Part shown: positions 1 through 50,475 of the stretch, piece by piece
Position numbering within the stretch: position 1 is the first letter of the stretch
Layout of the letters: every line of letters starts with the position of its first letter
Sequence record: OR424386.1
Source of the DNA: Escherichia phage vB-Eco-KMB25
Reading direction: 5' to 3' (one strand)
Length of the DNA: 50,475 nt
The notes under the pieces: model-generated
What the model was told of the DNA's origin: nothing
Seen by the model: the letters and a program-made list of their open reading frames with translations, nothing else
The model's database searches: none
Made by a program: the position numbers and the translations under genes

Positions 1-525
1 ATGGCTAAAAAAACAGAAGCGCCAGCGGCGGAAAGTCTAAACTTTAAAAAGTTATGGAATAAGCGATATTCCGATCTGGTAGGTATTGAGATTGATAAAC
101 GCGCAACGCTAACGCCGGAACAAGTCATGAACCTGATTGTTCAGTATTTTGAGTGGGCGGAGCTAAACGCCATTAAAGCAGGTGAGACTACATCCTTTCA
201 GGGTCGAGTGTATCAGGATACGATTCACAAGCCGCGTATTTTTACATGGGAAGGGTTAAAGCTGTTTTGCGGTTTTTCAGGCACAGCACTAGCAAAGTGG
301 AAACTTAAACCAGGCTATGATGTTGTTATTGAGTTTGCGGAATCGGTAATCAAAGAACAAAAATACCAGTTAGCTGCAAACGGAATGATTAACAGCACCA
401 TGATCGCAAAAGAGCTTGGCATTGATAAAGGCGACACGTTCAATATTAGCGCCAATGCTGAAACGGAAGTTAACACGGAAGAAGCAATGAAAAACGCCGT
501 CGCAAGCGTTCTAAGTAAAATTTAA
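1..525 (+). CDS. terminase small subunit (putative)
   Basis: 174-aa ORF abutting the large terminase gene at the head of the packaging operon; assigned by synteny and size only. Confidence 0.5.
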   Translation: MAKKTEAPAAESLNFKKLWNKRYSDLVGIEIDKRATLTPEQVMNLIVQYFEWAELNAIKAGETTSFQGRVYQDTIHKPRIFTWEGLKLFCGFSGTALAKWKLKPGYDVVIEFAESVIKEQKYQLAANGMINSTMIAKELGIDKGDTFNISANAETEVNTEEAMKNAVASVLSKI

Positions 526-536
526 GGGTGAATGCT

Positions 537-2108
537 ATGTTGATATGGGAAGATTTAAGCAAGTTAGAAAAGCTGGCTATTAAAGAATTGAGTACACACG
601 ATTTTGATACTTTCGTTAAAATCTGGTTCCCGATCCAGCAAGGGGAAAAATGGATTCCTAACTGGCATCACCTTTATATCGCAAGAGCGATTGATGAAAT
701 TATTGAAGGTACGCGGAAAGATACGATCTTTAATGTAACTCCAGGCTCAGGTAAGACGGAATTACTTTCTATCCATTTCCCTCCGTATTCTTATTTAAAA
801 CTTAATAAGGTGCGGAACCTAAATATTTCATTTGCCGATACGCTTGTTAAACGAAACAGTAAGCGTGTGCGTGATCTGGTTAATTCGCGAGAATGGCAAG
901 AGCTTTTCCCTGCAAAAACTGGTACAAGCAAAGATGATGAATTTCAGGTTTTAAATGACGCTGGCAAAGTTCGACTTGAAATGATTAGTAAATCAATGGG
1001 CGGTCAAATTACTGGTAGCCGTGGCGGTTATATCACTCCTGGTATTTATTCCGGTTGCGTTACGCTTGACGATCCAGAAAAGCCCGATGATATGTTTTCG
1101 AAGGTGAAGCGTGAGCGCGGTCAGATGATAGCGAAGAACACCATTCGATCACGTCGCGCACATTCAGAAACGCCAATTATCGTTATCCAGCAGCGTTTAC
1201 ATGCGCAGGATATGACATGGTTTCTGATGAATGGCGGAATGGGTATTGAATTTGATCAGATATCAATTCCGGCTATGGTTACAGAGGAGTACGGGAAATC
1301 GCTTCCTGATTGGTTGCAGCCGCACTTTGAAAAGGATGTGCTTTCGTCTGAATACATCGTTATTGACGGCGTGAAGTATTATTCTTTTTGGCCTAGCAAG
1401 GAAAGCATTCATGACTTGAAAGCGCTACGCGATGCGGATTTGTACACGTTCCTTTCTCAGTATCAGCAAGAGCCAATTGCTCTTGGAGGTAACGCAATTA
1501 ACGTTGGATGGTTCCAGTATTACGGAACCGGAGAAAAATCAACTATGCCAAAACCGGATCGCTTTGATTATACGTTTATTACAGCAGATACCGCTCAGAA
1601 AGAAGGTGAGCTAAACGACTACAGCGTTTTATGTTATTGGGGCATGTTCAAAGGCCGTATATATTTTATTGACGGTGTGCGCGGAAAATGGGAAGCGCCA
1701 ATGTTAGAAACACAGTTTAAAGCGTTTGTTAAACAGTGCTGGAACCGTAACAAAGAATGCGGAAACTTGCGTAAAATTTACGTGGAAGATAAAGCGAGCG
1801 GTACAGGTTTGATCCAGAATTGCCGCAAAGCATTTCCGATAGAAATTACGCCAGTGCAACGCGATAAAGACAAAGTAACGCGCTGCATGGACGCTCAGCC
1901 AGTGATCAAGAATGGTTATGTTGTATTGCCTGAATCGCATCACATGCTTGCTGAATTTCTGGCAGAGGCGGCGGCATTCACTTATGATGATAGCCATCCT
2001 CATGATGATATTATGGATAACCTTTTTGATGCTGTTAATATTGAGCTTAACCTTGCTGATAATGCGGTTGATAGAATGAAGCGTTTAGCTGGATTAGCGA
2101 AGCGTTAA
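537..2108 (+). CDS. terminase large subunit
   Basis: About 520 aa between terS and portal; Walker A-like TPGSGKT near N-terminus; ATG 537 follows AAGGG RBS (track start 528 is GTG). Confidence 0.75.
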   Translation: MLIWEDLSKLEKLAIKELSTHDFDTFVKIWFPIQQGEKWIPNWHHLYIARAIDEIIEGTRKDTIFNVTPGSGKTELLSIHFPPYSYLKLNKVRNLNISFADTLVKRNSKRVRDLVNSREWQELFPAKTGTSKDDEFQVLNDAGKVRLEMISKSMGGQITGSRGGYITPGIYSGCVTLDDPEKPDDMFSKVKRERGQMIAKNTIRSRRAHSETPIIVIQQRLHAQDMTWFLMNGGMGIEFDQISIPAMVTEEYGKSLPDWLQPHFEKDVLSSEYIVIDGVKYYSFWPSKESIHDLKALRDADLYTFLSQYQQEPIALGGNAINVGWFQYYGTGEKSTMPKPDRFDYTFITADTAQKEGELNDYSVLCYWGMFKGRIYFIDGVRGKWEAPMLETQFKAFVKQCWNRNKECGNLRKIYVEDKASGTGLIQNCRKAFPIEITPVQRDKDKVTRCMDAQPVIKNGYVVLPESHHMLAEFLAEAAAFTYDDSHPHDDIMDNLFDAVNIELNLADNAVDRMKRLAGLAKR

Positions 2109-2120
2109 TGTGTAAAATCA

Positions 2121-2147
2121 AAGGCTGGAATATTCCGGCCTTTTTTA
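2121..2147 (+). terminator. hairpin plus T-run between terL and portal (attenuator-type terminator)
   Basis: GGCTGGA-ATAT-TCCGGCC followed by TTTTTT. Confidence 0.5.
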
Positions 2148-2161
2148 TTATGGGGGTATTT

Positions 2162-3457
2162 ATGAGCGACAAGGTAAAGGCCATTACTAAAGAAGATGGT
2201 TACAACGAAATTTTCGGATCTAAAGATGGAACGTTTAGGCCAAATGCTTTTTACATGCAAAGTGCGGCATTTAAAACGTTATCGCAGTTTTATGAAGAAG
2301 ATGGAATGGCTAGGCGCATTGTCGATGTTATTCCAGAAGAAATGGTAACGCCTGGTTTTAAAGTTGACGGCGTGAAAAATGAAAAGTCTTTTAAATCGCG
2401 TTGGGATGAATTGCGATTAAACGCTAAAATTATTGATGCGCTTTCATGGTCGCGTTTATTTGGCGGTTCTGCAATTCTTGCTGTTGTTGCTGATAACAGA
2501 ATGCTGAAATCACCTGTAAAGCCTGGTGCACAACTTGAAGATATTCGCGTATATGATCGCTATCAGATCACCATTCAGGAACGTGAAACTAATGCGCGGA
2601 GTGTTCGTTACGGTGAGCCAAAACTTTATAAGATATCACCTGGCGGAGATATACCTGAATTCTTTGTTCATTACTCGCGTATTTGCATCATTGATGGTGA
2701 GCGCGTATCGAATGAAAAACGCAGTCAAAATGATGGTTGGGGCGCAAGCATTTTAAACAAGCGTTTGATTGAGGCGATTATTGATTATAACTATTGCCAT
2801 GAATTAGCAACGCAATTGCTACGCAGAAAACAACAAGCAGTATGGAAAGCGCGTGATCTGGCTTTGATGTGCGACGATGAAGAAGGGCGCTATGCGGCGC
2901 GTTTGCGTTTGGCTCAGGTTGATGACGAAAGCGGAGTTGGTAAGGCAATTGGTATTGATGCCACCGATGAAGAATATGAGGTTCTCAATTCTGACGTTTC
3001 CGGCGTTCCAGAGTTCTTACAGGAAAAGATTGATCGAATTGTTGCACTAACTGGCATTCATGAAATCATCCTCAAAAATAAGAACACTGGCGGCGTTTCA
3101 GCGAGTCAAAACACGGCGCTAGAGACTTTCTATAAGTTAATTGATCGCAAGCGCGGAGAGGATTACAAGCCGATTCTTGAATTCCTTTTGCCGTTCATGA
3201 TCTCAGAAGCGGAATGGTCGATTGAATTCGAGCCGTTAAGCGTTCCGAGTGATAAGGATAAAGCTGAAATCATGGCTAAAAACGTTGAGTCAATCGTTAA
3301 GCTGAAAGCAGAGCAAGCGATCGATCTTAAAGAAACGCGAGAGACTTTGCGATCAATCTGCCCTGACATTAAAATTAGTGATGGTGACAACATTGAACTA
3401 CCAGATCCAGAAGAACAGGAACCGGAACCAGGAACGGAGGAATTAAACAATGAATGA
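2162..3457 (+). CDS. portal protein (putative)
   Basis: 431 aa directly after terL; strongly acidic C-terminal tail (PDPEEQEPEPGTEE); ATG 2162 behind GGGGG RBS. Confidence 0.6.
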   Translation: MSDKVKAITKEDGYNEIFGSKDGTFRPNAFYMQSAAFKTLSQFYEEDGMARRIVDVIPEEMVTPGFKVDGVKNEKSFKSRWDELRLNAKIIDALSWSRLFGGSAILAVVADNRMLKSPVKPGAQLEDIRVYDRYQITIQERETNARSVRYGEPKLYKISPGGDIPEFFVHYSRICIIDGERVSNEKRSQNDGWGASILNKRLIEAIIDYNYCHELATQLLRRKQQAVWKARDLALMCDDEEGRYAARLRLAQVDDESGVGKAIGIDATDEEYEVLNSDVSGVPEFLQEKIDRIVALTGIHEIILKNKNTGGVSASQNTALETFYKLIDRKRGEDYKPILEFLLPFMISEAEWSIEFEPLSVPSDKDKAEIMAKNVESIVKLKAEQAIDLKETRETLRSICPDIKISDGDNIELPDPEEQEPEPGTEELNNE

Positions 3458-4190
3458 TGTCTCATGGAGATTTCCAGAGGCAACGAGGCGCGACGTTGAT
3501 CGCGCCTTACAATTGCTTGTGAGGGATCTTGTTGTAAGAATGCGCCGTAACACAAAGCGCCTTAAATTTGATGATCAGGTTAGTGAAGCGGCGGCAGATA
3601 ATGAATCATACGCAGAGGAATTAATTTCCGCATTCATTGCGCTACTGCCAACTTTCGCGCTATCCATCTATAAATTCAACTCAAAGGAATTTATCAGGAT
3701 CGCAAATAAGACGGGAGGCAAGAATAATTTAGCCGTCCTGTTGCTGATTGGTCGAGGTGCTAACGCTGGTGAATCGTGGTACGCGCCTAAATATCATGTA
3801 TGGCGGCAAATGGTGCGCGACTCTATCAGAAAGATGGTTGACAATATTCTTGACGATTGGGAGATGCAAGTAAGGTTAGCCGAATTGCACGAAGCGGATC
3901 AGAAAAGACTAAATGCAATTATCGAAAGGCGATTTAAGGTATATAAAAATTGGGCGTCCCGTCGCACTTCTGGTATAGTTGGCGCTTGGAATAGCGTGTT
4001 AATGTATCAGCGTTGCGTTGATGCTGGCGTTACCCATTATATTTGGCGCGGTCAGTTAGATGATCGCGAGCGTGAAAAACATTTGATGTGGGAAAAGAAA
4101 CGGATCGCCTTAACATCCAATCATGTTTTTCCTGGTGAGGAATTTAATTGTCGTTGTTGGGCGCAGCCGGATTGGGAGACAGCAAAATGA
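3450..4190 (+). CDS. head morphogenesis / minor head protein (putative)
   Basis: 246 aa, overlaps portal stop, position typical of F-like minor head protein. Confidence 0.4.
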   Translation: MNDVSWRFPEATRRDVDRALQLLVRDLVVRMRRNTKRLKFDDQVSEAAADNESYAEELISAFIALLPTFALSIYKFNSKEFIRIANKTGGKNNLAVLLLIGRGANAGESWYAPKYHVWRQMVRDSIRKMVDNILDDWEMQVRLAELHEADQKRLNAIIERRFKVYKNWASRRTSGIVGAWNSVLMYQRCVDAGVTHYIWRGQLDDREREKHLMWEKKRIALTSNHVFPGEEFNCRCWAQPDWETAK

Positions 4191-5296
4191 AAAAAGTGCA
4201 ACGTTTTGATAGCGTGAGAGTAAAAGCGCATTTTGATGAACATGGTTTTTTAGTTGATCGTCCTATTGTGGCGCGAATTGGTTTGCAGATTTACCAAACG
4301 CCATTTGGAGAGCGTAGAGAATTCAGGCCAGCAAGTGAAGTGTTTAAAGCTGATAGCCTGGCGACTTACGCAGGGAAACCAATCACAGTAGGTCACGTCA
4401 CCGTAACGCCGGAAAATGCGCGTGATGTTGTAGTTGGTACTTGTTCAGGCGCTGGCATTCCAAATGGGATCGGAGTTGAAGCACCTTTAAATATTTACGC
4501 AAAGGATGCAATTGAAAGCGCGAAGAAAAAACAAACGGCTGAAATTAGCGTTGGTTATACGTCGATTGATATTGATAAGCCTGGTTATGGATCTAATGAA
4601 ACTGGTGAATACATCTTTGAAGAAGATCTAAAAGAAGATGAACAGCCGCCTGAAGGATGGGTAAAATTTGATGCGCTGCAAACAAGCATTAGTGTTAACC
4701 ATATTGCGTTAGTGTTTAAGGGTCGCGCTGGAATTGCAAAATTGAATCTTGATAGCGAGCAAGAATTCCCGTATGATATCGACGTTAAATTAAATAAAGA
4801 GGATGAGGCTATGACCGTTAAAATTAAACTTGATGGTGCTGTTGAATTTGACGTACCAAAAGAAGTTGCTACTTTTATCGAAACCGTGAAAGCAGACGCT
4901 ACAGCGGCAAAAACTAAAGCCGATAGCCTGGAAGCAGAGCGCGATGCGCTACAGGCGAAAGTTGACGGCATTCCGGCGCAGATTGAAGAAGCCGTGAAAA
5001 AAGCAAAAGCTGACGCTGATGAACATGCCGCGCTGGTCGCTACCGCTTCCGAAGTTGGAGTAAAATGCGACGGCCTAACCGCCAAAGAAATTAAGATCGC
5101 ATATGTAAAAGAGGTCATGGGTAATGACATTAGCGCAAAGGCTGATGCATATATTGATACCGCTTTTGATATCGCTAAAGAATCTGATAAAATGGCGGCT
5201 CAACGTATCGCATTAAAAGGCGATGCAGCAAAAAACAAACAGGATGCAGCGGAAACAGTTCTTGATCCTTCCGCACGTCTGAATAAAGCTAAGTAA
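4187..5296 (+). CDS. scaffolding / prohead protease-like protein (putative)
   Basis: ATGA overlap with upstream gene; Ala/Lys/Glu-rich predicted coiled-coil C-terminus (AKTKADSLEAERDALQAKVD...) typical of scaffolds. Confidence 0.4.
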   Translation: MKKVQRFDSVRVKAHFDEHGFLVDRPIVARIGLQIYQTPFGERREFRPASEVFKADSLATYAGKPITVGHVTVTPENARDVVVGTCSGAGIPNGIGVEAPLNIYAKDAIESAKKKQTAEISVGYTSIDIDKPGYGSNETGEYIFEEDLKEDEQPPEGWVKFDALQTSISVNHIALVFKGRAGIAKLNLDSEQEFPYDIDVKLNKEDEAMTVKIKLDGAVEFDVPKEVATFIETVKADATAAKTKADSLEAERDALQAKVDGIPAQIEEAVKKAKADADEHAALVATASEVGVKCDGLTAKEIKIAYVKEVMGNDISAKADAYIDTAFDIAKESDKMAAQRIALKGDAAKNKQDAAETVLDPSARLNKAK

Positions 5297-5308
5297 GGAG
5301 AAAATATT

Positions 5309-5788
5309 ATGGCTCAGATTTCAGCAAGTTATCATGTTGCAATGGCTCGCGCCTTGCCTGGTCAAGTTTCTGACACTTCCGCGTATAACATCGACGGCGC
5401 TTGTGTTCTTGATGGTGATGCCGGATCAACAATTTATGTTGGCGTTGGTGTTCAACATGGCGGAGTTAGCGCAAGCGGTGAGAAATTAATTAAGGCTATG
5501 GCGGCGTCTGGTAATGCTTATGGTGTTGCTATTCGATCCAACTTCCAGACCACATCTAAAGATGGTCGCATGGTTTATGAGGCTGGTAGCGGAATTAACG
5601 TAATGACTAAAGGGCGCGTTTGGATGCTATCTGTAGAATCAAAAGCGCCAGCATTCAAAAAACCTATCAAACTTAACAATTCAGGACAGGTTGATTTAAC
5701 GTCTGGATTAATTGAAACTACTTGGATCGCAACTGGAGACTTTACGGAATTCCAAGGTCTAAAACTCGTTGAGGTTCAACTGGTATAA
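5309..5788 (+). CDS. head-associated protein, paralogue 1
   Basis: 159 aa; shares YNIDG and GR(V/I)W motifs with the next gene. Confidence 0.3.
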   Translation: MAQISASYHVAMARALPGQVSDTSAYNIDGACVLDGDAGSTIYVGVGVQHGGVSASGEKLIKAMAASGNAYGVAIRSNFQTTSKDGRMVYEAGSGINVMTKGRVWMLSVESKAPAFKKPIKLNNSGQVDLTSGLIETTWIATGDFTEFQGLKLVEVQLV

Positions 5789-5792
5789 TAAT

Positions 5793-5817
5793 AAGGCCGG
5801 ATTATTCCGGCCTTTTA
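5793..5817 (+). terminator. hairpin plus T-run (near-copy of the 2121 element)
   Basis: GGCCGGA-TTAT-TCCGGCC followed by TTTT. Confidence 0.5.
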
Positions 5818-5831
5818 TATATGGTGGTTTT

Positions 5832-6272
5832 ATGTCTGATTACGGTTCTGTAATAGGTATAGTTGAAAATGGGTGCTTGGTAGATTCAAGCCTTTATAAT
5901 ATAGATGGCTCGCCAGTTATGGATGTTTCAGCCGTGATAGGTAAGGCCGTATGTGTTGATCGCATATCTTGCGGTTACAAAATAATCAGCCACAATTTTA
6001 ATGAAAACTCAAAGCATTACGGAATCGTTACGCGTGATTATATGGATTTTTGCAAAGAATATTACGACGCCGGAGATCCGGTTAACGTAATAACTCATGG
6101 TCGAATTTGGGTAATCACTCAGGACGAACAGGATATTCCATCGTATAAAGATCCTGTTTTTGTTAAAGACAATGGCTCTATATCAACAAGTGGATTTCCT
6201 ACTAGTTGGTTTTTTACTGGCGAATACGTAAGATATTCACACGGATATATTTTACTATCAGTTCAGTTGTAG
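5832..6272 (+). CDS. head-associated protein, paralogue 2
   Basis: 146 aa from ATG 5832 behind hairpin and GGTGG RBS; tandem paralogue of 5309-5788. Confidence 0.3.
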   Translation: MSDYGSVIGIVENGCLVDSSLYNIDGSPVMDVSAVIGKAVCVDRISCGYKIISHNFNENSKHYGIVTRDYMDFCKEYYDAGDPVNVITHGRIWVITQDEQDIPSYKDPVFVKDNGSISTSGFPTSWFFTGEYVRYSHGYILLSVQL

Positions 6273-6361
6273 TGTGCTAACACAAAAAACACTTGAACGT
6301 TTAACAAAAAATGCTATATTAAAGCCGTTATTATGACGGCTTTTCTATGAGGGAAAATATT

Positions 6362-7336
6362 ATGTCTAAAGAAATGAAATATGATGAATTTGAAGCAAAC
6401 GTGATCGCCAACCATATGCAGTTACGCGGCGCTAAAAACGACGCATCTGATATGGGTATTTGGACGGCTCAAGAGCTTCATAAAATTAAGGCTCAAGCCT
6501 ATGAGAAAGAATATCCGGCAGGTTCCGCGCTGCGTGTATTTCCTGTAACGTCCGAACTTTCTGATACAGATAAAACCTTTGAATATCAGACTTTCGACAA
6601 AGTAGGACACGCAAAAATCATCGCTGATTACACTGATGATCTGCCAACTGTTGACGCGCTGATGACTTCTGAATTTGGTAAAGTGTTCCGCCTGGGTAAT
6701 GCGTTCCTGATTTCCATTGACGAAATCAAAGCAGGTCAACGCACTGGCAAGAGCCTTTCCACTCGCAAGGCAAACGCCGCACAGAATGCGCATGATCAGC
6801 TTGTAAACCACCTGGTTTTCAAAGGTTCTAAACCGCATAAAATTATCAGCGTGTTTGAACATCCAAACCTGACAACTATCAACTCCGCAGGTTGGAACAA
6901 CGCCGCAGGTACTGGTAAAAAGCCGGAAACCGCACAGGATGAATTAGAGCAAGCGATTGAAAAAATCGAAACGCTGACCAACGGGCAGCACCGCGCCAAT
7001 ATGATCCTGATTCCGCCGTCAATGCGTAAAGTTCTGATGGTTCGTATGCCGGAAACAACCATGAGCTATCTTGATTATTTCAAGCAGCAGAATGGCGGTA
7101 TCACTATCGAATCCATTTCCGAGCTTGAAGATATCGACGGCGCAGGTACTAAAGCGGCGCTGGTTTACGAAAAAGATCCAATGAACATGAGCATTGAGAT
7201 TCCAGAAGCGTTTAACATGCTGACCGCGCAACCTAAAGACCTGCATTTCAAAGTGCCTTGCACCTCTAAATGTACTGGCCTGACGATTTACCGTCCGTTA
7301 ACGCTGGTTCTGATTAAAGGTCTTGTAGTAGGCTGA
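6362..7336 (+). CDS. major capsid protein (putative)
   Basis: 324 aa in the head gene block; ATG 6362 behind GAGGG RBS; flanked by terminator hairpins as expected for a highly expressed gene. Confidence 0.55.
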   Translation: MSKEMKYDEFEANVIANHMQLRGAKNDASDMGIWTAQELHKIKAQAYEKEYPAGSALRVFPVTSELSDTDKTFEYQTFDKVGHAKIIADYTDDLPTVDALMTSEFGKVFRLGNAFLISIDEIKAGQRTGKSLSTRKANAAQNAHDQLVNHLVFKGSKPHKIISVFEHPNLTTINSAGWNNAAGTGKKPETAQDELEQAIEKIETLTNGQHRANMILIPPSMRKVLMVRMPETTMSYLDYFKQQNGGITIESISELEDIDGAGTKAALVYEKDPMNMSIEIPEAFNMLTAQPKDLHFKVPCTSKCTGLTIYRPLTLVLIKGLVVG

Positions 7337-7352
7337 TAATTCAATTAATATA

Positions 7353-7381
7353 GGGAACCGTTAAAAGGTTCCCTTTTTTTA
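7353..7381 (+). terminator. rho-independent terminator after the capsid gene
   Basis: GGGAACC-GTTAAAA-GGTTCCC followed by TTTTTTT. Confidence 0.6.
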
Positions 7382-7398
7382 TATCTGGAGAAAAACAA

Positions 7399-7671
7399 AT
7401 GGCTAAAGAAAAAGAAATTACACTGGTTAACACTGGCGTTGCACTGATTATTATTGATCGCGTTGACGTTATGCCAGGTAAGGAAATTACCGTTGCGGAA
7501 AGCGTGTTAGAGCGGCAGGGTACAAAATCACTGGTTGCACAAGGCAAGCTAACCGTAAAAGATAACAGCGAGCTAAACGATAAGATCATTGAAGCGTTCA
7601 ACGAAAAACGCAAGCCAAACCCAACCGAAGGCAAAAGCAAAGCACAGCTTGAGGACGGCGGCGAGTATTAA
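7399..7671 (+). CDS. small structural protein (hypothetical)
   Basis: 90-aa ORF with GGAG RBS between terminator hairpins. Confidence 0.25.
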   Translation: MAKEKEITLVNTGVALIIIDRVDVMPGKEITVAESVLERQGTKSLVAQGKLTVKDNSELNDKIIEAFNEKRKPNPTEGKSKAQLEDGGEY

Positions 7672-7678
7672 TTAGAAA

Positions 7679-7703
7679 GGGCGCTCATATAGCGCCTTTT
7701 TTA
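7679..7703 (+). terminator. rho-independent terminator
   Basis: GGCGCT-CATATA-GCGCC followed by TTTTTT. Confidence 0.55.
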
Positions 7704-7717
7704 TTATGGGGGTTATT

Positions 7718-8137
7718 ATGGTTGATGAAATTTATGGCGATATTGAGATCCTAGAGCAAATTTATAAAATAGCGCCAGCATTCAAGAAAGTTGAACCTGA
7801 ATTGATTCAGGCATGGATTGAACTGGCTAAAGATTTCGTTTGCGAAAAGCATTTCAAAGACAAATATTTCCGCGCTGTTGCTCTTTACACTTTGCACCTG
7901 ATGACTCTTGACGGAGCTATGAAACAGGAAAGTGAGAGCGTAGAAAGCTACTCGCATCGTATAGCGTCATTTTCCCTGACTGGTGAGTTTTCTCAGACAT
8001 TCAGCAAAGTTAGTGACGACACAAGCGGTAACACGTTGCGCCAAACGCCGTGGGGTAAAATGTATGAAGTTCTTAACAAGAAAAAAGGCGGCGGATTTGG
8101 CCTTACAACTGCCTTTAATCGGAGGTGCTCACGATGA
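7718..8137 (+). CDS. head-tail connector / completion protein (putative)
   Basis: Synteny between capsid and tail genes; start region repeats the TTATTATGGGGGTTATTATG module seen at the portal start. Confidence 0.3.
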
Positions 8138-8505
8138 ATTATGAACAAATCAGATCTATGGCATCGGCTGGAATTAATTTTTTTAGCGATGGAACGGGTG
8201 AATTTGATTGCATTACTCAACCTGGAAGCGTTGAAATTGTTGGCGGTATTGAGGTTGAAAAACCTGAAATAAAGGTGAAGATTAAAGGTCTTGTGAGAGC
8301 ACCACGGACGCGAGAAGTTGACGGAGAGGTAATTAGAGTTACCGACAAGTTAGGCGTTTTTAATGCTGATGTAGAGCTTAAAAACGGATATCAGATTGAT
8401 ATAGACGGCGAGCGTTATGTTATGGTTGAAACAAGACCAATCAGACCAACAAGCATTACCGTTGCTTACCGTCCAATAATGCGGAGGGTTGCGGTTCATG
8501 GCTGA
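8134..8505 (+). CDS. head-tail joining protein (putative)
   Basis: Synteny; ATG 8134 behind GGAGG. Confidence 0.3.
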
Positions 8506-8938
8506 TTATTCGATCCGAGAATTTCATGGCAATGTTGACAAATGGATCGAGCAAGTAGAAAGCGGATTGAATGACGTGATTCAGATTTTTGGTGAAAAGG
8601 TTCACGGCGCATTAGTTGATATTGCGCCAGTGGACACAGGACGATTCAAAGCCAATATGCAGATCACAGCAAACAAACCGCCTCTTTACGCGCTCAATCA
8701 ATATGATCCTGATGGTGAGAAAACAAAGGCGGAAGGTCGCAGGACGCTTTATGCTTTATTGCATGGCGGCGGTGCTATCAAATCAATATACTTTTCCAAT
8801 ATGCTGATTTACGCTAATGCTCTTGAGTATGGTCATTCAAAGCAAGCGCCAGCGGGGGTATTTGGTATCGTTGCGATCCGGTTGCGCTCTTACATGGCGG
8901 AAGCGATAAGGGAGGCGAGAAAGAAAAATGCACTATGA
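8489..8938 (+). CDS. tail completion protein (putative)
   Basis: Synteny; overlapping start and stop with neighbours. Confidence 0.3.
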   Translation: MRFMADYSIREFHGNVDKWIEQVESGLNDVIQIFGEKVHGALVDIAPVDTGRFKANMQITANKPPLYALNQYDPDGEKTKAEGRRTLYALLHGGGAIKSIYFSNMLIYANALEYGHSKQAPAGVFGIVAIRLRSYMAEAIREARKKNAL

Positions 8939-9320
8939 ATTATCTGTTGCGGCAAGAATGGCGCTGGCTCAAGAATACGAAAGTGAATATATGATCGCTT
9001 ATGAAAACGTTGAATTTACGCCACCAGAAGGCGGCGGCATTTGGCTGAAATATGACTACAAAGAAGCAGATACAATAATTCACGATCTGAAAAGGAAATG
9101 CATTAGCTATATTGGAATGGTTCAGATCGGAATTGAATTCCCGCCAGGATCAGGAATTGATAAGGCTCGCAAGCTGGCAAAAAATATTGCTGATTTCTTT
9201 GAAGATGGTAAAATGCTTTCGAATGGCTATATTTCAGAAGGTGCAAAAGTGCATCAAGTTCAGAAATCAGAATCAGGATGGTTTTATCCAGTACGTTTTT
9301 ATGTTCGTTATGATGGTTAA
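8928..9320 (+). CDS. tail-associated protein (putative)
   Basis: Synteny only. Confidence 0.3.
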   Translation: MHYELSVAARMALAQEYESEYMIAYENVEFTPPEGGGIWLKYDYKEADTIIHDLKRKCISYIGMVQIGIEFPPGSGIDKARKLAKNIADFFEDGKMLSNGYISEGAKVHQVQKSESGWFYPVRFYVRYDG

Positions 9321-9334
9321 TAAAGGGGGCTATT

Positions 9335-9997
9335 ATGCACTTACCTAACGGATCACAGATTTTTATTGAAAACACGCGCGGCGTGGCAGTAAGCGCAACC
9401 AACGTAAGCAATGCAACAAAACCGGAATTTACGCTTGAAAGCGGCGGTGATGGATTCCAGAAAGGTGATTATATTATCGTTACCGCCTCAAGTTGGGGTA
9501 AGTTGCTTGATCGCGTTCTGCGTGTGACGGCGGCGGAAGCAACTAAGGTTACTGTTGAAGGTATCGACACAACCGATACTAATGTTTTTCCGTCTGGCGC
9601 TGTAACTGCGAGCTTTGCGAAAATCAACGGTTGGACAGAGATCCCATGCGTACAGGATTTGGGGCAGGACGGCGGCGAGCAGCAGTATTACAATTACCAG
9701 TGTTTGAGCGATGACCAGGAGCAGCAGTTACCAACCTATAAAAGCGCGGTATCACTGACTTACACATTTGCGCATGAATACGATAACCCGATTTATCCGC
9801 TCTTGCGTAAGGCTGACGAATCCGGCGACGTTAAAGCATTGCGCATGTATGTACCAAAAGCAAAAGAAATGCGCCTTTGGGCTGGTGTGCTTTCTTTCAA
9901 CGAGATCCCACAAACGTCGGTAAACGAAATGGAAACCGTTTCTTTGTCGGTATCCCTGAAAGGTCGCTTTACTTTCTTGCCGTCTACTCAGGCTTAA
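9335..9997 (+). CDS. major tail protein (putative)
   Basis: 220 aa directly upstream of the chaperone pair and tape measure; followed by a strong terminator hairpin. Confidence 0.5.
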   Translation: MHLPNGSQIFIENTRGVAVSATNVSNATKPEFTLESGGDGFQKGDYIIVTASSWGKLLDRVLRVTAAEATKVTVEGIDTTDTNVFPSGAVTASFAKINGWTEIPCVQDLGQDGGEQQYYNYQCLSDDQEQQLPTYKSAVSLTYTFAHEYDNPIYPLLRKADESGDVKALRMYVPKAKEMRLWAGVLSFNEIPQTSVNEMETVSLSVSLKGRFTFLPSTQA

Positions 9998-10003
9998 TTT
10001 AAA

Positions 10004-10027
10004 GGGGCGCATTGCGTCCCTTTTTTA
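10004..10027 (+). terminator. rho-independent terminator after the major tail gene
   Basis: GGGGCGC-ATT-GCGTCCC followed by TTTTTT. Confidence 0.6.
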
Positions 10028-10068
10028 TTTGATGTAATATCACCTCAATATTTAACAACTCAGGAGAA

Positions 10069-10389
10069 ATGACAATGGCTAAAATGAAATTGACTCTTGC
10101 CCCGCTTCCAGATTTCAAACTTCCAGTTAAATTTGTATTGCCGGATGGTAACGAGCAGAAAATTGTGTTTACAGTTAAGCATAAAAAGGCCAGCGAGATT
10201 CAAGAGCTTTACCAGAAAGAAGGTATTAAAGATCCTGAATTCATCATGAATGTTGCCGTTGGTTGGGATCTGGAAGAAGAATTCAACGAAGAAAACGCTC
10301 AACTGTTAGTTGATTATTATCCTGGCGCGGCGCTGGCTCTTATGGGATCTTATTTAAGTGCGCTGGCAGGGCAACGCGTAAAAAACTAA
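10069..10389 (+). CDS. tail assembly chaperone (G-like)
   Basis: 106 aa between major tail and tape measure genes; ends with slippery A AAA AAC before the stop. Confidence 0.55.
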   Translation: MTMAKMKLTLAPLPDFKLPVKFVLPDGNEQKIVFTVKHKKASEIQELYQKEGIKDPEFIMNVAVGWDLEEEFNEENAQLLVDYYPGAALALMGSYLSALAGQRVKN

Positions 10390-10706
10390 AACGGGCGGTT
10401 TATCTGTATTATCAGAAACCGCCGACAGATGCAGAATTGCAAGCCGTAGGATTAACACGCGCAGACTATGAAGGAGAAGATCCGCCAGAGGTCATATTTG
10501 ATGAAAGTATGATGCAATCATGGGATATATTTTGCGCGATGGGCACACAGTGGCGTAGTGCTGGCGCTGGTGCTTACGGTTTTGATTATAATGTTTTGCC
10601 TATGTTATTCAGAATCTATAAAATAGACGATGAAGAAATGGCCTTAAATGACTTGCGCATCATGGAACAAAAAGCACTGGAAATGATGCAAGCAAATAAC
10701 AAATAA
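10069..10706 (+). CDS. tail assembly chaperone G-T fusion via programmed -1 frameshift (putative)
   Basis: The -1 frame is open from 10314 to 10706 and overlaps the 3' end of the G-like gene; heptamer AAAAAAC at 10380-10386. Confidence 0.4.
10380..10386 (+). other. candidate -1 ribosomal slippery heptamer A AAA AAC
   Basis: X XXY YYZ pattern in the G-like frame, two codons before its stop, within the frame overlap. Confidence 0.4.
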
Positions 10707-10729
10707 AGCGCCTACGGGCGCTTTTTTTA
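10707..10729 (+). terminator. rho-independent terminator before the tape measure gene
   Basis: GCGCC-TACG-GGCGC followed by TTTTTTT. Confidence 0.55.
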
Positions 10730-10743
10730 TGAGGGTAAAATAT

Positions 10744-13656
10744 ATGGCTGAACAATTTGCAGGTTTAACACTTGGCGTTAACGTCGAGCAGTTAAACAGG
10801 GCTGTAAAGTCATTGCAGGACTTTAAAAAAGCAAACGACGAAGCAAAGAAAGGCGTTGAGAGCTTTGTTAATGAGGAAGAAATTGCAAAGCAAAGAGCAA
10901 AACAATTAGCTGATGAATTGGCGAAACAGAGCCGTGAATTTAAACGCATTCAGGACACTGTTGATCCGACGGCGGCTAAAATGCGCAAGCTATCTCAGGC
11001 CGCAAGTGATCTTGATAAGCTATGGCAAAAGGGCATTGTTCCCGATGAAACGTTTTTCCAGTTGGGGAGTATGCTGGAAACTCAGATCAGCAAGCTGGAG
11101 CGTAATAAAAAGGCGTTAACGGAAGAAGGCCGCGCAGCACTTGAGGAATCAAAAGCCAAAGAGAAAGCAGCGTTAGCAGGAAAAACTTTCCTTGCGGATC
11201 TGGAATCGCAAGCCGCCGCTCTTGGCAAAACAAAAGCCGAATTGCTTGAAATGAAAGCGGCACAACTTGGCGTAAGTGCTCAGGCCGCGCCATTTATTGC
11301 ACAGCTTAAAGCGCAAGAAAAACAGATGAAGTTAACCGGAATTAGCGCGGGGCAATATAACCAGGCCATGCGAATGCTTCCGGCTCAGATCACTGACGTT
11401 GTAACGTCGCTGGCTTCCGGTATGCCTGTTTGGTTGGTTGCAATCCAGCAGGGTGGACAGATTAAGGATTCTTTCGGCGGCGTTGGCAATACGTTTAAAG
11501 CGCTGTTGTCGTTTCTGAATCCGGTAAACGTTGGGCTTGCCGCCTTAGCCGTTTCAATTGGTGCTCTTGTTAAGGCTGGTTATGATGCGTATAAGTCGCA
11601 ACGTGACTTGCAAGAGGCGTTGGTGCTGACTGGTGGCTATGCTGGAACAAGCGGCGCACAGTTCGATAAGCTGGCGCAGGACATTAATAACAGCACTGAT
11701 GCGACGATAGGAAACATCCGATCCATCGCAACAGAGCTTGCAAAATCAGGCAAATTCACGATTGATCAGATTAAATCGATCACAAAGACTACCGCTCAGT
11801 GGTCAACGGTAACGGGTGAATCAAGCGACAAGATAACCGATTACTTTAATAAGATTGCTGGCGATCCGGTTAAAGGTCTTGCAGAGCTAAACGAGCAATT
11901 CAACTTTTTAAGCGAGGGGCAATTAACCTACATTGCAGACCTGGAGAAAACGAAAGGCAAAACGGAAGCAGTAACGGCGGCGACAAAATTATTTGCTGAT
12001 GTTATGGATCAGAGATTAGCTAAACTGGCAGACTCCGCAACGCCATTAGAAAAGATGTGGACGAACATTAAAAAATGGGCTTCAGATGCGTGGGGTTGGG
12101 TTGGGGATCACACGCTGGCGGCGCTTAACCTGATTATTGACGTTGTAGCCGGAACCGTTGAGCAAGTTCGTTATTTACTTAATCAGGGTGATATTCTCAT
12201 TGGTGAATTTATTGTGTCGGCAACAAAAGCGATGCAAAAAATACCAGGACTTGATAATGTTGGCGATTCTGTTATTTCGCAGCAGCAGAAGATTATCAAT
12301 AACGCTAAGGAGAACAACAAGGAGCTATTAAAATCAATTGCCGAACGTAACGAGCGAGTCAAAAAAGGCGAGCAGGGTTACATTGACATGATGAAAAATC
12401 GTGCGGCGGTTGAACAGCAATATGCGACAAAAACAAAAGAGAATATCAGGAAGGAAGCCGAGGAATTAGCCAAGCGCGATAAAAAGCAAAAGGCTGAAAA
12501 AGTTAAGGTATCGGCTGGCGATAAGCTGGAAGAACAATATCAGCGTGATATCCTGGCGTTAGAAACTCAATTAAGAGTTTTGAAAGGGCACAAGACGATC
12601 ACAGATACCATAAGCCAGCAACGTAAATCTTTATGGGCTGAACAAGCTAAAATTCAGATTTTGCAAGAAGCCTCAACAAAACGGCAACTTACTGATGAAG
12701 AAAAAAGCATTTTAGCCAACAAAGATAAGATCCTGGCGATGGCTGAACAAAAAGCTATTTTAGGCGATCAGATTGTTGCGCAAACGCGCCTTAATCAGTT
12801 GCAAGATAGCTCAATCAAGTTTATCCAGCAGCAGAAAGCAGCAACAGAAGCACTAGCAAAAACCAGAGGGTTAAGCGAGCGTGAAGCAGCAAGAGCGGCG
12901 GAACGTGCAAAGGTTGAATCTGATTATCTTGCTAAGGGAGGACAGAAAGAAGATCCGCAACTTAAAGCCATGATGGATTCATTAGACAACCGCTATAAAG
13001 AGGAAGATGCCAAACGTGCTGATTGGTTGGCTGGCGCTAAAAATGCCTTTGCTGAGTATGGCGAGGAAGCAATGAACATGTATGATAATATCGGCAACAT
13101 TGCGAGCCAGGCGCTAAACGGCCTATCGCAACAAATGGCTGATTTTTTAACTACTGGACAAGCAAACTTCAAAGACTTTGCAAAATCTATCATTAGCATG
13201 ATTGTTCAGATGATAACAAAGATGGCTCTTTTTAATGCCATATCAGGCATGTTTGGTTCATTTGGTTTTGGTGGAGCAACTGGAGGATTTCAGGGTGCTA
13301 GTTTTGCTGTTGGCGGTTATACTGGCGACGGTGGAAAATATGATCCGGCTGGCGTTGTTCATAAAGGTGAGTTTGTTTTCACCAAAGAGGCAACGCAAAG
13401 GATCGGAGCCAGAAACCTGTATCGCATGATGCGAGGTTATGCAAACGGAGGTCAAGTAGGAAGCGTGACAACTGGCGGCTCTGGAATCAATCGCGGTGCA
13501 TCGCAATTTGCATTTGGTGATATAAACGTTAACATTGACAACGGTCAAGATCCAAAAGGGATGGAAACTGGTATTAAGATGATTTTCACTGAAATGATTC
13601 AACGGTCATGCTCGCAAGGTGGCGAGGTTTATAATTTTGTTCATGGGAGGGCTTAA
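10744..13656 (+). CDS. tail tape measure protein
   Basis: 970 aa, the longest gene in the tail block; coiled-coil-rich centre and Gly-rich C-terminus; follows the chaperone pair. Confidence 0.85.
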   Translation: MAEQFAGLTLGVNVEQLNRAVKSLQDFKKANDEAKKGVESFVNEEEIAKQRAKQLADELAKQSREFKRIQDTVDPTAAKMRKLSQAASDLDKLWQKGIVPDETFFQLGSMLETQISKLERNKKALTEEGRAALEESKAKEKAALAGKTFLADLESQAAALGKTKAELLEMKAAQLGVSAQAAPFIAQLKAQEKQMKLTGISAGQYNQAMRMLPAQITDVVTSLASGMPVWLVAIQQGGQIKDSFGGVGNTFKALLSFLNPVNVGLAALAVSIGALVKAGYDAYKSQRDLQEALVLTGGYAGTSGAQFDKLAQDINNSTDATIGNIRSIATELAKSGKFTIDQIKSITKTTAQWSTVTGESSDKITDYFNKIAGDPVKGLAELNEQFNFLSEGQLTYIADLEKTKGKTEAVTAATKLFADVMDQRLAKLADSATPLEKMWTNIKKWASDAWGWVGDHTLAALNLIIDVVAGTVEQVRYLLNQGDILIGEFIVSATKAMQKIPGLDNVGDSVISQQQKIINNAKENNKELLKSIAERNERVKKGEQGYIDMMKNRAAVEQQYATKTKENIRKEAEELAKRDKKQKAEKVKVSAGDKLEEQYQRDILALETQLRVLKGHKTITDTISQQRKSLWAEQAKIQILQEASTKRQLTDEEKSILANKDKILAMAEQKAILGDQIVAQTRLNQLQDSSIKFIQQQKAATEALAKTRGLSEREAARAAERAKVESDYLAKGGQKEDPQLKAMMDSLDNRYKEEDAKRADWLAGAKNAFAEYGEEAMNMYDNIGNIASQALNGLSQQMADFLTTGQANFKDFAKSIISMIVQMITKMALFNAISGMFGSFGFGGATGGFQGASFAVGGYTGDGGKYDPAGVVHKGEFVFTKEATQRIGARNLYRMMRGYANGGQVGSVTTGGSGINRGASQFAFGDINVNIDNGQDPKGMETGIKMIFTEMIQRSCSQGGEVYNFVHGRA

Positions 13657-14003
13657 TGTTAGATGAATTTACCTGGTGTACGCAGATTCAGAGCGGCGGC
13701 GGTGTAATGACAACTACCAATAACGACAGGGAAGTTGTTTTTGGTAACGGTTATCGCCAAAAGGCATCTTCTGGATTTAACACGGAGCGTAGGGAGTTTT
13801 CTATTGTTTACGCTGGCGCTGATTATAAAAAAGTGAAAGCGTTCATGACGGATCACAGATTAAAGCCTTTCTTGTGGAGGATGCCGGATGGTGATTTAGG
13901 GTTGTTTACTGTTAAAGCCGGAACGGTAGGACTAACTCCAATAAGCCCAACCGCTCAGGAAGTCAAAGCAACTTTCACGGAAGAATTTACATCCATGCGA
14001 TAA
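13656..14003 (+). CDS. minor tail protein (lambda M-like)
   Basis: 115 aa directly after the tape measure gene; first of a lambda-like M-L-K-I-J order. Confidence 0.6.
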   Translation: MLDEFTWCTQIQSGGGVMTTTNNDREVVFGNGYRQKASSGFNTERREFSIVYAGADYKKVKAFMTDHRLKPFLWRMPDGDLGLFTVKAGTVGLTPISPTAQEVKATFTEEFTSMR

Positions 14004-14007
14004 ATCA

Positions 14008-14033
14008 AAGCCGCCATTGTGCGGCTTTTTTAT
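14008..14033 (+). terminator. rho-independent terminator
   Basis: AAGCCGC-CATTGT-GCGGCTT followed by TTTTT. Confidence 0.55.
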
Positions 14034-14070
14034 TGTGTCTATAATGGTGCTTTATTGGAGGGCATAGAAT

Positions 14071-14829
14071 ATGGCTGAAAAACAGATCAAAAAGACTTTT
14101 GAAAATTGTCTGCAATCGCTTTTCCCTGGTGAAATAATTACGCTTGTTGAGGTTGACGGCACAAAATTTGGTGCGCAGGTTTACCGCTTTCATGCTGAAA
14201 ATATCGCGTACACGCCAGAGGAATTAATGCAAGCGCGTGAAAATGGAATATTGCCGCCGAAAGATATTAAATTTCGTGGCGAGGTTTACGGGGCGCGGCC
14301 TTTTGGTATTACTGGCATCGGATTTACAAGTAACGGAAAGGCAGAGAAACCACAATTGGCGCTTTCAAATTTAGATAGCCGCGTATCTGCATTAATCAGA
14401 TCATATAATGGCATGATGCAAGCCAAAGTAACAATTTGGGTTACATCGGCTGATTTAATTGATGAAGAAGGAAACGTGGAGGACGGCGCATATAGAAAAT
14501 TGGTTTATTATATTGAGCGTCCGAATTTTGTTAATCAGACAGTTGCACGTTTTGAATTAACATCACCTTATGATATGGATGGAATTATGATCCCGCCACG
14601 ACTTACGCAAAGCGTTTGTTATTGGGCGCAAAGGGGATGGTATAGAAGCGGGAAAGGTTGCGGATATAACGGATCGGCAATGTTCGATAAAGACAATAAT
14701 CCGGTAACAGATCCGAGCAAGGATTATTGCGCCGGAACGGTTACAGCTTGCAAATTGCGCTTTGGCGCTCAAAATGAATTAGACTTTGGCGGTTGCGCGG
14801 TTGCATCACTATTGAGGAAAAACCAATGA
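14071..14829 (+). CDS. minor tail protein (lambda L-like)
   Basis: 252 aa with C-terminal cysteine cluster (CYWAQ..GKGCGY..DYCAGTVTAC), as in Fe-S-containing gpL. Confidence 0.65.
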   Translation: MAEKQIKKTFENCLQSLFPGEIITLVEVDGTKFGAQVYRFHAENIAYTPEELMQARENGILPPKDIKFRGEVYGARPFGITGIGFTSNGKAEKPQLALSNLDSRVSALIRSYNGMMQAKVTIWVTSADLIDEEGNVEDGAYRKLVYYIERPNFVNQTVARFELTSPYDMDGIMIPPRLTQSVCYWAQRGWYRSGKGCGYNGSAMFDKDNNPVTDPSKDYCAGTVTACKLRFGAQNELDFGGCAVASLLRKNQ

Positions 14830-15548
14830 TTAACGCAAAAATTAAACTTGAAATTATGCGCCATGCCAATGACGTTTATCCTAATGAATGTTGTGGCCTG
14901 GTAACTCAAAAATCACGCGTACAGAAGTATCACCGGATCGACAACGTAAGCAAGGATCCGGAAAAGCATTTTGAAATGGACGCTGAACAATATGCAGAAG
15001 TTGAGGACGGCGGCGCAGATATCATCGCGATAGTTCATAGCCATACAGGGGAGGGAGCAACCACAATCCCTAGCGCACACGATTTGTGCATGTGTGATGA
15101 AACTGGTGTTTCTTGGGTTATAGTTTCGATACCAGAAGGAGACATGAGAATCATAGAGCCACAATCACGGCCTTTGATTGGTCGCCCCTGGTCGCTTGGC
15201 GCTTATGATTGTTGGGGGCTTATTATGGCCTGGCATAAAGAGCAAGGCGTGATCCTGAATGATTTCCGCAAGCCGTATGAATGGTGGAAGCCGGAACATG
15301 GTGAAAACCTTTATCAAGATAATTACTTGAAAGAAGGTTTTATGGAAACAGGAGAGCCACCAAAGCCAGGTGATATGATCATAATGCAGTTGCAAGCGCC
15401 AGTATGGAACCACTCCGGAATTTATTTAGGCAACAATCAACTATTGCATCATGCATTCGGCAAGTTGTCGCGAGTTGATTTATATTCTGGATGGTATCAG
15501 GAACACACAACAATGATTTGCAGACATAAGGATCTGAAAAATGAATAA
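14826..15548 (+). CDS. tail tip protein (lambda K-like; MPN/JAB plus NlpC/P60-like)
   Basis: N-terminal JAMM-like motif HSHTGEGATTIPSAHD; C-terminal Cys/His papain-like region (YDCWG ... H); ATGA overlap with L-like gene. Confidence 0.7.
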   Translation: MINAKIKLEIMRHANDVYPNECCGLVTQKSRVQKYHRIDNVSKDPEKHFEMDAEQYAEVEDGGADIIAIVHSHTGEGATTIPSAHDLCMCDETGVSWVIVSIPEGDMRIIEPQSRPLIGRPWSLGAYDCWGLIMAWHKEQGVILNDFRKPYEWWKPEHGENLYQDNYLKEGFMETGEPPKPGDMIIMQLQAPVWNHSGIYLGNNQLLHHAFGKLSRVDLYSGWYQEHTTMICRHKDLKNE

Positions 15549-16140
15549 GGTTATCAACGTAAAATTATCAGGCTCATTAGGTCGCCGCTTTGGTGTTTTC
15601 CATAAATACGCCGTTGAGAGTTGGCCTGAATGCGTAAGGGCATTATCAAGCCAGGTTGAAGGATTCAAAGAATTTATGCAAAGTGAAATCGGATCAAAGA
15701 TGAAATTTGCAATTTTCGTTGATGGTAAAAATGTTGGCCTGAATAATGATAGCGCATGGCGTTGCGCTCGCGAGGTTAGAATTGTTCCCGTTCCAACCGG
15801 TTCAAAATCTGGAGGTTTATTTCAGGTTGTATTAGGCGCTGTAATTATGGTTGCTGCATTCTATACTGGCGGCGCTTCACTTGCTGCAATGGGGGCTTTT
15901 TCTTCATCGGCTTTTATGATGGGCGGTGCTATGGTTCTTGGCGGAGTAATGCAGATGATTAGCCCACAACAGGGAGGCATGAAAATGGAGAGTCAAAGCG
16001 CTGAAAATAAACCATCATATGCGTTTGGTGGTGCTGTTAATACTACGGCGGCAGGTTATCCGGTATGTTTGCCATATGGTTATAGAACGGTTGGTGGCGC
16101 TGTATTCAGTGCTGGCTCATACGCAGAAGATAAACTTTAA
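15541..16140 (+). CDS. tail assembly protein (lambda I-like)
   Basis: 199 aa with Gly/Ala-rich hydrophobic C-terminal half; position between K-like and J-like genes. Confidence 0.65.
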   Translation: MNKVINVKLSGSLGRRFGVFHKYAVESWPECVRALSSQVEGFKEFMQSEIGSKMKFAIFVDGKNVGLNNDSAWRCAREVRIVPVPTGSKSGGLFQVVLGAVIMVAAFYTGGASLAAMGAFSSSAFMMGGAMVLGGVMQMISPQQGGMKMESQSAENKPSYAFGGAVNTTAAGYPVCLPYGYRTVGGAVFSAGSYAEDKL

Positions 16141-16147
16141 TTATATA

Positions 16148-16173
16148 AACCCGCCGTTGCGCGGGTTTTTTGT
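16148..16173 (+). terminator. rho-independent terminator between I-like and J-like genes
   Basis: AACCCGC-CGTTG-CGCGGGTT followed by TTTTTG. Confidence 0.6.
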
Positions 16174-16221
16174 TACATGTACAATGGCAGCACGTTTAAA
16201 TAGCACAAAAGGTTAAAAGCT

Positions 16222-19200
16222 ATGATCAAAAATATGATAACTGGCAGTAAGGGCGGTTCTTCAAAGCCTCATACACCTGTTGAAATGGAAGATAACCTAA
16301 TTTCAATTAACAGGATCAGAATTCTTTTAGCCGTTTCTGATGGTGAAGTTGATCCAGACTTTTCATTGAAAGATTTATATTTTGATGACGTTCCGGTTAT
16401 GAATCAGGATGGTTCACTAAACTTTCAGAATGTTAAGGCAGAATTCAGACCAGGGACGCAAACGCAGGATTATATTCAGGGGTTTACTGATACAGCCAGC
16501 GAAATTACAGTTGCTCGCGATCTGACAGCCTCAACGCCTTATATTATTTCTGTTACCAATAAAAACCTTTCTGCGATCCGTATTAAAATTTTAATGCCTC
16601 GCGGGGTTACTCAGGAAGATAACGGAGATCTAACAGGTGTTCGCGTTGAATATGCTGTTGATATGGCTGTTGATGGTGCTGAATATAAAGAGGTTTTTTA
16701 TGATGTAATTGAAGGTAAAACAATGAGCGGTTACGACAGAAGCCGCCGAATTGATTTACCTGCTTTCAATGAGCGTGTTTTATTGCGCGTCCGCCGCCTG
16801 ACAGATAGCACGTCAGCAAGGGTAACGGATCTGATTAAAATGCAAAGCTATGCGGAAGTTGTAGACGCTAAATTTCGTTACCCCCTGACTGGTTTAGTAT
16901 ATGTTGAGTTTGACAGCGAATTATTCCCTAATGCGTTGCCGAATATCAGCATTAAGAAAAAATGGAAAATCATTAATGTTCCGTCAAATTATGATCCTAT
17001 TTCCCGCACTTACTCAGGGTCATGGGATGGAACCTGGAAAAAGGCATGGAGTAATAACCCTGCTTTTGTTCTGTATGATTTGATTACCAATCAGCGTTAC
17101 GGACTCGATCAAAGAGAATTAGGCATCGCGCTTGATAAATGGAGCATTTACGAATGTGCGCAGTATTGCGATCAGATGGTTCCAGACGGTAAAGGCGGAA
17201 CAGAGCCGCGCTATCTTTGCGACGTTGTGATCCAGAGCCAGGTAGAAGCGTATCAGCTTGTGCGTGATATTTGTTCAATCTTCCGTGGCATGAGCTTTTG
17301 GAATGGTGAGAGCCTTTCAATCGTGATCGATAAGCCTCGCGATGCGTCATACATCTTTACTAATGACAACGTGGTTAACGGTGAATTCACTTACACGTTT
17401 GCCAGCGAAAAAAGCATGTACACGCAATGCAACGTGACTTTCGACGATGAACAAAACATGTATCAACAGGATGTTGAGGGAGTTTTCGAAACGGAGGCGG
17501 CGTTACGCTTTGGCTATAACAGCACGTCAATTACTGCGATTGGATGCACACGACGCAGCGAAGCCAACCGCCGTGGACGCTGGATTTTAAAAACCAACGT
17601 CAAGAGCACAACGGTAAACTTTGCTACAGGTCTGGAAGGTATGATCCCAACCGTAGGCGATGTGATTGTTGTATCGGATAACTTTTGGTCAAGCGCTCTA
17701 ACGCTGAATCTATCAGGTCGCGTGATGGAGGTTAGCGGGTTGCAGGTGTTCACGCCGTTTAAGGTTGACGCAAGAGCAGGTGATCGCATTCTGGTAAATA
17801 AGCCGGATGGTAAACCAGTTGGTAGAACCATTGCTAGTGTGAGTGATGACGGTAAAACGCTAACGCTAAACACGACATTTGGTTTTGACGTTCATCCGGA
17901 TACCATTTTTGCAATTGAGCGAACCGATATTGCACAGCAACGATATATTGTAACTGGAATCACTAAGGGTGACGGTGATGAAGAATTTACCTACAACATA
18001 ACGGCTGTTGAATACGATCCGAACAAATACGATGAAATTGATTATGGCGTAAACATTGATGACCGTCCGACTTCAATCGTGCAGCCTGACATTTTGCCAG
18101 CACCGCAAAACGTCAAGATCGAATCTTATTCGCGAGTTATTCAGGGCGCGAGCGTGGAAACAATGCACGTTTCATGGGATAAAGTTGAATACGCAAGTCT
18201 GTATGAAATGCAGTGGCGAAAAGACAATGGCAACTGGAACAATACGCCGCGAACCGCGAACAAGGAAACGGAAGTTGAAGGTATTTATGCGGGTAACTAT
18301 CACGTAAGGGTTAGATCTGTTGCGGCTAATGGTTCAGCGTCTGGATGGTCTGCAATAGTAAGCGCAGGATTAACCGGAAAAGTGGGAGAGCCGGAAAAGC
18401 CAATTAACCTTACAGCGTCAGATAATGAGGTTTTCGGCATTCGCGTAAAATGGGGTATGCCGGAGGGAAGCGGAGACACGGCCTATATAGAGTTGCATCA
18501 AGCGCCAAACGGTGCTGATGGTCATCCTATCGTTGATGAAGCAACGCTCTTAACGCTGATACCGTTCCCGCAATATGAGTATTGGCATTCAATACTGCCA
18601 GCGGGTCATGTTGTCTGGTACAAGGCAAGAGCAGTTGACAAAATCGGTAACGTTTCTGATTGGACTGATTTTGTGCGCGGCATGGCTTCCGACGATACAA
18701 GCATTATCACGGATCATATTAAGGTCGATATTGAAAATTCTGATGGCTATAAGTGGTTGCAGGAAAACGCAATAAAGACCAATGATAAGATCCACAGCAC
18801 AGCGGAATCAGTGATTGAAAACGCATTAGCTAATGATAAAGATGTTCGACGTATGCGAGTTGAAAACGGAAAGCGTAAAGCGGAGTTCTTGCAATCGCTG
18901 AAACTCATTGCAGACGAAACAGAAGCTAGGGTAACACAGGTCACTCAAATGAGTGCGCAATTTGACGAGAAATTAACGGCTCAAAATAGCGAATTGAGAG
19001 AGGTAATTGCTAACAGCACTGAAACCATTAGCCAAAGGATTGATCAGCTTACAGCTACGTTTGATAGCGAAATTGATGGGGTTAAGCAGGATATCAAAGC
19101 GCAGATAACTGATGTTAACCAGGCAATCACCAATGAAGCGGAAGCGCGAGCGTCAGCAGATAGGGCGTTATCAACTCAAATTGGAGATACCCAATCAGCA

Positions 19201-19680
19201 GTGAATCAGAAACTTGATTCTTGGGTTAATGCCGATAGCGTTGGTGCGATGTACGGCGTTAAGTTGGGGATCAGGTATAACGGGCAGGAATATAGCGCGG
19301 GTATGGCTCTTTCCCTTGTTGGTGACGGATCAGGAGTTAAATCACAATTCCTGTTTGATGCTGGACGATTTGCGATCATAAACAACCAACAGAGCGGAAC
19401 GTTTTCTCTTCCTTTTGTTGTTGAAAATAATCAAGTATTCATGAATAGTGCGTTTATTAAAGATGGTACTATTACGAATGCAAAGATAGGGGGTTATATT
19501 TCATCAAATAACTATGTTTGGAATCAATCAGGATGGTATCTTGGCAAGGATGGACAGTTCTATAACTTTGGTTCTACTCCTGGCGAGGGTGCGATGAAAC
19601 AATCCAATGAAACAATCAGCGTAAGGGATCAGAATGGTGTTCTTCGCGTTCAAATAGGAAGAATAACCGGAGTGTTTTAA
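16222..19680 (+). CDS. central tail fibre / host specificity protein (lambda J-like)
   Basis: 1152 aa; N-terminal GSKGGSSKPHTP and central VPSNY..YSG.WDGT..NNPAF..QYCDQ.VPDG.GGTEPR blocks resemble lambda gpJ as recalled from memory. Confidence 0.85.
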   Translation: MIKNMITGSKGGSSKPHTPVEMEDNLISINRIRILLAVSDGEVDPDFSLKDLYFDDVPVMNQDGSLNFQNVKAEFRPGTQTQDYIQGFTDTASEITVARDLTASTPYIISVTNKNLSAIRIKILMPRGVTQEDNGDLTGVRVEYAVDMAVDGAEYKEVFYDVIEGKTMSGYDRSRRIDLPAFNERVLLRVRRLTDSTSARVTDLIKMQSYAEVVDAKFRYPLTGLVYVEFDSELFPNALPNISIKKKWKIINVPSNYDPISRTYSGSWDGTWKKAWSNNPAFVLYDLITNQRYGLDQRELGIALDKWSIYECAQYCDQMVPDGKGGTEPRYLCDVVIQSQVEAYQLVRDICSIFRGMSFWNGESLSIVIDKPRDASYIFTNDNVVNGEFTYTFASEKSMYTQCNVTFDDEQNMYQQDVEGVFETEAALRFGYNSTSITAIGCTRRSEANRRGRWILKTNVKSTTVNFATGLEGMIPTVGDVIVVSDNFWSSALTLNLSGRVMEVSGLQVFTPFKVDARAGDRILVNKPDGKPVGRTIASVSDDGKTLTLNTTFGFDVHPDTIFAIERTDIAQQRYIVTGITKGDGDEEFTYNITAVEYDPNKYDEIDYGVNIDDRPTSIVQPDILPAPQNVKIESYSRVIQGASVETMHVSWDKVEYASLYEMQWRKDNGNWNNTPRTANKETEVEGIYAGNYHVRVRSVAANGSASGWSAIVSAGLTGKVGEPEKPINLTASDNEVFGIRVKWGMPEGSGDTAYIELHQAPNGADGHPIVDEATLLTLIPFPQYEYWHSILPAGHVVWYKARAVDKIGNVSDWTDFVRGMASDDTSIITDHIKVDIENSDGYKWLQENAIKTNDKIHSTAESVIENALANDKDVRRMRVENGKRKAEFLQSLKLIADETEARVTQVTQMSAQFDEKLTAQNSELREVIANSTETISQRIDQLTATFDSEIDGVKQDIKAQITDVNQAITNEAEARASADRALSTQIGDTQSAVNQKLDSWVNADSVGAMYGVKLGIRYNGQEYSAGMALSLVGDGSGVKSQFLFDAGRFAIINNQQSGTFSLPFVVENNQVFMNSAFIKDGTITNAKIGGYISSNNYVWNQSGWYLGKDGQFYNFGSTPGEGAMKQSNETISVRDQNGVLRVQIGRITGVF

Positions 19681-19720
19681 AATGTGGGGCGCATGCCCCA
19701 CTAATTAAAGAGGTGATTTT

Positions 19721-20029
19721 ATGAGTTACGATATTGCAACATGGGACGCAAACGGCGTTTACAATAACTATGGAATTAAGCCAGTTTCAGTAATATCAAA
19801 TATACAACTTTCATCAGGTCAAACATCTGGGCAATGGTTTTTTAATGTTCCACAAGGTAAAAAATTAGGCTATGTTGTTGGTCTTGATATTGGAGGTACT
19901 CAGGTTGGAAGGAAGATTGAAGTTTCTGGAAATTCTATAATTGTTAGCGCAGCATTATCTGGAAACGTAGGTTATAATTATTACCCTGCATCGCAATGTG
20001 AAGTTATCGTGTATTTGGAGAATGCATAA
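19721..20029 (+). CDS. small tail-associated protein (hypothetical)
   Basis: 102 aa with strong RBS AAAGAGGTG; contains WDANG motif shared with the ORF at the window end. Confidence 0.3.
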   Translation: MSYDIATWDANGVYNNYGIKPVSVISNIQLSSGQTSGQWFFNVPQGKKLGYVVGLDIGGTQVGRKIEVSGNSIIVSAALSGNVGYNYYPASQCEVIVYLENA

Positions 20030-20279
20030 TGTCTTATGGAGCAATGATTGATTACAAAAGTCAAACTTTCATAACGCCGGAATCAACTCCTTTTGTTAGG
20101 TTTACATTCCTGGTCAACAGCCTGTTATTGTTAACGTTTCTGCATATACTGCGGCAAGTTTTAACGGGTCAACAACGAGAATAAATGCCGCATCCAATCA
20201 GGCGGCTGGCGGTTCTCCTGTCGGTTATCTGAATACAGGCGTTGCGGTGACGGCAATTAATACAGCATCTTATGACTAA
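20029..20279 (+). pseudogene. frameshifted paralogue of the 3' part of the gene at 50018-50475
   Basis: ORF from ATG 20029 stops at 20184; the -1 frame (20100-20279) encodes VYIPGQQPVIVNVSAYTA... and is identical over at least 54 nt to 50422-50475; an in-frame TAG sits immediately before the homologous segment. Confidence 0.35.
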
Positions 20280-20306
20280 AAAAAGGAGGCTAAAGCCTCC
20301 TTTTTA
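20278..20306. terminator. bidirectional rho-independent terminator
   Basis: GGAGGC-TAAA-GCCTCC hairpin flanked by an A-run and a T-run between convergent genes. Confidence 0.6.
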
Positions 20307-20537
20307 TTAAATGCTACAATCTGAGTTTTTGAAGTTATCAACGCTCACCCACTGATAACTGAACGGGTATCCAGGCTTAACAAGAGTACGATCACCCACT
20401 CTCTTAACACCGAATATTGCAACTTCATAATTCATGCCGCTGTTTTCATATGTGGCGCTACATTCTCTCTTTGGCATGTTTGAACATCCAGTAATTAGAA
20501 TTGATGCGGCAATTGCTGCAATGATTGATTTTTTCAT
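20307..20537 (-). CDS. small lipoprotein, Cor-like superinfection-exclusion candidate
   Basis: 76 aa from ATG 20537 (RBS AAGGAA); lipoprotein signal MKKSIIAAIAASILITGC; convergent and adjacent to the tail fibre genes, as Cor is in T1/phi80-type phages. Confidence 0.45.
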   Translation of the reverse strand: MKKSIIAAIAASILITGCSNMPKRECSATYENSGMNYEVAIFGVKRVGDRTLVKPGYPFSYQWVSVDNFKNSDCSI

Positions 20538-20585
20538 GGTTATTTCCTTGTCATTTTGAATTTGGTTCATAGTTTGTGTGAGATA

Positions 20586-20640
20586 ACTATGCTACTAAAA
20601 TCCAATTGTTGCAAGTATTGTTTTTAGCAAAAAGTGCTAT
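20586..20640 (-). promoter_or_regulatory. promoter of the lipoprotein gene: TTGCAA-17-CATAGT with an upstream dyad box
   Basis: Minus-strand -35 at 20609-20614 and -10 at 20586-20591; box TAGCACTTTTTGCTAAAAAC at 20621-20640. Confidence 0.4.
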
Positions 20641-20723
20641 CTGTTGTTTTCTTTTGTTCCAAGGTGTTCACAACTTAATCCGGCGTAAAATTGAAAACGT
20701 CTTGATAACAAAAAGAACAAATG

Positions 20724-20808
20724 AAATATCTATATAATACATACACTTAGAGTTTAATTATTATTATATATATCTATTTGTATTCTTCTTGTTTCTATTG
20801 TTCTCTAC
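20724..20808. repeat. AT-rich repeat element, copy 1
   Basis: AAATATCTATATAATACAT ... TAATTATTATTATATAT ... CTTGTTTCT, shared with 41222-41294. Confidence 0.5.
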
Positions 20809-21006
20809 GGTTTGTGGTTGTTGTGTGTTTTGTATTGGTTGATGGTTATATATCACATGGTATGTATTTATATATGGTATGCGGCGTAAATGCGTGAACA
20901 ATGGAACACAAAAACAACAATCAGTAAAATCATAAACTTACGATGTGATTTTGTTGTCAATGCTAGTTGTAAACGCATGCAAAACAAAAAGAACACTTAA
21001 ATGGTA

Positions 21007-21034
21007 TTGACTACATGCAACAAAGACATATAAT
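21007..21034 (+). promoter_or_regulatory. sigma70-type promoter TTGACT-16-TATAAT
   Basis: Near-consensus hexamers about 30 nt upstream of the exonuclease gene RBS. Confidence 0.6.
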
Positions 21035-21062
21035 GCAGACATACCAACGAGAGGATGACAAA

Positions 21063-22118
21063 ATGAGCGATTTTAAAGTTTACACCTTTGACCAGTTAAC
21101 CAATGATGAATATCACGATCCTAAAGGTTGGGCGGCTGAATACGTTAGCGGTTCAAGCCTGGCGGAAATCTTTGCAACTTGTCCGGCTGCATGGAAATAC
21201 AGACCACGCGAGGAAAGCAAAGCGCTTGTTTTCGGTACGCAGTCACACACCAACTTTCAAAGCAGTGAGTTGTTCGCAAAAGAGTACCGCCGAGCGCCAG
21301 CGCCGGAAGATTACGAAAACTTGATCACAAGCCAAACGGCATTAGCCAGCAAGTTAAAATCTTTTGGCCTGACTGGTACAAGCGGTAAAACTTATCCAGA
21401 CCTGATAAAAATGATGGTTGATTGTGGGGAGGATCTTAATGTTCAGTGGCTGATTGAAATGATCGCAGAGAGCCAGGCGCGAGCGGATAACGTTGAATTG
21501 GTTCCGGCTAAAGATTACGACGCTTGCGTTACCATGCGCCGCGTACTTGAAAACATACCGGAACACAACGCTTGCATGAATAGCCCAACAGCACAACGCG
21601 AGCTATCAATTTTCGGATCTATTAAAGGCGTTAAAGTCAAAGTAAGGCTTGACCATGTTGATATTTGCAAGGATGTGCTTGCAACGGTGATTTCCGGCTA
21701 TGACGGTGAAGGGAATCCGGTTTATGAAACAACGCGATTTGATGAAGCTATTGTGATCACTGATTACAAAACAACGTCAAGCGCTAACCCAACGGAGTTT
21801 TCACGGCTGGCATTCAATCACGGATACTACTTGAAAATGGCATTGCAGCATGACCTATTCAAGAAAGCGTATCCAGAAGAAACGCGCCCCGTAGTAGTCA
21901 GATTGCTGGCGCAGGAAAAGAAAGAGCCTTATTTACCGATTGCATACCGCATGACGGATGAACAATTGAAGATCGGACGGCTTCAATACATGAGTGTGAT
22001 AAACCAGTTTGCAGAATGCCAGGCAAATGACAGTTGGCCTTCATACGCAAACGGAGAGCCTGAAATTGATCTTCAAACGCCTGATTGGGTACGCAGACAA
22101 TACAAAGGTTTTTTATAA
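21063..22118 (+). CDS. PD-(D/E)xK family exonuclease (recombination exonuclease candidate)
   Basis: ATG 21063 behind GAGAGGA; motifs RLDHVD ... ITDYKTT resemble the D..(D/E)xK nuclease core; lies upstream of the Erf-like and SSB genes. Confidence 0.5.
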   Translation: MSDFKVYTFDQLTNDEYHDPKGWAAEYVSGSSLAEIFATCPAAWKYRPREESKALVFGTQSHTNFQSSELFAKEYRRAPAPEDYENLITSQTALASKLKSFGLTGTSGKTYPDLIKMMVDCGEDLNVQWLIEMIAESQARADNVELVPAKDYDACVTMRRVLENIPEHNACMNSPTAQRELSIFGSIKGVKVKVRLDHVDICKDVLATVISGYDGEGNPVYETTRFDEAIVITDYKTTSSANPTEFSRLAFNHGYYLKMALQHDLFKKAYPEETRPVVVRLLAQEKKEPYLPIAYRMTDEQLKIGRLQYMSVINQFAECQANDSWPSYANGEPEIDLQTPDWVRRQYKGFL

Positions 22119-22119
22119 A

Positions 22120-22161
22120 TAGCACTTTTTGCTAAAACAGCCATTCGATGCGTGGTATACT
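22120..22161 (+). promoter_or_regulatory. dyad-box promoter (TAGCACTTTTTGCTAAAAC, 17 bp, TATACT)
   Basis: Member of the repeated box-spacer-hexamer architecture. Confidence 0.5.
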
Positions 22162-22193
22162 ACACGCATCAACCAACAAGAGAGGAAATAAAA

Positions 22194-22484
22194 ATGGAAA
22201 AGCAATTCAACGAGCGCGAAATCAAAGAAGTTCAGGATCACGTAGAAAAAGTAACTTCCGCAATCGCAGTTACGCAACGTGAATTTTTAAAGGTAATTGA
22301 TCCGAGTGAATCGCCTGAAACTATGGCATACGTTCGCAAGGTTGCACATGCATTTGATAATGTAATTCTCACAATATTTCAGCACGAAGATAATGAGCAA
22401 TATAAAAACATGTTGCACCAGGCCAGTGAGGTAATGATCCAGAATTTGATTGATTACCACAATAAAGGTAAAGAAACTCATTAA
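22194..22484 (+). CDS. hypothetical protein
   Basis: 96-aa ORF from ATG 22194 behind GAGAGGA. Confidence 0.3.
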   Translation: MEKQFNEREIKEVQDHVEKVTSAIAVTQREFLKVIDPSESPETMAYVRKVAHAFDNVILTIFQHEDNEQYKNMLHQASEVMIQNLIDYHNKGKETH

Positions 22485-22531
22485 TTAAATTGGCGGCGAA
22501 AGCCGCCTAACCTATCAGCGGAGTGAATTAG

Positions 22532-23194
22532 ATGAAATTTTCAGAACAAAACGCAAACGTGATTAAGGCATTGTTTGAGGCGCGTCAATTATTCACCAAA
22601 GTAAAAAAGGATAAGCAAAATACGCACCTTAAAAACAAATATGCAACGCTTGACAGTGTTCTTGATGCAATTATGCCTGGGCTTACTGATAAGGGTTTAT
22701 TCCTTACACAAGATCAGAAAGTCAGTGAAGATCTTAAATCAATGACTGTATTCACGCGATTCATTCATGTTGAATCAAACGAATGGGTAGAATATAGCTT
22801 CACGCTTCCAATGCAGAAATTAGATCCTCAAGGCGGCGGCTCAACAAATAGCTATGCTCGACGTTATGCGCTTTGTACTGCTTTAGGGTTGGCAACGGCT
22901 GACGATGACGCAAATCTTGCCACCAAAAACGCGCAGGATTGGAAAAAAGATCTTGATGCTTGCGATAACCTTACAGACTTGCAAGAAACGTTTAAAACTG
23001 CTTACAAGCAATCTGACGCAGCAAACCGCCGAATCATTAAAGAGCATTACGATAAGCTGAAAGCAAAAATGGAAATAGGAAAGGCTCGCGGCTTTAATCC
23101 GGCTGAACCAGCGGCGAATGTTGCAAAGAATGAAAAGGTTGAAAAGGAACCGCAACAGGAAGTAAAATCACAGTCTATCACTGACTTTGAATAA
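22532..23194 (+). CDS. single-strand annealing protein (Erf-like, putative)
   Basis: 220 aa between the exonuclease and SSB genes; assigned by synteny and general resemblance to Erf-type recombinases. Confidence 0.45.
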   Translation: MKFSEQNANVIKALFEARQLFTKVKKDKQNTHLKNKYATLDSVLDAIMPGLTDKGLFLTQDQKVSEDLKSMTVFTRFIHVESNEWVEYSFTLPMQKLDPQGGGSTNSYARRYALCTALGLATADDDANLATKNAQDWKKDLDACDNLTDLQETFKTAYKQSDAANRRIIKEHYDKLKAKMEIGKARGFNPAEPAANVAKNEKVEKEPQQEVKSQSITDFE

Positions 23195-23231
23195 TAATTT
23201 GCGGGGCGTAATGCCCCGATAAGGAAAAATA

Positions 23232-23657
23232 ATGCACGTTATCACTGGTGAAATTCGCAAAGAGCCTTATATTAAGCAGGGCGCAAGCGGAACTTTATAC
23301 ATCGTTGAATTAGCGGAATCGTATAAAGATCGTGAAGGTAATCGACAATATACGAATTACAAGTTTTTCTTTAATGCCAAAAGCGACGGCATGAATAATT
23401 GGTATCGCGATGCGTTCCAGATCGGTAAGGTTGTTTCAGTATCGTGCGATCAGTTACGCATTGATAGCAACGAATACAACGGACAAATTTATAACACGCT
23501 AACAAGTGCTGGATTTGCTAACCTGCAATTTAGCCAGCGCGGGGAAGGTCAAGCACCACAACAGCAACGACCGCCTCAGCAACATCGACCACAGCAACAG
23601 CAAGCGCCACAAAACAACGAGCCTCCAATGGATTTCGACGACGATATCCCATTCTGA
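23232..23657 (+). CDS. ssb: single-stranded DNA-binding protein
   Basis: Gln/Pro-rich linker followed by C-terminal MDFDDDIPF, the conserved acidic SSB tail. Confidence 0.85.
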   Translation: MHVITGEIRKEPYIKQGASGTLYIVELAESYKDREGNRQYTNYKFFFNAKSDGMNNWYRDAFQIGKVVSVSCDQLRIDSNEYNGQIYNTLTSAGFANLQFSQRGEGQAPQQQRPPQQHRPQQQQAPQNNEPPMDFDDDIPF

Positions 23658-23659
23658 TA

Positions 23660-23690
23660 AAATAAAACCCCGCAATGCGGGGTTTTTTAT
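23660..23690. terminator. bidirectional rho-independent terminator
   Basis: AACCCCGC-AAT-GCGGGGTT hairpin flanked by A- and T-runs between convergent ssb and tail fibre genes. Confidence 0.65.
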
Positions 23691-25834
23691 TACTTAGTAA
23701 GCTGAACAAGCATTGCTTGCATTTCCGCAATTGCGGCTTTCATTTCTGCGATCTCGTTTTTCAACTCTTTAATTTCCTCCTGTTGTTTCTCTATTTTTTC
23801 TTTCTGCTCTTTGAATGCGTTAACCAAAAGAGCTACAACGCCATTATAGTTAATGCCTTTGATTGCCTCGCCTTTTGGATCTATCTGACCATCATTATTC
23901 AAAGAATGAACCGCTTCCGGCAAAACCCTTTCAACATCTTGTGCGATCAATCCAGCCTCAATGCTATAAACGCTGTTTTCATCTTCAATTAGATTGTTGC
24001 GCTTGTAGTAAGTATAACCAGTTAGATAATCAATTTTGTCGGATGCTGTTTCGATCTCTTTTAGATGTGCTTTCATCCTTATGTCAGATGTGCTAATCCA
24101 TTGGTTACAAGTAGCATTTCCAACGTTATTGAAAATGAATTCTCCACCCTTTACATAAAGGTGAGTTTCAGCACCGCCACTCGACCAGTTAACGGCATCC
24201 ATTCCAGTAATCCAATCATCACCCCAATGAACAACCTTAAATACGTTAACGGCTGCGTCTTTTGCTGTAATCTCGCAAAGCATTCCAGCACCACGATCAC
24301 GCCAAGCAGTAAAAGCGCCTCCCTGAATTTGACCGCCAATCATGGCACTTGCCCCACCAGACCTAATGCCAGCAACCCTAATGCCGTTTGCATCGTCACT
24401 AATAGGCCATATAGTCAATAACCCGTACATGTTAAAATCATTAGCTTGGCATGTTGCAATATTTCTACCGTTGCACATTACTTGCAAAATGCCATCACCG
24501 CCCCACCTAAAACCTGTGTCAGTGTCACCAATTACTAACGCATTACTTCCAAGCGCATTACCAATACCCCTACCGATAACTATTGAATTGTAATTTATCG
24601 CGTTACCGCTTTCATCAAATTGATAATAGTTTGTATCACCTCCTTCCCTAGTGACTTGTATTGTTGATTTTGCTAATCCACCTTGAATTTCGTTGTAAAT
24701 TCTTGAGTATGAAAGCTGTACATCTTCTGGACTTTTGTTTATTAAATAAAGAACTCCAGAGTTTGCAGAGTTTTTTTCTGTTAGGCTTATTCCTCTAAAA
24801 ACAGGTATATCAGCCTCACCAATGCCAAAGTTATTCCTTGCTTGGCTTACGTTTTCCGCACCAGTACCGCCAGCACCAACAGAAAGAGCGGATGTGCTGT
24901 TATCGCTATTTCTTGCAACTCGCCACTCGCCGTTGTTTGCGATCCGTAATTCATAAGTCCATGCAGGGTTACGAAATGAGTTATAATCACCTGGATTTTG
25001 CCCCTTAACTGAATTAACAGCCTCAACTTTCAGCGCCTCCCTTGCTAAATCTTTATTAGCAAGATCATTAAGATTCTGATCCTTATGCAGAAGGTTTTCA
25101 GGGTTAACTTGTTGTGCCCATTGGCGAGCTTCATCACGCGCAGTCTCAGCGCCAGCCTTTGCAGAGTCGGCGGCAATCTTTGATTGTTCAGCGGCAAGTT
25201 GTGATTCCTTTGCTGCATCGCGAGCATTAACAGACTCGTTTTTAATTGATCCAATTTCAGAAACGGCGCTATCTTTTATTTGTTGCGTCTGCGTTTTTAT
25301 TGCGTCAGTGTCCGCCTTAATCTGATTGGTTTCATTGACGGCAGCATCCTTAATCTGTTGAGTCTCAGATACAGCAGAATCCTTAATATGTTGCGTTTCA
25401 TTTTTTAGTTGCTCAGTTGCCGCTTTGTCGTTTGCTACCTGTTGAGCATCAGCATTAACCTTGTTAACTAAATCTTGCAATGTTTTCAGATCGAAGTTTT
25501 TAAAGAATTCAATTGCTTCCTCAATTACCGTTTCTTTACTTTGGTAATAACGCAGCGTTTCCGCTACATCTTGCGCCATTCCATCGACAGTTAGCGAGTC
25601 ATTCAACAGGATCACATAATTTCCGTTTGCTACTTGCTCGCCGTCAGTCTGGATCGCTTTCATTTCCGTGTCGCTTACAATATCGCTAATCACAGCCAAT
25701 TTAAGAGGCGATGTGAGAAATACGATTGTTGCGCCAGTGCGGATAAGAGAAAGAGGCTCACGCCATTTTGTGCCAGTACCAGTAATAACGCCTTGCGCGT
25801 CCATTGCAGCCGTACCAGTTCGATATAAAGCCAT
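23690..25834 (-). CDS. tail fibre protein with C-terminal intramolecular chaperone (S74-like) domain
   Basis: 714 aa; C-terminal ...[19 protein letters not shown]... then coiled-coil [35 protein letters not shown], typical of auto-cleaving fibre chaperone domains; RBS GAGGTG. Confidence 0.7.
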
Positions 25835-25900
25835 AATTACACCTCATTTTATTCATTGAAACAGTGTAGTGATTATGCGATATTGCTATGTTACATGCAA

Positions 25901-25924
25901 TAAAAAACCCCGCCTTAGCGGGGT
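25901..25924 (-). terminator. rho-independent terminator (minus strand)
   Basis: CCCCGC-TAAG-GCGGGG hairpin followed by a T-run on the minus strand. Confidence 0.55.
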
Positions 25925-25989
25925 TCGTCAACGACAACGAGAAGCCAATGAAACAGATTCATCGAAAAGTGTTAGTAGCAGGATGAATA

Positions 25990-26916
25990 TTATAATAAGT
26001 CACTTGCCTTGTAAAGCCTCCGCTCTATTCCATTTTTGAATTTACCGTTAATTGGTAGCATTACGTCTAATTCGCGATCATCAGCAGAAATCAAAGTATC
26101 GCGATCATTAGCATGGCACACAACGCGCATTTTGCGATCTCCTTTGTATCTGTATGCAACAATTTCAAGATTTGAAGGCGAGAAACACGCCCATACTTCT
26201 TGCCCCGTCGCCAGGTGTATATGTTGCGCATCAATCCAATCAACGCAAAGGTAAATTGTTTTGTCAGTCTTGCCAGTTACCGCAACGCTTCCACGCGTGT
26301 AATCTTTCGCGTAAAAACTGCTTTTACCTTCCTCATTGACGAAAAGAATATTGCACATGTCATCATCCAATTCATCACTATGCACCAGGTGGCAAGGAAT
26401 AGCGTGTATATGCTCGCAATATCCATTTTCATGAGTTTTTACGCCAACTTGATACGATTCGCCGTCTAATGGATAAAACGCCTCAAAAACGCTTAGATTT
26501 GTTATTTCCATGCGTTCAGTTTTATCCATAACCTCAACACATTTTTCATGAGTTGCTTGCGATCCGAAATTGTAACCGGAGTCACGTTTTGCCGCTTTGT
26601 TAGCCTTGTTGACAACCTCAACCGGAACCAGGTTTAACCATTCGCCTAGAGTGTCGATTGCTTCACTGTAATTTTCACCACGTATGCGCATGAATAATCC
26701 GATCCCTGAATCATTCCCGCATTGGTTGCAAATGTTGCCGCCGTCGCCTTTCTCGTTGATTTTGTCCGTCCATCTGAAACGGTCTTTACCTCCACAATAA
26801 GGGCATGGTTGATGCTTTCCGTTAAAGGTTAATTGAGGAATATCACAAAGTTTCATCAATGCCGCTTGCCACATTCCGCGCATCTTTGGGATCACTTCTT
26901 CTTTCTGGTAATGCAT
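25990..26916 (-). CDS. DNA primase-like protein (zinc-binding)
   Basis: N-terminal CPYCGG...CNQCG zinc-ribbon-like motif; adjacent to the helicase gene; RBS GGAGG. Confidence 0.45.
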   Translation of the reverse strand: MHYQKEEVIPKMRGMWQAALMKLCDIPQLTFNGKHQPCPYCGGKDRFRWTDKINEKGDGGNICNQCGNDSGIGLFMRIRGENYSEAIDTLGEWLNLVPVEVVNKANKAAKRDSGYNFGSQATHEKCVEVMDKTERMEITNLSVFEAFYPLDGESYQVGVKTHENGYCEHIHAIPCHLVHSDELDDDMCNILFVNEEGKSSFYAKDYTRGSVAVTGKTDKTIYLCVDWIDAQHIHLATGQEVWACFSPSNLEIVAYRYKGDRKMRVVCHANDRDTLISADDRELDVMLPINGKFKNGIERRLYKASDLL

Positions 26917-26948
26917 TTCTCAACCTCCAAATAAAAAAACCTGGCACG

Positions 26949-26991
26949 ATGATAAACCATGCCAGGCCGGAATTTTTAGCAATCAGTGCTA
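26949..26991 (-). promoter_or_regulatory. dyad-box promoter (TAGCACTGATTGCTAAAAA, 18 bp, TATCAT)
   Basis: Box overlaps the last codons of the upstream gene (..DSTDC stop). Confidence 0.45.
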
Positions 26992-27584
26992 TCGACGGAA
27001 ATCACAACGCGTTTCTTCTGATTGGCTTCCTTTGCTTTGCGCCGTTCTTCTTTCGCCTTGTCGCGTTCAGCTTTGCGCCGCGCTTTCTCCTTCTCGCGTT
27101 CTTCTGGAGTCATAGACCGTAACGGATCGTAAGGCCGAACAAATCCGCGCGCCTCCGCTTCTTCTTTTGTGACAAATCGCATGAGCTTTCTGTTGCTGCA
27201 ACGATTCTCTAATGGCTTGCCGTTGTTGTCAAAGCGCAAATCTGGACGGCAATATGAAGCGCGGAAACCGTTAAAACCTTTGCGGCGGTAATCCTTTTGG
27301 ATCAGTTCAGCGCCTTTAGCTGAAATCATTCCGCGCTCTTTCCATCCCCACACTGTTTTAAGGTTAACGCCAATCTCACGCGCCAACGCAGCACAGCCGC
27401 CATAAGCGCTAACCACTTCATCAAGCCTAGCTTTTAATCCTGCCCTTACTTCTTCCTTTAGTACCAGATAACCGCTAACAGGTGCGCGGCGCTTCCGGTC
27501 TTTACCACGCCTTACGCCGTTGTTACCATTGATTGTGCGTTTGTCGATTTCGCCCGTTGAGGCCGCAATTTTGATTCCGCCCAT
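26976..27584 (-). CDS. putative DNA-binding protein with Lys/Arg/Glu-rich C-terminus
   Basis: ATG 27584 behind AGGTGA; HTH-like segment AALAREIGVNLKTVWGW; protein ends DSTDC, encoded by the dyad box. Confidence 0.3.
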   Translation of the reverse strand: MGGIKIAASTGEIDKRTINGNNGVRRGKDRKRRAPVSGYLVLKEEVRAGLKARLDEVVSAYGGCAALAREIGVNLKTVWGWKERGMISAKGAELIQKDYRRKGFNGFRASYCRPDLRFDNNGKPLENRCSNRKLMRFVTKEEAEARGFVRPYDPLRSMTPEEREKEKARRKAERDKAKEERRKAKEANQKKRVVISVDSTDC

Positions 27585-27595
27585 ATTTTCACCTA

Positions 27596-27637
27596 TAGCA
27601 CTTTTTGCTAAAACTATTGAGTAAGTTTGTGTATGAT
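27596..27637 (+). promoter_or_regulatory. dyad-box promoter (TAGCACTTTTTGCTAAAAC, 17 bp, TATGAT)
   Basis: Upstream of the helicase gene. Confidence 0.5.
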
Positions 27638-27672
27638 ATGGTGCAAATGGCATTTAGTCAAAAGGATAAGTA

Positions 27673-29646
27673 ATGATTCCTAACATTGAAAAACAGATTG
27701 AAGAACTTGGAGCGGAAAAGATAAAGGCAATACAAAAACGCTTCACAGTTGGTGAAATTGTGCCTTACGAATATCAATGCGTTGCATACGTTGAGATCGC
27801 AAAGCGTTTAAGCCGTTATGAACATCCGTTTTTTGTTAAGGCGGCTGTATCGGCTGGTAAAACAATCATCTTTGCTATGGTTGCGGCTCAGTGCCGTAAA
27901 ATGGGGTTGAAAGCGTTATTTCTGGCGCGTCAATCTGAAATTGTGGATCAGGATTCAAAAGAGATTAGCGCCTTTGGTGTTCCGAATTCCGTTTATTGCG
28001 CTGGCCTGAATACCAAAAGCGCTTATTTCCCGATTGTTGTCGGATCGGAAGGCACTGTAATTGGTGGATTGAATAAAGCGTTGGGTGATTACGTCCCGCA
28101 AGTTTTAGGTATAGACGAATGTCATCAAGTCAACTGGAATGATATTGTTGAAGCCGAGGAAAACGGCGAAAGCATAGAGCAAATGATGACACCGAAAGGT
28201 GAACCAGTTGAAGGGAATCCGTTGCTGATTGGTTCAGGCCGCGCACAATACACCATTATCATTGCAGAAATGCGCCGCCGTTGCCTTGAGACTTACGGTC
28301 ATCAGTTGCGCATATTTGGAATGACAGGATCGGAATATCGCGGAATTGAGCCGATACTTGTCGAAGATAAAAGAATTCCTGGGTTTTGGCGTGAGCAGAT
28401 CACAAACATTGATACTGATTACCTGGTAAAATTTGGTTCAGTTGTTCCCACTTATTTTGGCAATGTTGGTGATTTGGGTTACGACTTATCAGAATTTACG
28501 CCAGTACATGAATTTGGCGTTGCTGATTATGACCAGAAGCAATTAAAGGCAATGAGTGACAAGATTCACAAATCAGGAACCATGACGCAGAAAATAATGC
28601 AGATGGTTCATGAGGTGATGAAAAACCGCTTGTGCGCTCTTGTTACTTGCGCTGACGAAAGGCACTGTAAAGAGGCGGCGGCGGCGCTTCCTCCTGGCAC
28701 GAAATATCACATTATTACCGGAAAAACTGGAGAGAAACAGAGGCGCTTATGGCTTGAGGATGCTTATGAAGGCAGGGTGAAATATATTTTTCAGGTTCAG
28801 GCGCTAACAACTGGCGTGAACGTGCCGCCGTGGGATACTTCTGTTATTTTGCGTAAGATCGGAAGTCTCACGCTATTAACTCAACTTTTGGGGCGTGGTA
28901 TGCGTCAATTAAAAACATACCATAAAGAAGTATTGGGGATGCACAAAACGGATCACCTTGTTTTGGATTTTTCAGGCACGATGTTTGAAATGGGTAATTT
29001 GTATTTCGATCCGATGTTAGAGCAAGCGCAATTCCAGTTACGTAAATCACAGGACAAAGATCCGAAATATTGCCCGATTTGCGGTACAGAAAATTCATTC
29101 TATGCTCGCCGTTGCATTAATGAGGATGAAAACGGAAATCGTTGTGAACATTTCTGGACGTTCCAGGAATGTGAGGATCAGATTGATGACCGCACAAAGA
29201 AAGTTATTGTAAAAGGTTGCGGCGCAAAAAATGACGTTGCGGCGCGTGTATGCCGTTGCTGTAATGTTCAGTTACGCGATCCAAATGATAACTTATCCGG
29301 CAAGATGTACCGTAAAAACGATTGGTGCGACGTGTTAGATTTTAATGTGACGCTGACAAAAAACCAGGCTGGCGTAATATTCTGCTACACGTTACGTGAT
29401 AGTGGCGGCGTAGAATTCAGGGCATACGAAAAATATTTCCCTGAATCAGAACACAAGATATGTAAAACGCTTTGGACAAAGGCGGTTAGAACACATGTTA
29501 TAGATCGCCAAGCCGCAAACTTTATGATCACTTGCCGCAATGCAATTAAGATCATGAGTTATGCGGGGCAAATATTGCCGCCAAAACGTGTTACCCATCG
29601 CAAGAACACAAAGAAAGAAGATTTGATCGCACAGAAGGAGTTTTAA
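27673..29646 (+). CDS. SF2 DNA helicase (DEAD/DEAH-box type)
   Basis: Walker A AVSAGKT, DECH box, motif VI QLLGRGMRQ; C-terminal Cys-rich zinc-ribbon-like region. Confidence 0.8.
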   Translation: MIPNIEKQIEELGAEKIKAIQKRFTVGEIVPYEYQCVAYVEIAKRLSRYEHPFFVKAAVSAGKTIIFAMVAAQCRKMGLKALFLARQSEIVDQDSKEISAFGVPNSVYCAGLNTKSAYFPIVVGSEGTVIGGLNKALGDYVPQVLGIDECHQVNWNDIVEAEENGESIEQMMTPKGEPVEGNPLLIGSGRAQYTIIIAEMRRRCLETYGHQLRIFGMTGSEYRGIEPILVEDKRIPGFWREQITNIDTDYLVKFGSVVPTYFGNVGDLGYDLSEFTPVHEFGVADYDQKQLKAMSDKIHKSGTMTQKIMQMVHEVMKNRLCALVTCADERHCKEAAAALPPGTKYHIITGKTGEKQRRLWLEDAYEGRVKYIFQVQALTTGVNVPPWDTSVILRKIGSLTLLTQLLGRGMRQLKTYHKEVLGMHKTDHLVLDFSGTMFEMGNLYFDPMLEQAQFQLRKSQDKDPKYCPICGTENSFYARRCINEDENGNRCEHFWTFQECEDQIDDRTKKVIVKGCGAKNDVAARVCRCCNVQLRDPNDNLSGKMYRKNDWCDVLDFNVTLTKNQAGVIFCYTLRDSGGVEFRAYEKYFPESEHKICKTLWTKAVRTHVIDRQAANFMITCRNAIKIMSYAGQILPPKRVTHRKNTKKEDLIAQKEF

Positions 29647-29648
29647 AA

Positions 29649-30056
29649 ATGGTTACTGATAAAGGCGATTATCTGGAGTATTACGACAAATCAGATCCAG
29701 ATGACAGAAAAGAGGAAGCGCACCAGGTTGATTCTTATTCATGGTTAACATATGAGTTTCCAATGTGGCTTGTTTGGCACACTAAAAACGAAGGGAAGAA
29801 AACAATAGGCACAGCAGTAAAGGATCAGCAAGCAGGTGTAAAAAAAGGAGTAAGCGACATTCTAATCCTGACTGGTTTTATTGGCTGCAAATATGCATTC
29901 ATTGCAATTGAGCTTAAACGAGCCAACAAGAAAGGAACTAAAGTAAGCCAGGAACAAAGGGAATTCTTGCGCCGCGTTAGGGAATGCGGAGGATTTGCCG
30001 CAGTATGCTATGGTGTAGATCAAGTAAAATTGGCTATCGCAGACGCTACAAAATAG
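29649..30056 (+). CDS. VRR-NUC domain nuclease (putative)
   Basis: 135 aa; core ...DILILTGFIGCKYAFIAIELKR...VSQEQREF... resembles the VRR-NUC D-E-K fold. Confidence 0.5.
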   Translation: MVTDKGDYLEYYDKSDPDDRKEEAHQVDSYSWLTYEFPMWLVWHTKNEGKKTIGTAVKDQQAGVKKGVSDILILTGFIGCKYAFIAIELKRANKKGTKVSQEQREFLRRVRECGGFAAVCYGVDQVKLAIADATK

Positions 30057-30096
30057 CACTTTTTGTTAAAACAGGCGCGACGGAATGCGCCATAAT
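30054..30096 (+). promoter_or_regulatory. dyad-box promoter (TAGCACTTTTTGTTAAAAC, 18 bp, CATAAT)
   Basis: Box TAG is the stop codon of the upstream gene. Confidence 0.5.
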
Positions 30097-30127
30097 GCAC
30101 ACATCAGAACGAAACGGAGAATTAACC

Positions 30128-30406
30128 ATGAAAAAGATGTTATCAGTAGTTGCTTTATCACTTGCCATTGTCGGTTGCATGGATAAACCAAAAACATATA
30201 TTTGCGGAAATGAAGCGTTTGAGGTTACAAGCGAATATATGAAAGTTGTGCAAGGTAAAAGCACAGGCGTTGTAATGGATAATATCAGCAAAAATCAATA
30301 TAAGCTGTTTACGCCAATTGGAACGGCTTTTTACACTGTTAACGATAGCACCATTGATATTAAAGTTGGCGTTTATCAGAACACTCTAACTTGCGAGGTA
30401 AAATAA
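30128..30406 (+). CDS. small lipoprotein (hypothetical)
   Basis: 92 aa from ATG 30128 behind GGAG; signal peptide with lipobox MKKMLSVVALSLAIVGC. Confidence 0.45.
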   Translation: MKKMLSVVALSLAIVGCMDKPKTYICGNEAFEVTSEYMKVVQGKSTGVVMDNISKNQYKLFTPIGTAFYTVNDSTIDIKVGVYQNTLTCEVK

Positions 30407-30407
30407 A

Positions 30408-31148
30408 ATGGCTAAGGATTTTCAGGACAAAGCAACCATTGATACTTTTGAGCCGGAAATGGATTTTCATGAACTGCAACACGGCAGATATTCAGATATT
30501 GCTTTACGTTCAGGCGGTCATTATCAGCCAGTTAGAGAAAACCCATTATTTAAGGTTAGCGGCAACCGTTATGCAGGAAGTAAAACGCCGGACGTAGTGC
30601 GCGACTTGTGGGAAACTCCAGATGAAATTGTTGAATACCTTGCTGAACGTTACGGCAAATATGATCTTGACGCAGCAGCAACGGAAGATAATAAAAAATG
30701 CGATAAATTTTACAGCAAAGAAACAAACTGCTTAAAGCGTTGGTGGGGTAGCAATAAGCACGTTTGGTTAAATCCACCATACAGCAATCCAGATCCATTT
30801 ATCAAAAAAGCAATTGAGCAGATGGAACACGGAAACCAGATTGATATTTTACTTCCGGCTGATAATTCAACTGCATGGTTTAGTGACGCACAAAAACACG
30901 CGGCAGAAATTATCTGGATTACTGGTGAAACCTGGAAGGATGAAGAAGGTCGCGAATATTCCAGAACTGGTCGAGTAGCGTTTATTTCTGGCATGACAGG
31001 TGAGCCAGTTAGCGGAAACAATAAAGGTAGTGTAATTTTTATCATGCGCCAATTGGAAGAAGGTGAGCAACAGCAAACGCACTATGTGAAGATTAGCGAC
31101 ATTTGCCCTTCCGTAAAAAATAAACGAGCCAAAGCGCGGAGTATTTAA
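30408..31148 (+). CDS. dam: DNA N6-adenine methyltransferase (phage Dam-type)
   Basis: 246 aa; catalytic WLNPPYS motif; size and context as for T1-type Dam. Confidence 0.75.
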   Translation: MAKDFQDKATIDTFEPEMDFHELQHGRYSDIALRSGGHYQPVRENPLFKVSGNRYAGSKTPDVVRDLWETPDEIVEYLAERYGKYDLDAAATEDNKKCDKFYSKETNCLKRWWGSNKHVWLNPPYSNPDPFIKKAIEQMEHGNQIDILLPADNSTAWFSDAQKHAAEIIWITGETWKDEEGREYSRTGRVAFISGMTGEPVSGNNKGSVIFIMRQLEEGEQQQTHYVKISDICPSVKNKRAKARSI

Positions 31149-31377
31149 AATGAGCATTCGATTAGCCGATCACATGAAATGGGATTTATTTGTCGGTATG
31201 ACAATTCGCTTACTTGATAAGCATGGTTATAACGATGATAAAATGGAGTTGATAAACTGCCTGGATATGACATTTGACGAAATCAAAGTTGCGCCTTTGT
31301 ACATGTGGGAAAGAAAAATTGAGCACGACCTGATACAATACAAACGCAGAGAGGGCGCACGATTTTTCAATGTGAAA

Positions 31378-31420
31378 TAGCACTTTTTGTTAAAACCCGC
31401 TACGGCGGGTTTTGTATTAT
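31378..31420 (+). promoter_or_regulatory. dyad-box promoter (TAGCACTTTTTGTTAAAAC, 18 bp, TATTAT)
   Basis: Spacer contains terminator-like hairpin CCCGC-TACG-GCGGG followed by TTTTG. Confidence 0.5.
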
Positions 31421-31923
31421 GTGCTTAACGGAAAACAAGAGGATTTCAAAAATGAAAATCGTAAACGTCGAATACTTCAAAGATGCGCAATGGCTGGCTA
31501 AAGAATCATTGTTTATGCTTGATCGCAAAAATCCAAAGGTTATTGCACAAATACTTTGGAATGACGCAATGGAGTTACTTAAAAAGGCTTACGGTTATGA
31601 AAGTGAAGAAAGGTAAAAAGGAAACTTGGGAGCTTGCTAAAAAAGGCGGTCTTGATGAAGGGATCGCCAAAATAGCAAAGTATTTCGATATTAAAGACGT
31701 GTGCGTTATTGTTGGTGACGAAATGGCGTATGTTGAAGAAAAGCCGCGACGTGTTCACCGTGTTCCGGCAATACCAACAACAATAGACTATAAATCAGTT
31801 ATTAACAAAACCAAAGAACAAAAGAAATATTACAAATGAGATACATTTCTGTTATTTTGTTGCCGCCTGTTATCGCTTGGGTTATTATGTACGCCGTTGT
31901 TATGAATTAAGAGGATGTTAAAC

Positions 31924-33039
31924 ATGAGTTTAAAAAAGATTACCGACGAGCAATTGATTGCTGAACGTGAGGCGGGTTTAAAACTGCGTGAGATTGCGGA
32001 AAAATACGGAATGAGCTTGCGCCAGGTTGAGCACCGCCACAGCAAATTAGCAAAGCGTGGCGAGATCTCAACTATCGGATCACCTGGCTTTGCGGTAATT
32101 GGCGAGTCAAAGCTAGTTGATAAAAACGGCAATACTAAACTAACCTGGATTAAGACGCACAAAGATAAAGACCAGTTAGAGGCAATAATGCAAGCGGCTA
32201 TGGATGCATTTTCTGACGAGTTGCCACGCCTGGAACCACAGCCGGAAAAGATTACTGACTATTCGAAAACCCTTGCGCTATATCCGATCTTTGATATTCA
32301 TATTGGTGCAATGGCTCATAAGCATGAAAGCGGAGAGAATTACGACACAGCAACGGCAGAAAAGATCATGAATGAATTCTTTGATTATGCCGTCGATAAA
32401 GCACCGAATAGCGAAAAGGCTGTATTGCTGATTGGTGGTGATATGATTCACAGCGACGGCCTGGAGGCTGTAACACCTGCAAGCGGTCACGTTTTGGATC
32501 AGGATTCGCGATATGCGAAACTTGTTTATGTTGCCATTCGAGCCACGCGCAGAGCAGTAAGCCGAATGCTGGAAAAACATAAAGAGGTTGAATTGCAGAT
32601 CATTGAAGGTAATCACGACCAATCAGGAATGATCTGGCTACGTGCTGCAATGGCGGCGGCGTATGAGAATGAGCCACGCGTAAAGGTTGATGTTTCTCCG
32701 CGCGTCGTGCATCACACTCAATATGGTAAAACTTTCCTGGCTTATCATCATGGTCACACTGTACGAAAGCCAGAAACGCTTTTAATGATGTGTGCAGCGG
32801 ATTGGCGGGAAGATTTCGGAAACTCCAATTCAATGTATGCGCATGTAGGGCATTGGCATCACCAGACTGTTACAGAAACGAGCCTTGGCATTGTTGAGGT
32901 GCATAGCACTATGGCAGCAAAAGACGCTTACGCCGCGCGTGGTGGCTGGCGTTCACGTCGCAGGGCGGCGGTAATTATTTATGATAAGGAATATGGCGAA
33001 ATAGGGCGGTTTATGTTTTACCCTGAAATGATTGCTTAA
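31924..33039 (+). CDS. metallophosphoesterase with N-terminal HTH domain
   Basis: HTH LKLREIAEKYGMSLRQV; calcineurin-type motifs DIHIG, GGDMIHSD, GNHD, HHGH. Confidence 0.5.
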   Translation: MSLKKITDEQLIAEREAGLKLREIAEKYGMSLRQVEHRHSKLAKRGEISTIGSPGFAVIGESKLVDKNGNTKLTWIKTHKDKDQLEAIMQAAMDAFSDELPRLEPQPEKITDYSKTLALYPIFDIHIGAMAHKHESGENYDTATAEKIMNEFFDYAVDKAPNSEKAVLLIGGDMIHSDGLEAVTPASGHVLDQDSRYAKLVYVAIRATRRAVSRMLEKHKEVELQIIEGNHDQSGMIWLRAAMAAAYENEPRVKVDVSPRVVHHTQYGKTFLAYHHGHTVRKPETLLMMCAADWREDFGNSNSMYAHVGHWHHQTVTETSLGIVEVHSTMAAKDAYAARGGWRSRRRAAVIIYDKEYGEIGRFMFYPEMIA

Positions 33040-33055
33040 TTAAATTATCAAGAAA

Positions 33056-33084
33056 AAGGCTGGCTAAGTGCTGGCCTTTTTTTG
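33056..33084 (+). terminator. rho-independent terminator (putative)
   Basis: GGCTGGC-TAAGT-GCTGGCC hairpin (two G-U wobbles) followed by a T-run. Confidence 0.4.
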
Positions 33085-33150
33085 TTTTTGTGGTTAACAT
33101 ATTCACACTAATTTTGGCATTGACATTTTAATTTAATTGAGGATCAGATT

Positions 33151-33375
33151 ATGAGAGACTTTCTTTTAATGGCGCAAAACTCTTTCGGAGGTGCAACGGT
33201 AGTTGGATCTTTTACTGGTGAGTTTTTGCTTGCACTTGCTACGTTTATTTTGTTCGCTATTTTCGGCTGTTGGGGCGCATGGCTGAAATGGCGTGATAGT
33301 AAAGCGATCCGAGAGGCTTTAGATTCAGGGGATTTAAAAACGGCGCTTAATCTACGGCAGAAAGAGAGGGTGTAA
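33151..33375 (+). CDS. holin (putative)
   Basis: 74 aa with hydrophobic segments and charged C-terminus, immediately upstream of the endolysin gene. Confidence 0.5.
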
Positions 33376-33869
33376 TGACAATCAAGAAAGGTATAGCCGC
33401 CACCGTCACAGGGGCGGCTTTAATGTTGGCATCGCCTTTGATTGAAGAAATTGAAGGCGTAAAGTATAAGCCTTACAAGGATATTGCGGGGATCTGGACT
33501 GTATGCCACGGCATTACAGGAAAGGATGTGATTCTTGGAAAGGAATATACCAGGCGAGAATGTGACGCGCTATTAGCAAAACACATGAAAGTAGCGGCTG
33601 ACGCTGTTGATAAGGCGGTTAATGTTGAAATTCCTTTATCAATGCGAGCGGCTCTATACTCATTCACTTTTAATGCTGGTACTGGCGCGTTTCGTAAGTC
33701 AACCATGCTGAAAAAGATCAACAATGGTGATTTATGGGGCGGTTGTGGTGAGCTATGGAACTGGACATATTACCGGAATCCTAAAACGGGTAAAAAGGAA
33801 AAATCAAGAGGATTGAAGAATCGCCGCGCCGTCGAATATAAATATTGTGTAAGGGATCTGAATAAATGA
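33375..33869 (+). CDS. endolysin, lysozyme (T4-type glycoside hydrolase), possible SAR type
   Basis: Catalytic pattern E..D..T in [26 protein letters not shown]; weakly hydrophobic Gly/Ala-rich N-terminus [15 protein letters not shown]. Confidence 0.75.
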
Positions 33870-34255
33870 AAAGAAAATTACTGGCTATTATGATGTGCAT
33901 TGCTCTTTCTGGTTGTTCAGCTTCAAGCGTGTTACCTGGTCTGATTGGTAGCAAGCCTGATATAACGGCACAGGCTGGAGCGGAGAATGTGAAACAGACT
34001 GTTGGTGTAACCGCAAAGCAGGATACATCAAGCAAGCAGGAAACCACATTCAAAGAATCGGCAGTTGGTCAAGTTGACACATCCAATAAAAAGCAGGTTA
34101 GCACTTCAAGCATTAAGGCAGATAACATCACAGCGGAAAGAATAGAGATCCGAAATAATGATGGCCTTAATGTTCCGGCAATCGCAATGGGTATCTTGAT
34201 GTTTATTGCTGGTATGCTGGCGGGGTGGACACTTAAACGTAATAAGGCGGCATAA
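33866..34255 (+). CDS. unimolecular spanin (u-spanin) candidate
   Basis: N-terminal lipoprotein signal (LSGC lipobox) plus C-terminal transmembrane segment; last gene of the lysis cassette, as for T1 gp11. Confidence 0.6.
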
Positions 34256-34268
34256 GCCGCCTTTTCTT

Positions 34269-34490
34269 TTAAAAAATATTGCTCATTAAGTCTTGAAAAC
34301 TATTGCCGCTATAATCCTTTTCTTCAATAATGTGAGCACCTTTCTTTTTTATATCCCACAGCATTTTTTCATACTCGCAGCGGTTAATGCCAAACGTACT
34401 ACCATCATCAACATATGCGGTTCCTTTGTTGTTGAAAACGTCAAATGTAACATTAACAACGCGAATTGTTTTGATAGTGCATTTTAACAT
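34269..34490 (-). CDS. hypothetical protein
   Basis: 73-aa ORF downstream of a dyad-box promoter. Confidence 0.3.
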   Translation of the reverse strand: MLKCTIKTIRVVNVTFDVFNNKGTAYVDDGSTFGINRCEYEKMLWDIKKKGAHIIEEKDYSGNSFQDLMSNIF

Positions 34491-34526
34491 TTTGTTTTCC
34501 TTTTGTTGCTACGTTTCGTTAAAACA

Positions 34527-34569
34527 AATATACCCGATACAAGATCGGGTGTTTTAACAAAAAGTGCTA
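34527..34569 (-). promoter_or_regulatory. dyad-box promoter (TAGCACTTTTTGTTAAAAC, 18 bp, TATATT)
   Basis: Box TAG is the stop codon of the upstream gene. Confidence 0.5.
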
Positions 34570-34687
34570 TTCAAAGCGCCTGACGTGAATTAGTAGTTCA
34601 CCGTCATCATTTGTTAACTGGTGCTCATTATCTCCAAACGCTCGCATGTCACTGTAAAGCAATAGCAATAATGAGTAGACCAAATCA

Positions 34688-35080
34688 TCATGCGAAACTC
34701 TCATTGCTGAACTTTCTTTCAAAATAAGATCTATCAAATGCTGGCTTGCAGAATAATTCTTCATCACTCATTTTCTCAATGTTCATCATCTCCCACACAT
34801 AACGATTGGAATCACCTTCCAGGCTATGCAACTCAAAATTAAACGGCCTTTTCATCTTGTTTTTGCACCAGTACACGCAATGAACGCCGTCAAGATATCC
34901 ATAACCAATCATTCGCGCTATAAACTCTTTGCTTGAGCTTGAAGCGAAATAGCGGGGCGTTACCCCCGCATTTTTGGCGAGCCTTTCACATTCACGGTGA
35001 CGGAATATAAATCTTGCTAACTCTTGGCGGTTGAATTTCTCGCGAGACTCGCAAAAGCGATACAGATCTAATAAGAACAT
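34688..35080 (-). CDS. hypothetical protein
   Basis: 130-aa ORF; overlaps a small downstream ORF (34567-34704). Confidence 0.3.
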   Translation of the reverse strand: MFLLDLYRFCESREKFNRQELARFIFRHRECERLAKNAGVTPRYFASSSSKEFIARMIGYGYLDGVHCVYWCKNKMKRPFNFELHSLEGDSNRYVWEMMNIEKMSDEELFCKPAFDRSYFERKFSNESFA

Positions 35081-35082
35081 GA

Positions 35083-36663
35083 TTACCCCATTAACGCCGG
35101 ATTTACATAAACAAATTTACCAACGCTGCAAACATAATTCTTTTCTTCAAGCATTGGCAATAATTGTTCCTCAATTCGTTTCATCACGCCTGATTGACCT
35201 GTAAACGGCTTAACCTTACGCGCACTTTCATAGATGGCTCTTGCATTGGTAACTCCTTTATTTTGACGTGAGATCTTAATGATGATTTCAATTAACTTGC
35301 TCATTTCGGCATCATCGCCAGCGTGACCGGAAGCATTAGCGGCGTTGATATATGTTTTGCTTAATTCGCTGAACATCACCAAAGCCTCTTGCATTGTCTC
35401 AACTTCAATTTCTCGCGACTTTTGCGGCGTACCGTTTGGATTAAACCAATTGCGGATCGTGTGCAATACTGACGCAATGCGGATCACTTGCTTATCCATT
35501 TTGCCCAAAGCACCACGCAACATTGTATGTGAATATTTCCCGCCGTCTGCTAAATCTGGCTCTAATTGCTGGCGAGCAATATTAAGAACACGCATTGCAG
35601 AACGTGACGGCTTCAATACAACATTTTGCTCAGTCATGATGTTATGAATCAACTGGAAATATTGCGCCTTTAATTCTTTATCAACTGGCGTGTAATCAAG
35701 ATCACCATTTTCATCAATAAATACACGCTCGCCTAACATTGTTTTTTCACGTACAAGCAAGAAACGTTCACTAACACCGATACCACGCGCCCCTGCATCC
35801 ATGATCCCTTTTATCGTTTCATCCTGGGCAATTACGCTCATGCAGCCCAACGCAACAAAACTCATATTGTTTTCAGAGTTGGCGCGAGCTATTGAAACGT
35901 GTCCGGCGTCCCATGCTTTTAGAACCAATTCGCTGTTAGTCTTGCGATCACTATTAGCGTAAGTCAATCCGAGTAAGCTGTTGATGCTTGTTGCTTCATC
36001 GGAAATGACAGCAAAGTTACCCTGGCGATTGTTGATCTTTGCTAACCCTTCCGGCGTGGTGTCTGATACCGGAAAAACGATATCGCACATTTTTTCTAAC
36101 TTTTCCTCTAATTCCTCCTTTTCCTCAAACAACGCAGCTAACTCAGTGCCGGAACGTTCAGCTTTCAATTCCTTTTCAACGCCTTTTAATTTCGCTGCGA
36201 TCTTCTTTCGCTCTTTCTTGCGTTGTTCGTTGATGCGCTCAACTTCACAGACCATTGGCGCAATAGCCAGGCTGTTGATTGCTGATTTACCAGTTGATGG
36301 CGGCTGACTGGTTACAACATAAAGCGCCGTTGGTTGTTCAGTGCCGTGGTACTCAACTTGGAAGCGTCCAACCATAGCGGCGGAAACGCAACCAATGAAA
36401 TGCATATAGGCCGATGATTCAGGAAATTGAACAGATTGCGCAATGCTACGTGACAGTTTACCCACAACATCAACATCATTACCCAAAGAGATCACAGGAT
36501 AGCGGTCATTAGCGCCGTTAATATCCTTTACAGGTTCCCAAAAGCTGGACGATTGGCGGTAGCCGTTCGACTGAATAGCAACGCGAAGCGGCGATGTTCC
36601 CTGCGATTCTGCAATGGCTATAACTTGTTGAGGTGTCAATTTGTTGGTGTCAAAGTCAAACAT
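35083..36663 (-). CDS. P-loop NTPase (Walker A/B), possible replication-associated ATPase
   Basis: 526 aa; Walker A TSQPPSTGKS and Walker B-like VISDEAT. Confidence 0.45.
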   Translation of the reverse strand: MFDFDTNKLTPQQVIAIAESQGTSPLRVAIQSNGYRQSSSFWEPVKDINGANDRYPVISLGNDVDVVGKLSRSIAQSVQFPESSAYMHFIGCVSAAMVGRFQVEYHGTEQPTALYVVTSQPPSTGKSAINSLAIAPMVCEVERINEQRKKERKKIAAKLKGVEKELKAERSGTELAALFEEKEELEEKLEKMCDIVFPVSDTTPEGLAKINNRQGNFAVISDEATSINSLLGLTYANSDRKTNSELVLKAWDAGHVSIARANSENNMSFVALGCMSVIAQDETIKGIMDAGARGIGVSERFLLVREKTMLGERVFIDENGDLDYTPVDKELKAQYFQLIHNIMTEQNVVLKPSRSAMRVLNIARQQLEPDLADGGKYSHTMLRGALGKMDKQVIRIASVLHTIRNWFNPNGTPQKSREIEVETMQEALVMFSELSKTYINAANASGHAGDDAEMSKLIEIIIKISRQNKGVTNARAIYESARKVKPFTGQSGVMKRIEEQLLPMLEEKNYVCSVGKFVYVNPALMG

Positions 36664-36690
36664 CTAAAAATCTCCTTCTTGTTGCCGCTA

Positions 36691-36733
36691 ATTATAACGG
36701 CAACATTCTACAGCCTTTTAGCAATTCGTGCTA
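36691..36733 (-). promoter_or_regulatory. dyad-box promoter (TAGCACGAATTGCTAAAAG, 18 bp, TATAAT)
   Basis: Perfect -10 hexamer lies in the loop of hairpin GTTGCCG/CGGCAAC. Confidence 0.5.
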
Positions 36734-36979
36734 TTTGATCGGCTCAACCCTGGCTAATAACCTTCCATCTATAATGCTATGACATTCAAGAGTTTTAGGA
36801 TCGAATGCAAGCGAACGATGGAACGTATGACCAATCAGCAAATATGAATGCTTATCCCTGATGCGATAGACCGTTTCACCTTCCTTTAATGACGATATCG
36901 CACTAAAAACAACCTTGTAACGATATTTTTGCATGGCCTCAGAACGGTGAGGCGTATAGTCTTTTTCTGGTAAACTCAT
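36731..36979 (-). CDS. hypothetical protein
   Basis: 82-aa ORF whose TAG stop is the first triplet of the downstream dyad box. Confidence 0.3.
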   Translation of the reverse strand: MSLPEKDYTPHRSEAMQKYRYKVVFSAISSLKEGETVYRIRDKHSYLLIGHTFHRSLAFDPKTLECHSIIDGRLLARVEPIK

Positions 36980-37338
36980 GAGTATTTGGCCTCAAACAGA
37001 TAAGCACCGCCAGCGGCAGAGAATCCAACTTCTTCCCGATACAGCGTGAAACGGTCGCCGTTTTCGTCGAACACGTATCCAGCAACAGCACCTAACACGC
37101 GGCCTTGTTCGATCTGGTAACGCTTATCGGCTTTGAAAGTTTTCTTGATCTGCATGGAGTGGTTTACCCATGTGCATTTAATGGTTTTGGTCTTAACATT
37201 TCGGAATGTTAATCCTGTTAAGTTTGCGTGAATCCATTTCCCATCTAACTTAACGAAAGTATCATCATTTTCGTCTACCCGCGCTTTGTATAGGCGGTTA
37301 TCAGATCCGATAAGTTTGATTGATTTGAATTTAGCCAT
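36976..37338 (-). CDS. hypothetical protein
   Basis: 120-aa ORF with RBS AAGGAG. Confidence 0.3.
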   Translation of the reverse strand: MAKFKSIKLIGSDNRLYKARVDENDDTFVKLDGKWIHANLTGLTFRNVKTKTIKCTWVNHSMQIKKTFKADKRYQIEQGRVLGAVAGYVFDENGDRFTLYREEVGFSAAGGAYLFEAKYS

Positions 37339-37370
37339 TTGATTTATCTCCTTTTGTTTTCGTTGAAATC

Positions 37371-37413
37371 ATTATGCCGGATACGTGATCCGGCGTTTTA
37401 ACAAAAAGTGCTA
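37371..37413 (-). promoter_or_regulatory. dyad-box promoter (TAGCACTTTTTGTTAAAAC, 18 bp, CATAAT)
   Basis: Spacer is hairpin GCCGGAT-CACGT-ATCCGGC. Confidence 0.5.
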
Positions 37414-38106
37414 TTTCTGATTTGCCAGGCATACAGCAAGCGCAAAGCCGCGCGGAGTGAGTGAGCGGATCAGCTTTGTTCGCTTAGACTTGCCGCCGAG
37501 CTTTTGCCAGCCTGGATTGTTGTTCCCTGTTGGCAATACTGCGTTTGTATCCGGCATTACAAAGCCGTTACCCGTCCAAAGACAAGTTTTTTTGGTGTAC
37601 GCATCGCGAGCGGGAATGATTTCAGGAAAGTGAGGATGTTTATCATCTTCCGGCAACAGACCTCCAAACGCGCAAGGATGAAAGATAAAATCAGGTTGCC
37701 GCCACATTGACGACAGAACACTAACAGGATTCTCAATCATATATGGAACGTTAAACCGATCCGCAATATTGGCAGCAATCTTTGCCGTTTCAACCGCCTT
37801 TTTCTGGAAGTCTGGATCACGTTCACGCTTTGCTGCAAAGTGACGCGATCCGCTAACAGCTAAATCAGTGCATGGAGGGAATGCAATAATAAAATCTGGA
37901 GTGCCAAAGACGCGCATCATTGCGTTATGCTGGAATGATAATCCGATCCACTCATTCAAATAAACGATGTTGGGATGAGTCACGCGCACTGATTGGTAAT
38001 CACCATGATCAGCACCGTCGAAATTAAAGCACAGCACTTTGTGACCACGTTCAGCCCACGGCAACGCAGCATAACCAGAACCATCAAATAGTGAGAAAAT
38101 AAGCAT
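37411..38106 (-). CDS. putative SAM-dependent DNA methyltransferase (C5-cytosine-like motifs)
   Basis: 231 aa from ATG 38106 behind AAAGGA; motif I-like LFDGSGY, PC-containing FPPCTD, ENV-like MIENPVSV. Confidence 0.4.
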   Translation of the reverse strand: MLIFSLFDGSGYAALPWAERGHKVLCFNFDGADHGDYQSVRVTHPNIVYLNEWIGLSFQHNAMMRVFGTPDFIIAFPPCTDLAVSGSRHFAAKRERDPDFQKKAVETAKIAANIADRFNVPYMIENPVSVLSSMWRQPDFIFHPCAFGGLLPEDDKHPHFPEIIPARDAYTKKTCLWTGNGFVMPDTNAVLPTGNNNPGWQKLGGKSKRTKLIRSLTPRGFALAVCLANQK

Positions 38107-38783
38107 GTTTAAATCCTTTCTGTATGACCTTGCAAGGCATTTTGTTTGTAGGTGTGACAATCGTATTAGTTACGGCCTGAAATCGCGAAATAATGCGAAA
38201 CAGGCCGCTATTTTTTACTTACAGAATGGGCATGTTGTTTTATCCCCGCTTCCGCCGTGTTTTGGACAGCAAATTTTTTCGATAGGTGTCATTTTAAATA
38301 CTCCTTAGAATGGGAAACAACGCTTGCAAGATGGATCGAAGTTACAACCGCAATCATTGATTATTGCGTTAGGATCAGCAAGCATCACGCTACTTTCTTG
38401 ATCCATATCCATAGCGCCTAATGCGTCATCAAGCGTTATTTCAAGATAGGCAACTTTAAGCGCCCATTCCTTGTTGAGTCCATCCGCCTCCGCTTCATGT
38501 AGGCGAGCAAAGAAAGCATCTTGAACCATATCAACCCCACTTCTCAATAAACATGCTCATTTCGTCAATCATCGCGTAAGCATCGCTTTCAGTCATGCGA
38601 CGGATTCTTCCGCCTGGGTGTTCGCCAACAGCGTAACCAGTTTTTACGCGGGTAATCGTTAACTGATGGAATCCAGAATCGCGATCCATTTTCAAAACTA
38701 CTTTCCCGTGAGCTTTGACAATGTTCATGATGGATTCAGTTTTCAGTTTCATTTTTGATTCTCCATTTTGTTTATGTGAAAGT

Positions 38784-38826
38784 ATGATACCAATCAGAGC
38801 GTTATCGTTTTTAGCAATTCGTGCTA
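38784..38826 (-). promoter_or_regulatory. dyad-box promoter (TAGCACGAATTGCTAAAAAC, 17 bp, TATCAT)
   Basis: Box encodes the C-terminal NSTNC of a 51-aa upstream ORF (38822-38978). Confidence 0.45.
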
Positions 38827-38974
38827 TTTACGGCGATAAACGGATATCCTGTTAAATCTGCATTTCTATAACGTGCAGACCTAACCCAACAGCCGCCTTT
38901 GCTCATAATTAAAGCGTTTTTATGGCGAATGTTCACGCGGCAAATTCTTCCGGTTTTTATGTTTTTGAAGTAGG

Positions 38975-39208
38975 TCATAATTTAACCTCATGATACTCTA
39001 TAAACTCTTGCACATATGCGCATTCGCGCGGCGACTCCTGGCCTTTTATCACCTCACAGCCACCATTAAACAGATAGCAGTGCTGGCAAAGGTTGCCACC
39101 TGCGTTTTCCTCAGCGATCTGAATTCCGGTACACAAACCGCCACCAAACCTATGAGGAAAATCGTAAGCCTGGCAGCGGCACGTTGCTTGATTCCGCTTA
39201 CGTTTCAT
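38975..39208 (-). CDS. cysteine-rich small protein (hypothetical, possible zinc binding)
   Basis: 77 aa with several CxC/CxxC-type motifs. Confidence 0.3.
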   Translation of the reverse strand: MKRKRNQATCRCQAYDFPHRFGGGLCTGIQIAEENAGGNLCQHCYLFNGGCEVIKGQESPRECAYVQEFIEYHEVKL

Positions 39209-39521
39209 TAGATGTTCTCGCTAATAAACTGGATAACCTGGCGAAGATGTTTTTCATCTTTAATTAATGCTGGCAATTCTTCCATAACTTCTTTTTTAAG
39301 ATAAATGTTTGCATTCCAGGTGAATGAGCCATCACCATTTACGCGGTAAGAGCAAAGCCATTCGCAATCATTATCAGATTCCCAAATGCACAGCGTTTCA
39401 AATTCTTCAAACTTGTTGTAACCCGTTTCAATGCTTAACTCAATGCCACGTTTGCCAGCGAAGTTAGTAGTTGTTTTTGATACCATCATTTTAAAATTCT
39501 CCGGTTCGTTTCGATGAATGC

Positions 39522-39564
39522 ATTATGCCAAAACAAACCGGATCGCTTTTAACAAAAAGTGCTA
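39522..39564 (-). promoter_or_regulatory. dyad-box promoter (TAGCACTTTTTGTTAAAAG, 18 bp, CATAAT)
   Basis: Upstream of gene 39208-39489. Confidence 0.5.
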
Positions 39565-40340
39565 TTTAATTAAAATACGAATACCTTTTCGCACGCTTTC
39601 CGTCGCCTCCGTAATGGTCATTAGCAACAGCAAGAATCCAAGCGTTAGGAATAAAAAATAGCTTCATTAATCACTCTCCATGACAATTACAGGCTCCAGG
39701 CGCTCAAGCACCACTTTGAAATCGGAGTAAAAAGTAGGGCGACGTTTTGTTAATTCCTCATATGTATCAGTTGCCAGGCAAGCGCGATCACCTTCATAGC
39801 ACACAACTCGCTTACCATTGGCGCGGCTTATTGCAACGACGCGATAAGTATTATTGATCATTTCATCACCTCAATTGAATAAATACTTTCAACGCCTGGC
39901 GCGTATAACCGATCTCCATCTTCAGTTATGCAAAGACAAAGTGCAAGGCCGCGATTGTCTGAAATATGCAAGTCATTTTGTCTATCCATCAAAATTTCAT
40001 ATTCGCGATCTTCATCAAAGCGCCAAACGCTTAACATGCACTTTCCAGATGATTTAACTTTTACTTTCTTTCCGGCGAAATTTAAACGACTCATTGCGCC
40101 ACCTCCACAGTTTCAAATACGGTATTGAATGCCAGAAGTTTAAATTTCTTGCCAGGCTCAACAACCTGAATATTCCAGGTAATGCCGCCGTGATATGCAA
40201 CCATATCATCAATATCGACGGTGATTTGTGCGCCCTTCTTGAATAAACCTTTTTCATGGCTCGCATCGCGTACAGTAACCACAGTTTCGAATTGAGTTTG
40301 AATTTCCATCGTTAATCTCCTGATTGGTTTCGATGGGGTA

Positions 40341-40383
40341 ACTATATCAAGATACCCCGATCCGGTTTTAACAAAAAATGCTA
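40341..40383 (-). promoter_or_regulatory. dyad-box promoter (TAGCATTTTTTGTTAAAAC, 18 bp, TATAGT)
   Basis: -10 lies in the loop of hairpin GGGGTA/TACCCC. Confidence 0.5.
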
Positions 40384-40384
40384 T

Positions 40385-40819
40385 TTACAGCCATTCGCCG
40401 GAAACAATGAAATCAGTGAAATCGTCATGATCCAAAATGCTGTGATAGCCAGTGCAATAATCATTTTTAACCATGTTACCACGCAAACGCACATAATCAG
40501 CCTTTCGATCCGTAATCCAACGAATAAAGCGAGCGTTACGTTGTGGTATCGTTCCGGCGTAAGCCTCTTTGAATCCAATGTGTGCGATGAATGCCACAAA
40601 GCGGATTTGCAAGCCTGGATTGTCTTTCTTTGCCTCGTTAACCAGGTCGCGGAAGTTTTCACGCGTTGGCTTGACCGGAACCAATTCGCCTAACTCGATC
40701 ATGCGGTTGAAGTCTGAAATGCTGGAATATGATTGCATAAACAGCCCATCGCTACCAAACATCACAACGCCGTTTTCGATGAAGTAAGTGTGTCCGTTGT
40801 ATTTGTTGGTGTATTTCAT
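40385..40819 (-). CDS. hypothetical protein
   Basis: 145 aa from ATG 40819 behind GAGG. Confidence 0.3.
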   Translation of the reverse strand: MKYTNKYNGHTYFIENGVVMFGSDGLFMQSYSSISDFNRMIELGELVPVKPTRENFRDLVNEAKKDNPGLQIRFVAFIAHIGFKEAYAGTIPQRNARFIRWITDRKADYVRLRGNMVKNDYCTGYHSILDHDDFTDFIVSGEWL

Positions 40820-40850
40820 CGTGAATTCCTCAGTTCGTTTCGATGAAGCA

Positions 40851-40893
40851 ATCATAGCAATTCGCGTCTGATTGGTTTTAACAAAAAGTGCTA
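40851..40893 (-). promoter_or_regulatory. dyad-box promoter (TAGCACTTTTTGTTAAAAC, 18 bp, TATGAT)
   Basis: Outermost promoter of the minus-strand cluster, at the edge of the AT-rich region. Confidence 0.5.
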
Positions 40894-40902
40894 TTCATGC
40901 GA

Positions 40903-40932
40903 TAGACCGATTGGTCTAGACCGTTTGGTCTA
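40903..40932. repeat. two tandem inverted repeats TAGACC-N4-GGTCTA (operator-like)
   Basis: TAGACCGATTGGTCTA and TAGACCGTTTGGTCTA overlap by 2 bp. Confidence 0.5.
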
Positions 40933-41221
40933 ATGAACGCATCGTTTTGTGTATCGAACGCATTCATGATCCTGTTACGTGATCGTTATATGATCAGATG
41001 ATGATTGATGTGTGAGATTTTGTGATTGAAATTGATTTGATTTGATTAGATTTGAGTAGTGAGAGAGTAGAAATAATCACACCTTGCCGATCAGTGAAAA
41101 CTTTTCCCGCAAAACATCACTCCATGCTCCGCGCGTTTCGTTTTGTTCCTCGTTGTTTTCCGCCAGACCTTCCGCAGTTTAGCGCAACGTTACACAACAC
41201 GTATAACAACAAAATATCTAT

Positions 41222-41294
41222 ATAATACATTGAAAAGTAAGATAATTATTATTATATATCTATATTGTTATATAACTTGTTTTGCTTGTTTCTC
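41222..41294. repeat. AT-rich repeat element, copy 2
   Basis: Shares the 19-nt core AAATATCTATATAATACAT and the TAATTATTATTATATAT block with 20724-20808. Confidence 0.5.
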
Positions 41295-41482
41295 ATGATA
41301 TTGATACCCCTTTACTGATTGATAGAGTATAAAATTATAAGATAGGTGCTCTTATTTATTATAGGTGGCGGTGATTTTTAGCGAAATGGTGTAACGATTT
41401 AGAACATCGTTGATTTGAAAGGATAAATTTTCAATTACTGTTACATTGCGTGATGTTTTTGTTGTCTAATCAAAAATAACAC

Positions 41483-41510
41483 TTGACGCATAAGCCAGGC
41501 TTGCTAAGAT
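41483..41510 (+). promoter_or_regulatory. sigma70-type early promoter TTGACG-16-TAAGAT
   Basis: Upstream A-rich tract; about 35 nt before the GGAGG RBS of the first early gene. Confidence 0.55.
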
Positions 41511-41544
41511 TTCTGCATCTAGCAACAACGGAGGATAACCAATC

Positions 41545-41832
41545 ATGGTAAGGGGCAAAATCGTAAAGCGTGACCTATCCATAGTTGACGCAACGCCAGA
41601 AGATGCAACCAAAGATATCATGCGCCTAATGTACATAGCACGGATACTGGAGGCTGCAAAACCAAACAGGCTGTATTACATCGACATTAAGGCATCTGGT
41701 CGAGATGTTAACTCATTGCGCCAGGCAATAAACACTATTGCGAAAGAGGATCGCATAACCATTAAGACAATAACCACTGATAACGGCTATATAGGCTTTG
41801 TTATCATCGACGTTAAAGAAGCGTTTGTGTAA
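41545..41832 (+). CDS. hypothetical early protein
   Basis: 95-aa ORF with RBS GGAGG. Confidence 0.3.
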   Translation: MVRGKIVKRDLSIVDATPEDATKDIMRLMYIARILEAAKPNRLYYIDIKASGRDVNSLRQAINTIAKEDRITIKTITTDNGYIGFVIIDVKEAFV

Positions 41833-41843
41833 AGAGGTGAATC

Positions 41844-42287
41844 ATGGAACAAATGACAAGTAAAGAGTTTTGCGAAAAATTGCGTGAAGCCGCAAGAGCC
41901 GCTGCAACAGGTGAAGTGATCAAGTTGCCAGTTGCCTACATAACAATGAACGTCCAGGCAGAGGACGCAAAGAAACTAAATTCATCATACATCCGCACGA
42001 TCATGAATCGCGTACCTGAAGTAAAAGAGGTTGGATCTGTAAGTGTCAAGAAAAAGACAAGTGATGACGGAGCGGAATATTACGAAATAGCAATTAACCG
42101 CGACACAAAACGCCGCATCGTGACAACCAATGACCTTCCGGCAATCAAAGAGCATGAGCGCGAAAAGCTGGTTGAAAAGATTATGCGCATATCGCCGGAC
42201 TTCTCACACCTGGACGATGAAAAGGCACTGGTTGCAATGCGAGCGGTTGCCACGTTCAAAGAACTGATTAAGGAGATCGCGAAGTGA
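41844..42287 (+). CDS. hypothetical early protein
   Basis: 147-aa ORF with RBS AGAGGTG. Confidence 0.3.
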   Translation: MEQMTSKEFCEKLREAARAAATGEVIKLPVAYITMNVQAEDAKKLNSSYIRTIMNRVPEVKEVGSVSVKKKTSDDGAEYYEIAINRDTKRRIVTTNDLPAIKEHEREKLVEKIMRISPDFSHLDDEKALVAMRAVATFKELIKEIAK

Positions 42288-42510
42288 AAGCATTCGCCTT
42301 TGTCGCTGCAATGTGGTGTGTTGTTATTGATAGTCCTGGCGTGGCGCTGGTTGTGTTAGGTCTGATTTTGTTGGGGGTGTTTGATGAATAAGAAACTTTT
42401 AGATCATGCCGTGGTGTTCTTTATCGCTGCTGCTGGATTTTCGCTGTTGTCAATTGCTTTTTCAATCCTTGCTTTTGCCGTGTCAATGCTGAAATGACGG
42501 ATTACATCCT

Positions 42511-42553
42511 GATTGGCAAATAGCACTTTTTGTTAAAACTCGATTGGGGTAGT
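42511..42553 (+). promoter_or_regulatory. dyad-box promoter (TAGCACTTTTTGTTAAAAC, 18 bp, CATAAT)
   Basis: -10 in the loop of hairpin TGGGGTA/TACCCCA; followed by TCGAAACGAAACGAGG leader. Confidence 0.5.
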
Positions 42554-43355
42554 TTGGCATAATTACCCCATCGAAACGAAACGAGGAAAACACAATGACT
42601 ACCTTAATCACCTGGGAACACGAAACAAGCCAGCCAGTAACCCGCGAGTTTGAAACTCTTAGCCAGGCTTATCTTTTGGCTGCTAACGGTGGTTATTACA
42701 AGGCTCAAGTTGTTGATGAAATGGGAGTGATCGTTTATGAATTCCATGCATAATTTCCGCAGCTACACGCAGGAAGTGGATTTTGAGGGGATCAAGTTAC
42801 CACTTCCTAACATATACCGCTATATCACTCGTGATGAATACGGATTTATAAACGCCTGGCGAGATAAGCCCAAAAAGGTTGGCAATGAATACGGCGACGG
42901 CTCAGAGATGCCGATCACGTTAGGTCATCAAACTGGCGAGAATGTAGCGGCTGTAATGCGCAAATATCGCCGCAGCCTCACAAACTCATTAATTTCTATC
43001 TTTGGCATACAGGAGTAATAAAAATGTTTGAACTGAAACGCGTAACTGTTGAGATCCTGAATGATGGCTCTTACGATGGAATGAAACACTTAACATTCCC
43101 GATCCGCATTGAGAATTGCATTGATTACGGTATTGAAGTTGGAATGGTTGACGTTCCGCTTGATGCCCTGGTAGCGGCTGGCTATGACAAAGAGAAAGGC
43201 CAATGCGCCGATATACCGGATAGCTATGAAAGCGACACACATTTCCCGTTCACCTATGGCGAATGCAGGATTGTTGATTGAGGTTATAAAGTGAGCAGTT
43301 GGCATAATGAACACGTAATGCAATTCTACCGCTACAGAATAAAGAAAATGCTAAA

Positions 43356-43398
43356 TAGCACGAATTGCTAAAACTAAATCAGGGGCATTTGTTATAGT
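43356..43398 (+). promoter_or_regulatory. dyad-box promoter (TAGCACGAATTGCTAAAAC, 18 bp, TGtTATAGT)
   Basis: Extended -10-like TGnTATAGT in the loop of hairpin AGGGGCA/TGCCCCT. Confidence 0.5.
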
Positions 43399-43432
43399 GC
43401 CCCTCGTTGAGTTAAGCAAAGGAGAATCAACA

Positions 43433-43987
43433 ATGTTAAGCATCGAAAAAATCAACTTCCCGATCACATTTAAAAATTGCGCTAACGGTAAAAATATTAC
43501 ATATCACAGTGAATACAGCAACGGCGTTTGGAGTAGCGGCGAGAAAAGCAGTCTTTCATTGCAATATTTCATTAAGCTGCATAATGAGCATAACCAAAGC
43601 AATAGTAATGTGTTGAGGTACTATTACGAAATGGCAGAAAAACGCGAGGATAACGATCTGTTATATGCGATGAAATATTTAAATATCAGGCCTGGCCATG
43701 TCAATTTAAACGGTGCTGTGTTTACTGAGTCAGTAGGTGCTAAAGATTACGATTACATTTGCAAGGTTGAAAATATGCCAGTTGGCGCAACGCTTTTAGG
43801 TGTTCAGCGTGAAAATGGCGAATGGGACGAGTTGAAATTTAAACCGCGCCGCATTGAAGTACATGACGATGTTATTTGCTTGCTTTCCGGTTATTCTGGT
43901 GGCTACAAGAGCGGCAATAATTACGGCGCTGAAATCAACATTAAGATCGGCACTAACGTAAAAATCAAAAACAGCACGAATTGCTAA
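43433..43987 (+). CDS. hypothetical early protein ending in NSTNC
   Basis: 184 aa from ATG 43433 behind AGGAG; last five codons are supplied by the next dyad box. Confidence 0.3.
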   Translation: MLSIEKINFPITFKNCANGKNITYHSEYSNGVWSSGEKSSLSLQYFIKLHNEHNQSNSNVLRYYYEMAEKREDNDLLYAMKYLNIRPGHVNLNGAVFTESVGAKDYDYICKVENMPVGATLLGVQRENGEWDELKFKPRRIEVHDDVICLLSGYSGGYKSGNNYGAEINIKIGTNVKIKNSTNC

Positions 43988-44014
43988 AACAGAATTTTGA
44001 GCTTGCTGTATAGT
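43972..44014 (+). promoter_or_regulatory. dyad-box promoter (CAGCACGAATTGCTAAAAC, 18 bp, TATAGT)
   Basis: Box embedded in the 3' end of the upstream CDS. Confidence 0.45.
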
Positions 44015-44361
44015 AAGCTCATACCAAACAACGAAAGGATCAAAAAATGGAATTAGCACGTAACGCGGTTTATGGCTTACACCTTAATAAAGGCGGCAAA
44101 GGCTCAAGTTATGCACACCTTTTTCATGTTAACGAGCGCGGTCAAATTGATATTGCAATGTATGTTGACAAACTGGTTAAAGGTTGTGAGTCCAGCAAGT
44201 TCAGACCCGATCTGATTGAATACGATCACACACACAGTCACGACCACTGGTTAGGTGGTTATAAATTTACAATGCTTGATAGCCATGTTATTGACACAAG
44301 AAAATTAACGAATCGTGACTATAGGCGCATGGCTCGAAAAATCCTGAAGCAGAAAGCGCAA

Positions 44362-44404
44362 TAGCACGAAATGTTAAGCGGTCATGTGTGCTGATTGGTA
44401 CAAT
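44362..44404 (+). promoter_or_regulatory. dyad-box promoter, degenerate box (TAGCACGAAATGTTAAGCG, 18 bp, TACAAT)
   Basis: Downstream leader GCATCAACCAACAAGAGAGGA is nearly identical to that at 22164-22184. Confidence 0.4.
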
Positions 44405-44547
44405 GACCGCATCAACCAACAAGAGAGGATAGAAAAATGTCAAAAGAATCAATTAAGCAGTTTCTGAAATACGGCTCTATGATTGTGCTCGCTACCGTTG
44501 TGCTGGCTGGCATCGCTTACAGTGTCATCGAATTTGTGGGGTAATGG

Positions 44548-45111
44548 ATGTTTAAGATCGAATTGTGGGGGAAGGAATACGCTAATCACTACGTTGCAAC
44601 AAAACAGCGTTTCGTTATTTTTGACCTGGACGGCACGTTATCAAATGGGGCGCATCGCTTGCACCTGTTGCCAACTGTTGACTTGCATCTTACTGAAAGC
44701 TGGAGTGAGTTTAACCGCGCCTCAAAGGATGATTCACCGTTCAGCAATAACATTTCCGTGTGCAATGCTATGTTTGATGCCGGATACCTGGTTATCATCC
44801 TAACGGGTCGGAGTGATGAAGTTGAGGCAGAAACGCGAGCATGGTTAGCTGAAAACGGCGTTTCTTTCGATTGGCTGATTATGCGCCGAGCGGAGGACAA
44901 CCGGAAAGATACCGTGATCAAAGAGGAAGTTTTACGGACTATCGGGCTTGATCGCATTGTCGCATGTTGGGATGACTCGCCAAACGTTATTGCACACTTG
45001 CGCGGCCTGGGCTTGACGGTTTACCAGGTTATTGACTACGGAGACCAGTTGCACGATCACATAAAATCTCACGGCGTGGAGGAATTGAGCGATGACAGCA
45101 AAGCTAATTGA
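44548..45111 (+). CDS. HAD-superfamily phosphatase (polynucleotide 3'-phosphatase-like)
   Basis: Motif I FDLDGTL, later LTGRSD and WDDSP motifs typical of HAD phosphatases. Confidence 0.55.
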   Translation: MFKIELWGKEYANHYVATKQRFVIFDLDGTLSNGAHRLHLLPTVDLHLTESWSEFNRASKDDSPFSNNISVCNAMFDAGYLVIILTGRSDEVEAETRAWLAENGVSFDWLIMRRAEDNRKDTVIKEEVLRTIGLDRIVACWDDSPNVIAHLRGLGLTVYQVIDYGDQLHDHIKSHGVEELSDDSKAN

Positions 45112-45477
45112 AGATCGGCATGGTGATAACGTGCTTATTTACATCGAAGGGAAATCGGTGTTGATTGACTGCAAATATGAGGATGACACACATTTGCAGT
45201 TTCGCGGAATCTTTGACAAGAAAGGCGCATTGGAGTTAGCGGAACACATCAAGCGTCTTGCGGAAGAATTACCGGAATAGAGGATTTATTATGTTGACTT
45301 TTATCTTGATCGCTATCGTTTTAATTCTGTATGTTTGCGGCGCTTTCCTGATGCGAGCGCTACTAAAAGAGGCTGACGCTGATGATAAGGATAGTTGGAA
45401 GCCGATTATTTTATGGCCTGGCTATATCATCGTGCCAATTTACGAACTAATCCGCGATGGTGAGTTTAAATGGTAAA

Positions 45478-45520
45478 TAGCACTTTTTGCTAAAACTTGC
45501 TAAGGCACATTTGATAAAGT
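45478..45520 (+). promoter_or_regulatory. dyad-box promoter (TAGCACTTTTTGCTAAAAC, 18 bp, TGaTAAAGT)
   Basis: -10 in the loop of hairpin AGGCACA/TGTGCCT. Confidence 0.5.
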
Positions 45521-46024
45521 GTGCCTTGTCGAGACAAGCAAGGAGAATGACACATGAAAGTTTTTATGATTAAACAGTTTGGACGCACTGCATATTATAT
45601 CATCAACGACGAGGGAGATATTTTCATTTCGAACTATCCTACTCTTGAAGTAGGTCGTCATTTCAGAAGTTCAGTTGACGAAAAGGGAGTTATCAATATG
45701 GTTGAGTGTGGAATGATGGTTCCCTTCAATAAAGAAGCGGCTGAATTATTCCAGCAATCACAGATCCGAAAACGCAACCGCAATATTATTTGCTTCACAA
45801 TTGCAATGGTTGTAACTGTTGGCTCAATCTTACTTGGAGTGTGGTCGTGATGAATACTGATAATAAAGTTGAAACACAAAAGACGATCAACTATCTGCGA
45901 GCGCTTGCTGATGCTCTTGAGTCCGGCGAGGCAGCATTAAATGATGTTAGTATTGAGTCAAGAAATCACGGATGGACTCAGATCGAAGAAACATTAACCG
46001 TTCAATATTTTAAGGTGAATAAAG

Positions 46025-46600
46025 ATGGCTAAAATTATAATCCTCAATGCGCCTCCTGGTGCTGGTAAAGACACGATAGGCAAGATGATTTCTGTCTATT
46101 CGCCTGGTAAGCAATGCCGAATCATTAGCTTTAAAGAGCCAATGTTTGATATTGCATTAGCTATCCTGGGCAAAGAGAACTATAAGCGTTTCATGCTGGC
46201 TTACGATGACAGAGAGCAGAAAGAAAGGCCGCAAACATTCCTGATGGGTATGTCACCGCGCGAGTTCATGATCTGGATTAGCGAGGATGTGATCAAGCCT
46301 AAATTCGGTAAGGATTATTTCGGCGTAAGGTTTAATCAGAAAGTAAAAGAGTGTGATGCTCCTGTTGTTTGCACTGATGGCGGTTTTCCAGATGAAATTA
46401 TAGCGCTAATCAATGCTGGTAATGAGGTGAAGTTATGCCGCTTGCACCGCGACGGGTTCACGTTTGCAGGTGATAGCCGCAACTACATTCGAATAAATCC
46501 ATACTACCAGAAAAACGGATATAGCGAGCACGATTATAAATTGGTTGATAAACAACCAAATGTAACGGTAAAGGAAATCATTCGCGATCACCTTAAATAG
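46025..46600 (+). CDS. P-loop kinase (polynucleotide or nucleotide kinase-like)
   Basis: N-terminal Walker A LNAPPGAGKDT; 191 aa; 0.9 kb downstream of the HAD phosphatase. Confidence 0.5.
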   Translation: MAKIIILNAPPGAGKDTIGKMISVYSPGKQCRIISFKEPMFDIALAILGKENYKRFMLAYDDREQKERPQTFLMGMSPREFMIWISEDVIKPKFGKDYFGVRFNQKVKECDAPVVCTDGGFPDEIIALINAGNEVKLCRLHRDGFTFAGDSRNYIRINPYYQKNGYSEHDYKLVDKQPNVTVKEIIRDHLK

Positions 46601-46640
46601 CACGAATTGCTAAAACTTGCGCAAGGCCATTTGTTATAGT
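46598..46640 (+). promoter_or_regulatory. dyad-box promoter (TAGCACGAATTGCTAAAAC, 18 bp, TGtTATAGT)
   Basis: Box TAG is the kinase stop codon; -10 in the loop of hairpin AAGGCCA/TGGCCTT. Confidence 0.5.
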
Positions 46641-47474
46641 GGCCTTATTCAAGAGAAGCAACCAATCAGAGGAATAAACGATGAAAATCAAATGCACCAA
46701 ATCAAACACAATGAATCTGACAGTTGGCGCGATTTACCATATGGAAGAAGGTGTAAACGGGTTTAGCCCAACTGTTACGCATGAGTACGGCGGTCACTTC
46801 TTCTTAAACGGTAAAGACGGATTATCTGTAAATGTTGGCTCTTTCGTTCTGGCAGAATTTGAGATCGTGGAGGAATAAAAATGTTCTGGATTCATTCGCC
46901 GCAAGGTTTGCTTTATGTGCCTGGCGTTGAATTTGAAGAACGACGCGACGGCGACACGGTAAACATCATAACTAAGGATTCAAAAGGCCACACTCTTAAA
47001 ACGTATGTTTTAAACACTCCGGTTAAGGTCGAAAAAGATGATTAAATTTATTGGTTTTGTGGCATTGCTTGTGTGCGGCATATGGCTTACTGACAATGAC
47101 ACTTGGCAAAGTGCTGTTGGAGGATTACTTATTTTTCTTGCTGGTGGCATGGTTGGCAGTGATGACGCAACAAATAAGAACAAACTTTCGGATCATTTAC
47201 GCAGAGAGACAAAACGATGAATAGAAAAATGCTGGTACGCGCCTTTGCTAAGATTGCTAAAAGGTGGGGAGACTCTAACAAATCGCCTTACACGTTTAGC
47301 CGCTACGGTTATAAAAATGCTCGCGACTGGGGTCGCTGCATTGCGGATAACTACAACTCCGAAATTCTGGAAGATTTCGCAAAGTGGATTGATACGCCTT
47401 TGAAGGATTGGTGTCAATTTGACTATGACTATTTCGCAGAAGAAGAAATTTCTTGTTTGTAAGGAGAATAAAAT

Positions 47475-47987
47475 ATGAAAGCTAAAAATGATTTTTATAA
47501 CTACCTGACAAAAGGCCGCGACTATACCGTTTTGAATAGCATAGATACTCTTTACCTGGTTGTTGCTGATAATGGCGTTAGAGTTTGGCTTGATAAAACT
47601 CTTTTCGAAAGCGAGCACCTAAGCAATGCAAAGCGGATCGCAGATGAAGCAAGTGCATTAGCAGAGCGTGAAAGAATTCGCGATATCGTTGCGGAGCAGG
47701 TGAGAAATTCATGTTCGCCTGGTGGCGATATCTTCAAATCAATGCGCGGTGAAATGACTGTTGGAATTCAAGATCGCGTAATTGCAAAATCAGTTGATTC
47801 TGTAATTGAGAATGCGAAATTCAATGCGTTGATTAACTCAGAGCCTAACGAATACGTCAAAGTGTTAGAGCAACTGCGTGAAGTGCTGAGAGTGCCGGAA
47901 GGTGAGAATATAGTGACTCATGCAAAGGTTGTAAGGACGTTGGCTGATGCTTTGCTTGACGTTTACCCAGGAATGAAGTGCAAATAG
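47475..47987 (+). CDS. hypothetical early protein
   Basis: 170-aa ORF whose TAG stop begins the next dyad box. Confidence 0.3.
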   Translation: MKAKNDFYNYLTKGRDYTVLNSIDTLYLVVADNGVRVWLDKTLFESEHLSNAKRIADEASALAERERIRDIVAEQVRNSCSPGGDIFKSMRGEMTVGIQDRVIAKSVDSVIENAKFNALINSEPNEYVKVLEQLREVLRVPEGENIVTHAKVVRTLADALLDVYPGMKCK

Positions 47988-48027
47988 CACTTTTTGTTAA
48001 AACTTCCGCGAGGGCATTTGTTAAAGT
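47985..48027 (+). promoter_or_regulatory. dyad-box promoter (TAGCACTTTTTGTTAAAAC, 18 bp, TGtTAAAGT)
   Basis: Same architecture; first gene downstream encodes the acidic 67-aa protein. Confidence 0.5.
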
Positions 48028-48061
48028 GTCCTCATTGAAGCGAAACACGGAGATTTAGAAA

Positions 48062-48265
48062 ATGGCTGTATACACTGGCAAGATGTTTGAAAGCGAAAAC
48101 CCGATTTACGGCGGCACTTATGAGCTAATCATTGATGAAGATCGCGTTATCCTGGCTGATGACGACAGCGAGGAATATTATGAAGTAGAGGCCGACAAAT
48201 GGGATAACGACGTTATGTTTCTTGTTGATAACAACCGCATCAAGTTTTACGCAGTGGAGGAATAA
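48062..48265 (+). CDS. highly acidic small protein (hypothetical)
   Basis: 67 aa with about 20 Asp/Glu and few basic residues (ADDDSEEYYEVEADKWDND). Confidence 0.3.
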   Translation: MAVYTGKMFESENPIYGGTYELIIDEDRVILADDDSEEYYEVEADKWDNDVMFLVDNNRIKFYAVEE

Positions 48266-49280
48266 CAGATGATCGCAATCAACCTATCAGAAGAACAAGC
48301 GAAATCGTTGCTAAATAGCTTGGGATGGCGTTATGGCTCTGGTGAATATGAGCGATTGGATGTTAAAAGCGATGTTGCAAAAGAGGTTTTCATCCAGCTT
48401 GAGCAGCAATTAATGCCACGCTCAACAAGTGCGGCAGAGTTAGCAGTGTGGCGGCACGAAAACGGATTGAACGAAATGGATGTTGAAAAGTGGAAGCGTA
48501 AAAACGAGGTGTTAGCATGATTTACATTCACTCTTACGGAGTTGGCAAGTTTGGCAGCAAGCAGATCAGAAACATTCACGACACGTTAGAAGAAGCGCAA
48601 GCACAGCAACGCGTTTTAGGTGGAGTTGTTCAGGCTTTTGAATCGGTTGAGAATTTAGGCATTAACGAGCAGATAAAGGAAATCGTTGTTGATGAAGTAG
48701 CATGTATCATTGACGATTTCAGCACGAAAGCGCCAGGTTCGGCGCGTGAGCTTGAGCCAGGTTCTATCGAGTGGGATTTATACAAGGTTGGAGTGCTAAA
48801 CCGCCTCCGCGAGCTACTCGCAGAAATTTAACGAATTTGCATCGATTTTAATCGCCTCCAGACGCATTCTAAGAGGCGAATTTTTTAGGAAGGTGATTCT
48901 ATGCCTGAATACATAAAACCGTCGCAGTGGTGCGCACATAAGCAAGAAGAAGCATTAGAGCGCGGCGACACTGACACAGCATTGCACTACTTTGAAATGT
49001 TTCAACTTTGGAAATCAAGAGGACTTTAAAATGTTTGGACTTAATGAGGCTGAATACAACATTGTTAAACGCGCTGCAAAAGAGTGCATGAAGGATCTGA
49101 AAGTTGAAGTTACGAGCGGCAACAAATACGATCATATTGCGGCTGGCATTATCACCAAACATCACACGCCAATTTCTACCTTAATCACTCGCACAAAGTT
49201 TGTATGGCTTGCTGGTTATATAGCTGGTCGATGGGGTAAGCCTGGCGAGTATGAATAATAAGCACTTGAATCAATGAAGG

Positions 49281-49309
49281 TTGACGGCGTGTTGTCTGAT
49301 TGGTAGATT
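49281..49309 (+). promoter_or_regulatory. sigma70-type promoter TTGACG-17-TAGATT
   Basis: Good -35, acceptable -10, followed by a ~130-nt structured leader before ATG 49441. Confidence 0.45.
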
Positions 49310-50017
49310 AAACGCCGTGAACATAAGAGGCTCAATAGAGCAAAGCGCGGCGCGTTAGCCGTAAAACCTAATCGGATGGGATTGCATAGCAAACGACCAT
49401 CGCGGGAACCGTAACCCGCAACCATTCAGGAGAATTCACGATGCAAAACAAAGAAATCGCAAAGGTAACTATCATCGTCGAGCGTGACGGAAAGAAAACG
49501 CGATACAAGAAGCGATTTAAACAAGGTGAGGCGATGTTAGGCCGGATCGGTGATTTCATGGTGAAATTGCAAGAGGATAAACCGGATGAAATTCAAGGTT
49601 AAGCTAACTATCCGGCGCATGGGTCGCAATTGCGGATCATGTAAACAAGATTTCGAATGCGAGGTTGAAGCGCTAAACACTGTTGATGCGGTTAAATGCG
49701 CTAAAGTTCTTTCAGGTGCTAACCCTGAAACACACCAATTTTCAATCAATTATGTGAGGGCTATATAATGCTGATGTTCATTGCTGGTTTTGGTTTTTGT
49801 GCGATTATCTGTTTCTTTCTCTATCTTTGTTTTTCGTGGGGTGTACAGCGTTGCGTAAAAGACAACGAATTAGTGATCGCCATTTACGAAAACAAAGCTG
49901 ATAAATGGAAGATTACTAAAAACTTTGAAAAGATTGCTGATGAAATTGCATTCCGTCGCAAGTTTGGCAAGCCTGGAAGCATCAAGTATATTGATTGATT
50001 TATATTCAAGAACGGAA

Positions 50018-50475
50018 GTGGTAGCAACAAAAACAACTGGCGAAAACGTAAGCGCAATATCAAGAGTTTATTGCCCTAGATCATATTCTGCCATTGGATT
50101 TATAAAATGCTCATGGGGTGCGGCTTTAGGTTGTTATAGGGACGGTGATTATATAGTTTTTAGCGGATCTGCACAGGGTAGGAATGTGCCGTTGTTTACA
50201 ATAACATGTTATTTATTTGCTAAATTTCCACAACCATTACCGCAATGGGGCATGGCTATATGGGATGCAAACGGTACATGCATTCTAACAAATGAAAGCA
50301 AGCCATTATCGGATCTTATTACTATTGGAGAACCTGGTTCTGGCGGTGGAATATATATAGATCAGACATTATCTGGTTCTTATGCTGTTATGCCTAGATT
50401 GATGGGCTCTACTTTAGTTCAGGTTTACATTCCTGGTCAACAGCCTGTTATTGTTAACGTTTCTGCATATACTGC
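50018..50475 (+). CDS. tail fibre-like / receptor-recognition candidate, truncated by the window end
   Basis: Frame open from 49940 to the window edge; start uncertain (GTG 50018 or ATG 50252); WDANG motif as in 19721-20029 and 3' end identical to 20099-20152. Confidence 0.35.
   Translation, partial: MVATKTTGENVSAISRVYCPRSYSAIGFIKCSWGAALGCYRDGDYIVFSGSAQGRNVPLFTITCYLFAKFPQPLPQWGMAIWDANGTCILTNESKPLSDLITIGEPGSGGGIYIDQTLSGSYAVMPRLMGSTLVQVYIPGQQPVIVNVSAYT

What the first reader, a model, noticed from the sequence alone, without database searches (positions are those of the whole stretch)
10314..10706. Programmed -1 frameshift candidate in the tail assembly chaperone pair (G/GT type)
The second chaperone ORF has no convincing own start (the track start is TTG), and its frame is open from 10314, overlapping the last 75 nt of the G-like gene in the -1 frame. 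The heptamer A AAA AAC at 10380-10386 sits two codons before the G-like stop. A conserved -1 frameshift producing a G-T fusion is established for lambda-like and many other siphovirus chaperones located exactly between the major tail and tape measure genes.
Basis: partly seen in the sequence, partly recalled or inferred. Interest (0 to 1): 0.45.

Follow-up and report, generated by a model that had tools for sequence, protein, structure and literature searches.

The report
Known tail-chaperone frameshift in T1-like phage
This is the standard programmed -1 ribosomal frameshift that lets a T1/Tls-like phage make a short and a long tail-assembly chaperone from one gene pair; it is real, strongly conserved, and already annotated in close relatives, so it is ordinary.

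Summary
The chaperone gene (10075/10069..10389, Pfam Phage_TAC_4) ends ...GTA AAA AAC TAA. The heptamer A_AAA_AAC (10380-10386) is in the correct X_XXY_YYZ phase and abuts the stop. The -1 frame is open 10314..10706, has no ATG/GTG/TTG before TTG 10437, and encodes a DUF1799 domain.

Among 129 distinct homologous junctions, 124 put the DUF1799 ORF in the -1 frame. 108 of those carry A_AAA_AAC or G_GGA_AAC at, or one codon before, the stop. In three lineages the -1 frame opens only 10 nt before the end of the stop. Third-codon-position variability switches from the 0 frame to the -1 frame at the heptamer.

The window is a Tlsvirus (Drexlerviridae), 96-98% identical to Tls, LL5, Sazh and Stevie. 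Those GenBank records, and T1's, already annotate the joined frameshift product, and the Stevie genome paper states it.

What I add:
- A hairpin at 10394-10423, 7 nt after the heptamer. It is lineage-specific and has no covariation support, so its role is unproven.
- The predicted junction is ...RVKN-LKRAVY..., not ...RVKK-L...
- The proteins are not sequence relatives of lambda gpG/gpT, only positional and functional analogues.

Verdict: interpretation supported, already known, low interest.

The parts
9335..9997 (+). Major tail (tube) protein gene, upstream neighbour of the chaperone pair
   Evidence: Pfam Phage_tail_3 E 6e-67; PHROG 584 major tail protein
10001..10033 (+). Terminator-like hairpin plus T-run between the major tail gene and the chaperone gene
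   Evidence: Scan hit with 10 pairs; annotated as a terminator in Stevie and Sazh
10062..10066 (+). Shine-Dalgarno AGGAG serving ATG 10075
   Evidence: Read from the sequence; RBS annotated at the equivalent place in Stevie, Sazh and T1
10075..10389 (+). Short tail assembly (tape measure) chaperone, the G analogue (tfmA); 104 aa, or 106 aa if started at ATG 10069
   Evidence: Pfam Phage_TAC_4 E 2e-37; annotated as tape measure chaperone in Tls, Stevie, Sazh, LL5 and T1
10314..10379 (+). Part of the -1 frame that is open but probably not translated. It overlaps the G 3' end and has no start codon
   Evidence: In this stretch variability follows the 0 frame only. The length of this overlap ranges from 10 to more than 1000 nt among relatives
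10380..10386 (+). Slippery heptamer A_AAA_AAC, the -1 shift site
   Evidence: In X_XXY_YYZ phase. A_AAA_AAC or G_GGA_AAC lies at or one codon before the stop in 108 of 124 distinct -1 junctions. The -1 frame opens only 10 nt before the end of the stop in L046, L071 and L072
10387..10389 (+). G stop codon TAA directly abutting the heptamer. In the -1 frame its first two bases form the Leu codon CTA (10386-10388)
   Evidence: Stop directly follows the heptamer position in 117 of 124 junctions. Leu is invariant as the first T residue
10394..10423 (+). Candidate stimulatory hairpin: GGCGGUU/AACCGCC outer stem plus UCUG/CAGA inner stem, 7-nt spacer after the heptamer
   Evidence: MFE -16 to -19 kcal/mol, z about -2.9 to -3.0. 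Present in Tempevirinae and Tunavirinae. Absent in Braunvirinae, Rogunavirinae, L033 and L144. No covariation beyond the slid control
10386..10706 (+). T-like extension read in the -1 frame after the slip (106 codons, LKRAVYLYYQKPPTD...NNK, then TAA). Full product = join(10075..10386, 10386..10706), 210 aa
   Evidence: DUF1799 E 2e-12, covering about 10449-10688. PHROG 17368 (213 positions) matches G to positions 1-107 and the -1 ORF to positions 102-213. -1 frame codon periodicity starts right after the heptamer
10705..10734 (+). Terminator-like hairpin plus T-run after the T-like ORF
   Evidence: Scan hit; annotated as a terminator in Stevie, Sazh and T1
10744..13656 (+). Tape measure protein gene (ORF lister starts it at 10729; relatives annotate the ATG at 10744)
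   Evidence: Pfam TMP_2 E 9e-68 and Tape_meas_lam_C E 1e-22; PHROG 24

Best explanation
Ribosomes start at ATG 10075 and translate the tail assembly (tape measure) chaperone. Most terminate at TAA 10387 and give the 104-aa short chaperone. A small fraction slip back one nucleotide on A_AAA_AAC (10380-10386). Either tRNA-Lys and tRNA-Asn re-pair together to AAA AAA, or peptidyl-tRNA-Asn slips alone while the stop codon sits in the A site. Those ribosomes then read CTA AAA CGG... in the -1 frame through to TAA 10704. The result is a 210-aa fusion of the chaperone domain and a C-terminal DUF1799 domain, with junction ...GQRVKN-LKRAVYLYYQKPPTD....

By analogy with lambda gpG/gpGT, the short form would coat the tape measure protein, and the rare long form would use its extra domain to recruit the major tail protein. 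The fixed low slip rate would set the ratio of the two. The frame switch is supported by the sequence comparisons here. The protein roles, the ratio and the efficiency are inferred from lambda.

The hairpin at 10394-10423, 7 nt downstream, may raise the slip rate modestly. I put that at about 35%.
For: - Anatomy: correct heptamer phase, open -1 frame, and no start codon before 10437.
- Identity of the parts: Phage_TAC_4 plus DUF1799, between Phage_tail_3 and the TMP domains. One PHROG profile (17368, 213 positions) matches both halves in order.
- Uniqueness: it is the only in-phase heptamer in the window with a long -1 extension.
- Conservation: 124 of 129 distinct junctions have T in the -1 frame. 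The heptamers abutting the stop are AAAAAAC (81) and GGGAAAC (20), with 7 more sitting one codon earlier. G identity in this set falls to about 25-30%.
- The minimal overlap of 10 nt pins the shift to the heptamer.
- Column entropy by codon position is 0.80/0.54/1.69 in the 0 frame before the heptamer and 0.55/0.50/1.29 in the -1 frame after it.
- 129 of 150 distinct T ORFs have no start-type codon upstream of the site. The first downstream start-type codon wanders from 4 to 73 codons.
- GGGAAAC replaces AAAAAAC at the same position. It has no long homopolymer run, which argues for ribosomal rather than transcriptional slippage.
- Curated records of T1, Tls, Stevie, Sazh, LL5 and Sparks carry the joined CDS, and the Stevie paper states the conserved frameshift (PMC4319613).
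Against: - There is no direct protein or reporter evidence for this phage, and I found none for any T1-like phage in the searchable literature.
- In E. coli A_AAA_AAC is reported as much less shift-prone than A_AAA_AAG (PMC5009743), so efficiency may be very low.
- The hairpin is not conserved across the family. L033 and L144 keep the same amino acids but have synonymous codons that destroy it. Covariation is no better than a control slid by one column (0.146 versus 0.166).
- Four relatives' records show A5 instead of A6, which changes the frame relation. These are most likely homopolymer sequencing errors, but that was not proven.
Confidence: 0.9

Rival explanations
1. The two ORFs are independent genes. 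The DUF1799 protein starts on its own at TTG 10437 or ATG 10509, as many GenBank records annotate, and no fusion is made.
For: Many records annotate a separate small ORF: Jahat, K50_evo30, pSf-1, JLBYU09, TR1, Sadiya, phi2457T and 50EP. The Tls record also lists an internal ORF starting at the equivalent of 10509.
Against: - No SD precedes 10437 or 10509. AAGGAG at 10471-10476 lies 33 nt before 10509.
- TTG 10437 is absent in 97%-identical Sazh, and the first possible start ranges from 4 to 73 codons after the junction.
- The 16 codons between the heptamer and 10437 are conserved as protein (LKRAVYL.YQKPPTD) with -1-frame third-position variability, although nothing can initiate there.
- The Pfam DUF1799 match begins about 10449, upstream of ATG 10509.
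Confidence: 0.04
2. The long product arises by transcriptional slippage. RNA polymerase adds one A in the A6 run, so a subset of mRNAs carries G and T in one frame.
For: The site contains a homopolymer run of six A. A-run length differs (A5) in four database records of relatives, showing that the run is error-prone for some polymerase or sequencing chemistry.
Against: - Six A is shorter than the runs of about 8-9 or more generally linked with productive slippage in bacteria (own knowledge, not tested here).
- Twenty distinct homologous junctions carry G_GGA_AAC at the same position abutting the stop, and seven more junctions carry one of the two canonical heptamers one codon upstream. G_GGA_AAC has only runs of three, yet is a classical tandem-slippage heptamer.
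- The strict 0-frame phase of the heptamer is conserved. Only a ribosomal mechanism requires that.
Confidence: 0.04
3. The -1 slip occurs as proposed, and the hairpin at 10394-10423 together with the abutting stop codon is a required stimulator, a dnaX/IS-like bipartite signal rather than a bare slippery site as in lambda.
For: - The hairpin lies 6-7 nt after the heptamer, with z about -3 to -4.6, in Tlsvirus, Warwickvirus, Hanrivervirus and Tunavirus including T1.
- Other hairpins start 5-7 nt downstream in Nouzillyvirus, Webervirus and Dhillonvirus.
- In the hairpin-bearing clade the Arg codon is CGG or AGG in 24 of 26 sequences. The stem third positions have low entropy (0.24-0.62) against 1.69 at the neighbouring four-fold Pro site.
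- The stop codon abuts the heptamer position in 117 of 124 junctions.
Against: - No compensatory changes: the covariation score is 0.146, against 0.166 for partners slid by -1.
- There is no comparable structure in Braunvirinae, Rogunavirinae or most prophage homologues, where z is near 0.
- L033 and L144 encode the same peptide with the stem abolished.
- GCG, CTG and CCG are also preferred E. coli codons (own knowledge), so the low third-position entropy may be codon bias.
Confidence: 0.3

Closest known systems
Tape measure chaperone pair tfmA/tfmS of phage Tls and its homologues in T1, Stevie, Sazh and LL5 (Drexlerviridae)
   Same: 96-98% nucleotide identity over 9300-10800. Identical heptamer, stop and hairpin. 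The same flanking terminators and RBS are annotated. The GenBank records carry a two-piece joined CDS labelled as the frameshift product. [quoted passage not shown]
   Different: Only a few synonymous or conservative substitutions. Nothing differs in the recoding signal.
Bacteriophage lambda gpG/gpGT programmed -1 frameshift (Levin, Hendrix & Casjens 1993; Xu, Hendrix & Duda 2004, 2013, 2014, as cited in PMC5009743)
   Same: Same genomic position between the major tail and tape measure genes. Same logic of a short chaperone plus a rare -1 extended form. [quoted passage not shown]
   Different: - Different protein families: lambda G is Phage_TAC_2 and T is Phage_tail_T, whereas this locus is Phage_TAC_4 and DUF1799. 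Profile comparison finds no relationship (probability 0.06% and 1.2%).
- Lambda uses G_GGA_AAG, with 15 nt between the heptamer and the stop. Here A_AAA_AAC abuts the stop.
- Lambda's frameshift is experimentally proven. This one is inferred.
IS1 insA-insB' -1 frameshift on A_AAA_AAC, and the dnaX A_AAA_AAG frameshift of E. coli
   Same: The same or near-identical A-rich heptamer decoded by E. coli-type tRNA-Lys. dnaX combines the slip site with a downstream hairpin. The IS1 details are from my own knowledge; dnaX and the relative shiftiness of the heptamers are from PMC5009743.
   Different: Unrelated genes and purpose. dnaX also uses an upstream SD-like stimulator; none is conserved here, since the Gly codon in the candidate AGGG varies freely. 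The role of the hairpin here is untested.

Membership tests
G/GT-type tail assembly chaperone with conserved programmed frameshift (class defined by Xu, Hendrix & Duda 2004) | Two ORFs located between the major tail protein gene and the tape measure protein gene | tested here: met
   Order is Phage_tail_3 (9335..9997), Phage_TAC_4 (10075..10389), DUF1799 (-1 frame to 10706), TMP_2/Tape_meas_lam_C (10744..13656)
G/GT-type tail assembly chaperone with conserved programmed frameshift (class defined by Xu, Hendrix & Duda 2004) | The second ORF overlaps the 3' end of the first in another frame and lacks its own credible initiation signal | tested here: met
   -1 frame open from 10314, first start-type codon is TTG 10437, no SD. 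129 of 150 distinct homologous T ORFs have no start-type codon upstream of the site, and the position of the first downstream one is not conserved
G/GT-type tail assembly chaperone with conserved programmed frameshift (class defined by Xu, Hendrix & Duda 2004) | A slippery sequence in the overlap, in the phase that allows re-pairing in the new frame | tested here: met
   A_AAA_AAC at 10380-10386 in X_XXY_YYZ phase. It is the only such site in G, and the only one in the window with a long -1 extension
G/GT-type tail assembly chaperone with conserved programmed frameshift (class defined by Xu, Hendrix & Duda 2004) | The arrangement is conserved among relatives despite protein divergence | tested here: met
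   124 of 129 distinct junctions are -1. 108 of 124 carry A_AAA_AAC or G_GGA_AAC at or one codon before the stop. Codon periodicity switches frame at the heptamer
G/GT-type tail assembly chaperone with conserved programmed frameshift (class defined by Xu, Hendrix & Duda 2004) | A fusion protein is actually made at a low fixed ratio and is needed for tail assembly | not testable with these tools
   Needs mass spectrometry or western blot, a reporter assay and genetics. I found no such data for T1-like phages in the paper searches
Lambda gpG (Pfam Phage_TAC_2, PF06894) and gpT (Phage_tail_T, PF06223) sequence families | Significant match to the family profile or to the lambda proteins | tested here: not met
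   The window proteins hit only Phage_TAC_4 and DUF1799, while the lambda proteins hit Phage_TAC_2 and Phage_tail_T. hhalign of the family alignments against lambda G and T gives probability 0.06% and 1.2%. A shared fold could not be tested because the single-sequence model was poor (pLDDT 48.8)
Pfam Phage_TAC_4 (PF08748) plus DUF1799 (PF08809) pair | Scores above the curated gathering thresholds | tested here: met
   128.4 bits against a cut-off of 21.1, and 47.5 bits against a cut-off of 26
Drexlerviridae (Tlsvirus) tfmA/tfmS tape measure chaperone locus | Near-identical DNA and the same annotated joined CDS in curated relatives | tested here: met
   95.5-97.7% identity to PHB07, LL5, Sazh, Tls and Stevie over 1.5 kb. 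Joined CDS in Tls, Stevie, Sazh, LL5 and T1
Transcriptional (RNA polymerase) slippage recoding sites | A long homopolymeric A/T run (about 8-9 or more; threshold from own knowledge), with the run itself, not the codon phase, being what is conserved | tested here: not met
   The run is A6. Twenty distinct homologues carry GGGAAAC at this position, and the 0-frame phase is conserved
dnaX/IS-type stimulated -1 frameshift signals | A downstream structure 5-9 nt from the slip site, supported by conservation or covariation | tested here: inconclusive
   The hairpin is present with a 6-7 nt spacer and z about -3 in several subfamilies. It is absent in others, and covariation is no better than the slid control
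dnaX/IS-type stimulated -1 frameshift signals | A conserved upstream SD-like element about 10-14 nt 5' of the slip site | tested here: not met
   The only candidate is AGGG at 10368-10371. The Gly codon it lies in varies freely (GGG, GGT, GGC, GGA) among relatives

The most novel reading that the evidence does not exclude
In the Phage_TAC_4/DUF1799 family the recoding signal may be more than a bare heptamer. The near-universal stop codon directly abutting A_AAA_AAC or G_GGA_AAC, together with lineage-specific hairpins 5-7 nt downstream, could form a tunable stimulatory context that sets the short:long chaperone ratio. Some subfamilies (Rogunavirinae with A_AAG_GTC, Webervirus with A_AAA_GTT/GTC/GCC) appear to have swapped the tandem heptamer for a single tRNA-Lys slip site. 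That would make the family a natural series for studying how frameshift efficiency is tuned.
Probability: 0.25. Interest if true: 0.3.

Novelty: already known. Interest (0 to 1): 0.1.

Why it matters
For this window it matters mainly for correct annotation. The gene pair should be written as a short chaperone (10075..10389) plus a joined frameshift product, join(10075..10386,10386..10706), not as a separate TTG- or ATG-started small ORF.

Many public records of relatives get this wrong. Some omit the second ORF. RefSeq records of relatives and PHROGs label both chaperones 'tail length tape measure protein'.

Biologically it is one more instance of the conserved tail-chaperone frameshift. It does not open a new question. 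The family-wide table of slip-site variants and the patchy downstream hairpin could be of modest use to people who study frameshift efficiency.

Tried and rejected
- Structure route. AlphaFold2 on the G protein alone gave mean pLDDT 48.8 and pTM 0.31. That is too poor for a fold search, so none was run. A deeper alignment could not be supplied, because the search for homologous proteins returned only two T-only hits (P0001, P0002) and sequences taken from loci are not accepted by the predictor.
- Solved structures. A profile search of the GT alignment against PDB sequences found nothing at E up to 1.
- NCBIfam had no family for the fusion protein.
- Profile comparison with lambda G and T showed no relationship.
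- Covariation test of the hairpin on 52 distinct Drexlerviridae sequences. 70% of cells paired, but the covariation score (0.146) was no better than with partners slid by -1 (0.166). I therefore do not claim a conserved RNA structure.
- Upstream SD-like stimulator. Rejected, because the Gly codon holding the AGGG varies freely among relatives.
- Paper searches for TfmS/TfmA returned only unrelated hits. The search for DUF1799 returned one paper that lists the ORF as a separate protein and does not mention a frameshift. The LAPAZ paper's 'frameshift' refers to a host mutation.
- Independent initiation at TTG 10437 or ATG 10509 was considered and rejected (see rival explanations).

Full report
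**1. Observation**

The sequence at 10360-10440 reads ...GGG CAA CGC GTA AAA AAC TAA AAC GGG CGG....

- The upstream ORF (ATG 10069 or 10075 to TAA 10387-10389) is in frame pos%3=1.
- The frame pos%3=0, which is -1 relative to it, has a TGA at 10311-10313. It then stays open from 10314 to TAA 10704-10706.
- That frame has no ATG, GTG or TTG until TTG 10437.
- AAAAAAC sits at 10380-10386 and reads A AAA AAC in the upstream frame. This is the X_XXY_YYZ phase needed for tandem -1 re-pairing. Its two codons are the last sense codons before the stop.

It is the only in-phase heptamer in the gene. Over all ORFs of at least 80 aa on both strands of the window (18,101 codons) there are 68 in-phase heptamers. 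Only this one is followed by a -1 frame open for at least 50 codons past the 0-frame stop; here the extension is 105 codons.

**2. What the genes are**

- The upstream protein matches Pfam Phage_TAC_4, 'phage tail assembly chaperone' (E 2e-37).
- The -1 ORF matches DUF1799 (E 2e-12), with the match starting at about 10449.
- The gene before the pair is a Phage_tail_3 tube protein.
- The gene after the pair is a tape measure protein (TMP_2, Tape_meas_lam_C).
- One PHROG profile of 213 positions (17368) matches the first ORF to positions 1-107 and the -1 ORF to positions 102-213. That profile was evidently built from fused products.
- Terminator-like hairpins flank the pair at 10001-10033 and 10705-10734.
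- AGGAG at 10062-10066 is 8 nt from ATG 10075 and 2 nt from ATG 10069. Homologues begin MAKMKL or MAKFKL. So 10075 is the likelier start.

**3. Identity of the window**

The region 9300-10800 is 95.5-97.7% identical to Salmonella phage PHB07, Escherichia phages LL5 and Tls, and Citrobacter phages Sazh and Stevie. All are Tlsvirus, Drexlerviridae.

The GenBank records of Tls (tfmA/tfmS), Stevie, Sazh and LL5 carry a two-piece joined CDS across this junction, and Sazh and LL5 label it a frameshift product. T1 does the same ('tape measure chaperone, frameshift product'), as does the more distant Klebsiella phage Sparks. [quoted passage not shown] The feature is thus already known for this phage group.

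**4. Comparative test**

I gathered 196 related loci: IMG/VR contigs, bacterial genomes and prophages, and GenBank phages. In each I located the G-like and DUF1799 parts by tblastn.

- Of 129 distinct junction contexts, 124 have the DUF1799 ORF in the -1 frame.
- Among those 124, the seven bases before the G stop are AAAAAAC in 81 and GGGAAAC in 20.
- In 7 more, AAAAAAC or GGGAAAC lies one codon (TCC) before the stop.
- The remainder are A_AAG_GTC (5, Rogunavirinae), A_AAA_GTT/GTC/GCC (8, Webervirus), A_AAG_GGT (1), A_AAG_CCC (1) and G_AAA_ATC (1).

This holds down to about 25-30% G identity, in prophages of Pseudomonas, Massilia, Variovorax, Ralstonia and Yersinia.

The length of the open -1 frame upstream of the site ranges from 10 to more than 1000 nt. 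In slur05 (L046), L071 and L072 a -1-frame TGA lies immediately before the heptamer, so the shift can only happen on those seven bases.

**5. Coding signature**

I used 71 distinct Drexlerviridae sequences that need no gaps here.

| Region | Frame | Mean column entropy, codon positions 1/2/3 |
|---|---|---|
| 57 nt before the heptamer | 0 frame | 0.80 / 0.54 / 1.69 |
| 48 nt after the first -1 codon | -1 frame | 0.55 / 0.50 / 1.29 |

In each region the other two frames put the variable position in the wrong place. Purifying selection on protein sequence therefore changes frame exactly at the heptamer.

The peptide right after the junction (LKRAVYL.YQKPPTD) is conserved, and Leu is invariant as its first residue. 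Yet nothing can initiate there. 129 of 150 distinct T ORFs have no start-type codon in the -1 frame upstream of the site. The first one downstream lies anywhere from 4 to 73 codons away. TTG 10437 is missing in 97%-identical Sazh. This rules out independent initiation as the normal route.

**6. Mechanism**

The best explanation is ribosomal -1 slippage on A_AAA_AAC. Either both tRNAs slip together, or peptidyl-tRNA-Asn slips alone while the abutting stop occupies the A site. Both give ...RVKN-LKRAVY.... The two junction peptides can be told apart by mass spectrometry.

Transcriptional slippage is unlikely. The run is only six A. The homologous position is often G_GGA_AAC, which has no long run. 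And the 0-frame phase is conserved.

According to the review PMC5009743:
- In E. coli A_AAA_AAC is less shift-prone than A_AAA_AAG.
- Lambda needs a G:GT ratio of about 30:1.

A weak site fits a requirement for a rare long form. The protein roles are inferred from lambda, not shown here: the short form would coat the tape measure protein, and the long form would recruit the tube protein.

**7. Downstream structure**

RNAfold predicts a hairpin at 10394-10423, 7 nt after the heptamer. It has a GGCGGUU/AACCGCC outer stem and a UCUG/CAGA inner stem. For 10387-10450 the MFE is -18.9 kcal/mol with z = -2.9.

- The same hairpin (spacer 6-7 nt, z -3 to -4.6) occurs in Tlsvirus, Warwickvirus, Hanrivervirus and Tunavirus including T1.
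- Different hairpins at a similar distance occur in Nouzillyvirus, Webervirus and Dhillonvirus.
- Braunvirinae, Rogunavirinae and most prophage homologues show nothing beyond shuffled controls.
- L033 and L144 encode the same peptide with synonymous codons that abolish the stem.

A pair count on 52 distinct sequences gives 70% paired cells, but a covariation score of 0.146 against 0.166 for partners slid by one column.

Within the hairpin-bearing clade the Arg codon is CGG or AGG in 24 of 26 sequences. Third positions in the stem core vary little (entropy 0.24-0.62, against 1.69 at the adjacent four-fold Pro site). This is suggestive, but it is confounded by codon preference. I rate a real stimulatory role at about one in three. 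No conserved upstream SD-like element exists.

**8. Comparison with lambda**

In lambda, G is Phage_TAC_2 and T is Phage_tail_T. Its heptamer is G_GGA_AAG, with 15 nt between the heptamer and the stop. Profile comparison of this family's G and T alignments with the lambda proteins finds nothing (probability 0.06% and 1.2%).

So the locus works like lambda G/GT and occupies the same position, but it is not a member of the lambda protein families. A shared fold could not be tested. The single-sequence AlphaFold model was poor (pLDDT 48.8), no deep alignment was admissible, and no PDB sequence relative exists.

**9. Verdict**

- The feature is already known and annotated in T1, Tls and close relatives.
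- The remaining uncertainty is experimental: no protein-level evidence was found for any T1-like phage.
- Interest is low.

Noticed in passing
L005, L014 (Salmonella phage 36, KR296690), L023, L035; equivalent to window 10380-10385: Four IMG/VR records of relatives have GTAAAAACTAA, with A5 instead of A6, at the shift site. This puts the DUF1799 ORF in the +1 or 0 frame relative to G. L005 has a second 1-nt deletion just upstream. They are most likely homopolymer sequencing errors, but real run-length variants were not excluded.
   Followed up: partly
L042, L175-L179 (Rogunavirinae); L045, L183-L190, L195 (Webervirus); L036 (Jahat); L052: Some subfamilies lack the canonical tandem heptamer at the homologous position. 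They carry A_AAG_GTC, A_AAA_GTT/GTC/GCC, A_AAG_GGT or A_AAG_CCC instead. Only the A_AAA/G part (tRNA-Lys slip) is invariant: columns 1-3 are invariant across 52 distinct Drexlerviridae sequences. Sparks, with A_AAA_GTT, is nevertheless annotated with a frameshift product.
   Followed up: partly
window 10001-10033 and 10705-10734: Terminator-like hairpins with T-runs bracket the chaperone pair on the + strand: one after the major tail gene and one before the tape measure gene. They are annotated as terminators in Stevie, Sazh and T1. Partial termination here may set the relative transcript levels of the tube, chaperone and tape measure genes.
   Followed up: no
window 10069 versus 10075, and 10729 versus 10744: The mechanical ORF starts are probably each a few codons too early. 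AGGAG at 10062-10066 fits ATG 10075 for the chaperone. Relatives annotate the tape measure start at the equivalent of ATG 10744 rather than 10729.
   Followed up: partly
Relatives' public records; PHROGs 17368, 569, 680: Annotation of this pair is inconsistent. Many records call a separate small ORF with an arbitrary start, and some omit the second ORF altogether (tiwna, slur05, HK639). PHROGs and RefSeq records of relatives label both chaperones 'tail length tape measure protein', which is a misnomer.
   Followed up: no
OR786094 'Streptococcus phage MBBL140'; MG065679 'Campylobacter phage A13a' (21 Campylobacter-named records); L050 Nitratidesulfovibrio, L051 Peptococcaceae MAG, L052 Fibrobacter MAG: Records named for hosts far from Enterobacteriaceae carry this T1-like locus at 57-99% identity. 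This suggests contamination, mislabelled hosts or mis-binned phage contigs rather than real host range.
   Followed up: no
L073 (Candidatus Nitrotoga sp. M5 prophage), just after its G stop: This distant homologue has the non-canonical G_AAA_ATC before a TAG stop. It is followed after 2 nt by a very strong 16-bp hairpin (-32.4 kcal/mol, z -6.1). That is a different-looking recoding context that may rely on structure more than on the slip site.
   Followed up: no

What the first reader, a model, noticed from the sequence alone, without database searches (positions are those of the whole stretch)
19721..20280. Frameshifted paralogue downstream of the J-like gene shares at least 54 identical bp with the gene at the window end
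The ORF 19721-20029 and the ORF running off the window end both carry a WDANG motif. The segment 20099-20152 (GTTTACATTCCTGGTCAACAGCC...CATATACTGC) is identical to 50422-50475. Upstream of that block the two copies differ by substitutions and a 1-nt indel (gttcaGG at the end versus gtt-aGG here), so the ORF starting at ATG 20029 runs into the homologous VYIPGQQPVIVNVSAYTA... segment in the wrong frame, with TAG immediately before it in the correct frame. This looks like a decaying or gene-converted duplicate of a tail-associated (possibly receptor-recognition) gene, or an assembly or sequencing error at a repeat.
Basis: seen in the sequence. Interest (0 to 1): 0.55.

Follow-up and report, generated by a model that had tools for sequence, protein, structure and literature searches.

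The report
One receptor-binding gene split by misassembly
The "frameshifted paralogue" and the gene fragment at the window end are three pieces of one ordinary 223-codon phage receptor-binding gene, whose middle 421 bp has been displaced to the end of the sequence record, almost certainly by an assembly or finishing error.

The parts
16222..19680 (+). J-like central tail fibre / tail tip gene (1152 aa). The receptor-binding module lies directly downstream.
   Evidence: phrog_31 'central tail fiber J', E=0. The identical protein is on Logan contig SRR6680616_1020 with GpJ Pfam domains.
19721..20029 (+). ORF A, 102 aa. First gene of the receptor-binding module (accessory protein). Carries WDANG near its N-terminus. 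Intact.
   Evidence: phrog_557 end to end, E=1.4e-26. A 102-aa gene sits at the same position in Motto, L003 and L004.
20029..20097 (+). Gene B, piece 1: codons 1-23 (MSYGAMIDYKSQTFITPESTPFV).
   Evidence: Colinear with residues 1-24 of Motto gp23 and 1-23 of P0001. L004 is 100% identical up to 20097.
20097..20098 (.). False junction J1. The end of codon 23 is abutted to the 2nd base of codon 164. This creates the in-frame TAG (20097-20099) and the apparent frameshift. There is no microhomology at the join.
   Evidence: The right side of the junction is exactly the first base of the 55-bp repeat.
20098..20152 (+). 55-bp exact repeat, copy 1 (start of gene B piece 3).
   Evidence: family D7, 100% identity.
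20100..20279 (+). Gene B, piece 3: codons 165-223 plus stop (VYIPGQQ...NTASYD*).
   Evidence: Colinear with the C-terminus of Motto gp23 and P0001.
20280..20305 (.). Bidirectional terminator-like hairpin between the convergent genes B and cor (A5-GGAGGC-TAAA-GCCTCC-T5).
   Evidence: RNA fold -16.1 kcal/mol, z=-5.3. Self-complementary BLAST hit. The consensus scan did not list it.
20307..20537 (-). cor-like superinfection-exclusion lipoprotein. 76 aa from the MKKSII...ITGC start; the mechanical ORF extends to 20570.
   Evidence: phrog_1119 'Cor superinfection exclusion protein', E=1.6e-25. Called as 76 aa in L003 and L004.
49998..49999 (.). False junction J2. The stop codon of the last gene (49996-49998) is followed, after one ambiguous T, by the middle of gene B. 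The 87-88 bp terminator/promoter/RBS found here in relatives is absent.
50000..50420 (+). Gene B, piece 2 (displaced): codons 24-163 plus the first base of codon 164. It has no start codon or RBS of its own. Contains the conserved WGxAxWDAxG motif.
   Evidence: Open frame colinear with residues 25-165 of Motto gp23. L004 bases 6877-7297 are 100% identical. Conserved columns W106 G107 A109 W111 D112 G115. No credible start.
50421..50475 (+). 55-bp exact repeat, copy 2. It ends at the last base of the record.

Best explanation
The window is a T1-like (Drexlerviridae, Tlsvirus-like) phage genome record that starts at the ATG of the small terminase gene.

The true locus. Downstream of the J-like tail-tip gene it encodes the usual receptor-recognition module of small siphoviruses. 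This is a 102-aa accessory protein, a 223-aa receptor-binding protein (gene B), and a convergent cor lipoprotein gene.

What went wrong in the record. The central 421 bp of gene B, together with the next 55 bp, were cut out of place and appended after the last gene. There they replace the 88-bp regulatory region that should precede the terminase gene. The true order is W[1-20097] + W[50000-50420] + W[20098-49998] + about 88 bp, closing the circle (about 50.5 kb). The frameshift, the TAG and the 'paralogue' are all by-products of this misplacement.

Likely origin (inferred). An assembly or finishing error. The 55-bp exact overlap that ends at the final base looks like the terminal k-mer overlap of a k=55 de Bruijn (SPAdes-type) contig. 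The record was then re-oriented to the terminase start, and during that step a piece was mis-joined or appended.

Likely function of the real gene (inferred). The B protein attaches to the tip of the J fibre and binds an outer-membrane beta-barrel, most likely FhuA. Cor blocks the same receptor in infected cells.
For: Shown:
1. The three pieces tile without loss or gain of a base into a 672-nt, 223-aa ORF.
2. That ORF matches phrog_425 over 1-223 of the protein and 2-224 of the 224-position profile, E=1e-56. It is 99% identical over 100% of its length to a 223-aa database protein, P0001. It is colinear with Motto gp23, 224 aa. 344 of 348 phage records with a homologue cover at least 80% of it.
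3. Logan contig SRR6680616_1020 encodes the identical J protein and is 100% identical over 7,873 nt to W[13222-20097]+W[50000-50420]+W[20098-20673]. Its called genes are 1152, 102, 223 and 76 aa. A second contig (ERR10922806_167) shows the same order at 99.2%.
4. J1 coincides exactly with the first base of the 55-bp repeat, and the repeat ends at the last base of the record.
5. U136B, Stevie and 20 metagenomic or Logan loci have 87-88 bp (terminator, promoter, RBS) between the last gene's stop and the TerS ATG. None has gene-B sequence there. The window lacks that region entirely.
6. The end fragment has no start or RBS. Its homology to B begins exactly at 50000.
7. An AlphaFold model of the intact protein is one confident all-beta fold (pLDDT 88, pTM 0.83). 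Strands cross both break points, E23-31 and E157-165.

Function:
- The locus type is described in PMC8594841 and in bioRxiv 10.64898/2026.04.02.716166.
- Homologues occur in the FhuA-dependent phages T1 and Teewinot (PMC10373560) and in HK022.
- Cor is adjacent.
Against: - No reads or assembly graph are available, so the artefact is inferred from the sequence and from related contigs, not observed directly.
- I could not reconstruct a single simple editing step that yields exactly this layout: zero overlap at the N-terminal/middle boundary, 55 bp at the middle/C-terminal boundary, and loss of the 88-bp region.
- The 100%-identical Logan contig is not the same genome. It is 47.4 kb and only 98.7% identical over 21989-30916. 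It therefore shows what the locus looks like in a very close relative, not in this very isolate.
- If the underlying record is longer than the window, the figure of 55 would be an accident of where the window was cut.
Confidence: 0.87

Rival explanations
1. Mixed population plus assembly. The sequenced lysate contained a real deletion allele of gene B (N-terminus joined to C-terminus) alongside the wild type. The assembler put the deletion allele in the main path and left the wild-type 'bubble' arm as a fragment that was appended at the end.
For: This would explain a fragment ending in a k-length overlap with the main path. Receptor-binding genes are under strong selection.
Against: - The join has no microhomology, and it is out of frame although an in-frame GTT microhomology was available one base away.
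- A bubble arm should also overlap the main path by k bases on its left side, and it does not.
- A phage lacking two-thirds of its RBP should not reach high frequency in a lysate.
- It does not explain the missing terminase upstream region.
Confidence: 0.06
2. Real genome rearrangement. In this phage the middle of the RBP gene was truly transposed to a site upstream of the terminase gene, giving a defective or variant genome.
For: The sequence as given is the only direct datum. Phage genomes of this group are highly mosaic.
Against: - It requires a base-perfect cut-and-paste plus a 55-bp duplication that happens to end at the record's last base.
- It destroys the RBP and removes the promoter and RBS of an essential gene.
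- The aberrant junctions were not found in any collection scanned. Those scans are uninformative, however, because the intact junction was not found there either.
Confidence: 0.04
3. The locus at 20029-20279 is a decaying or gene-converted paralogue of a second, intact gene that starts near the window end.
For: The shared WDANG motif and the 55 identical bases.
Against: - The two loci share nothing except those 55 bp. The regions upstream of the block are not homologous.
- The end fragment lacks the first 23 codons, a start and an RBS.
- The WDANG of the 102-aa ORF belongs to a different family, phrog_557, which is only weakly related to the second half of B (E=0.027).
- Relatives have one copy of B, not two.
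Confidence: 0.02
4. Programmed ribosomal frameshift or translational bypass joins the 20029 ORF to the VYIPG frame.
For: Two overlapping frames with a short ORF leading into a longer conserved segment.
Against: - There is no slippery heptamer at GTT AGG TTT.
- The product would lack 141 conserved residues that form the core of the fold.
- All homologues are single uninterrupted ORFs.
Confidence: 0.01

Closest known systems
Terminal k-mer overlap of de Bruijn-graph (SPAdes-type, k=55) contigs, and mis-joins made when circular phage contigs are re-oriented
   Same: The exact repeat has length 55, a default SPAdes k value (from my own knowledge of the assembler). One copy ends at the last base of the record. 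The internal copy begins exactly at an aberrant junction. The record starts at the first base of the terminase gene, which indicates post-assembly re-orientation.
   Different: A correctly handled circular contig has the repeat at its two ends. Here one copy is internal, a 421-bp piece is out of order and 88 bp are lost, so at least one further editing or scaffolding error is needed. The exact step cannot be recovered from the sequence.
[quoted passage not shown] 2021, PMC8594841; bioRxiv 10.64898/2026.04.02.716166)
   Same: The position directly after the J-like gene. A small accessory gene plus a gene of about 223 aa, with a convergent cor lipoprotein gene. Full-length homologues in T1, Teewinot, HK022 and Dhillonvirus phages.
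   Different: Receptor specificity was not tested here. The backbone is Tlsvirus-like, and the closest relatives (Stevie, U136B) have a long J (1258 aa in Stevie) and no RBP locus. This phage therefore carries a swapped-in module, which the cited papers already describe as common.
RBP of phage Oekolampad (Bas18) bound to LptDE, PDB 9rpt chain C
   Different: Only 13% identity. Foldseek did not find it significant (E=0.21). It binds a different receptor (LptD) and belongs to a different sequence family.
Cor superinfection-exclusion lipoproteins of phi80, N15, T1 and mEp phages
   Same: phrog_1119 match E=1.6e-25, a lipobox (ITGC), convergent orientation next to the RBP gene.
   Different: Exclusion activity and FhuA dependence were not tested.

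Membership tests
PHROG 425 / about-223-aa RBP family of T1-like and lambdoid FhuA phages | Full-length colinear match to the family profile and to family members | tested here: met
   For the re-joined ORF: residues 1-223 against profile positions 2-224 of 224, E=1e-56. 99% identity and 100% coverage to P0001. The ORF as it stands in the window (51 aa) does not meet this.
PHROG 425 / about-223-aa RBP family of T1-like and lambdoid FhuA phages | Genomic position: directly downstream of gpJ and the about-102-aa gene, next to cor | tested here: met
PHROG 425 / about-223-aa RBP family of T1-like and lambdoid FhuA phages | Binds FhuA (receptor specificity) | not testable with these tools
   Inferred only, from homologues in FhuA-dependent phages (PMC10373560) and from the adjacent cor gene.
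Decaying paralogue / pseudogene copy | Two loci homologous to each other over the same part of the gene, with divergence between the copies | tested here: not met
   The loci cover residues 1-23 plus 165-223, and 24-181. Only 55 nt are shared, at 100% identity. The upstream flanks are not homologous.
Decaying paralogue / pseudogene copy | The second copy has its own start and expression signals | tested here: not met
   There is no start or RBS. Homology begins abruptly at 50000, one base after the stop codon of an unrelated gene.
Programmed -1/+1 frameshift site | A slippery sequence, and conservation of the two-frame arrangement in homologues | tested here: not met
   No X XXY YYZ motif at 20092-20103. 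Homologues are single ORFs.
Assembly artefact with terminal k-mer overlap | An exact repeat of assembler k length, with one copy at the very end of the contig | tested here: met
   55 bp, 50421-50475, 100% identical to 20098-20152. That 55 is a default SPAdes k value comes from my own knowledge.
Assembly artefact with terminal k-mer overlap | Reads do not support the aberrant junctions and do support the re-joined order | not testable with these tools
   No reads were available. Indirect support: two independent public assemblies show the re-joined order, one at 100% identity.

The most novel reading that the evidence does not exclude
The layout is real. In this phage the core of the receptor-binding gene has been moved to just upstream of the terminase gene. 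This could be, for example, a recombinational on/off switch of host recognition, or a defective genome propagated with a helper.
Probability: 0.03. Interest if true: 0.45.

Novelty: not a real feature. Interest (0 to 1): 0.08.

Why it matters
The main use is as a quality flag.
- As deposited, the record would be annotated with a truncated or frameshifted receptor-binding gene, a spurious partial ORF at its end, and a terminase gene without promoter or RBS.
- Genome-based receptor prediction for this phage would then fail or mislead, because it relies on exactly this locus.
- The corrected order restores an ordinary FhuA-type RBP/cor module on a Tlsvirus-like backbone whose relatives use a long TolC-type J protein. 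This is one more example of the already documented horizontal exchange of this module.

Tried and rejected
- Exact-pattern scans for the two aberrant junctions found nothing in IMG/VR, JGI metagenomes or GTDB genomes. The predicted true junction was also absent from the two collections scanned for it, IMG/VR and JGI metagenomes. These collections apparently do not hold this allele, so the negatives say nothing.
- I tried to fetch the terminase-upstream region of the 100%-identical Logan contig through exact look-ups of TerS, the portal protein and TerL. These returned other relatives only, though all of them show the 87-88 bp region.
- BLASTP of the 102-aa ORF against gene B found only the 9-residue WDANG patch (E=0.026). 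A PHROG scan gave a weak match of B's second half to the 102-aa family (E=0.027). This is suggestive of an old domain relationship but unproven.
- I tried to derive the window layout from a single rotation or cut-and-paste of a k=55 circular contig and could not. At least two errors, or a scaffolding step, are needed.
- Considered and rejected: programmed frameshift, microhomology-mediated natural deletion (the join has no microhomology and is out of frame), and a second full-length paralogue.

Full report
**What the window is.** It is a T1-like siphovirus genome (Drexlerviridae, Tempevirinae, Tlsvirus-like). Its best DNA matches are U136B, Stevie and relatives. Base 1 is the A of the ATG of the small terminase gene, so the sequence looks like a complete record that someone re-oriented after assembly.

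The finding lies just downstream of the 1152-aa J-like central tail fibre gene, 16222-19680 (phrog_31). After it come:
- a 102-aa ORF, 19721-20029 (phrog_557);
- the problematic stretch, 20029-20279;
- a strong bidirectional hairpin, 20280-20305;
- a convergent cor lipoprotein gene, 20307-20537 (phrog_1119).

**Checking the observation.** The repeat is real and slightly longer than reported. 20098-20152 equals 50421-50475 exactly, 55 bp. It is the only perfect long direct repeat in the window.

WDANG occurs in both ORFs. The ORF from ATG 20029 runs into the VYIPGQQ segment out of frame, and TAG (20097-20099) precedes that segment in its own frame.

The reported diverged homology upstream of the block ('substitutions and a 1-nt indel') does not hold. 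The 69 nt upstream of each copy align no better than shuffled sequence; 788 of 2000 shuffles do as well.

**What it really is.** The frame at the window end is open across all of 50000-50475 but has no start of its own. Homology to anything begins abruptly at 50000, one base after the stop codon of an unrelated 76-aa gene.

In the closest annotated phage with this module, 'Pseudomonas phage' Motto, the 102-aa gene is followed by a 224-aa gene and then cor. Aligning by eye against that protein:
- window 20029-20097 corresponds to residues 1-24;
- window 50000-50422 corresponds to residues 25-165;
- window 20100-20279 corresponds to residues 166-224.

Joining W[20029-20097]+W[50000-50422]+W[20100-20279] gives a 672-nt ORF of 223 aa. 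That ORF:
- matches phrog_425 end to end, residues 1-223 against profile positions 2-224 of 224, E=1e-56;
- is 99% identical over its full length to a 223-aa database protein, P0001;
- has full-length homologues in 344 phage records, including T1, HK022, Teewinot and Dhillonvirus phages.

**Independent assemblies show the intact order.**
- Logan contig SRR6680616_1020 encodes exactly the window's J protein. It is 100% identical over 7,873 nt to W[13222-20097]+W[50000-50420]+W[20098-20673]. Its called genes are 1152, 102, 223 and 76 aa.
- Logan contig ERR10922806_167 has the same order at 99.2% identity.

So the three window pieces tile the intact locus without a single base lost or gained. The TAG and the frameshift are products of the join itself. 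The last base of codon 23 (gtT) is abutted to the last two bases of codon 164 (cAG), which adds 2 nt to the frame.

An AlphaFold2 model of the intact protein (P0001 with 39 homologues) is a single confident all-beta fold (pLDDT 88, pTM 0.83). Its strands run across both break points.

**Why I consider the layout an artefact rather than biology.**
1. The internal junction (20097|20098) coincides exactly with the first base of the 55-bp repeat, and the other copy ends at the last base of the record. From my own knowledge of the assembler, 55 is the largest default k of SPAdes for short reads, and circular SPAdes contigs carry a k-length overlap at their ends.
2. The displaced piece sits exactly where U136B, Stevie and 20 further loci have an 87-88 bp region with terminator, promoter and RBS for the terminase gene. 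The window has lost this region entirely, and none of those loci has gene-B sequence there.
3. Taken literally, the genome would lack a functional RBP, and its essential terminase gene would have no ribosome-binding site.
4. The join at 20097|20098 has no microhomology and is out of frame, although an in-frame GTT microhomology lies one base away. This is not what a replication-slippage deletion looks like.

**Limits of the argument.**
- I have no reads.
- I could not derive the layout from one simple editing error.
- The 100%-identical contig belongs to a close relative, not the same genome. It is 47.4 kb and 98.7% identical over 21989-30916, whereas Stevie is 99.98% identical there.

Overall I put about 0.99 on 'one gene in three pieces' and about 0.87 on 'assembly or record artefact'.

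[quoted passage not shown] TolC-specific relatives lack the locus and have a C-terminally extended J instead (PMC8594841; bioRxiv 10.64898/2026.04.02.716166).

The window fits this description.
- Compared with Stevie (J of 1258 aa, no RBP locus), homology breaks at 19448 and resumes at 20644. The J tip, the 102-aa gene, the 223-aa gene and cor therefore form a swapped-in cassette.
- Family members occur in the FhuA-dependent phages T1 and Teewinot (PMC10373560), and the neighbour is Cor. From my own knowledge, Cor is associated with blocking of FhuA.

I therefore predict FhuA as the receptor. This was not tested.

**The WDANG motif.** In gene B it is part of a conserved WGxAxWDAxG block at residues 106-115. 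The 102-aa protein belongs to a different PHROG. The second half of B matches that PHROG only weakly (E=0.027 over about 96 residues), and BLASTP finds only the motif. An old domain relationship is possible but not established.

**Verdict.** The finding is not a paralogue, a pseudogene or a frameshift site. It is an ordinary, already described kind of receptor-binding gene that a record-level error has cut into three pieces. The corrected genome is about 50.5 kb: W[1-20097]+W[50000-50420]+W[20098-49998]+about 88 bp. Interest is low, except as a correction to the record.

Noticed in passing
window 49999 / 1 (record ends): The 87-88 bp terminator/promoter/RBS region that U136B, Stevie and 20 further loci have between the last gene's stop and the TerS ATG is absent from the window. 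The record is therefore also incomplete by about 88 bp.
   Followed up: yes
window 19449-20643: Module swap relative to the closest backbone relatives. Stevie has a 1258-aa J and no RBP locus or cor (the TolC type of the literature). The window has a 1152-aa J with a different tip, plus the 102-aa gene, the 223-aa gene and cor. Homology to Stevie breaks at 19448 and resumes at 20644.
   Followed up: partly
window 13222-20673 versus 20644-41134: Mosaic relationships. The tail/RBP region is 100% identical to Logan contig SRR6680616_1020, but that contig is only 98.7% identical over 21989-30916. Citrobacter phage Stevie is 99.98% identical over 21990-30916 and 99.8% over 20644-41134. This could be natural recombination or a chimeric assembly of co-occurring strains.
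   Followed up: partly
window 30051-48062, both orientations: A motif of about 22 nt, AAATAGCAC(T/G)(T/A)(T/A)TTG(T/C)TAAAAC, recurs at least 12 times in front of early-region genes, often followed by a hairpin (families D1-D6). It corresponds to the 'repeat_region' features annotated in Stevie. It is probably a phage-specific promoter or regulatory element.
   Followed up: no
window 20755-20802 and 41243-41290: An AT-rich imperfect direct repeat (77% identity, family D9). The Logan contig SRR6680616_1020 breaks at this element.
   Followed up: no
gene B (re-joined), residues 105-223, versus ORF A 19721-20029: The second half of the 223-aa RBP weakly matches the family of the 102-aa neighbour (phrog_557, E=0.027, about 96 residues), including the WDANG motif. 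This may reflect an ancient domain duplication within the module.
   Followed up: partly
[not shown]
   Followed up: partly
database hits: Several T1-like records carrying this module are labelled with unlikely hosts (Pseudomonas phage Motto, Campylobacter phages A144 and A16a, Streptococcus phage MBBL140). These are probably contaminants or mislabelled hosts in the public records.
   Followed up: no

What the first reader, a model, noticed from the sequence alone, without database searches (positions are those of the whole stretch)
20307..20537. Cor-like lipoprotein convergent to the tail fibre genes, and a second small lipoprotein at 30128-30406
Minus-strand gene 20307-20537 encodes a 76-aa protein with lipobox ITGC, convergent to and immediately after the tail fibre region, with its own promoter. 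This matches the known arrangement of Cor-type superinfection-exclusion lipoproteins in T1/phi80-type phages. A second lipobox protein (IVGC, 92 aa) is encoded at 30128-30406 in the replication module behind a dyad-box promoter; its role is unknown but it could be a second exclusion or envelope-modifying factor.
Basis: partly seen in the sequence, partly recalled or inferred. Interest (0 to 1): 0.45.

Follow-up and report, generated by a model that had tools for sequence, protein, structure and literature searches.

The report
Cor exclusion lipoprotein plus orphan lipoprotein
The first gene is an ordinary, already named Cor lipoprotein that T1-like phages most likely use to shut the FhuA receptor behind them. 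The second is a conserved small phage lipoprotein of unknown role that is not related to Cor.

Summary
Both ORFs and both lipoboxes are real. Gene 20307-20537(-) is Cor: it passes NCBI's curated Cor model (61 bits, cutoff 31) and PHROG 1119 (1e-25). It is 50% identical to T1 Cor and about 80% identical to Cor of phages experimentally shown to need FhuA. An identical protein is already named "phage exclusion lipoprotein Cor". Its predicted fold and its sequence profile both pick T5 Llp, solved bound to FhuA, as the best PDB match. It closes a T1-type three-gene cassette (phrog_557, phrog_425, cor). In a Stevie-like Tlsvirus backbone, this cassette replaces the TolC-type extension of J. That kind of swap is described in the BASEL papers, so this part is known biology.

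The second lipoprotein (30128-30406) belongs to phrog_7420, function unknown. It is a conserved accessory gene always found between VRR-NUC and dam in Tlsvirus and Webervirus, and absent in T1. It models confidently as an 8-stranded beta-barrel. It has no Cor or Llp similarity beyond the signal peptide and no sequence support for MliC/PliC. Its role stays open.

Noticed: the presumed FhuA receptor-binding gene next to cor carries a 421-nt frameshifting deletion unique to this window.

The parts
16222..19680 (+). J-like central tail fibre / tail tip protein (1152 aa), short form without the TolC-type C-terminal extension
   Evidence: Pfam Phage_Tail_Tip, FNIII-A_GpJ and Phage-tail_3. Stevie J is 1258 aa. 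Similarity to Stevie ends near 19433.
19721..20029 (+). First small gene of the cor cassette (102 aa, phrog_557 'outer membrane protein', homologue of T1 ST32)
   Evidence: phrog_557 E=1.4e-26. 52% identical to T1 ST32. Same position in Motto, W011D and T1.
20029..20279 (+). Remnant of the second cassette gene (phrog_425, homologue of T1 ST31, probable FhuA receptor-binding protein). A 421-nt internal deletion at 20097|20098 shifts the frame, and the ORF now stops at 20184.
   Evidence: Six other contigs with an identical Cor carry an intact 223-aa gene here. Against L005 the flanks are 100% identical (69 nt and 182 nt) and 421 nt are missing. The gap is also seen against Motto and W011D. The truncated 51-aa product is not on record elsewhere.
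20280..20305 (.). Bidirectional hairpin terminator (AAAAAGGAGGC-TAAA-GCCTCCTTTTT) between the convergent genes
   Evidence: Folds at -18.0 (+) and -21.1 (-) kcal/mol, z -4.3 and -4.45, with 0 of 200 shuffles as stable. T1 has an annotated terminator at the same place. The simple terminator scan missed it, probably because the A/T runs extend the stem.
20307..20537 (-). cor: 76-aa outer-membrane lipoprotein, superinfection exclusion protein directed at FhuA (target inferred)
   Evidence: NCBIfam NF047972 at 61.3 bits, cutoff 31. phrog_1119 E=1e-25. 50% identical to T1 Cor. About 80% identical to Cor of FhuA-dependent phages. Best PDB match is Llp 8a60_B by both fold and profile.
20586..20640 (-). 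Upstream control region of cor: 21-nt TLS-type repeat ATAGCACTTTTTGCTAAAAA (20640-20621) and a weak sigma-70-like TTGCAA-17-CATAGT (20614-20586)
   Evidence: Repeat family has 16 copies against 1.55 expected. Described for TLS. The sigma-70-like site scores 8/12, read by eye, below the scan threshold. Function not shown.
30053..30096 (+). 21-nt repeat (30053-30072), dyad GGCGC-N8-GCGCC (30074-30091) and CATAAT (30091-30096) upstream of the second lipoprotein gene
   Evidence: The element is conserved in distant T1-like phages and in T1, with different stem sequences. T1 annotates it as a terminator.
30128..30406 (+). Second lipoprotein (92 aa, phrog_7420, homologue of TLS gp60): predicted outer-membrane-anchored 8-stranded beta-barrel, function unknown

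Best explanation
Gene 20307-20537(-) is a genuine cor gene. [quoted passage not shown] There the small disulfide-stapled beta-rich domain binds the periplasmic face of the ferrichrome transporter FhuA. Like T5 Llp, it forces the extracellular loops into a state that the phage's receptor-binding protein cannot bind. This excludes superinfecting FhuA-dependent phages and keeps progeny from being wasted on debris.

Cor is the last gene of a T1-type FhuA cassette: the J tip, phrog_557, phrog_425 and cor. Horizontal exchange placed this cassette into a Stevie-like Tlsvirus backbone, in place of the TolC-binding extension of J.

Shown here: the gene, its signals, family membership, the cassette and the mosaic. 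Inferred: FhuA as target and the Llp-like allosteric mechanism.

The second lipoprotein (30128-30406) is an unrelated, conserved accessory gene of Tlsvirus and Webervirus backbones. It is co-transcribed with replication genes and is predicted to be an outer-membrane-anchored 8-stranded beta-barrel. Its target is unknown. My best guess is a receptor-independent envelope-protective role.
For: Family membership: the curated NCBIfam Cor equivalog scores 61.3 bits against a cutoff of 31. PHROG 1119 'Cor superinfection exclusion protein' gives E=1e-25 over the full length. An identical protein is already named 'phage exclusion lipoprotein Cor'. Identity to T1 Cor is 50%, E=1e-29.

Arrangement: T1 has the same layout, J / 101 aa / 229 aa / terminator / cor(-) / recE, and the two partner genes are 52% and 47% identical.

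Receptor: the mature protein is about 80% identical to Cor of JLBYU41, PeterMerian, JakobBernoulli and PaulSarasin, all experimentally FhuA-dependent. In BASEL phages the full cor cassette is found only in FhuA users.

Link to Llp: the AF2 model (pLDDT 81.6) has T5 Llp in the FhuA complex (8a60_B) as its top PDB hit, with prob 0.99, TM 0.51 and 30% identity. The Cor profile's top PDB sequence hit is also Llp, E=0.024. Cys9 and Cys57 of the mature protein parallel the essential Llp C11-C58 disulfide. Published work places Cor and Llp in one family and describes the Llp mechanism.

Mosaic: the window is 97.6% identical to Stevie over 8000-32000 except for this locus. Stevie has nothing between J and recE. 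BASEL describes exactly this modular exchange, and TolC phages that lack the locus.

Second gene.
Against: No experiment exists on this protein. The target FhuA is inferred from homologues. Cor-like proteins also occur in BtuB-using phages.

The Foldseek E-value to Llp is only 0.05 and the profile E-value 0.024, so on my data alone the Cor-Llp link is borderline. The Cor model rests on a 6-sequence alignment, and two of the five models had low confidence.

In this window the neighbouring phrog_425 gene is broken, so the cassette as a whole may not be functional here.

No sigma-70 consensus promoter was found.

For the second lipoprotein nothing points to a specific partner.
Confidence: 0.85

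Rival explanations
1. The Cor homologue blocks a different TonB-dependent transporter (for example BtuB or FepA), not FhuA.
For: Cor-like proteins occur in BtuB-using Markadamsvirinae and in one Tempevirinae phage. Receptor modules are swapped often. The likely host is Citrobacter or Salmonella rather than E. coli K-12.
Against: The mature protein is about 80% identical to Cor of four phages with experimentally determined FhuA dependence. Both partner genes (phrog_557 and phrog_425) are present, a combination seen only in FhuA users in BASEL. It passes the Cor equivalog model.
Confidence: 0.07
2. In this particular genome the cor cassette is a decaying or defective module. With the receptor-binding gene destroyed, cor is a leftover with no role for this phage, or the deletion is an assembly artefact.
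For: A 421-nt frameshifting deletion lies in the phrog_425 gene, against six contigs with an intact gene and an identical cor. The truncated product is seen nowhere else. There is imperfect microhomology (TTTGTT / TTAGTT) at the junction.
Against: cor itself, its SD, the upstream repeat and the terminator are intact, and the protein is 100% identical to the copies in the intact cassettes. Cor acts on the host and does not need the receptor-binding protein. A single deletion says nothing about long-term decay.
Confidence: 0.1
3. The second lipoprotein is a second superinfection-exclusion factor that plugs an outer-membrane protein used by the Tlsvirus/Webervirus backbone (for example TolC).
For: It is an early/middle-operon lipoprotein with an outer-membrane sorting signal and a small disulfide-stapled beta domain, the same general design as Cor, Llp and Rtp45. 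TolC-type Tlsvirus phages have no exclusion gene next to J. It is absent from T1 and, at E<=0.01, from Motto and the Hanrivervirus-like records, which carry cor.
Confidence: 0.2
4. The second lipoprotein is a MliC/PliC-like periplasmic lysozyme inhibitor. It would buffer leaked SAR endolysin or block muralytic activity of incoming phages.
Against: hhalign against MliC/PliC gives probability 1.5%. There is no Pfam MliC hit and no PDB sequence hit. The MliC motifs SxSGAxY and TKG are absent. Avidins, lipocalins and designed barrels score the same Z, so the fold match is generic. T1 has the same type of endolysin without this gene.
Confidence: 0.08

Closest known systems
Cor of phage T1 (ST30), and Cor of phi80, N15, HK022 and mEp167
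   Same: Same family by the curated model. 50% identical to T1 Cor over the full length. Same length, lipobox and two-Cys pattern. Same position and orientation after J plus two small genes, followed by recE.
   Different: Sits in a Tlsvirus backbone whose relatives use TolC and lack the locus. The neighbouring phrog_425 gene is truncated here.
Cor of FhuA-dependent Tempevirinae (JLBYU41, PeterMerian, JakobBernoulli, PaulSarasin, W011D, Motto)
   Same: 69-81% protein identity and the same cassette. FhuA dependence of the four named BASEL/JLBYU phages was determined experimentally.
   Different: DNA identity is only about 70%, so this allele is not a recent copy from any of them.
T5 Llp (PDB 8A60 chain B, 7QJF)
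   Same: Small outer-membrane lipoprotein with a beta-rich fold and an N-to-C disulfide. It is the best PDB match by both fold and profile. The literature places Cor and Llp in one family that binds the periplasmic face of FhuA.
   Different: Sequence similarity is marginal (E=0.024; 30% over 53 columns). T5 pairs Llp with a different receptor-binding protein (pb5) at a different locus.
Rtp45 (LptD-directed exclusion lipoprotein of phage Rtp)
   Same: Same logic and same locus type: a small lipoprotein encoded beside the receptor-binding gene downstream of J, binding the periplasmic side of the receptor.
   Different: Different target (LptDE). No sequence relation was detected or claimed.
TLS gp60 / phrog_7420 (for the second lipoprotein)
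   Same: 95.7% identical to TLS gp60 and 100% identical to the Stevie, U136B and phSE-2 proteins, in the same position.
   Different: None. The family simply has no known function.
MliC/PliC lysozyme inhibitors (for the second lipoprotein)
   Same: Comparable size, 8-stranded barrel, a Cys near each end of the chain, lipoprotein anchoring in MliC.
   Different: No sequence or profile similarity and no inhibitor motifs.

Membership tests
Cor superinfection exclusion lipoproteins (NCBIfam NF047972 / PHROG 1119) | Sequence match to the curated family model above its cutoff | tested here: met
   61.3 bits against a cutoff of 31, residues 3-75 on model positions 2-77 of 78. phrog_1119 E=1e-25.
Cor superinfection exclusion lipoproteins (NCBIfam NF047972 / PHROG 1119) | Type II signal peptide with lipobox Cys and no inner-membrane retention residue at +2 | tested here: met
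   MKK-SIIAAIAASILI-TG|C-S. The Cys is invariant in homologues. Rule-based reading, no dedicated predictor available.
Cor superinfection exclusion lipoproteins (NCBIfam NF047972 / PHROG 1119) | Encoded after J and the two small cassette genes, on the opposite strand | tested here: met
   Same order as T1, Motto and W011D.
Cor superinfection exclusion lipoproteins (NCBIfam NF047972 / PHROG 1119) | Carried by phages that use FhuA | tested here: inconclusive
   The closest homologues are in FhuA-dependent phages. The receptor of this phage itself is unknown, and its presumed receptor-binding gene is truncated.
Cor superinfection exclusion lipoproteins (NCBIfam NF047972 / PHROG 1119) | Expression inactivates FhuA and excludes FhuA-dependent phages | not testable with these tools
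   Needs plating and uptake assays.
T5 Llp family | Llp-like beta fold with an N-to-C disulfide | tested here: inconclusive
   8a60_B is the top hit, but with E=0.05 and TM 0.51. Profile E=0.024. Two conserved Cys lie at matching positions.
Cor/Llp family (second lipoprotein, 30128-30406) | Similarity of the mature domain to Cor or Llp | tested here: not met
MliC/PliC lysozyme inhibitors (second lipoprotein) | Match to Pfam MliC or to an MliC/PliC profile, including the SxSGAxY and TKG motifs | tested here: not met
   No Pfam hit. hhalign probability 1.5%. Motifs absent.
MliC/PliC lysozyme inhibitors (second lipoprotein) | Eight-stranded beta-barrel fold | tested here: inconclusive
phrog_7420 (second lipoprotein) | Full-length match to the family profile | tested here: met
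   E=3.9e-53, residues 1-92 on positions 1-92 of 92.
Spanins (second lipoprotein) | Location in the lysis cassette, plus a C-terminal transmembrane helix (u-spanin) or an embedded/overlapping i-spanin partner | tested here: not met
   The gene lies in the replication module and has no C-terminal hydrophobic segment. The real u-spanin is at 33866-34255 (phrog_1804, E=1.3e-51), after the holin and SAR endolysin.

The most novel reading that the evidence does not exclude
The phrog_7420 lipoprotein (30128-30406) could be a new kind of phage envelope factor. It would be an early-expressed, outer-membrane-anchored mini beta-barrel acting independently of the receptor module. For example, it could inhibit periplasmic muramidases (its own leaked SAR endolysin or the entry enzymes of incoming phages), or it could bind a conserved envelope machine. 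It is conserved from E. coli to Klebsiella phages and absent in T1.
Probability: 0.15. Interest if true: 0.55.

Novelty: already known. Interest (0 to 1): 0.2.

Why it matters
The Cor call matters mainly for annotation. Together with the short J and the two cassette genes, it predicts that this Stevie-like Tlsvirus lineage has switched from TolC to FhuA. This is a clean natural example of the modular receptor exchange proposed from the BASEL collection, and it is useful for predicting receptors from sequence. It adds no new mechanism.

The second lipoprotein is one of many conserved phage genes without a function. It has a confident small-barrel model, strict synteny and wide distribution in therapeutic-candidate Klebsiella phages, so it is a cheap target for a knockout or expression test. 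Nothing here shows it is unusual.

Tried and rejected
1. Pfam on both proteins returned nothing usable: DUF6491 at E=0.06 for Cor and no hit for the second protein. PADLOC returned nothing.

2. Sigma-70 scans upstream of both genes found no site on the right strand. The terminator scan missed the obvious hairpin, so I folded it directly.

3. Test of whether the second lipoprotein is a distant Cor. The PHROG hit and hhalign (95% probability) cover only the signal peptide and lipobox region. Rejected.

4. Test of whether it is MliC/PliC. I recovered MliC/PliC sequences from the PDB and built a profile. hhalign gave 1.5%. Rejected at sequence level; the fold match is generic.

5. Test of whether it tracks the TolC-type J. 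The Stevie J C-terminus is full-length in only 48 records, and Webervirus phages lack it although they carry the lipoprotein. No correlation.

6. The exhaustive profile search found only 11 representative clusters, all small lipoproteins of the same family. The one exception is a repeat-rich LapA adhesin, which I regard as spurious.

7. The BFVD fold search found only family members. The afdb50 library was unavailable.

8. A look-up of the truncated 51-aa ORF to find the window's source found nothing on record.

9. The dyad GGCGC-N8-GCGCC as a repeated 'box': only 2 matches against 1.26 expected, so the dyad sequence itself is not repeated. The 21-nt element before it is the repeat.

Full report
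**Observation.** The minus-strand ORF is present. The open frame runs from 20570, but only the ATG at 20537 has a Shine-Dalgarno sequence (AAGGAA, 6 nt upstream), and homologues begin at MKK. The product is therefore the 76-aa protein MKKSIIAAIAASILITG|CSN.... It is convergent with J (16222-19680) and two small plus-strand genes. A bidirectional hairpin at 20280-20305 separates them; it folds at -18 and -21 kcal/mol with z about -4.4. The second ORF, 30128-30406, has a GGAG ribosome-binding site and lipobox IVG|C. A six-frame scan finds only three lipobox ORFs in the window: these two and the u-spanin at 33866-34255. Both are genes under selection. Cor has dN 0.19 against Motto and W011D with synonymous sites saturated. 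The second protein has 272 phage homologues with the lipobox Cys and two further Cys invariant.

**What the first gene is.** It passes NCBI's curated equivalog model "phage exclusion lipoprotein Cor" (61.3 bits, cutoff 31). It matches PHROG 1119 "Cor superinfection exclusion protein" end to end (E=1e-25). An identical protein is already in public databases under that name. It is 50% identical to T1 Cor. The whole neighbourhood reproduces T1: J, a roughly 100-aa gene (phrog_557, 52% identical to T1 ST32), a roughly 225-aa gene (phrog_425, 47% identical to ST31), a terminator, cor on the opposite strand, then recE. The mature protein is about 80% identical to Cor of JLBYU41, PeterMerian, JakobBernoulli and PaulSarasin. 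FhuA dependence of all four was determined experimentally. A 2026 analysis found the full three-gene cassette in BASEL phages only in FhuA users.

**How it most likely works.** My AF2 model of the mature protein (pLDDT 81.6, from a shallow alignment) has T5 Llp from the FhuA-Llp crystal structure (8a60_B) as its best PDB match: probability 0.99, TM 0.51, 30% identity, E=0.05. The Cor sequence profile also ranks Llp first (E=0.024, full length). Both values are borderline on their own. They agree with two recent papers that place Cor and Llp in one family and dock Cor on the periplasmic face of FhuA. Llp needs its C11-C58 disulfide, and the conserved Cys9 and Cys57 of mature Cor sit at the equivalent ends of the chain. 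Llp binds the periplasmic side of FhuA and allosterically rearranges extracellular loops so the receptor-binding protein cannot dock. Rtp45 does the analogous thing to LptD. I infer the same mechanism for this protein. The binding partner and the phenotype are not shown here.

**Genomic setting.** The window is a Tlsvirus. It is 97.6% identical to Citrobacter phage Stevie over 8000-32000, with 95% of that stretch covered. The uncovered piece is this locus. Similarity to Stevie stops near 19433 inside J and resumes at 20644. Nothing in the phage collection matches the interval at megablast level. The best distant matches are W011D and Motto, at about 72%. Stevie and other TolC-dependent relatives have a longer J (1258 aa) and no gene between J and recE. 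This is what the BASEL paper reports for TolC phages. The same paper describes receptor loci downstream of J, with cognate exclusion genes, as frequently exchanged modules. So this lineage swapped a TolC-type J end for a T1-type FhuA cassette. Six other contigs from independent samples carry the same cassette with an identical Cor, so the lineage is natural.

**The second lipoprotein.** It belongs to phrog_7420, function unknown (E=3.9e-53). It is 100% identical in Stevie, U136B and phSE-2, 95.7% identical to TLS gp60, and 60-80% identical in most of about 200 Klebsiella Webervirus records. An exhaustive profile search found only 11 clusters at 50% identity, essentially all 88-96-aa lipoproteins with the same Y-x-C-G ... 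C-(K/E)-V pattern. No Pfam, NCBIfam, PADLOC or PDB sequence match exists. Wherever context could be read, the gene sits between a VRR-NUC gene and dam in a T1-like phage. T1 itself has only an intergenic hairpin there. So it is an accessory insertion in the replication operon. Its stop codon lies one base before the dam start.

**The "promoters".** Neither gene has a consensus sigma-70 site upstream. Both are preceded by the repeat ATAGCACTTTTTG(T/C)TAAAA(C/A). It has 16 copies in the window against 1.55 expected. Most copies lie about 55-85 nt upstream of an SD plus ATG and point in the direction of transcription. Most are followed by a variable hairpin-forming stretch and a -10-like hexamer. 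This is the 21-base repeat reported for TLS, whose function is listed there as an open question. The cor copy (20640-20621) lies right at the right-hand breakpoint of the swapped module. A weak TTGCAA-17-CATAGT follows it; I read this by eye.

**Verdict.** The Cor part is correct and already known, both as a family and as this exact protein. The second lipoprotein is a real, conserved, uncharacterised gene with no demonstrated link to exclusion. Interest is low. The only mildly unexpected items are the truncated receptor-binding gene beside an intact cor and the confident orphan barrel.

Noticed in passing
window 20029-20279 (junction 20097|20098): The phrog_425 gene next to cor (homologue of T1 ST31, probable FhuA receptor-binding protein) lacks 421 nt compared with six other contigs that carry an identical cor. 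The deletion shifts the frame, so the ORF stops at 20184. The flanks are 100% identical to L005, and the junction has imperfect microhomology (TTTGTT / TTAGTT). The truncated product is not on record elsewhere. This is either a defective variant or an assembly artefact.
   Followed up: yes
window: 16 sites, e.g. 20621-20636(-), 22123, 27599, 30057, 31381, 34551(-), 37395(-), 40875(-), 42524, 45481, 47988: The 21-nt repeat ATAGCACTTTTTG(T/C)TAAAAC has 16 matches against 1.55 expected. Most copies lie about 55-85 nt upstream of an SD plus ATG in the direction of transcription, followed by a variable hairpin-forming stretch and a -10-like hexamer about 18 nt later. It equals the TLS intergenic repeat of unknown function (PMC11447400).
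   Followed up: partly
window 19433-20644 compared with L001 (Stevie): Mosaic breakpoints of the receptor module. Identity to Stevie ends inside J near 19433 and resumes at 20644, directly beside the 21-nt repeat upstream of cor. This suggests the repeat may serve as a recombination joint between T1-like phages.
   Followed up: partly
window 30053-30096; L012:5890-6010; L010:820-925; L015:18930-19035: The element between VRR-NUC and the next gene is conserved from this phage to T1, and the hairpin stem differs in sequence but stays paired (GGCGC/GCGCC here, GCCGG/CCGGC-type elsewhere). T1 annotates it as a terminator and has dam directly after it, without a lipoprotein gene.
   Followed up: partly
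L016:4316-4582 (Klebsiella phage vB_Kpl_K50_evo8): In a Webervirus, the position taken by cor in T1 (convergent, right after a long J) holds an 88-aa protein with a signal peptidase I-type signal (...PAALA|INEK) and two C-terminal Cys. It is not a lipoprotein. It may be a different kind of receptor-linked exclusion factor.
   Followed up: no
window 33151-34255: Lysis cassette of T1 type: a 74-aa holin-like ORF, a SAR endolysin (Pfam Phage_lysozyme, hydrophobic N-terminus) and a unimolecular spanin (lipobox LSG|C plus a C-terminal transmembrane helix, phrog_1804). The spanin is the third lipoprotein of the window.
   Followed up: partly
records MG065641, MG065679 and others; ON843697; OR786094: Several T1-like phage records that carry these genes are labelled as Campylobacter, Pseudomonas (Motto) or Streptococcus (MBBL140) phages. 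Their closest relatives are coliphages, so the host labels look doubtful.
   Followed up: no

What the first reader, a model, noticed from the sequence alone, without database searches (positions are those of the whole stretch)
20570..21062. AT-rich non-coding region 1 shares an ~85-bp element with region 2 (40894-41544); each precedes a strong early promoter
Two of the longest non-coding stretches (about 450 and 650 bp) separate the major transcription blocks. Both contain a near-identical element (AAATATCTATATAATACAT followed by a TAATTATTATTATATAT block and CTTGTTTCT, at 20724-20808 and 41222-41294). Both end with a strong sigma70 promoter (TTGACT-16-TATAAT at 21007-21034; TTGACG-16-TAAGAT at 41483-41510) driving rightward genes. 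Region 1 also has G/T-rich reiterations (GGTTTGTGGTTGTTGTGTG, ATGGTATG twice). These may be early-promoter control regions, a replication origin, or packaging-related sequence.
Basis: seen in the sequence. Interest (0 to 1): 0.5.

Follow-up and report, generated by a model that had tools for sequence, protein, structure and literature searches.

The report
Twin origin-like modules in T1-like phage
The shared AT-rich element is real and is the core of a ~160-400 bp non-coding module that T1-like phages keep in two copies, one upstream of each of two early promoters; it looks most like a replication origin, which has never been found for this phage family, but this is inferred from sequence only.

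Summary
The window is a Tlsvirus (T1-like, Drexlerviridae) genome closest to Citrobacter phage Stevie. Similarity extends further, 20646-20802 versus 41135-41290, and far exceeds composition-matched shuffles. Both copies are conserved family-wide, in T1 and an Rtp-like phage too. The cores are the two least stable duplex stretches genome-wide in all four genomes tested. They have dyad symmetry and are flanked by five phased arrays of TGTT/AACA half-sites. The half-site changes between subfamilies but matches between the two copies of one genome. In Tls-like phages it reads TGTTCAC/GTGAACA, like the type-1 iterons of satellite phage P4 ori/crr, and the phage primase is homologous to the P4 alpha primase domain. 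The two boxes are invariant in 10 Tlsviruses while the spacer varies. The two sigma70 promoters match P51 and P01 published for TLS. The pac terminus lies in region 2 but 110-200 nt left of the shared module. Best reading (about 0.45): paired iteron-plus-unwinding-element origins coupled to early promoters. Main rival: an early-promoter control module. No experiment supports either.

The parts
20620..20642 (-). 21-nt 'DR' repeat (AGATAGCACTTTTTGCTAAAA on the minus strand) upstream of cor. It is not part of the duplicated module and marks the module's left neighbour.
   Evidence: the DR family is described for TLS in PMC11447400
20644..20706 (+). Left arm of module copy 1. Array 1 has TGTT at 20645, 20655 and 20665 (TGTTCC 20655-60, TGTTCAC 20665-71), followed by CCGGCGTAAAA at 20680-90. 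Conservation with relatives and paralogy with copy 2 both begin here.
20707..20805 (+). Dyad-symmetric AT-rich core of copy 1. It comprises array 2 (AACAAAAAGAACAA, 20707-20), box 1 (20724-42, containing TATAAT at 20733-38), a variable 12-nt spacer, box 2 (20755-71) and array 3 (CTTGTTTCTATTGTTCTC, 20788-805). Inverted-repeat arms are 20705-36 and 20767-98.
20806..20880 (+). G/T-rich stretch and a second small AT patch (ATGGTATG twice). Its sequence is variable between genera.
20881..20922 (+). Right arm of copy 1: GCGGCGTAAAT (20881-91), then array 4 (GTGAACAATGGAACAC, 20894-909, continuing as AAAAACAACAA). Array 4 is inverted relative to array 1.
20928..20940 (+). IHF-consensus-like site, AATCATAAACTTA. 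It has one mismatch here and matches WATCAANNNNTTR perfectly in several relatives.
20983..21040 (+). Array 5 (AACAAAAAGAACAC, 20983-96, in the position of an UP element) plus the sigma70 promoter TTGACT (21007-12) - 16 nt - TATAAT (21029-34). This is the equivalent of TLS P51 and drives recE-recT-ssb.
40846..40895 (-). Leftward DR-type promoter (DR at 40874-95 with an extended -10, TGCTATGAT, 16 nt downstream) for the 156-aa gene.
40903..40932 (.). Two overlapping 16-bp palindromes, TAGACCGATTGGTCTA and TAGACCGTTTGGTCTA. They look like an operator and are specific to region 2.
40967..41110 (+). Packaging (pac) side of region 2: three TGATC at 40967, 40980 and 40991, then TGATT/GATTT reiterations. 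TLS position 1 equals 41015, and other records start at positions equal to 41073 and 41104.
41134..41211 (+). Left arm of module copy 2: TTTTGTTCC...GTTGTTTTCC (array 1) and AACACGTATAACAACA (array 2, 41196-211). The mosaic junction with Stevie lies at 41134-41137.
41212..41292 (+). AT-rich core of copy 2: box 1 (41212-30, TATAAT at 41221-26), a copy-specific 12-nt spacer, box 2 (41243-59) and array 3 (TGTT at 41266, 41278, 41287). Inverted-repeat arms are 41193-227 and 41250-84. This is the least stable duplex stretch of the genome.
41293..41482 (+). Right part of copy 2: a second AT patch (41323-62), TTTAGCGAAA...TAGAACATCG (a degenerate array 4) and TCAAAAATAACAC (array 5, 41470-82).
41483..41510 (+). 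Sigma70 promoter TTGACG - 16 nt - (TGc)TAAGAT, the positional equivalent of TLS P01. It drives the rightward block of small early genes (ATG at 41545).

Best explanation
Regions 1 and 2 each carry one copy of an origin-like cis module.

Anatomy (shown): a dyad-symmetric, extremely AT-rich core is bracketed by phased arrays of a short half-site (TGTTC/GAACA here). The arrays are arranged as inverted repeats around the core, and one further array abuts the neighbouring sigma70 early promoter.

Proposed mechanism (inferred):
1. A phage-encoded sequence-specific protein binds the arrays. The best candidate is the Cro-like HTH protein at 26979-27584, co-transcribed with the primase from the third early promoter.
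2. It forms a nucleoprotein complex that melts the core.
3. The P4-alpha-like primase and the phage helicase(s) then start DNA synthesis with host polymerase.
4. The box 1 TATAAT, pointing into box 2, may add a priming or activating transcript as in T4 oriF/oriG. The strong early promoter firing away from the core would add negative supercoiling.
5. The two copies, 20.5 kb apart, would act as two origins, or as an origin plus a cis enhancer as in P4 ori/crr.

The anatomy, conservation and co-variation are shown. Protein binding, melting and initiation are inferred.
For: 1. Duplex stability. By nearest-neighbour free energy, the two cores are the number 1 and number 2 least stable duplex stretches genome-wide. 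This holds in the window and Stevie (z 4.3-5.2, next best 3.4), in the Rtp-like phage MSK and in T1 (z 6.25 and 5.53, next 3.4). These represent three subfamilies.
2. Dyad symmetry. Each core has 32-35-nt inverted-repeat arms at 72-74% complementarity.
3. Phased arrays. Five TGTT/AACA arrays with 8-11-nt period recur in the same order and orientation in both regions across Tempevirinae. TGTTC[AC][AC] is enriched: 4 of 29 genome copies lie in the modules against 0.47 expected, and 7 of 31 in Stevie against 0.53.
4. Co-variation. The half-site differs by subfamily: GTGAACA in Tls-like phages, GTAACA/GATTAACA in T1, GTATACA/GGTTACA in MSK. The core variants differ too, yet the two copies within one genome match each other. 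This implies a co-evolving phage-encoded binder, because these phages share a host.
5. P4 resemblance. In the annotated P4 record the ori type-1 repeats are TGTTCACC. They stand in tandem at about 10-nt period around an AT-rich stretch and are shared by ori and crr. The window's primase aligns to P4 alpha residues 31-262 (E = 2e-14).
6. Purifying selection. Boxes 1 and 2 have 0 variable columns of 36 in 10 Tlsviruses. The spacer has 5 of 12 variable. Pairwise diversity in the module is 0.04-0.09 against 0.16 at recE third codon positions.
7. An origin is still missing. None has been identified in TLS or SU57.
8. Organisation around the core. Four of the five arrays are positioned relative to the core rather than the promoter, and the core-to-promoter distance varies from about 240 to 300 nt.
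Against: - There are no replication data of any kind.
- The P4 resemblance rests on a 7-8-nt motif. No homologue of the alpha C-terminal DNA-binding domain was detected by tblastn.
- One array abuts the -35 hexamer, and an A-rich motif recurs before both the core TATAAT and the promoter. That fits transcription control equally well.
- The top-strand TATAAT, conserved in most but not all copies, could simply be a promoter.
- T1-like phages encode RecE/RecT and may rely largely on recombination-dependent replication.
- The window's IHF-like site has one mismatch, and the passages of the LL5 Keio-screen paper retrieved by term search contained no 'ihf'.
- High AT content alone would give low duplex stability.
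Confidence: 0.45

Rival explanations
1. The module is a control region for early promoters. A phage (or host) regulator binds the TGTT/AACA arrays to activate or shut off P51 and P01, perhaps by looping. Alternatively, box 1 is a second promoter that lacks a -35 hexamer and depends on an activator, giving the recE and gp01 operons a later transcript with a roughly 300-nt leader.
For: - The module always lies upstream of, and points the same way as, two of the three sigma70 promoters.
- Array 5 occupies positions -38 to -50 of the promoter.
- The A-rich motif before the core TATAAT resembles the one before the -35 hexamer in the same region: AAACAAAATAAACA twice in W011D, AGAACAAGAAAAAC twice in Samwise (window).
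- TATAAT on the top strand is kept in most copies, while the bottom-strand counterpart is not.
- The module and its downstream genes are exchanged together, with mosaic junctions at the module's left edge.
Against: - The third sigma70 promoter (window 27632-27661, minus strand) has no such module.
- No -35 hexamer lies upstream of the core TATAAT, and the promoter scan did not call it.
- The most constrained parts are the AT-rich boxes 270 nt from the promoter, not sequences overlapping it.
- Control of a promoter does not explain the dyad symmetry or the extreme duplex instability of the core.
Confidence: 0.3
2. The shared element is packaging-related, serving as the pac recognition site. Earlier literature linked ATATA repeats to the T1 pac site.
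For: - Region 2 holds the pac terminus in TLS, T1 and relatives.
- Some deposited genomes start 31-140 nt before the core.
- The MSK paper reports that Wietzorrek et al. predicted five ATATA repeats in T1 in connection with pac.
Against: - Region 1 carries the same element, yet TLS restriction analysis describes a single pac fragment series.
- The MSK PhageTerm terminus (36,862) is about 125 nt left of that phage's core, and the TLS assignment is 197 nt left of it.
- The TGATC/TGATT-rich pac-side sequence is absent from region 1.
Confidence: 0.05
3. The element encodes a non-coding RNA or a small protein.
For: Some deposited annotations place hypothetical ORFs over it. The minus strand of region 1 folds better than shuffles (z = -2.6).
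Against: - There are no Rfam matches, even at E = 1.
- Plus-strand folds are no better than shuffles (z = 0.02 and -0.22).
- No terminator is predicted.
- The minus-strand signal comes from the inverted arrays 1 and 4.
- Alignments between genera are full of indels that are not multiples of three.
Confidence: 0.05
4. The element is a host-factor-dependent feature only: a DnaA-type origin, or a binding platform for H-NS, IHF or Fis with no phage-specific recognition.
For: The sequence is AT-rich and has phased A-tracts. An IHF-like consensus lies between arrays 4 and 5 in many relatives.
Against: - No DnaA box (TTWTNCACA) lies in either region. There are 2 genome-wide against 7.7 expected.
- The half-sites differ between phages that infect the same host.
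- The window has no strict IHF consensus in either region.
Confidence: 0.08

Closest known systems
Satellite phage P4 ori and crr (type-1 iterons bound by the alpha primase-helicase)
   Same: - Two cis regions kilobases apart share the same short repeat.
- The repeat is TGTTCACC, with variants such as TGTTCACA, in tandem at about 10-nt period and in both orientations around an AT-rich stretch (P4 record). The window has TGTTCC-N4-TGTTCAC and GTGAACA-N2-GGAACA, and TLS has GTGAACAcGTGAACAg.
- The phage primase is homologous to the alpha primase domain (E = 2e-14).
   Different: - Here the primase, helicase and putative binder are separate genes.
- No homologue of the alpha DNA-binding domain was found.
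- The AT core is much larger, about 80 bp, with dyad symmetry.
- The half-site differs in T1 and Rtp-like phages.
- The two copies are 20.5 kb apart, and each is coupled to an early promoter.
- That alpha binds the P4 repeats is recalled from the literature and was not tested here.
Bacillus phage SPP1 oriL / oriR (from memory)
   Same: A pac-type siphovirus with two origin regions tens of kilobases apart. Each has repeated boxes for one phage initiator next to an AT-rich stretch.
   Different: The proteins and sequences are unrelated. SPP1 oriL lies inside the initiator gene, whereas both copies here are intergenic. This comparison was not tested here.
T4 oriF(uvsY)/oriG(34) and the T7 primary origin (promoter followed by an AT-rich unwinding element; from memory)
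   Same: A good -10 element without a -35 hexamer, with a possible activator site in its place, points into an AT-rich stretch that melts easily.
   Different: No transcript has been shown here. No MotA/AsiA-type or phage RNA polymerase system is known in T1-like phages.
Published TLS regulatory map (PMC11447400)
   Same: The two flanking sigma70 promoters correspond to P51 and P01. The DR repeats at the left edge of both regions are the published 21-nt repeats. The pac site is placed in region 2.
   Different: That paper reports no origin and states that no lambda-like iterons occur anywhere in the TLS genome. In the passages and Table S1 that I read, it does not describe the duplicated AT-rich module.

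Membership tests
Iteron-type replication origin (P4 ori/crr-like) | Clustered short repeats (iterons) in phased tandem arrays | tested here: met
   Five TGTT/AACA arrays with 8-11-nt period stand in conserved order in both regions and across genera. TGTTC[AC][AC] is enriched 8- to 13-fold in the modules. The motif equals 7 of 8 bases of the P4 type-1 repeat, and one P4 crr copy, TGTTCACA, is identical.
Iteron-type replication origin (P4 ori/crr-like) | Adjacent AT-rich DNA-unwinding element | tested here: met
   The cores are the two least stable duplex stretches in four genomes of three subfamilies. This is a property consistent with unwinding; unwinding itself was not demonstrated.
Iteron-type replication origin (P4 ori/crr-like) | Specific binding of a cognate initiator protein to the repeats | not testable with these tools
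   The evidence is indirect only. Half-sites co-vary between subfamilies and between the two copies. The predicted recognition helix of the Cro-like regulator differs between the window, T1 and MSK. No alpha DNA-binding-domain homologue was found.
Iteron-type replication origin (P4 ori/crr-like) | Replication initiates there, or the fragment supports replication | not testable with these tools
   No marker-frequency or cloning data were found in the literature searched.
DnaA-dependent (oriC-type) origin | Cluster of DnaA boxes (TTWTNCACA) | tested here: not met
   There are only 2 matches in the window (2109, 44109) and none in either region; 7.7 are expected by chance.
Sigma70 promoter (flanking promoters) | -35 and -10 hexamers with 16-18-nt spacing, conserved in relatives | tested here: met
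   21007-21034 matches 11 of 12 positions. 41483-41510 matches 9 of 12 and has an upstream TG. They correspond to TLS P51 and P01. The -35 hexamer is conserved in 44 of 45 loci.
Sigma70 promoter (core box 1 TATAAT) | -35 hexamer or extended -10 accompanying the -10 hexamer | tested here: not met
   No -35-like hexamer lies 16-18 nt upstream of 20733-38 or 41221-26, and there is no TGn. The scan did not report these sites.
pac site | Coincides with the mapped packaging terminus and is unique in the genome | tested here: not met
   Published termini map 110-200 nt left of the copy 2 core. The element also occurs in region 1.
Known RNA family (Rfam) | Covariance-model match | tested here: not met
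   There were no matches at gathering score for the whole window, nor at E <= 1 for 20500-21100.

The most novel reading that the evidence does not exclude
T1-like phages replicate from a pair of P4-like iteron origins. A Cro-like initiator, encoded next to a P4-alpha-type primase, binds TGTTCAC-type arrays around a promoter-plus-unwinding core. The two copies, one next to pac and one next to the recombination genes, cooperate by looping or handcuffing as P4 ori and crr do. This would tie the replication module of a classical virulent phage family to that of the P4 satellites.
Probability: 0.25. Interest if true: 0.65.

Novelty: new member of a known kind. Interest (0 to 1): 0.45.

Why it matters
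T1 is one of the original T phages, and Drexlerviridae are common in phage collections and as laboratory and fermentation contaminants. Even so, recent genome papers on the family state that no origin has been found (TLS 2024, SU57 2020).

A concrete two-locus candidate, with defined boxes and half-sites, makes the question directly testable. Suitable tests are marker-frequency sequencing, footprinting and small deletions. It would also guide genome engineering by showing which non-coding DNA must be kept. If the rival reading is right instead, the module is the missing control element of the early promoters.

Tried and rejected
- **RNA gene.** Rfam scans of the whole window at gathering score and of region 1 at E <= 1 found nothing. 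ARAGORN found no tRNA or tmRNA. Plus-strand RNA folds of both regions were no better than shuffles. I rejected this reading.
- **Exact-pattern scan of IMG/VR with box 1**. Half of the 28 hits were chance matches in unrelated AT-rich contigs. Only the Drexlerviridae hits were used.
- **Fetching region 2 through neighbouring proteins.** Using the 156-aa gene and the DUF7174 gene returned only 4 and 7 loci, because these genes are mosaic. Region 2 comparisons therefore rest on about 10 genomes.
- **Search for the binder.** The DUF3987 helicase, its C-terminus and the Cro-like regulator gave no informative PDB or NCBIfam matches. tblastn with the P4 alpha C-terminal and helicase parts against the window was negative. 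Homologues of the regulator are confined to T1-like contigs. I did not go on to structure prediction.
- **Literature.** The T1 genome paper and the P4 review are not in the library. A search for the literal string TGTTCACC returned only primer lists. The P4 repeats were taken from the annotated P4 record instead.
- **GC skew** follows gene orientation and gives no information about an origin.
- **DnaA boxes and the strict IHF consensus** are absent from both regions.
- **Third copy.** BLAST of the element reported three places in Stevie and some other phages. I did not locate the third place. My local BLAST against the Stevie file returned nothing, probably because of a file-naming problem.

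Full report
**What the window is.** BLAST of both regions against deposited phage genomes shows a Tlsvirus (Drexlerviridae, T1-like). Its closest relative is Citrobacter phage Stevie, and TLS, LL5 and many Salmonella and Citrobacter phages follow.

The gene map follows Stevie:
- terminase and structural genes on the plus strand, 1-20184;
- a Cor superinfection-exclusion lipoprotein gene on the minus strand at 20307-20570 (PHROG 1119);
- region 1, then recE (ATG 21063), recT and ssb;
- a Cro-like regulator and a primase on the minus strand;
- a helicase, dam and lysis genes;
- a leftward block that includes a DUF3987 helicase;
- region 2 (40856-41544), then a rightward block of small early genes.

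**Check of the observation.** It holds. Box 1 (AAATATCTATATAATACAT) and box 2 (TAATTATTATTATATAT) each occur exactly twice in 50 kb. They stand in the same order with the same 12-nt spacer, at 20724/20755 and 41212/41243.

The paralogy is longer than reported. A local alignment runs from 20646 to 20802 against 41135 to 41290 with score 40. Shuffles that preserve composition in 40-nt blocks gave 14.4 +/- 2.4, and 0 of 300 reached 40. The same test is positive in Stevie, TLS, W011D and T1 and in the Rtp-like phage MSK (59 against 13.6).

The two promoters are as described. They correspond to P51 and P01, two of only three intergenic sigma70 promoters in the published TLS map (PMC11447400 Table S1). 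The TTGAC(T/A) -35 hexamer upstream of recE keeps nearly the same position in 44 of 45 related loci, T1 included.

**Anatomy.** Comparison of region 1 in 45 loci and region 2 in about 10 genomes of several genera shows one architecture in both regions. Reading rightward in copy 1:
1. Array 1: two or three TGTT half-sites at about 10-nt period (TGTTCC 20655, TGTTCAC 20665), followed by CCGGCGTAAAA.
2. Array 2: AACAAAAAGAACAA.
3. The AT core: box 1 containing TATAAT, a 12-nt spacer and box 2.
4. Array 3: CTTGTTTCTATTGTTCTC.
5. A G/T-rich variable stretch and a second small AT patch.
6. GCGGCGTAAAT and array 4 (GTGAACAATGGAACAC), which is inverted relative to array 1.
7. A site resembling the IHF consensus.
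8. Array 5 (AACAAAAAGAACAC), directly upstream of the -35 hexamer.

Arrays 2 and 3 make the core an imperfect palindrome with 32-35-nt arms at 72-74% complementarity. Arrays 1 and 4 form an outer inverted repeat. That outer repeat explains the only RNA-fold signal found, which is on the minus strand.

**Evidence of constraint.**
- In 10 Tlsvirus genomes, boxes 1 and 2 have no variable column (0 of 36).
- The spacer between the boxes has 5 variable columns of 12.
- Pairwise diversity in the module is 0.04-0.09. At recE third codon positions it is 0.16.
- The spacer is specific to each copy and conserved in orthologues. The identity of the boxes between copies therefore reflects selection, not recent gene conversion.
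- Both the core variant and the half-site change between subfamilies. The half-site is GTGAACA in Tls-like phages, GTAACA/GATTAACA in T1 and GTATACA/GGTTACA in MSK. Within one genome the two copies share the same variant.
- T1, TLS and Rtp-like phages all infect E. coli. The binder is therefore most likely phage-encoded and co-evolving.
- The left edge of the paralogy coincides with mosaic junctions: 20644 in region 1, and 41134-41137 against Stevie in region 2.

**Physical property.** Nearest-neighbour free energies rank the two cores first and second for duplex instability at every window size. This holds in the window and Stevie, MSK and T1. Z-scores are 4.3-6.3 against about 3.4 for the next locus.

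**Packaging.** The TLS paper mapped pac by restriction analysis and fixed position 1 by similarity to the P22 pac site. TLS position 1 equals window 41015. Other records start at positions equal to window 41014, 41073, 41104 and 41181.

The PhageTerm terminus published for MSK (36,862; PMC8421802) falls after a GTGAGTGAGTGAATGAAAG motif and about 125 nt left of that phage's AT core.

The pac side of region 2 has three TGATC sites (40967, 40980, 40991) and TGATT/GATTT reiterations. None of this recurs in region 1. Region 2 is therefore composite. Packaging belongs to its left third, and the shared module is something else.

According to the MSK paper, earlier work linked ATATA repeats to the T1 pac site. 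The copy in region 1 argues against that idea.

**Comparison with known systems.** The T1 record describes its primase as similar to the alpha protein of P4-like elements. I confirmed that the window's primase aligns to P4 alpha residues 31-262 (E = 2e-14).

In the annotated P4 record the 'ori type 1 repeats' are TGTTCACC, with variants including TGTTCACA. They stand in tandem at about 10-nt spacing on both sides of an AT-rich stretch in ori. They recur in crr, about 4.9 kb away. P4 ori reads GGTGAACAGTGGTGAACAGACGGTGAACAG, and TLS region 2 reads cGTGAACAcGTGAACAgcgatGGAACA.

This is a resemblance in kind and in a 7-8-nt motif. It is not proof of homology. No counterpart of the alpha DNA-binding domain was found, and T1 and MSK use other half-sites.

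The Cro-like HTH protein encoded just upstream of the primase is the best candidate binder. Its operon is driven by the third sigma70 promoter. The protein is confined to T1-like phages. Its predicted recognition helix differs between the window, T1 and MSK, while the 21-nt DR motif is the same in all three. This is inference only.

**Verdict.** The anatomy is that of an iteron-plus-unwinding-element origin present in two copies, each coupled to an early promoter. I give this reading about 0.45. SPP1 oriL/oriR and T4 oriF/oriG are functional analogies recalled from memory.

The main rival, at about 0.3, is an early-promoter control module or a second promoter lacking a -35 hexamer. Three points favour it. 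Array 5 sits at the UP-element position. An A-rich motif recurs before both the core TATAAT and the -35 hexamer. The module travels with its downstream operon. The two readings are not mutually exclusive.

A packaging role, an RNA gene and a DnaA-type origin are each poorly supported. In the literature available here, no origin is known for this family. The module is therefore an undescribed and testable candidate, but it is not a new kind of element.

Noticed in passing
window, 20 sites, e.g. 22119, 42520, 43355, 45477, 46597, 47984 (+); 38827, 39565, 40384, 40894 (-): The published 21-nt DR repeat contains a palindrome, TAGCA-N5-TGCTA. In 10 of 20 copies an extended -10 (TGnTAnnnT) starts exactly 16 nt after the repeat, and most other copies have a -10 hexamer in the same register. 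This puts the palindrome centre near -41, the position of a class II activator site. These may therefore be activator-dependent promoters without a -35 hexamer. The TLS authors list the function of this repeat as an open question.
   Followed up: partly
window 40903-40932: Two overlapping 16-bp perfect palindromes (TAGACCGATTGGTCTA and TAGACCGTTTGGTCTA) lie just upstream of the leftward DR promoter of region 2. They are conserved in Stevie, TLS and DanielBernoulli. T1 has a TTCCA/TGGAA palindrome at the same place. They look like an operator for an unknown regulator.
   Followed up: no
window 40967-41060: Three TGATC hexamers (Dam sites) within 30 nt are followed by TGATT/GATTT reiterations next to the mapped pac position. 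This recalls the methylation-sensitive TGATC(A/G) hexamers of the P1 pac site (from memory). The phage encodes its own Dam methylase. T1 has two GATC sites at the equivalent place.
   Followed up: no
window 49999-50475 and 20029-20270: The last 55 nt of the window are identical to 20098-20152. The last 477 nt form an open frame homologous to the middle of T1 ST31 (N15 gp23-like membrane-associated or receptor-binding protein), and that frame continues in frame at 20098 onward. The usual terminase-upstream intergenic region (Stevie 1-87) is missing. This looks like an assembly or rearrangement artefact in the receptor-binding-protein gene about 500 nt left of region 1. No close relative resolves it.
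   Followed up: partly
window 20307-20570 (-): This 87-aa lipoprotein ORF is a Cor superinfection-exclusion protein (PHROG 1119, E = 2e-25). It is absent from Stevie. Its DR lacks the usual -10 hexamer at the standard distance.
   Followed up: partly
window 35083-36663 (-) and 25990-26916 (-): The phage carries a DUF3987 helicase, a second ResIII/SNF2-type helicase and a primase with a T7/P4-type zinc ribbon, encoded in three separate places. In effect these are the P4 alpha functions split across genes.
   Followed up: partly
window 41301-41328: A further sigma70-like site (TTGATA-16-TAGAGT with an upstream TG, 9 of 12 matches) lies just right of the copy 2 core. It occurs only in the window-type variant of region 2.
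   Followed up: no
L002 (Stevie) and other genomes: BLAST of the 101-nt element reported three places per genome in Stevie, Mishu, ElisaCorrea, U136B and Sazh. The third place was not located.
   Followed up: no

Follow-up and report, generated by a model that had tools for sequence, protein, structure and literature searches.

The window analysed here, the whole 50,475-nucleotide stretch of DNA from Escherichia phage vB-Eco-KMB25 (OR424386.1), is the genome of a Tlsvirus with 99.7% identity to Citrobacter phage Stevie. A short box occurs in it 20 times, always oriented toward the downstream gene, and in 19 of the 20 cases a -10 hexamer follows at a fixed distance, without a -35 element. The hexamer lies exactly 18 bp past the 19-mer box in 17 copies and 17 bp past it in the two at 22120 and 27596, so that the repeated promoters described in a first-pass annotation of this DNA, together with their orientation, were borne out. 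Its box positions were likewise correct apart from 42511, which should read 42521. The spacer of five nucleotides that it gave the box in its heading did not hold, as the pattern TAGCAC-N5-TGYTAAAAC had 0 matches in the window and the spacer in the 19-mers it quoted is N4. The features are listed below, with all promoters as predicted and each box named for the host regulatory site that it resembles, the marbox; distances are from box to -10.

22119..22161, plus strand: promoter; marbox ATAGCACTTTTTGCTAAAAC, 17 bp, TGgTATACT; precedes the 22194 gene / Erf / SSB cluster; hairpin at 22147-22170, -14.2 kcal/mol
27595..27637, plus strand: helicase promoter; marbox, 17 bp, TATGAT; -10 overlapping the -10 of the Cro-like gene's divergent canonical promoter
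30053..30096, plus strand: promoter; marbox, 18 bp, CATAAT; precedes a methyltransferase cluster; hairpin in spacer
31377..31420, plus strand: promoter; marbox, 18 bp, TTGTATTAT; terminator-like hairpin and T-run in spacer; the Stevie record annotates a terminator at this site
42520..42563, plus strand: promoter; marbox, 18 bp, TGgCATAAT; the first with a box in the rightward small-gene region; hairpin of -18.7 kcal/mol enclosing the -10
43355..43398, plus strand: promoter; marbox (GAAT type), 18 bp, TGtTATAGT
43971..44014, plus strand: promoter; marbox ACAGCACGAATTGCTAAAAC, 18 bp, TATAGT
44361..44404, plus strand: promoter; marbox ATAGCACGAAATGTTAAGCG, 18 bp, TGgTACAAT
45477..45520, plus strand: promoter; marbox, 18 bp, TGaTAAAGT
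46597..46640, plus strand: promoter; marbox (GAAT type), 18 bp, TGtTATAGT
47984..48027, plus strand: promoter; marbox, 18 bp, TGtTAAAGT
40851..40894, minus strand: promoter; marbox, 18 bp, TGcTATGAT; the first with a box in the leftward gene block (40.9-34.7 kb)
40341..40384, minus strand: promoter; marbox ATAGCATTTTTTGTTAAAAC (12/14), 18 bp, TGaTATAGT
39522..39565, minus strand: promoter; marbox, 18 bp, TGgCATAAT
38784..38827, minus strand: promoter; marbox (GAAT type), 18 bp, TGgTATCAT
37371..37414, minus strand: promoter; marbox, 18 bp, CATAAT; hairpin entirely within spacer
36691..36734, minus strand: promoter of the 526-aa helicase gene; marbox (GAAT type), 18 bp, TATAAT
34527..34570, minus strand: promoter; marbox, 18 bp, TATATT; terminator-like hairpin in spacer
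26949..26992, minus strand: primase promoter; marbox, 18 bp, TATCAT; -10 within the loop of a complete intrinsic terminator (26938-26968) with a T run after it
20586..20640, minus strand: forward marbox 6 bp upstream of a canonical promoter, TTGCAA-17-CATAGT
27633..27661, minus strand: canonical sigma-70 promoter of the Cro-like gene, TTGACT-17-TATCAT
26976..27584, minus strand: gene for a Cro-like single-HTH protein (Stevie gp29)
6298..6317, minus strand: orphan marbox without a good -10, antisense between ORFs 5769-6272 and 6347-7336
16200..16219, plus strand: orphan marbox (AAA type) adjoining the start codon of a 1152-aa tail protein gene

The copy ending at 20639/20640 was seen, as first described, upstream of a conventional promoter, its centre, at about -51.5, lying one helical turn farther upstream than in class II promoters. 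The structural operon had been said to hold no box; this is true of boxes with a proper -10, and the two orphan copies lie within it. The first sits between ORFs that, by their position, correspond to the decoration and major capsid genes of T1, which has a box at the equivalent place (near 15086, minus strand); the second has no -10 at class II distance.

Several lines of evidence support the boxes being promoter elements, namely the fixed spacing to the -10, the missing -35 and the frequent extended -10, a TGn preceding the hexamer in 12 of the 19 (the "several" first reported) and absent from the remaining seven. Several hexamers are weak (TAAAGT, CATAAT). Transcription is predicted to begin 7 nt past the hexamer, usually at the A of a CA, giving leaders of 21-34 nt, mostly 25-28, in the 17 of 19 cases where a start codon was found, and the centre of the box falls at about -40.5 to -41.5, over the -35 region, at the class II activator position proposed for it. 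As box promoters also precede clusters of small early-type genes, the earlier term "middle-gene" regulon proved too narrow. In the shuffling control suggested at that time, the N4 version of the box had 27 matches at ≤3 mismatches in the window, versus 3.5 expected (shuffle maximum 9); scored as a 20-mer marbox, the window held 22 sites of at least 13/14, versus 1.43 in 100 dinucleotide shuffles, and 18 of these with a -10 at 17-19 bp, versus 0.11.

Most box promoters are also overlapped by an RNA hairpin, which lies in the spacer or places its arms around the -10. Folds of ≤-8 kcal/mol were found at 75% of promoters versus 14% of shuffles, and the sense strand was the more stable in 209 cases versus 99 for the antisense. 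We infer that the hairpin would fold in read-through RNA coming from the upstream unit, while the unit's own transcript, starting within or past the 3' arm, would escape it.

A scan of related phage genomes, also proposed at first pass, recovered the same architecture in T1, Webervirus, Braunvirinae, Hanrivervirus and Jhansiroadvirus, the box being invariant in the first four, and the best -10 was found at exactly +18 in 233 of 344 box instances (first pool). Among 312 promoters of T1-like phages from several subfamilies conservation was asymmetric: the G at box position 3 is invariant and its dyad partner is C in 61% and T in 36%, and the A before the box and the AAA after it are fixed without any dyad relation. 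Such conservation fits a monomer site and not a dyad, so the original proposal of a dyad bound by a dimer was not supported; the pattern is that of the marbox, an asymmetric site bound by MarA, SoxS and Rob as monomers.

The published E. coli marbox consensus is AYNGCACNNWNNRYYAAAYN, with A and B sites. Taken with its conserved 5' A (ATAGCAC-N5-GYTAAAAC), the phage box agrees with AYnGCACnnWnnRYYAAAYn at 13 of 14 specified positions and, read directly off the sequence, with the ChIP-derived form gcannwwntgnnaaa at 15 of 15; it is identical to the MG1655 marboxes of micF (ACAGCACTGAATGTCAAAAC) and mar (ATGCCACGTTTTGCTAAATC) at 15 and 16 of 20 positions, respectively. At position 19, a Y in the consensus, 78% of phage boxes have an A, as does micF. 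Positions 3, 11 and 12, each N in the marbox, are nearly invariant in the phages, which may be a sign of optimal binding or of another protein that reads the site as well. In class II promoters the marbox is forward, overlaps the -35, clusters near -41 and is followed by a normal -10 with no recognisable -35; micF and sodA have 18 bp between marbox and -10 and fumC has 17 bp, compared to 18 (17 copies) or 17 (two) in the phage. Judged by sequence, then, the boxes appear to be near-perfect copies of the MarA/SoxS/Rob binding site placed as in host class II promoters, and what had been taken for an undescribed promoter class matches the described mar/sox/rob architecture. This marbox identity and the shared -10 distance are what is new here, and they suggest that the phage would use host antibiotic/stress regulators for most of its non-structural genes.

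Our preferred reading, to which we assign a probability of roughly 65% on sequence grounds, is that the elements are class II promoters dependent on MarA, SoxS, Rob or RamA. A forward, asymmetric 20-bp marbox at about -50 to -31, separated by an 18-bp spacer from an often extended -10 in promoters that lack a -35, would be bound at its half-elements GCAC and YAAA by a monomer of a host MarA-family activator, with Rob, MarA and SoxS as candidates in E. coli and RamA as a further one in Klebsiella, Salmonella, Citrobacter and Enterobacter. Once bound, the activator would replace the -35 contact of sigma-70 region 4 and hold RNA polymerase through the alpha-CTD and sigma region 4. The roughly 20 box promoters would drive nearly all non-structural transcription units, canonical sigma-70 promoters serving only a few (the exonuclease gene, the Cro-like gene and the DUF7174 unit). 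In favour of a host activator, the hosts named in the 824 phage records holding the Cro-like gene are overwhelmingly Enterobacterales, which carry MarA/SoxS/Rob-type activators; the phage itself yielded no MarA homologue (best phmmer E-value 0.34), and Pfam showed no AraC-type HTH in the 20 ORFs tested. The start sites, the binding by MarA, SoxS or Rob, the dependence in vivo and the choice of paralogue are all predictions of this kind.

Speaking against this reading, T1-like phages grow well in ordinary laboratory culture, although MarA and SoxS are present at low levels in unstressed cells, where most Rob is sequestered and inactive. This would mean that a small active pool suffices for sites so close to the consensus, that basal activity comes from the extended -10, or that the activators are mobilised by the phage. 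The A at position 19, the nearly invariant N positions and the boxes of two phages deposited under non-enteric hosts also weigh against it.

It is also conceivable, though we consider it unlikely, that a phage DNA-binding protein reads the pseudo-dyad TAGCA-N5-TGYTA, as a class II activator or a later shut-off repressor, the likeness to the marbox being mimicry or coincidence. Half of the box copies are indeed perfect 5+5 inverted repeats, and the extra invariant positions and non-enteric host labels would fit: the same boxes occur in phages deposited under Vibrio cholerae (Vc1) and Pseudomonas aeruginosa (Motto), host labels as deposited. The Cro-like gene, present in 824 phage records of the family that carries the box, has a predicted canonical, box-less promoter and a reverse-complemented marbox between start site and ATG, an arrangement kept in six genomes and resembling autoregulation. 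The first-pass annotation had put this protein forward as a candidate box binder; across subfamilies that share an invariant box, most positions of its recognition helix (residues 75-84) vary, making it a poor one. Another candidate, the DUF7174 protein (41844-42287), has a canonical promoter and is modelled as a winged helix with a helical hairpin, but its putative recognition motif is not conserved, and two box carriers, Webervirus mtp9 and Vc1 (the 40 kb examined), showed no sign of it. An unrecognised small protein could also serve. Against any such factor, conservation tracks the marbox rather than the dyad, and a chance match to a consensus of ~22 bits (our own count), combined with the orientation and the exact micF/sodA spacing, is improbable.

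Quite unlikely, in our estimate, is that these are activator-independent extended -10 promoters, the box being a MarA/SoxS/Rob decoy that blunts the stress response, a UP-like enhancer or a "stoperator" roadblock. The TGn can make a -35 dispensable, published notes have proposed stoperator, enhancer or UP-element roles, and the two orphan boxes lack a -10. However, a fixed 18-bp register would be superfluous for a decoy or roadblock, yet most pooled boxes keep it; the copies without TGn and the weak hexamers argue against activator independence, invariant G/C positions are unlike alpha-CTD/UP recognition, and this virulent family has no lysogenic repressor. Finally, another host factor with a similar site is highly improbable, as for Lrp (consensus yAGhAwATTwTdCTr) the 15-bp core fits the SELEX consensus at 13/15 (TTTT type) or 11/15 (GAAT type, whose A/T core mismatches it), but the conserved 5' A, 3' AAAC, right half-site C/T and orientation dependence are left unexplained and the marbox fits better on every count.

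Among the closest known systems are the "21/22-bp repeats" that earlier papers described in T1-like phages, for Stevie (2015), TLS (2024) and T1 (2004), with their function left open and, in the Stevie record, annotated as repeat_region; they are the same element, with the same counts and orientation rule, and the portions of these descriptions available to us report neither a fixed -10 spacing nor a marbox identity. The host class II promoters micF, sodA, fumC and lpxC P2 share with the phage boxes a forward, asymmetric 20-bp marbox (GCAC, YAAA) near -41 that overlaps the -35, lies 17-18 bp from a normal -10 and leaves no usable -35. The phage boxes differ in residing in a virulent phage genome at ~20 per 50 kb, in being far closer to the consensus and to each other, in their extra fixed positions and in being usually fused to a hairpin or terminator. 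Lambda CI at OR2 (PRM) and CRP at class II sites (galP1) similarly act near -42, replacing or assisting the -35 contact, commonly with an extended -10 as in the phage; these are dimers on symmetric sites, whereas the phage box shows asymmetric, orientation-dependent conservation. T4 middle promoters, with MotA box and AsiA sigma appropriation, also form a phage-wide class in which a conserved box with a TGCT core stands in for the -35, but the MotA box, with its centre at -30, leaves ~12 bp to the -10, compared to 22 bp for the TGCTA of the phage box, and Pfam gave neither a MotA nor an AsiA homologue in the 20 ORFs tested. Mycobacteriophage L5 stoperators, lastly, are likewise short and asymmetric repeats that sit in small intergenic gaps and follow the direction of transcription; they have no fixed -10 register and need a lysogenic repressor, whereas this phage is virulent and its register is fixed.

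Megablast placed the window among the T1-like phages (Drexlerviridae, Tempevirinae, Tlsvirus), with Citrobacter phage Stevie matching it at 99.7% identity across 93% of the query, and the 22-bp 'repeat_region' features of the Stevie record coincide exactly with the places at which the first-pass annotation had listed a recurring 19-bp box. As titled there, with a five-base spacer, the pattern had 0 matches; the 19-mers quoted actually carry an N4 spacer (TAGCAC-N4-TGYTAAAAC), the N5 being a miscount, and the N4 pattern, with up to 3 mismatches allowed, gave 27 matches in the window against 3.5 expected. Box coordinates were all correct but for one copy placed at 42511, which starts at 42521. 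Other parts of the description held up: all 20 of the 20 promoter copies face the downstream gene, a -10-like hexamer follows the 19-mer at a fixed distance (exactly 18 bp in 17 copies, 17 bp in those starting at 22120 and 27596), and a canonical TTGCAA-17-CATAGT promoter is found 6 bp downstream of the copy ending at 20639/20640. Given these copy counts, the spacing alignment and the shuffle expectations, the observation is genuine and well in excess of what chance would give.

The repeat itself has been published. The Stevie announcement, in its accessible text, describes 16 copies of VWATAGCAYKWWTTGYTAAAAV as asymmetric, oriented with transcription and of unknown role, and mentions a comparable 20-copy repeat in T1, while the accessible text of the 2024 re-annotation of phage TLS counts 18 copies of aaATAGCACnnnTTGnTAAAA, intergenic and ~76 nt ahead of start codons, and treats what the repeat does as a question still to be answered, with a role as stoperator, enhancer or UP element offered as a guess. 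Neither a fixed spacing to a -10 nor a known transcription-factor site is mentioned in the accessible parts of the two papers, and the literature that we searched contained neither start-site data for Drexlerviridae nor a report linking the marbox, the binding site of MarA, SoxS and Rob, to T1-like phages. Such a link is what the sequence suggests: the first-pass annotation had not recognised a described promoter class, but the element, instead of founding a new class, reads as a near-consensus class II marbox promoter.

With its preceding A, the box becomes ATAGCAC-N5-GYTAAAAC, which fits the marbox/soxbox consensus AYNGCACNNWNNRYYAAAYN, confirmed in two papers (A site GCAC, B site YAAA), at 13 of the 14 specified positions. 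When 20-mers were scored against this consensus as AYnGCACnnWnnRYYAAAYn (14 specified positions), 21-22 sites in the window reached at least 13/14, compared to 1.43 in shuffles, and the copy ending at 40384 scored 12/14. Marbox sites with a -10 at 17-19 bp numbered 18 in the window vs 0.11 in shuffles. The copies also match the ChIP-derived form gcannwwntgnnaaa at every position, and the phage box is identical at 15/20 positions to the micF marbox ACAGCACTGAATGTCAAAAC and at 16/20 to the mar marbox ATGCCACGTTTTGCTAAATC of E. coli MG1655. According to the literature, the marbox is degenerate, non-palindromic and orientation-specific, and is occupied by a single molecule of MarA, SoxS or Rob, whose two helix-turn-helix (HTH) motifs take the A site (GCAC) and the B site (CAAA/YAAA).

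Alignment of the copies showed a TGn ahead of the hexamer in 12 of 19, and a CA usually follows, with its A 7 nt past the hexamer. With start sites predicted from the -10 and this CA motif, the box would be centred at -40.5 to -41.5, overlapping the -35 region, where the phage promoters read AAAACn and a recognisable -35 hexamer is absent. In the copy ending at 20640 the marbox centre falls near -51.5 of the canonical promoter, one helical turn off the class II position and on the same face of the DNA. The leader to the start codon measures 21-34 nt, mostly 25-28 (17 of 19 copies, those in which a start codon was found). Over their first ~15 nt past the predicted start (e.g. 42570-42585), leaders have an A-rich motif in common, ATCGAAACGAAAC or ATCAACCAACAA, with GGAG next and the start codon at ~25-28 nt from the predicted start; the conserved unit is therefore the whole ~90-bp cassette, beyond the box alone. 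Matches to canonical -35/-10 promoters in window positions 20000-50475 were fewer than in shuffled sequence (28 vs 35.3, and 23 vs 36.5), a paucity that agrees with the only three sigma-70-like promoters reported in the accessible text of the TLS re-annotation.

The same box, spacing and -10 were present in T1, in Vc1 and in Motto, in one Webervirus, one Braunvirinae member and one Hanrivervirus, and in many ~50 kb IMG/VR contigs, and in a first pool the best -10 lay exactly at +18 in 233 of 344 unique boxes. In a second pool of 312 promoters, selected on consensus positions and unbiased only at positions 3, 8, 9, 11, 12 and 20, the flanks and -14, the positions in order were A before the box in 96%, T 89, A 98, G 100, C 100, A 100 and C 95%, three variable A/T-rich positions, and T 97, T 94, G 98, C/T 61/36, T 95, A 98, A 100, A 99, A 78 and C 65%. 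The same promoters had a TATAAT-like -10 with A2 and T6, a G at -14 in 86% and CA at the inferred start. Three 'N' positions of the consensus are nearly invariant in phage boxes, which could mean that another protein reads the site as well. Non-enterobacterial hosts are given in the records of some T1-like genomes that carry the same marbox promoters, namely Vc1 (Vibrio), Motto (Pseudomonas) and A136 ('Campylobacter'). Twenty records of this phage family carry the 'Campylobacter' label, one of them, A136, being marked UNVERIFIED, so host labels in this group can be doubtful; either the non-enteric labels are unreliable, or a factor recognising the same box is provided by those bacteria.

Strong hairpins lie between box and start site in 14 of the 20 window promoters, and folding at or below -8 kcal/mol was found for 75% of the 312 promoters, as against 14% for shuffled sequence and 18% for random 40-mers. 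Stem sequence differs from copy to copy (examples are 42540-42574, 43377-43408 and 26938-26968), and the stem is either placed inside the spacer, abutting the T-rich -10, or has its arms flanking or overlapping the -10. Some spacer-type hairpins are annotated as terminators in the Stevie record, and the copy ending at 26992 holds a complete intrinsic terminator (26938-26968) with the -10 inside its loop. The sense strand folded better than the antisense strand in 209 vs 99 cases among the 312, suggesting G-U pairs and hence RNA structure in read-through transcripts, and disfavouring a DNA cruciform that presents the -10. We infer that terminator or 3'-end hairpins have been joined to the promoter that follows them, which would insulate the cassettes; the unit's own transcript would start within or past the 3' arm.

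Several boxes were found outside this arrangement, in the window and in related genomes:

6298-6317 (-), window: reverse marbox between ORFs 5769-6272 and 6347-7336, which correspond by position to the T1 decoration and major capsid genes; hairpin adjoining, no good -10
~15067-15086 (-), T1: marbox at the equivalent place, where the T1 record labels an 'RpoD-independent promoter'
3031 (-), A136: similar box
16200-16219 (+), window: marbox-like copy directly against the start codon of a 1152-aa tail protein
8362-8381 (+), T1: marbox-like copy against the start codon of the small terminase

The two copies that abut start codons, both at late genes, are of the AAA/TAAA spacer type; each overlaps a ribosome-binding site, and a -10 at the class II distance is missing.

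One alternative is that of the first-pass annotation, an activator-dependent regulon whose box is a dyad bound by a dimer. Its activator-dependent class II architecture is supported as an interpretation of the sequence, and the half-sites TAGCA and TGYTA are indeed present. They are only half the story, since conservation is asymmetric: box position 3 is a G in 100% of promoters and its dyad partner is C in 61% and T in 36%, and the conserved flanks, A(-1) and AAA(+15..17), have no dyad relation. Symmetric conservation, as expected of a Cro/CI-type operator, is thus missing, and the asymmetry fits a monomer-bound marbox instead.

The first HTH candidate of the first-pass annotation, encoded at 26976-27584 (-) and corresponding to Stevie gp29, is widespread, with homologues in 824 phage records, and its model (pLDDT 82) contains a single Cro-like HTH, the best fold matches being Xfaso-1 and N15 Cro. 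Its recognition helix (residues 75-84) is variable at most positions across subfamilies, whereas the box is invariant in the same phages, which argues against it both as reader of the box and as support for a dimer-bound operator. The gene has a canonical promoter of its own, TTGACT-17-TATCAT, which is divergent from the box promoter of the helicase; in 27585-27672 the two overlap in a nearly palindromic -10 region, with the marbox within the leader of the Cro-like gene, an arrangement kept in six genomes of different subfamilies. Of the two promoters, it is therefore that of the helicase, and not that of the Cro-like gene, which a protein bound to the box should favour.

Another phage candidate was the DUF7174 protein, encoded at 41844-42287 (+) behind a canonical promoter, which models as a winged-helix-like domain with a C-terminal helical hairpin (pLDDT 86) and may be a DNA-binding early protein. 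As the binder of the box it is improbable: its matches to PadR/LmrR-like folds in the PDB are weak, its putative recognition motif is not conserved, and two box-bearing sequences, the Webervirus genome and the examined 40 kb of Vc1, gave no match to it. A phage homologue of MarA was not found either, the best E-value being 0.34 in a phmmer search of all six-frame ORFs with MarA, and Pfam scans detected no AraC-type domain in 20 non-structural ORFs. An operator shared by the canonical promoters was also sought, the sole match being a local pair of 14-bp palindromes next to the copy ending at 40894, in the following region:

40895-41544: 650-bp A/T-rich non-coding region separating two divergent gene blocks, with GATTT-type short repeats; may be an origin and/or immediate-early control region
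40903-40931: two tandem 14-bp units, TAGACCGATTGGTC and TAGACCGTTTGGTC, each with the palindrome AGACC-N4-GGTCT, just upstream of the box; absent elsewhere in the window; may be an operator for a phage HTH protein
41193-41284: imperfect 35-nt inverted repeat
41301-41328 and 41483-41510: two promoter-like sites with TG

Among other known site types, that of Lrp is a poorer fit than the marbox: the box agrees with the consensus yAGhAwATTwTdCTr, which is confirmed in the literature, at 13/15 positions in copies of the TTTT type and at 11/15 in those of the GAAT type, and its conserved flanks and orientation fall outside that consensus. An L5-type stoperator is hard to reconcile with an 18-bp register to the -10 that is fixed in 233/344 pooled copies, and with the virulence of the phage family. 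Stoperators of this type are likewise oriented asymmetric repeats, bound by the prophage repressor, and have no fixed relation to promoter elements. UP elements are A/T-rich sites for the alpha-CTD at -40 to -60 that lack specific G/C positions, and the box has invariant ones (GCAC, G13) and reaches -31. In a sigma-54 promoter (TGGCAC-N5-TTGCW) the GG and GC elements are exactly 10 bp apart and the start lies ~12 bp downstream; the box, as TAGCAC-N3-TTGC, is 2 bp too short, has AG in place of GG and is followed 18 bp further on by a conserved sigma-70 -10. MotA boxes of the T4 type have their centre at -30 and lie 11-13 bp from the -10, and here 22 bp separate the end of the TGCTA core from it. 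Reading TTGYTA as a -35 fails, as it would leave a spacer of 22 bp before the -10.

Host activators of the MarA family are thus the best candidate binders, owing to the elimination of the phage candidates examined and to the strength of the site match, and the box is probably read by a monomeric member of the MarA/SoxS/Rob family and not by a dimer. Rob is constitutive and present in thousands of copies, and MarA and SoxS are made upon induction and are scarce in the absence of stress. RamA is present in Klebsiella, Salmonella and relatives, and Rob is reportedly kept in inactive aggregates when no inducer is present. With Rob inactive and MarA and SoxS scarce, host activation would therefore need one of three additions: a small active pool, which might suffice for near-consensus sites, basal activity, which the extended -10 might give, or release of activators, which the phage might induce.

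A further-reaching reading, to which we assign a probability of roughly 0.4, is that T1-like phages have wired almost their whole non-structural transcription to the host MarA/SoxS/Rob/RamA regulon of stress and antibiotic resistance, through ~20 near-consensus class II marboxes per genome, each in an insulated cassette with an upstream terminator-like hairpin. Phage development would then respond to host signals, among them bile salts, salicylate, oxidants and some antibiotics, and phage gene expression would be stronger in multidrug-resistant mutants whose MarA, RamA or SoxS is constitutive; in the case of TLS, the same mutants also produce more of its receptor, TolC. Ever since the T1 genome was published, what these repeats do in T1-like phages has explicitly been left as a question, and a class II marbox identity makes it directly testable. 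If correct, this reading would describe a virulent phage family relying on a host stress-activator family, and not on a factor of its own, for a genome-wide promoter class, would tie phage susceptibility to the mar/sox/rob/ram regulon behind clinical multidrug resistance, with a bearing on the choice of Drexlerviridae for therapy and on combining phages with antibiotics or inducers, and would make available a collection of promoter cassettes that are compact, insulated and inducible.

The closest known systems are the host class II mar/sox/rob promoters, in which a forward marbox overlaps the -35, with sites clustering near -41 (-41.5 in micF), and in which a normal -10 is kept without a recognisable -35. 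On the MG1655 sequence, the micF marbox is followed after exactly 18 bp by TAGAAT and then, after 7 nt, by the position at which the MicF annotation begins; in sodA a marbox-like site in forward orientation is separated by 18 bp from TATAAT, and fumC has a 14/14 marbox, 17 bp and AATAAT. The spacing of the phage copies, 18 bp and in two cases 17 bp, is that of micF and sodA (18) and of fumC (17), and the site match, the forward orientation, the position and spacing and the missing -35 of this host promoter class all recur in the phage copies.
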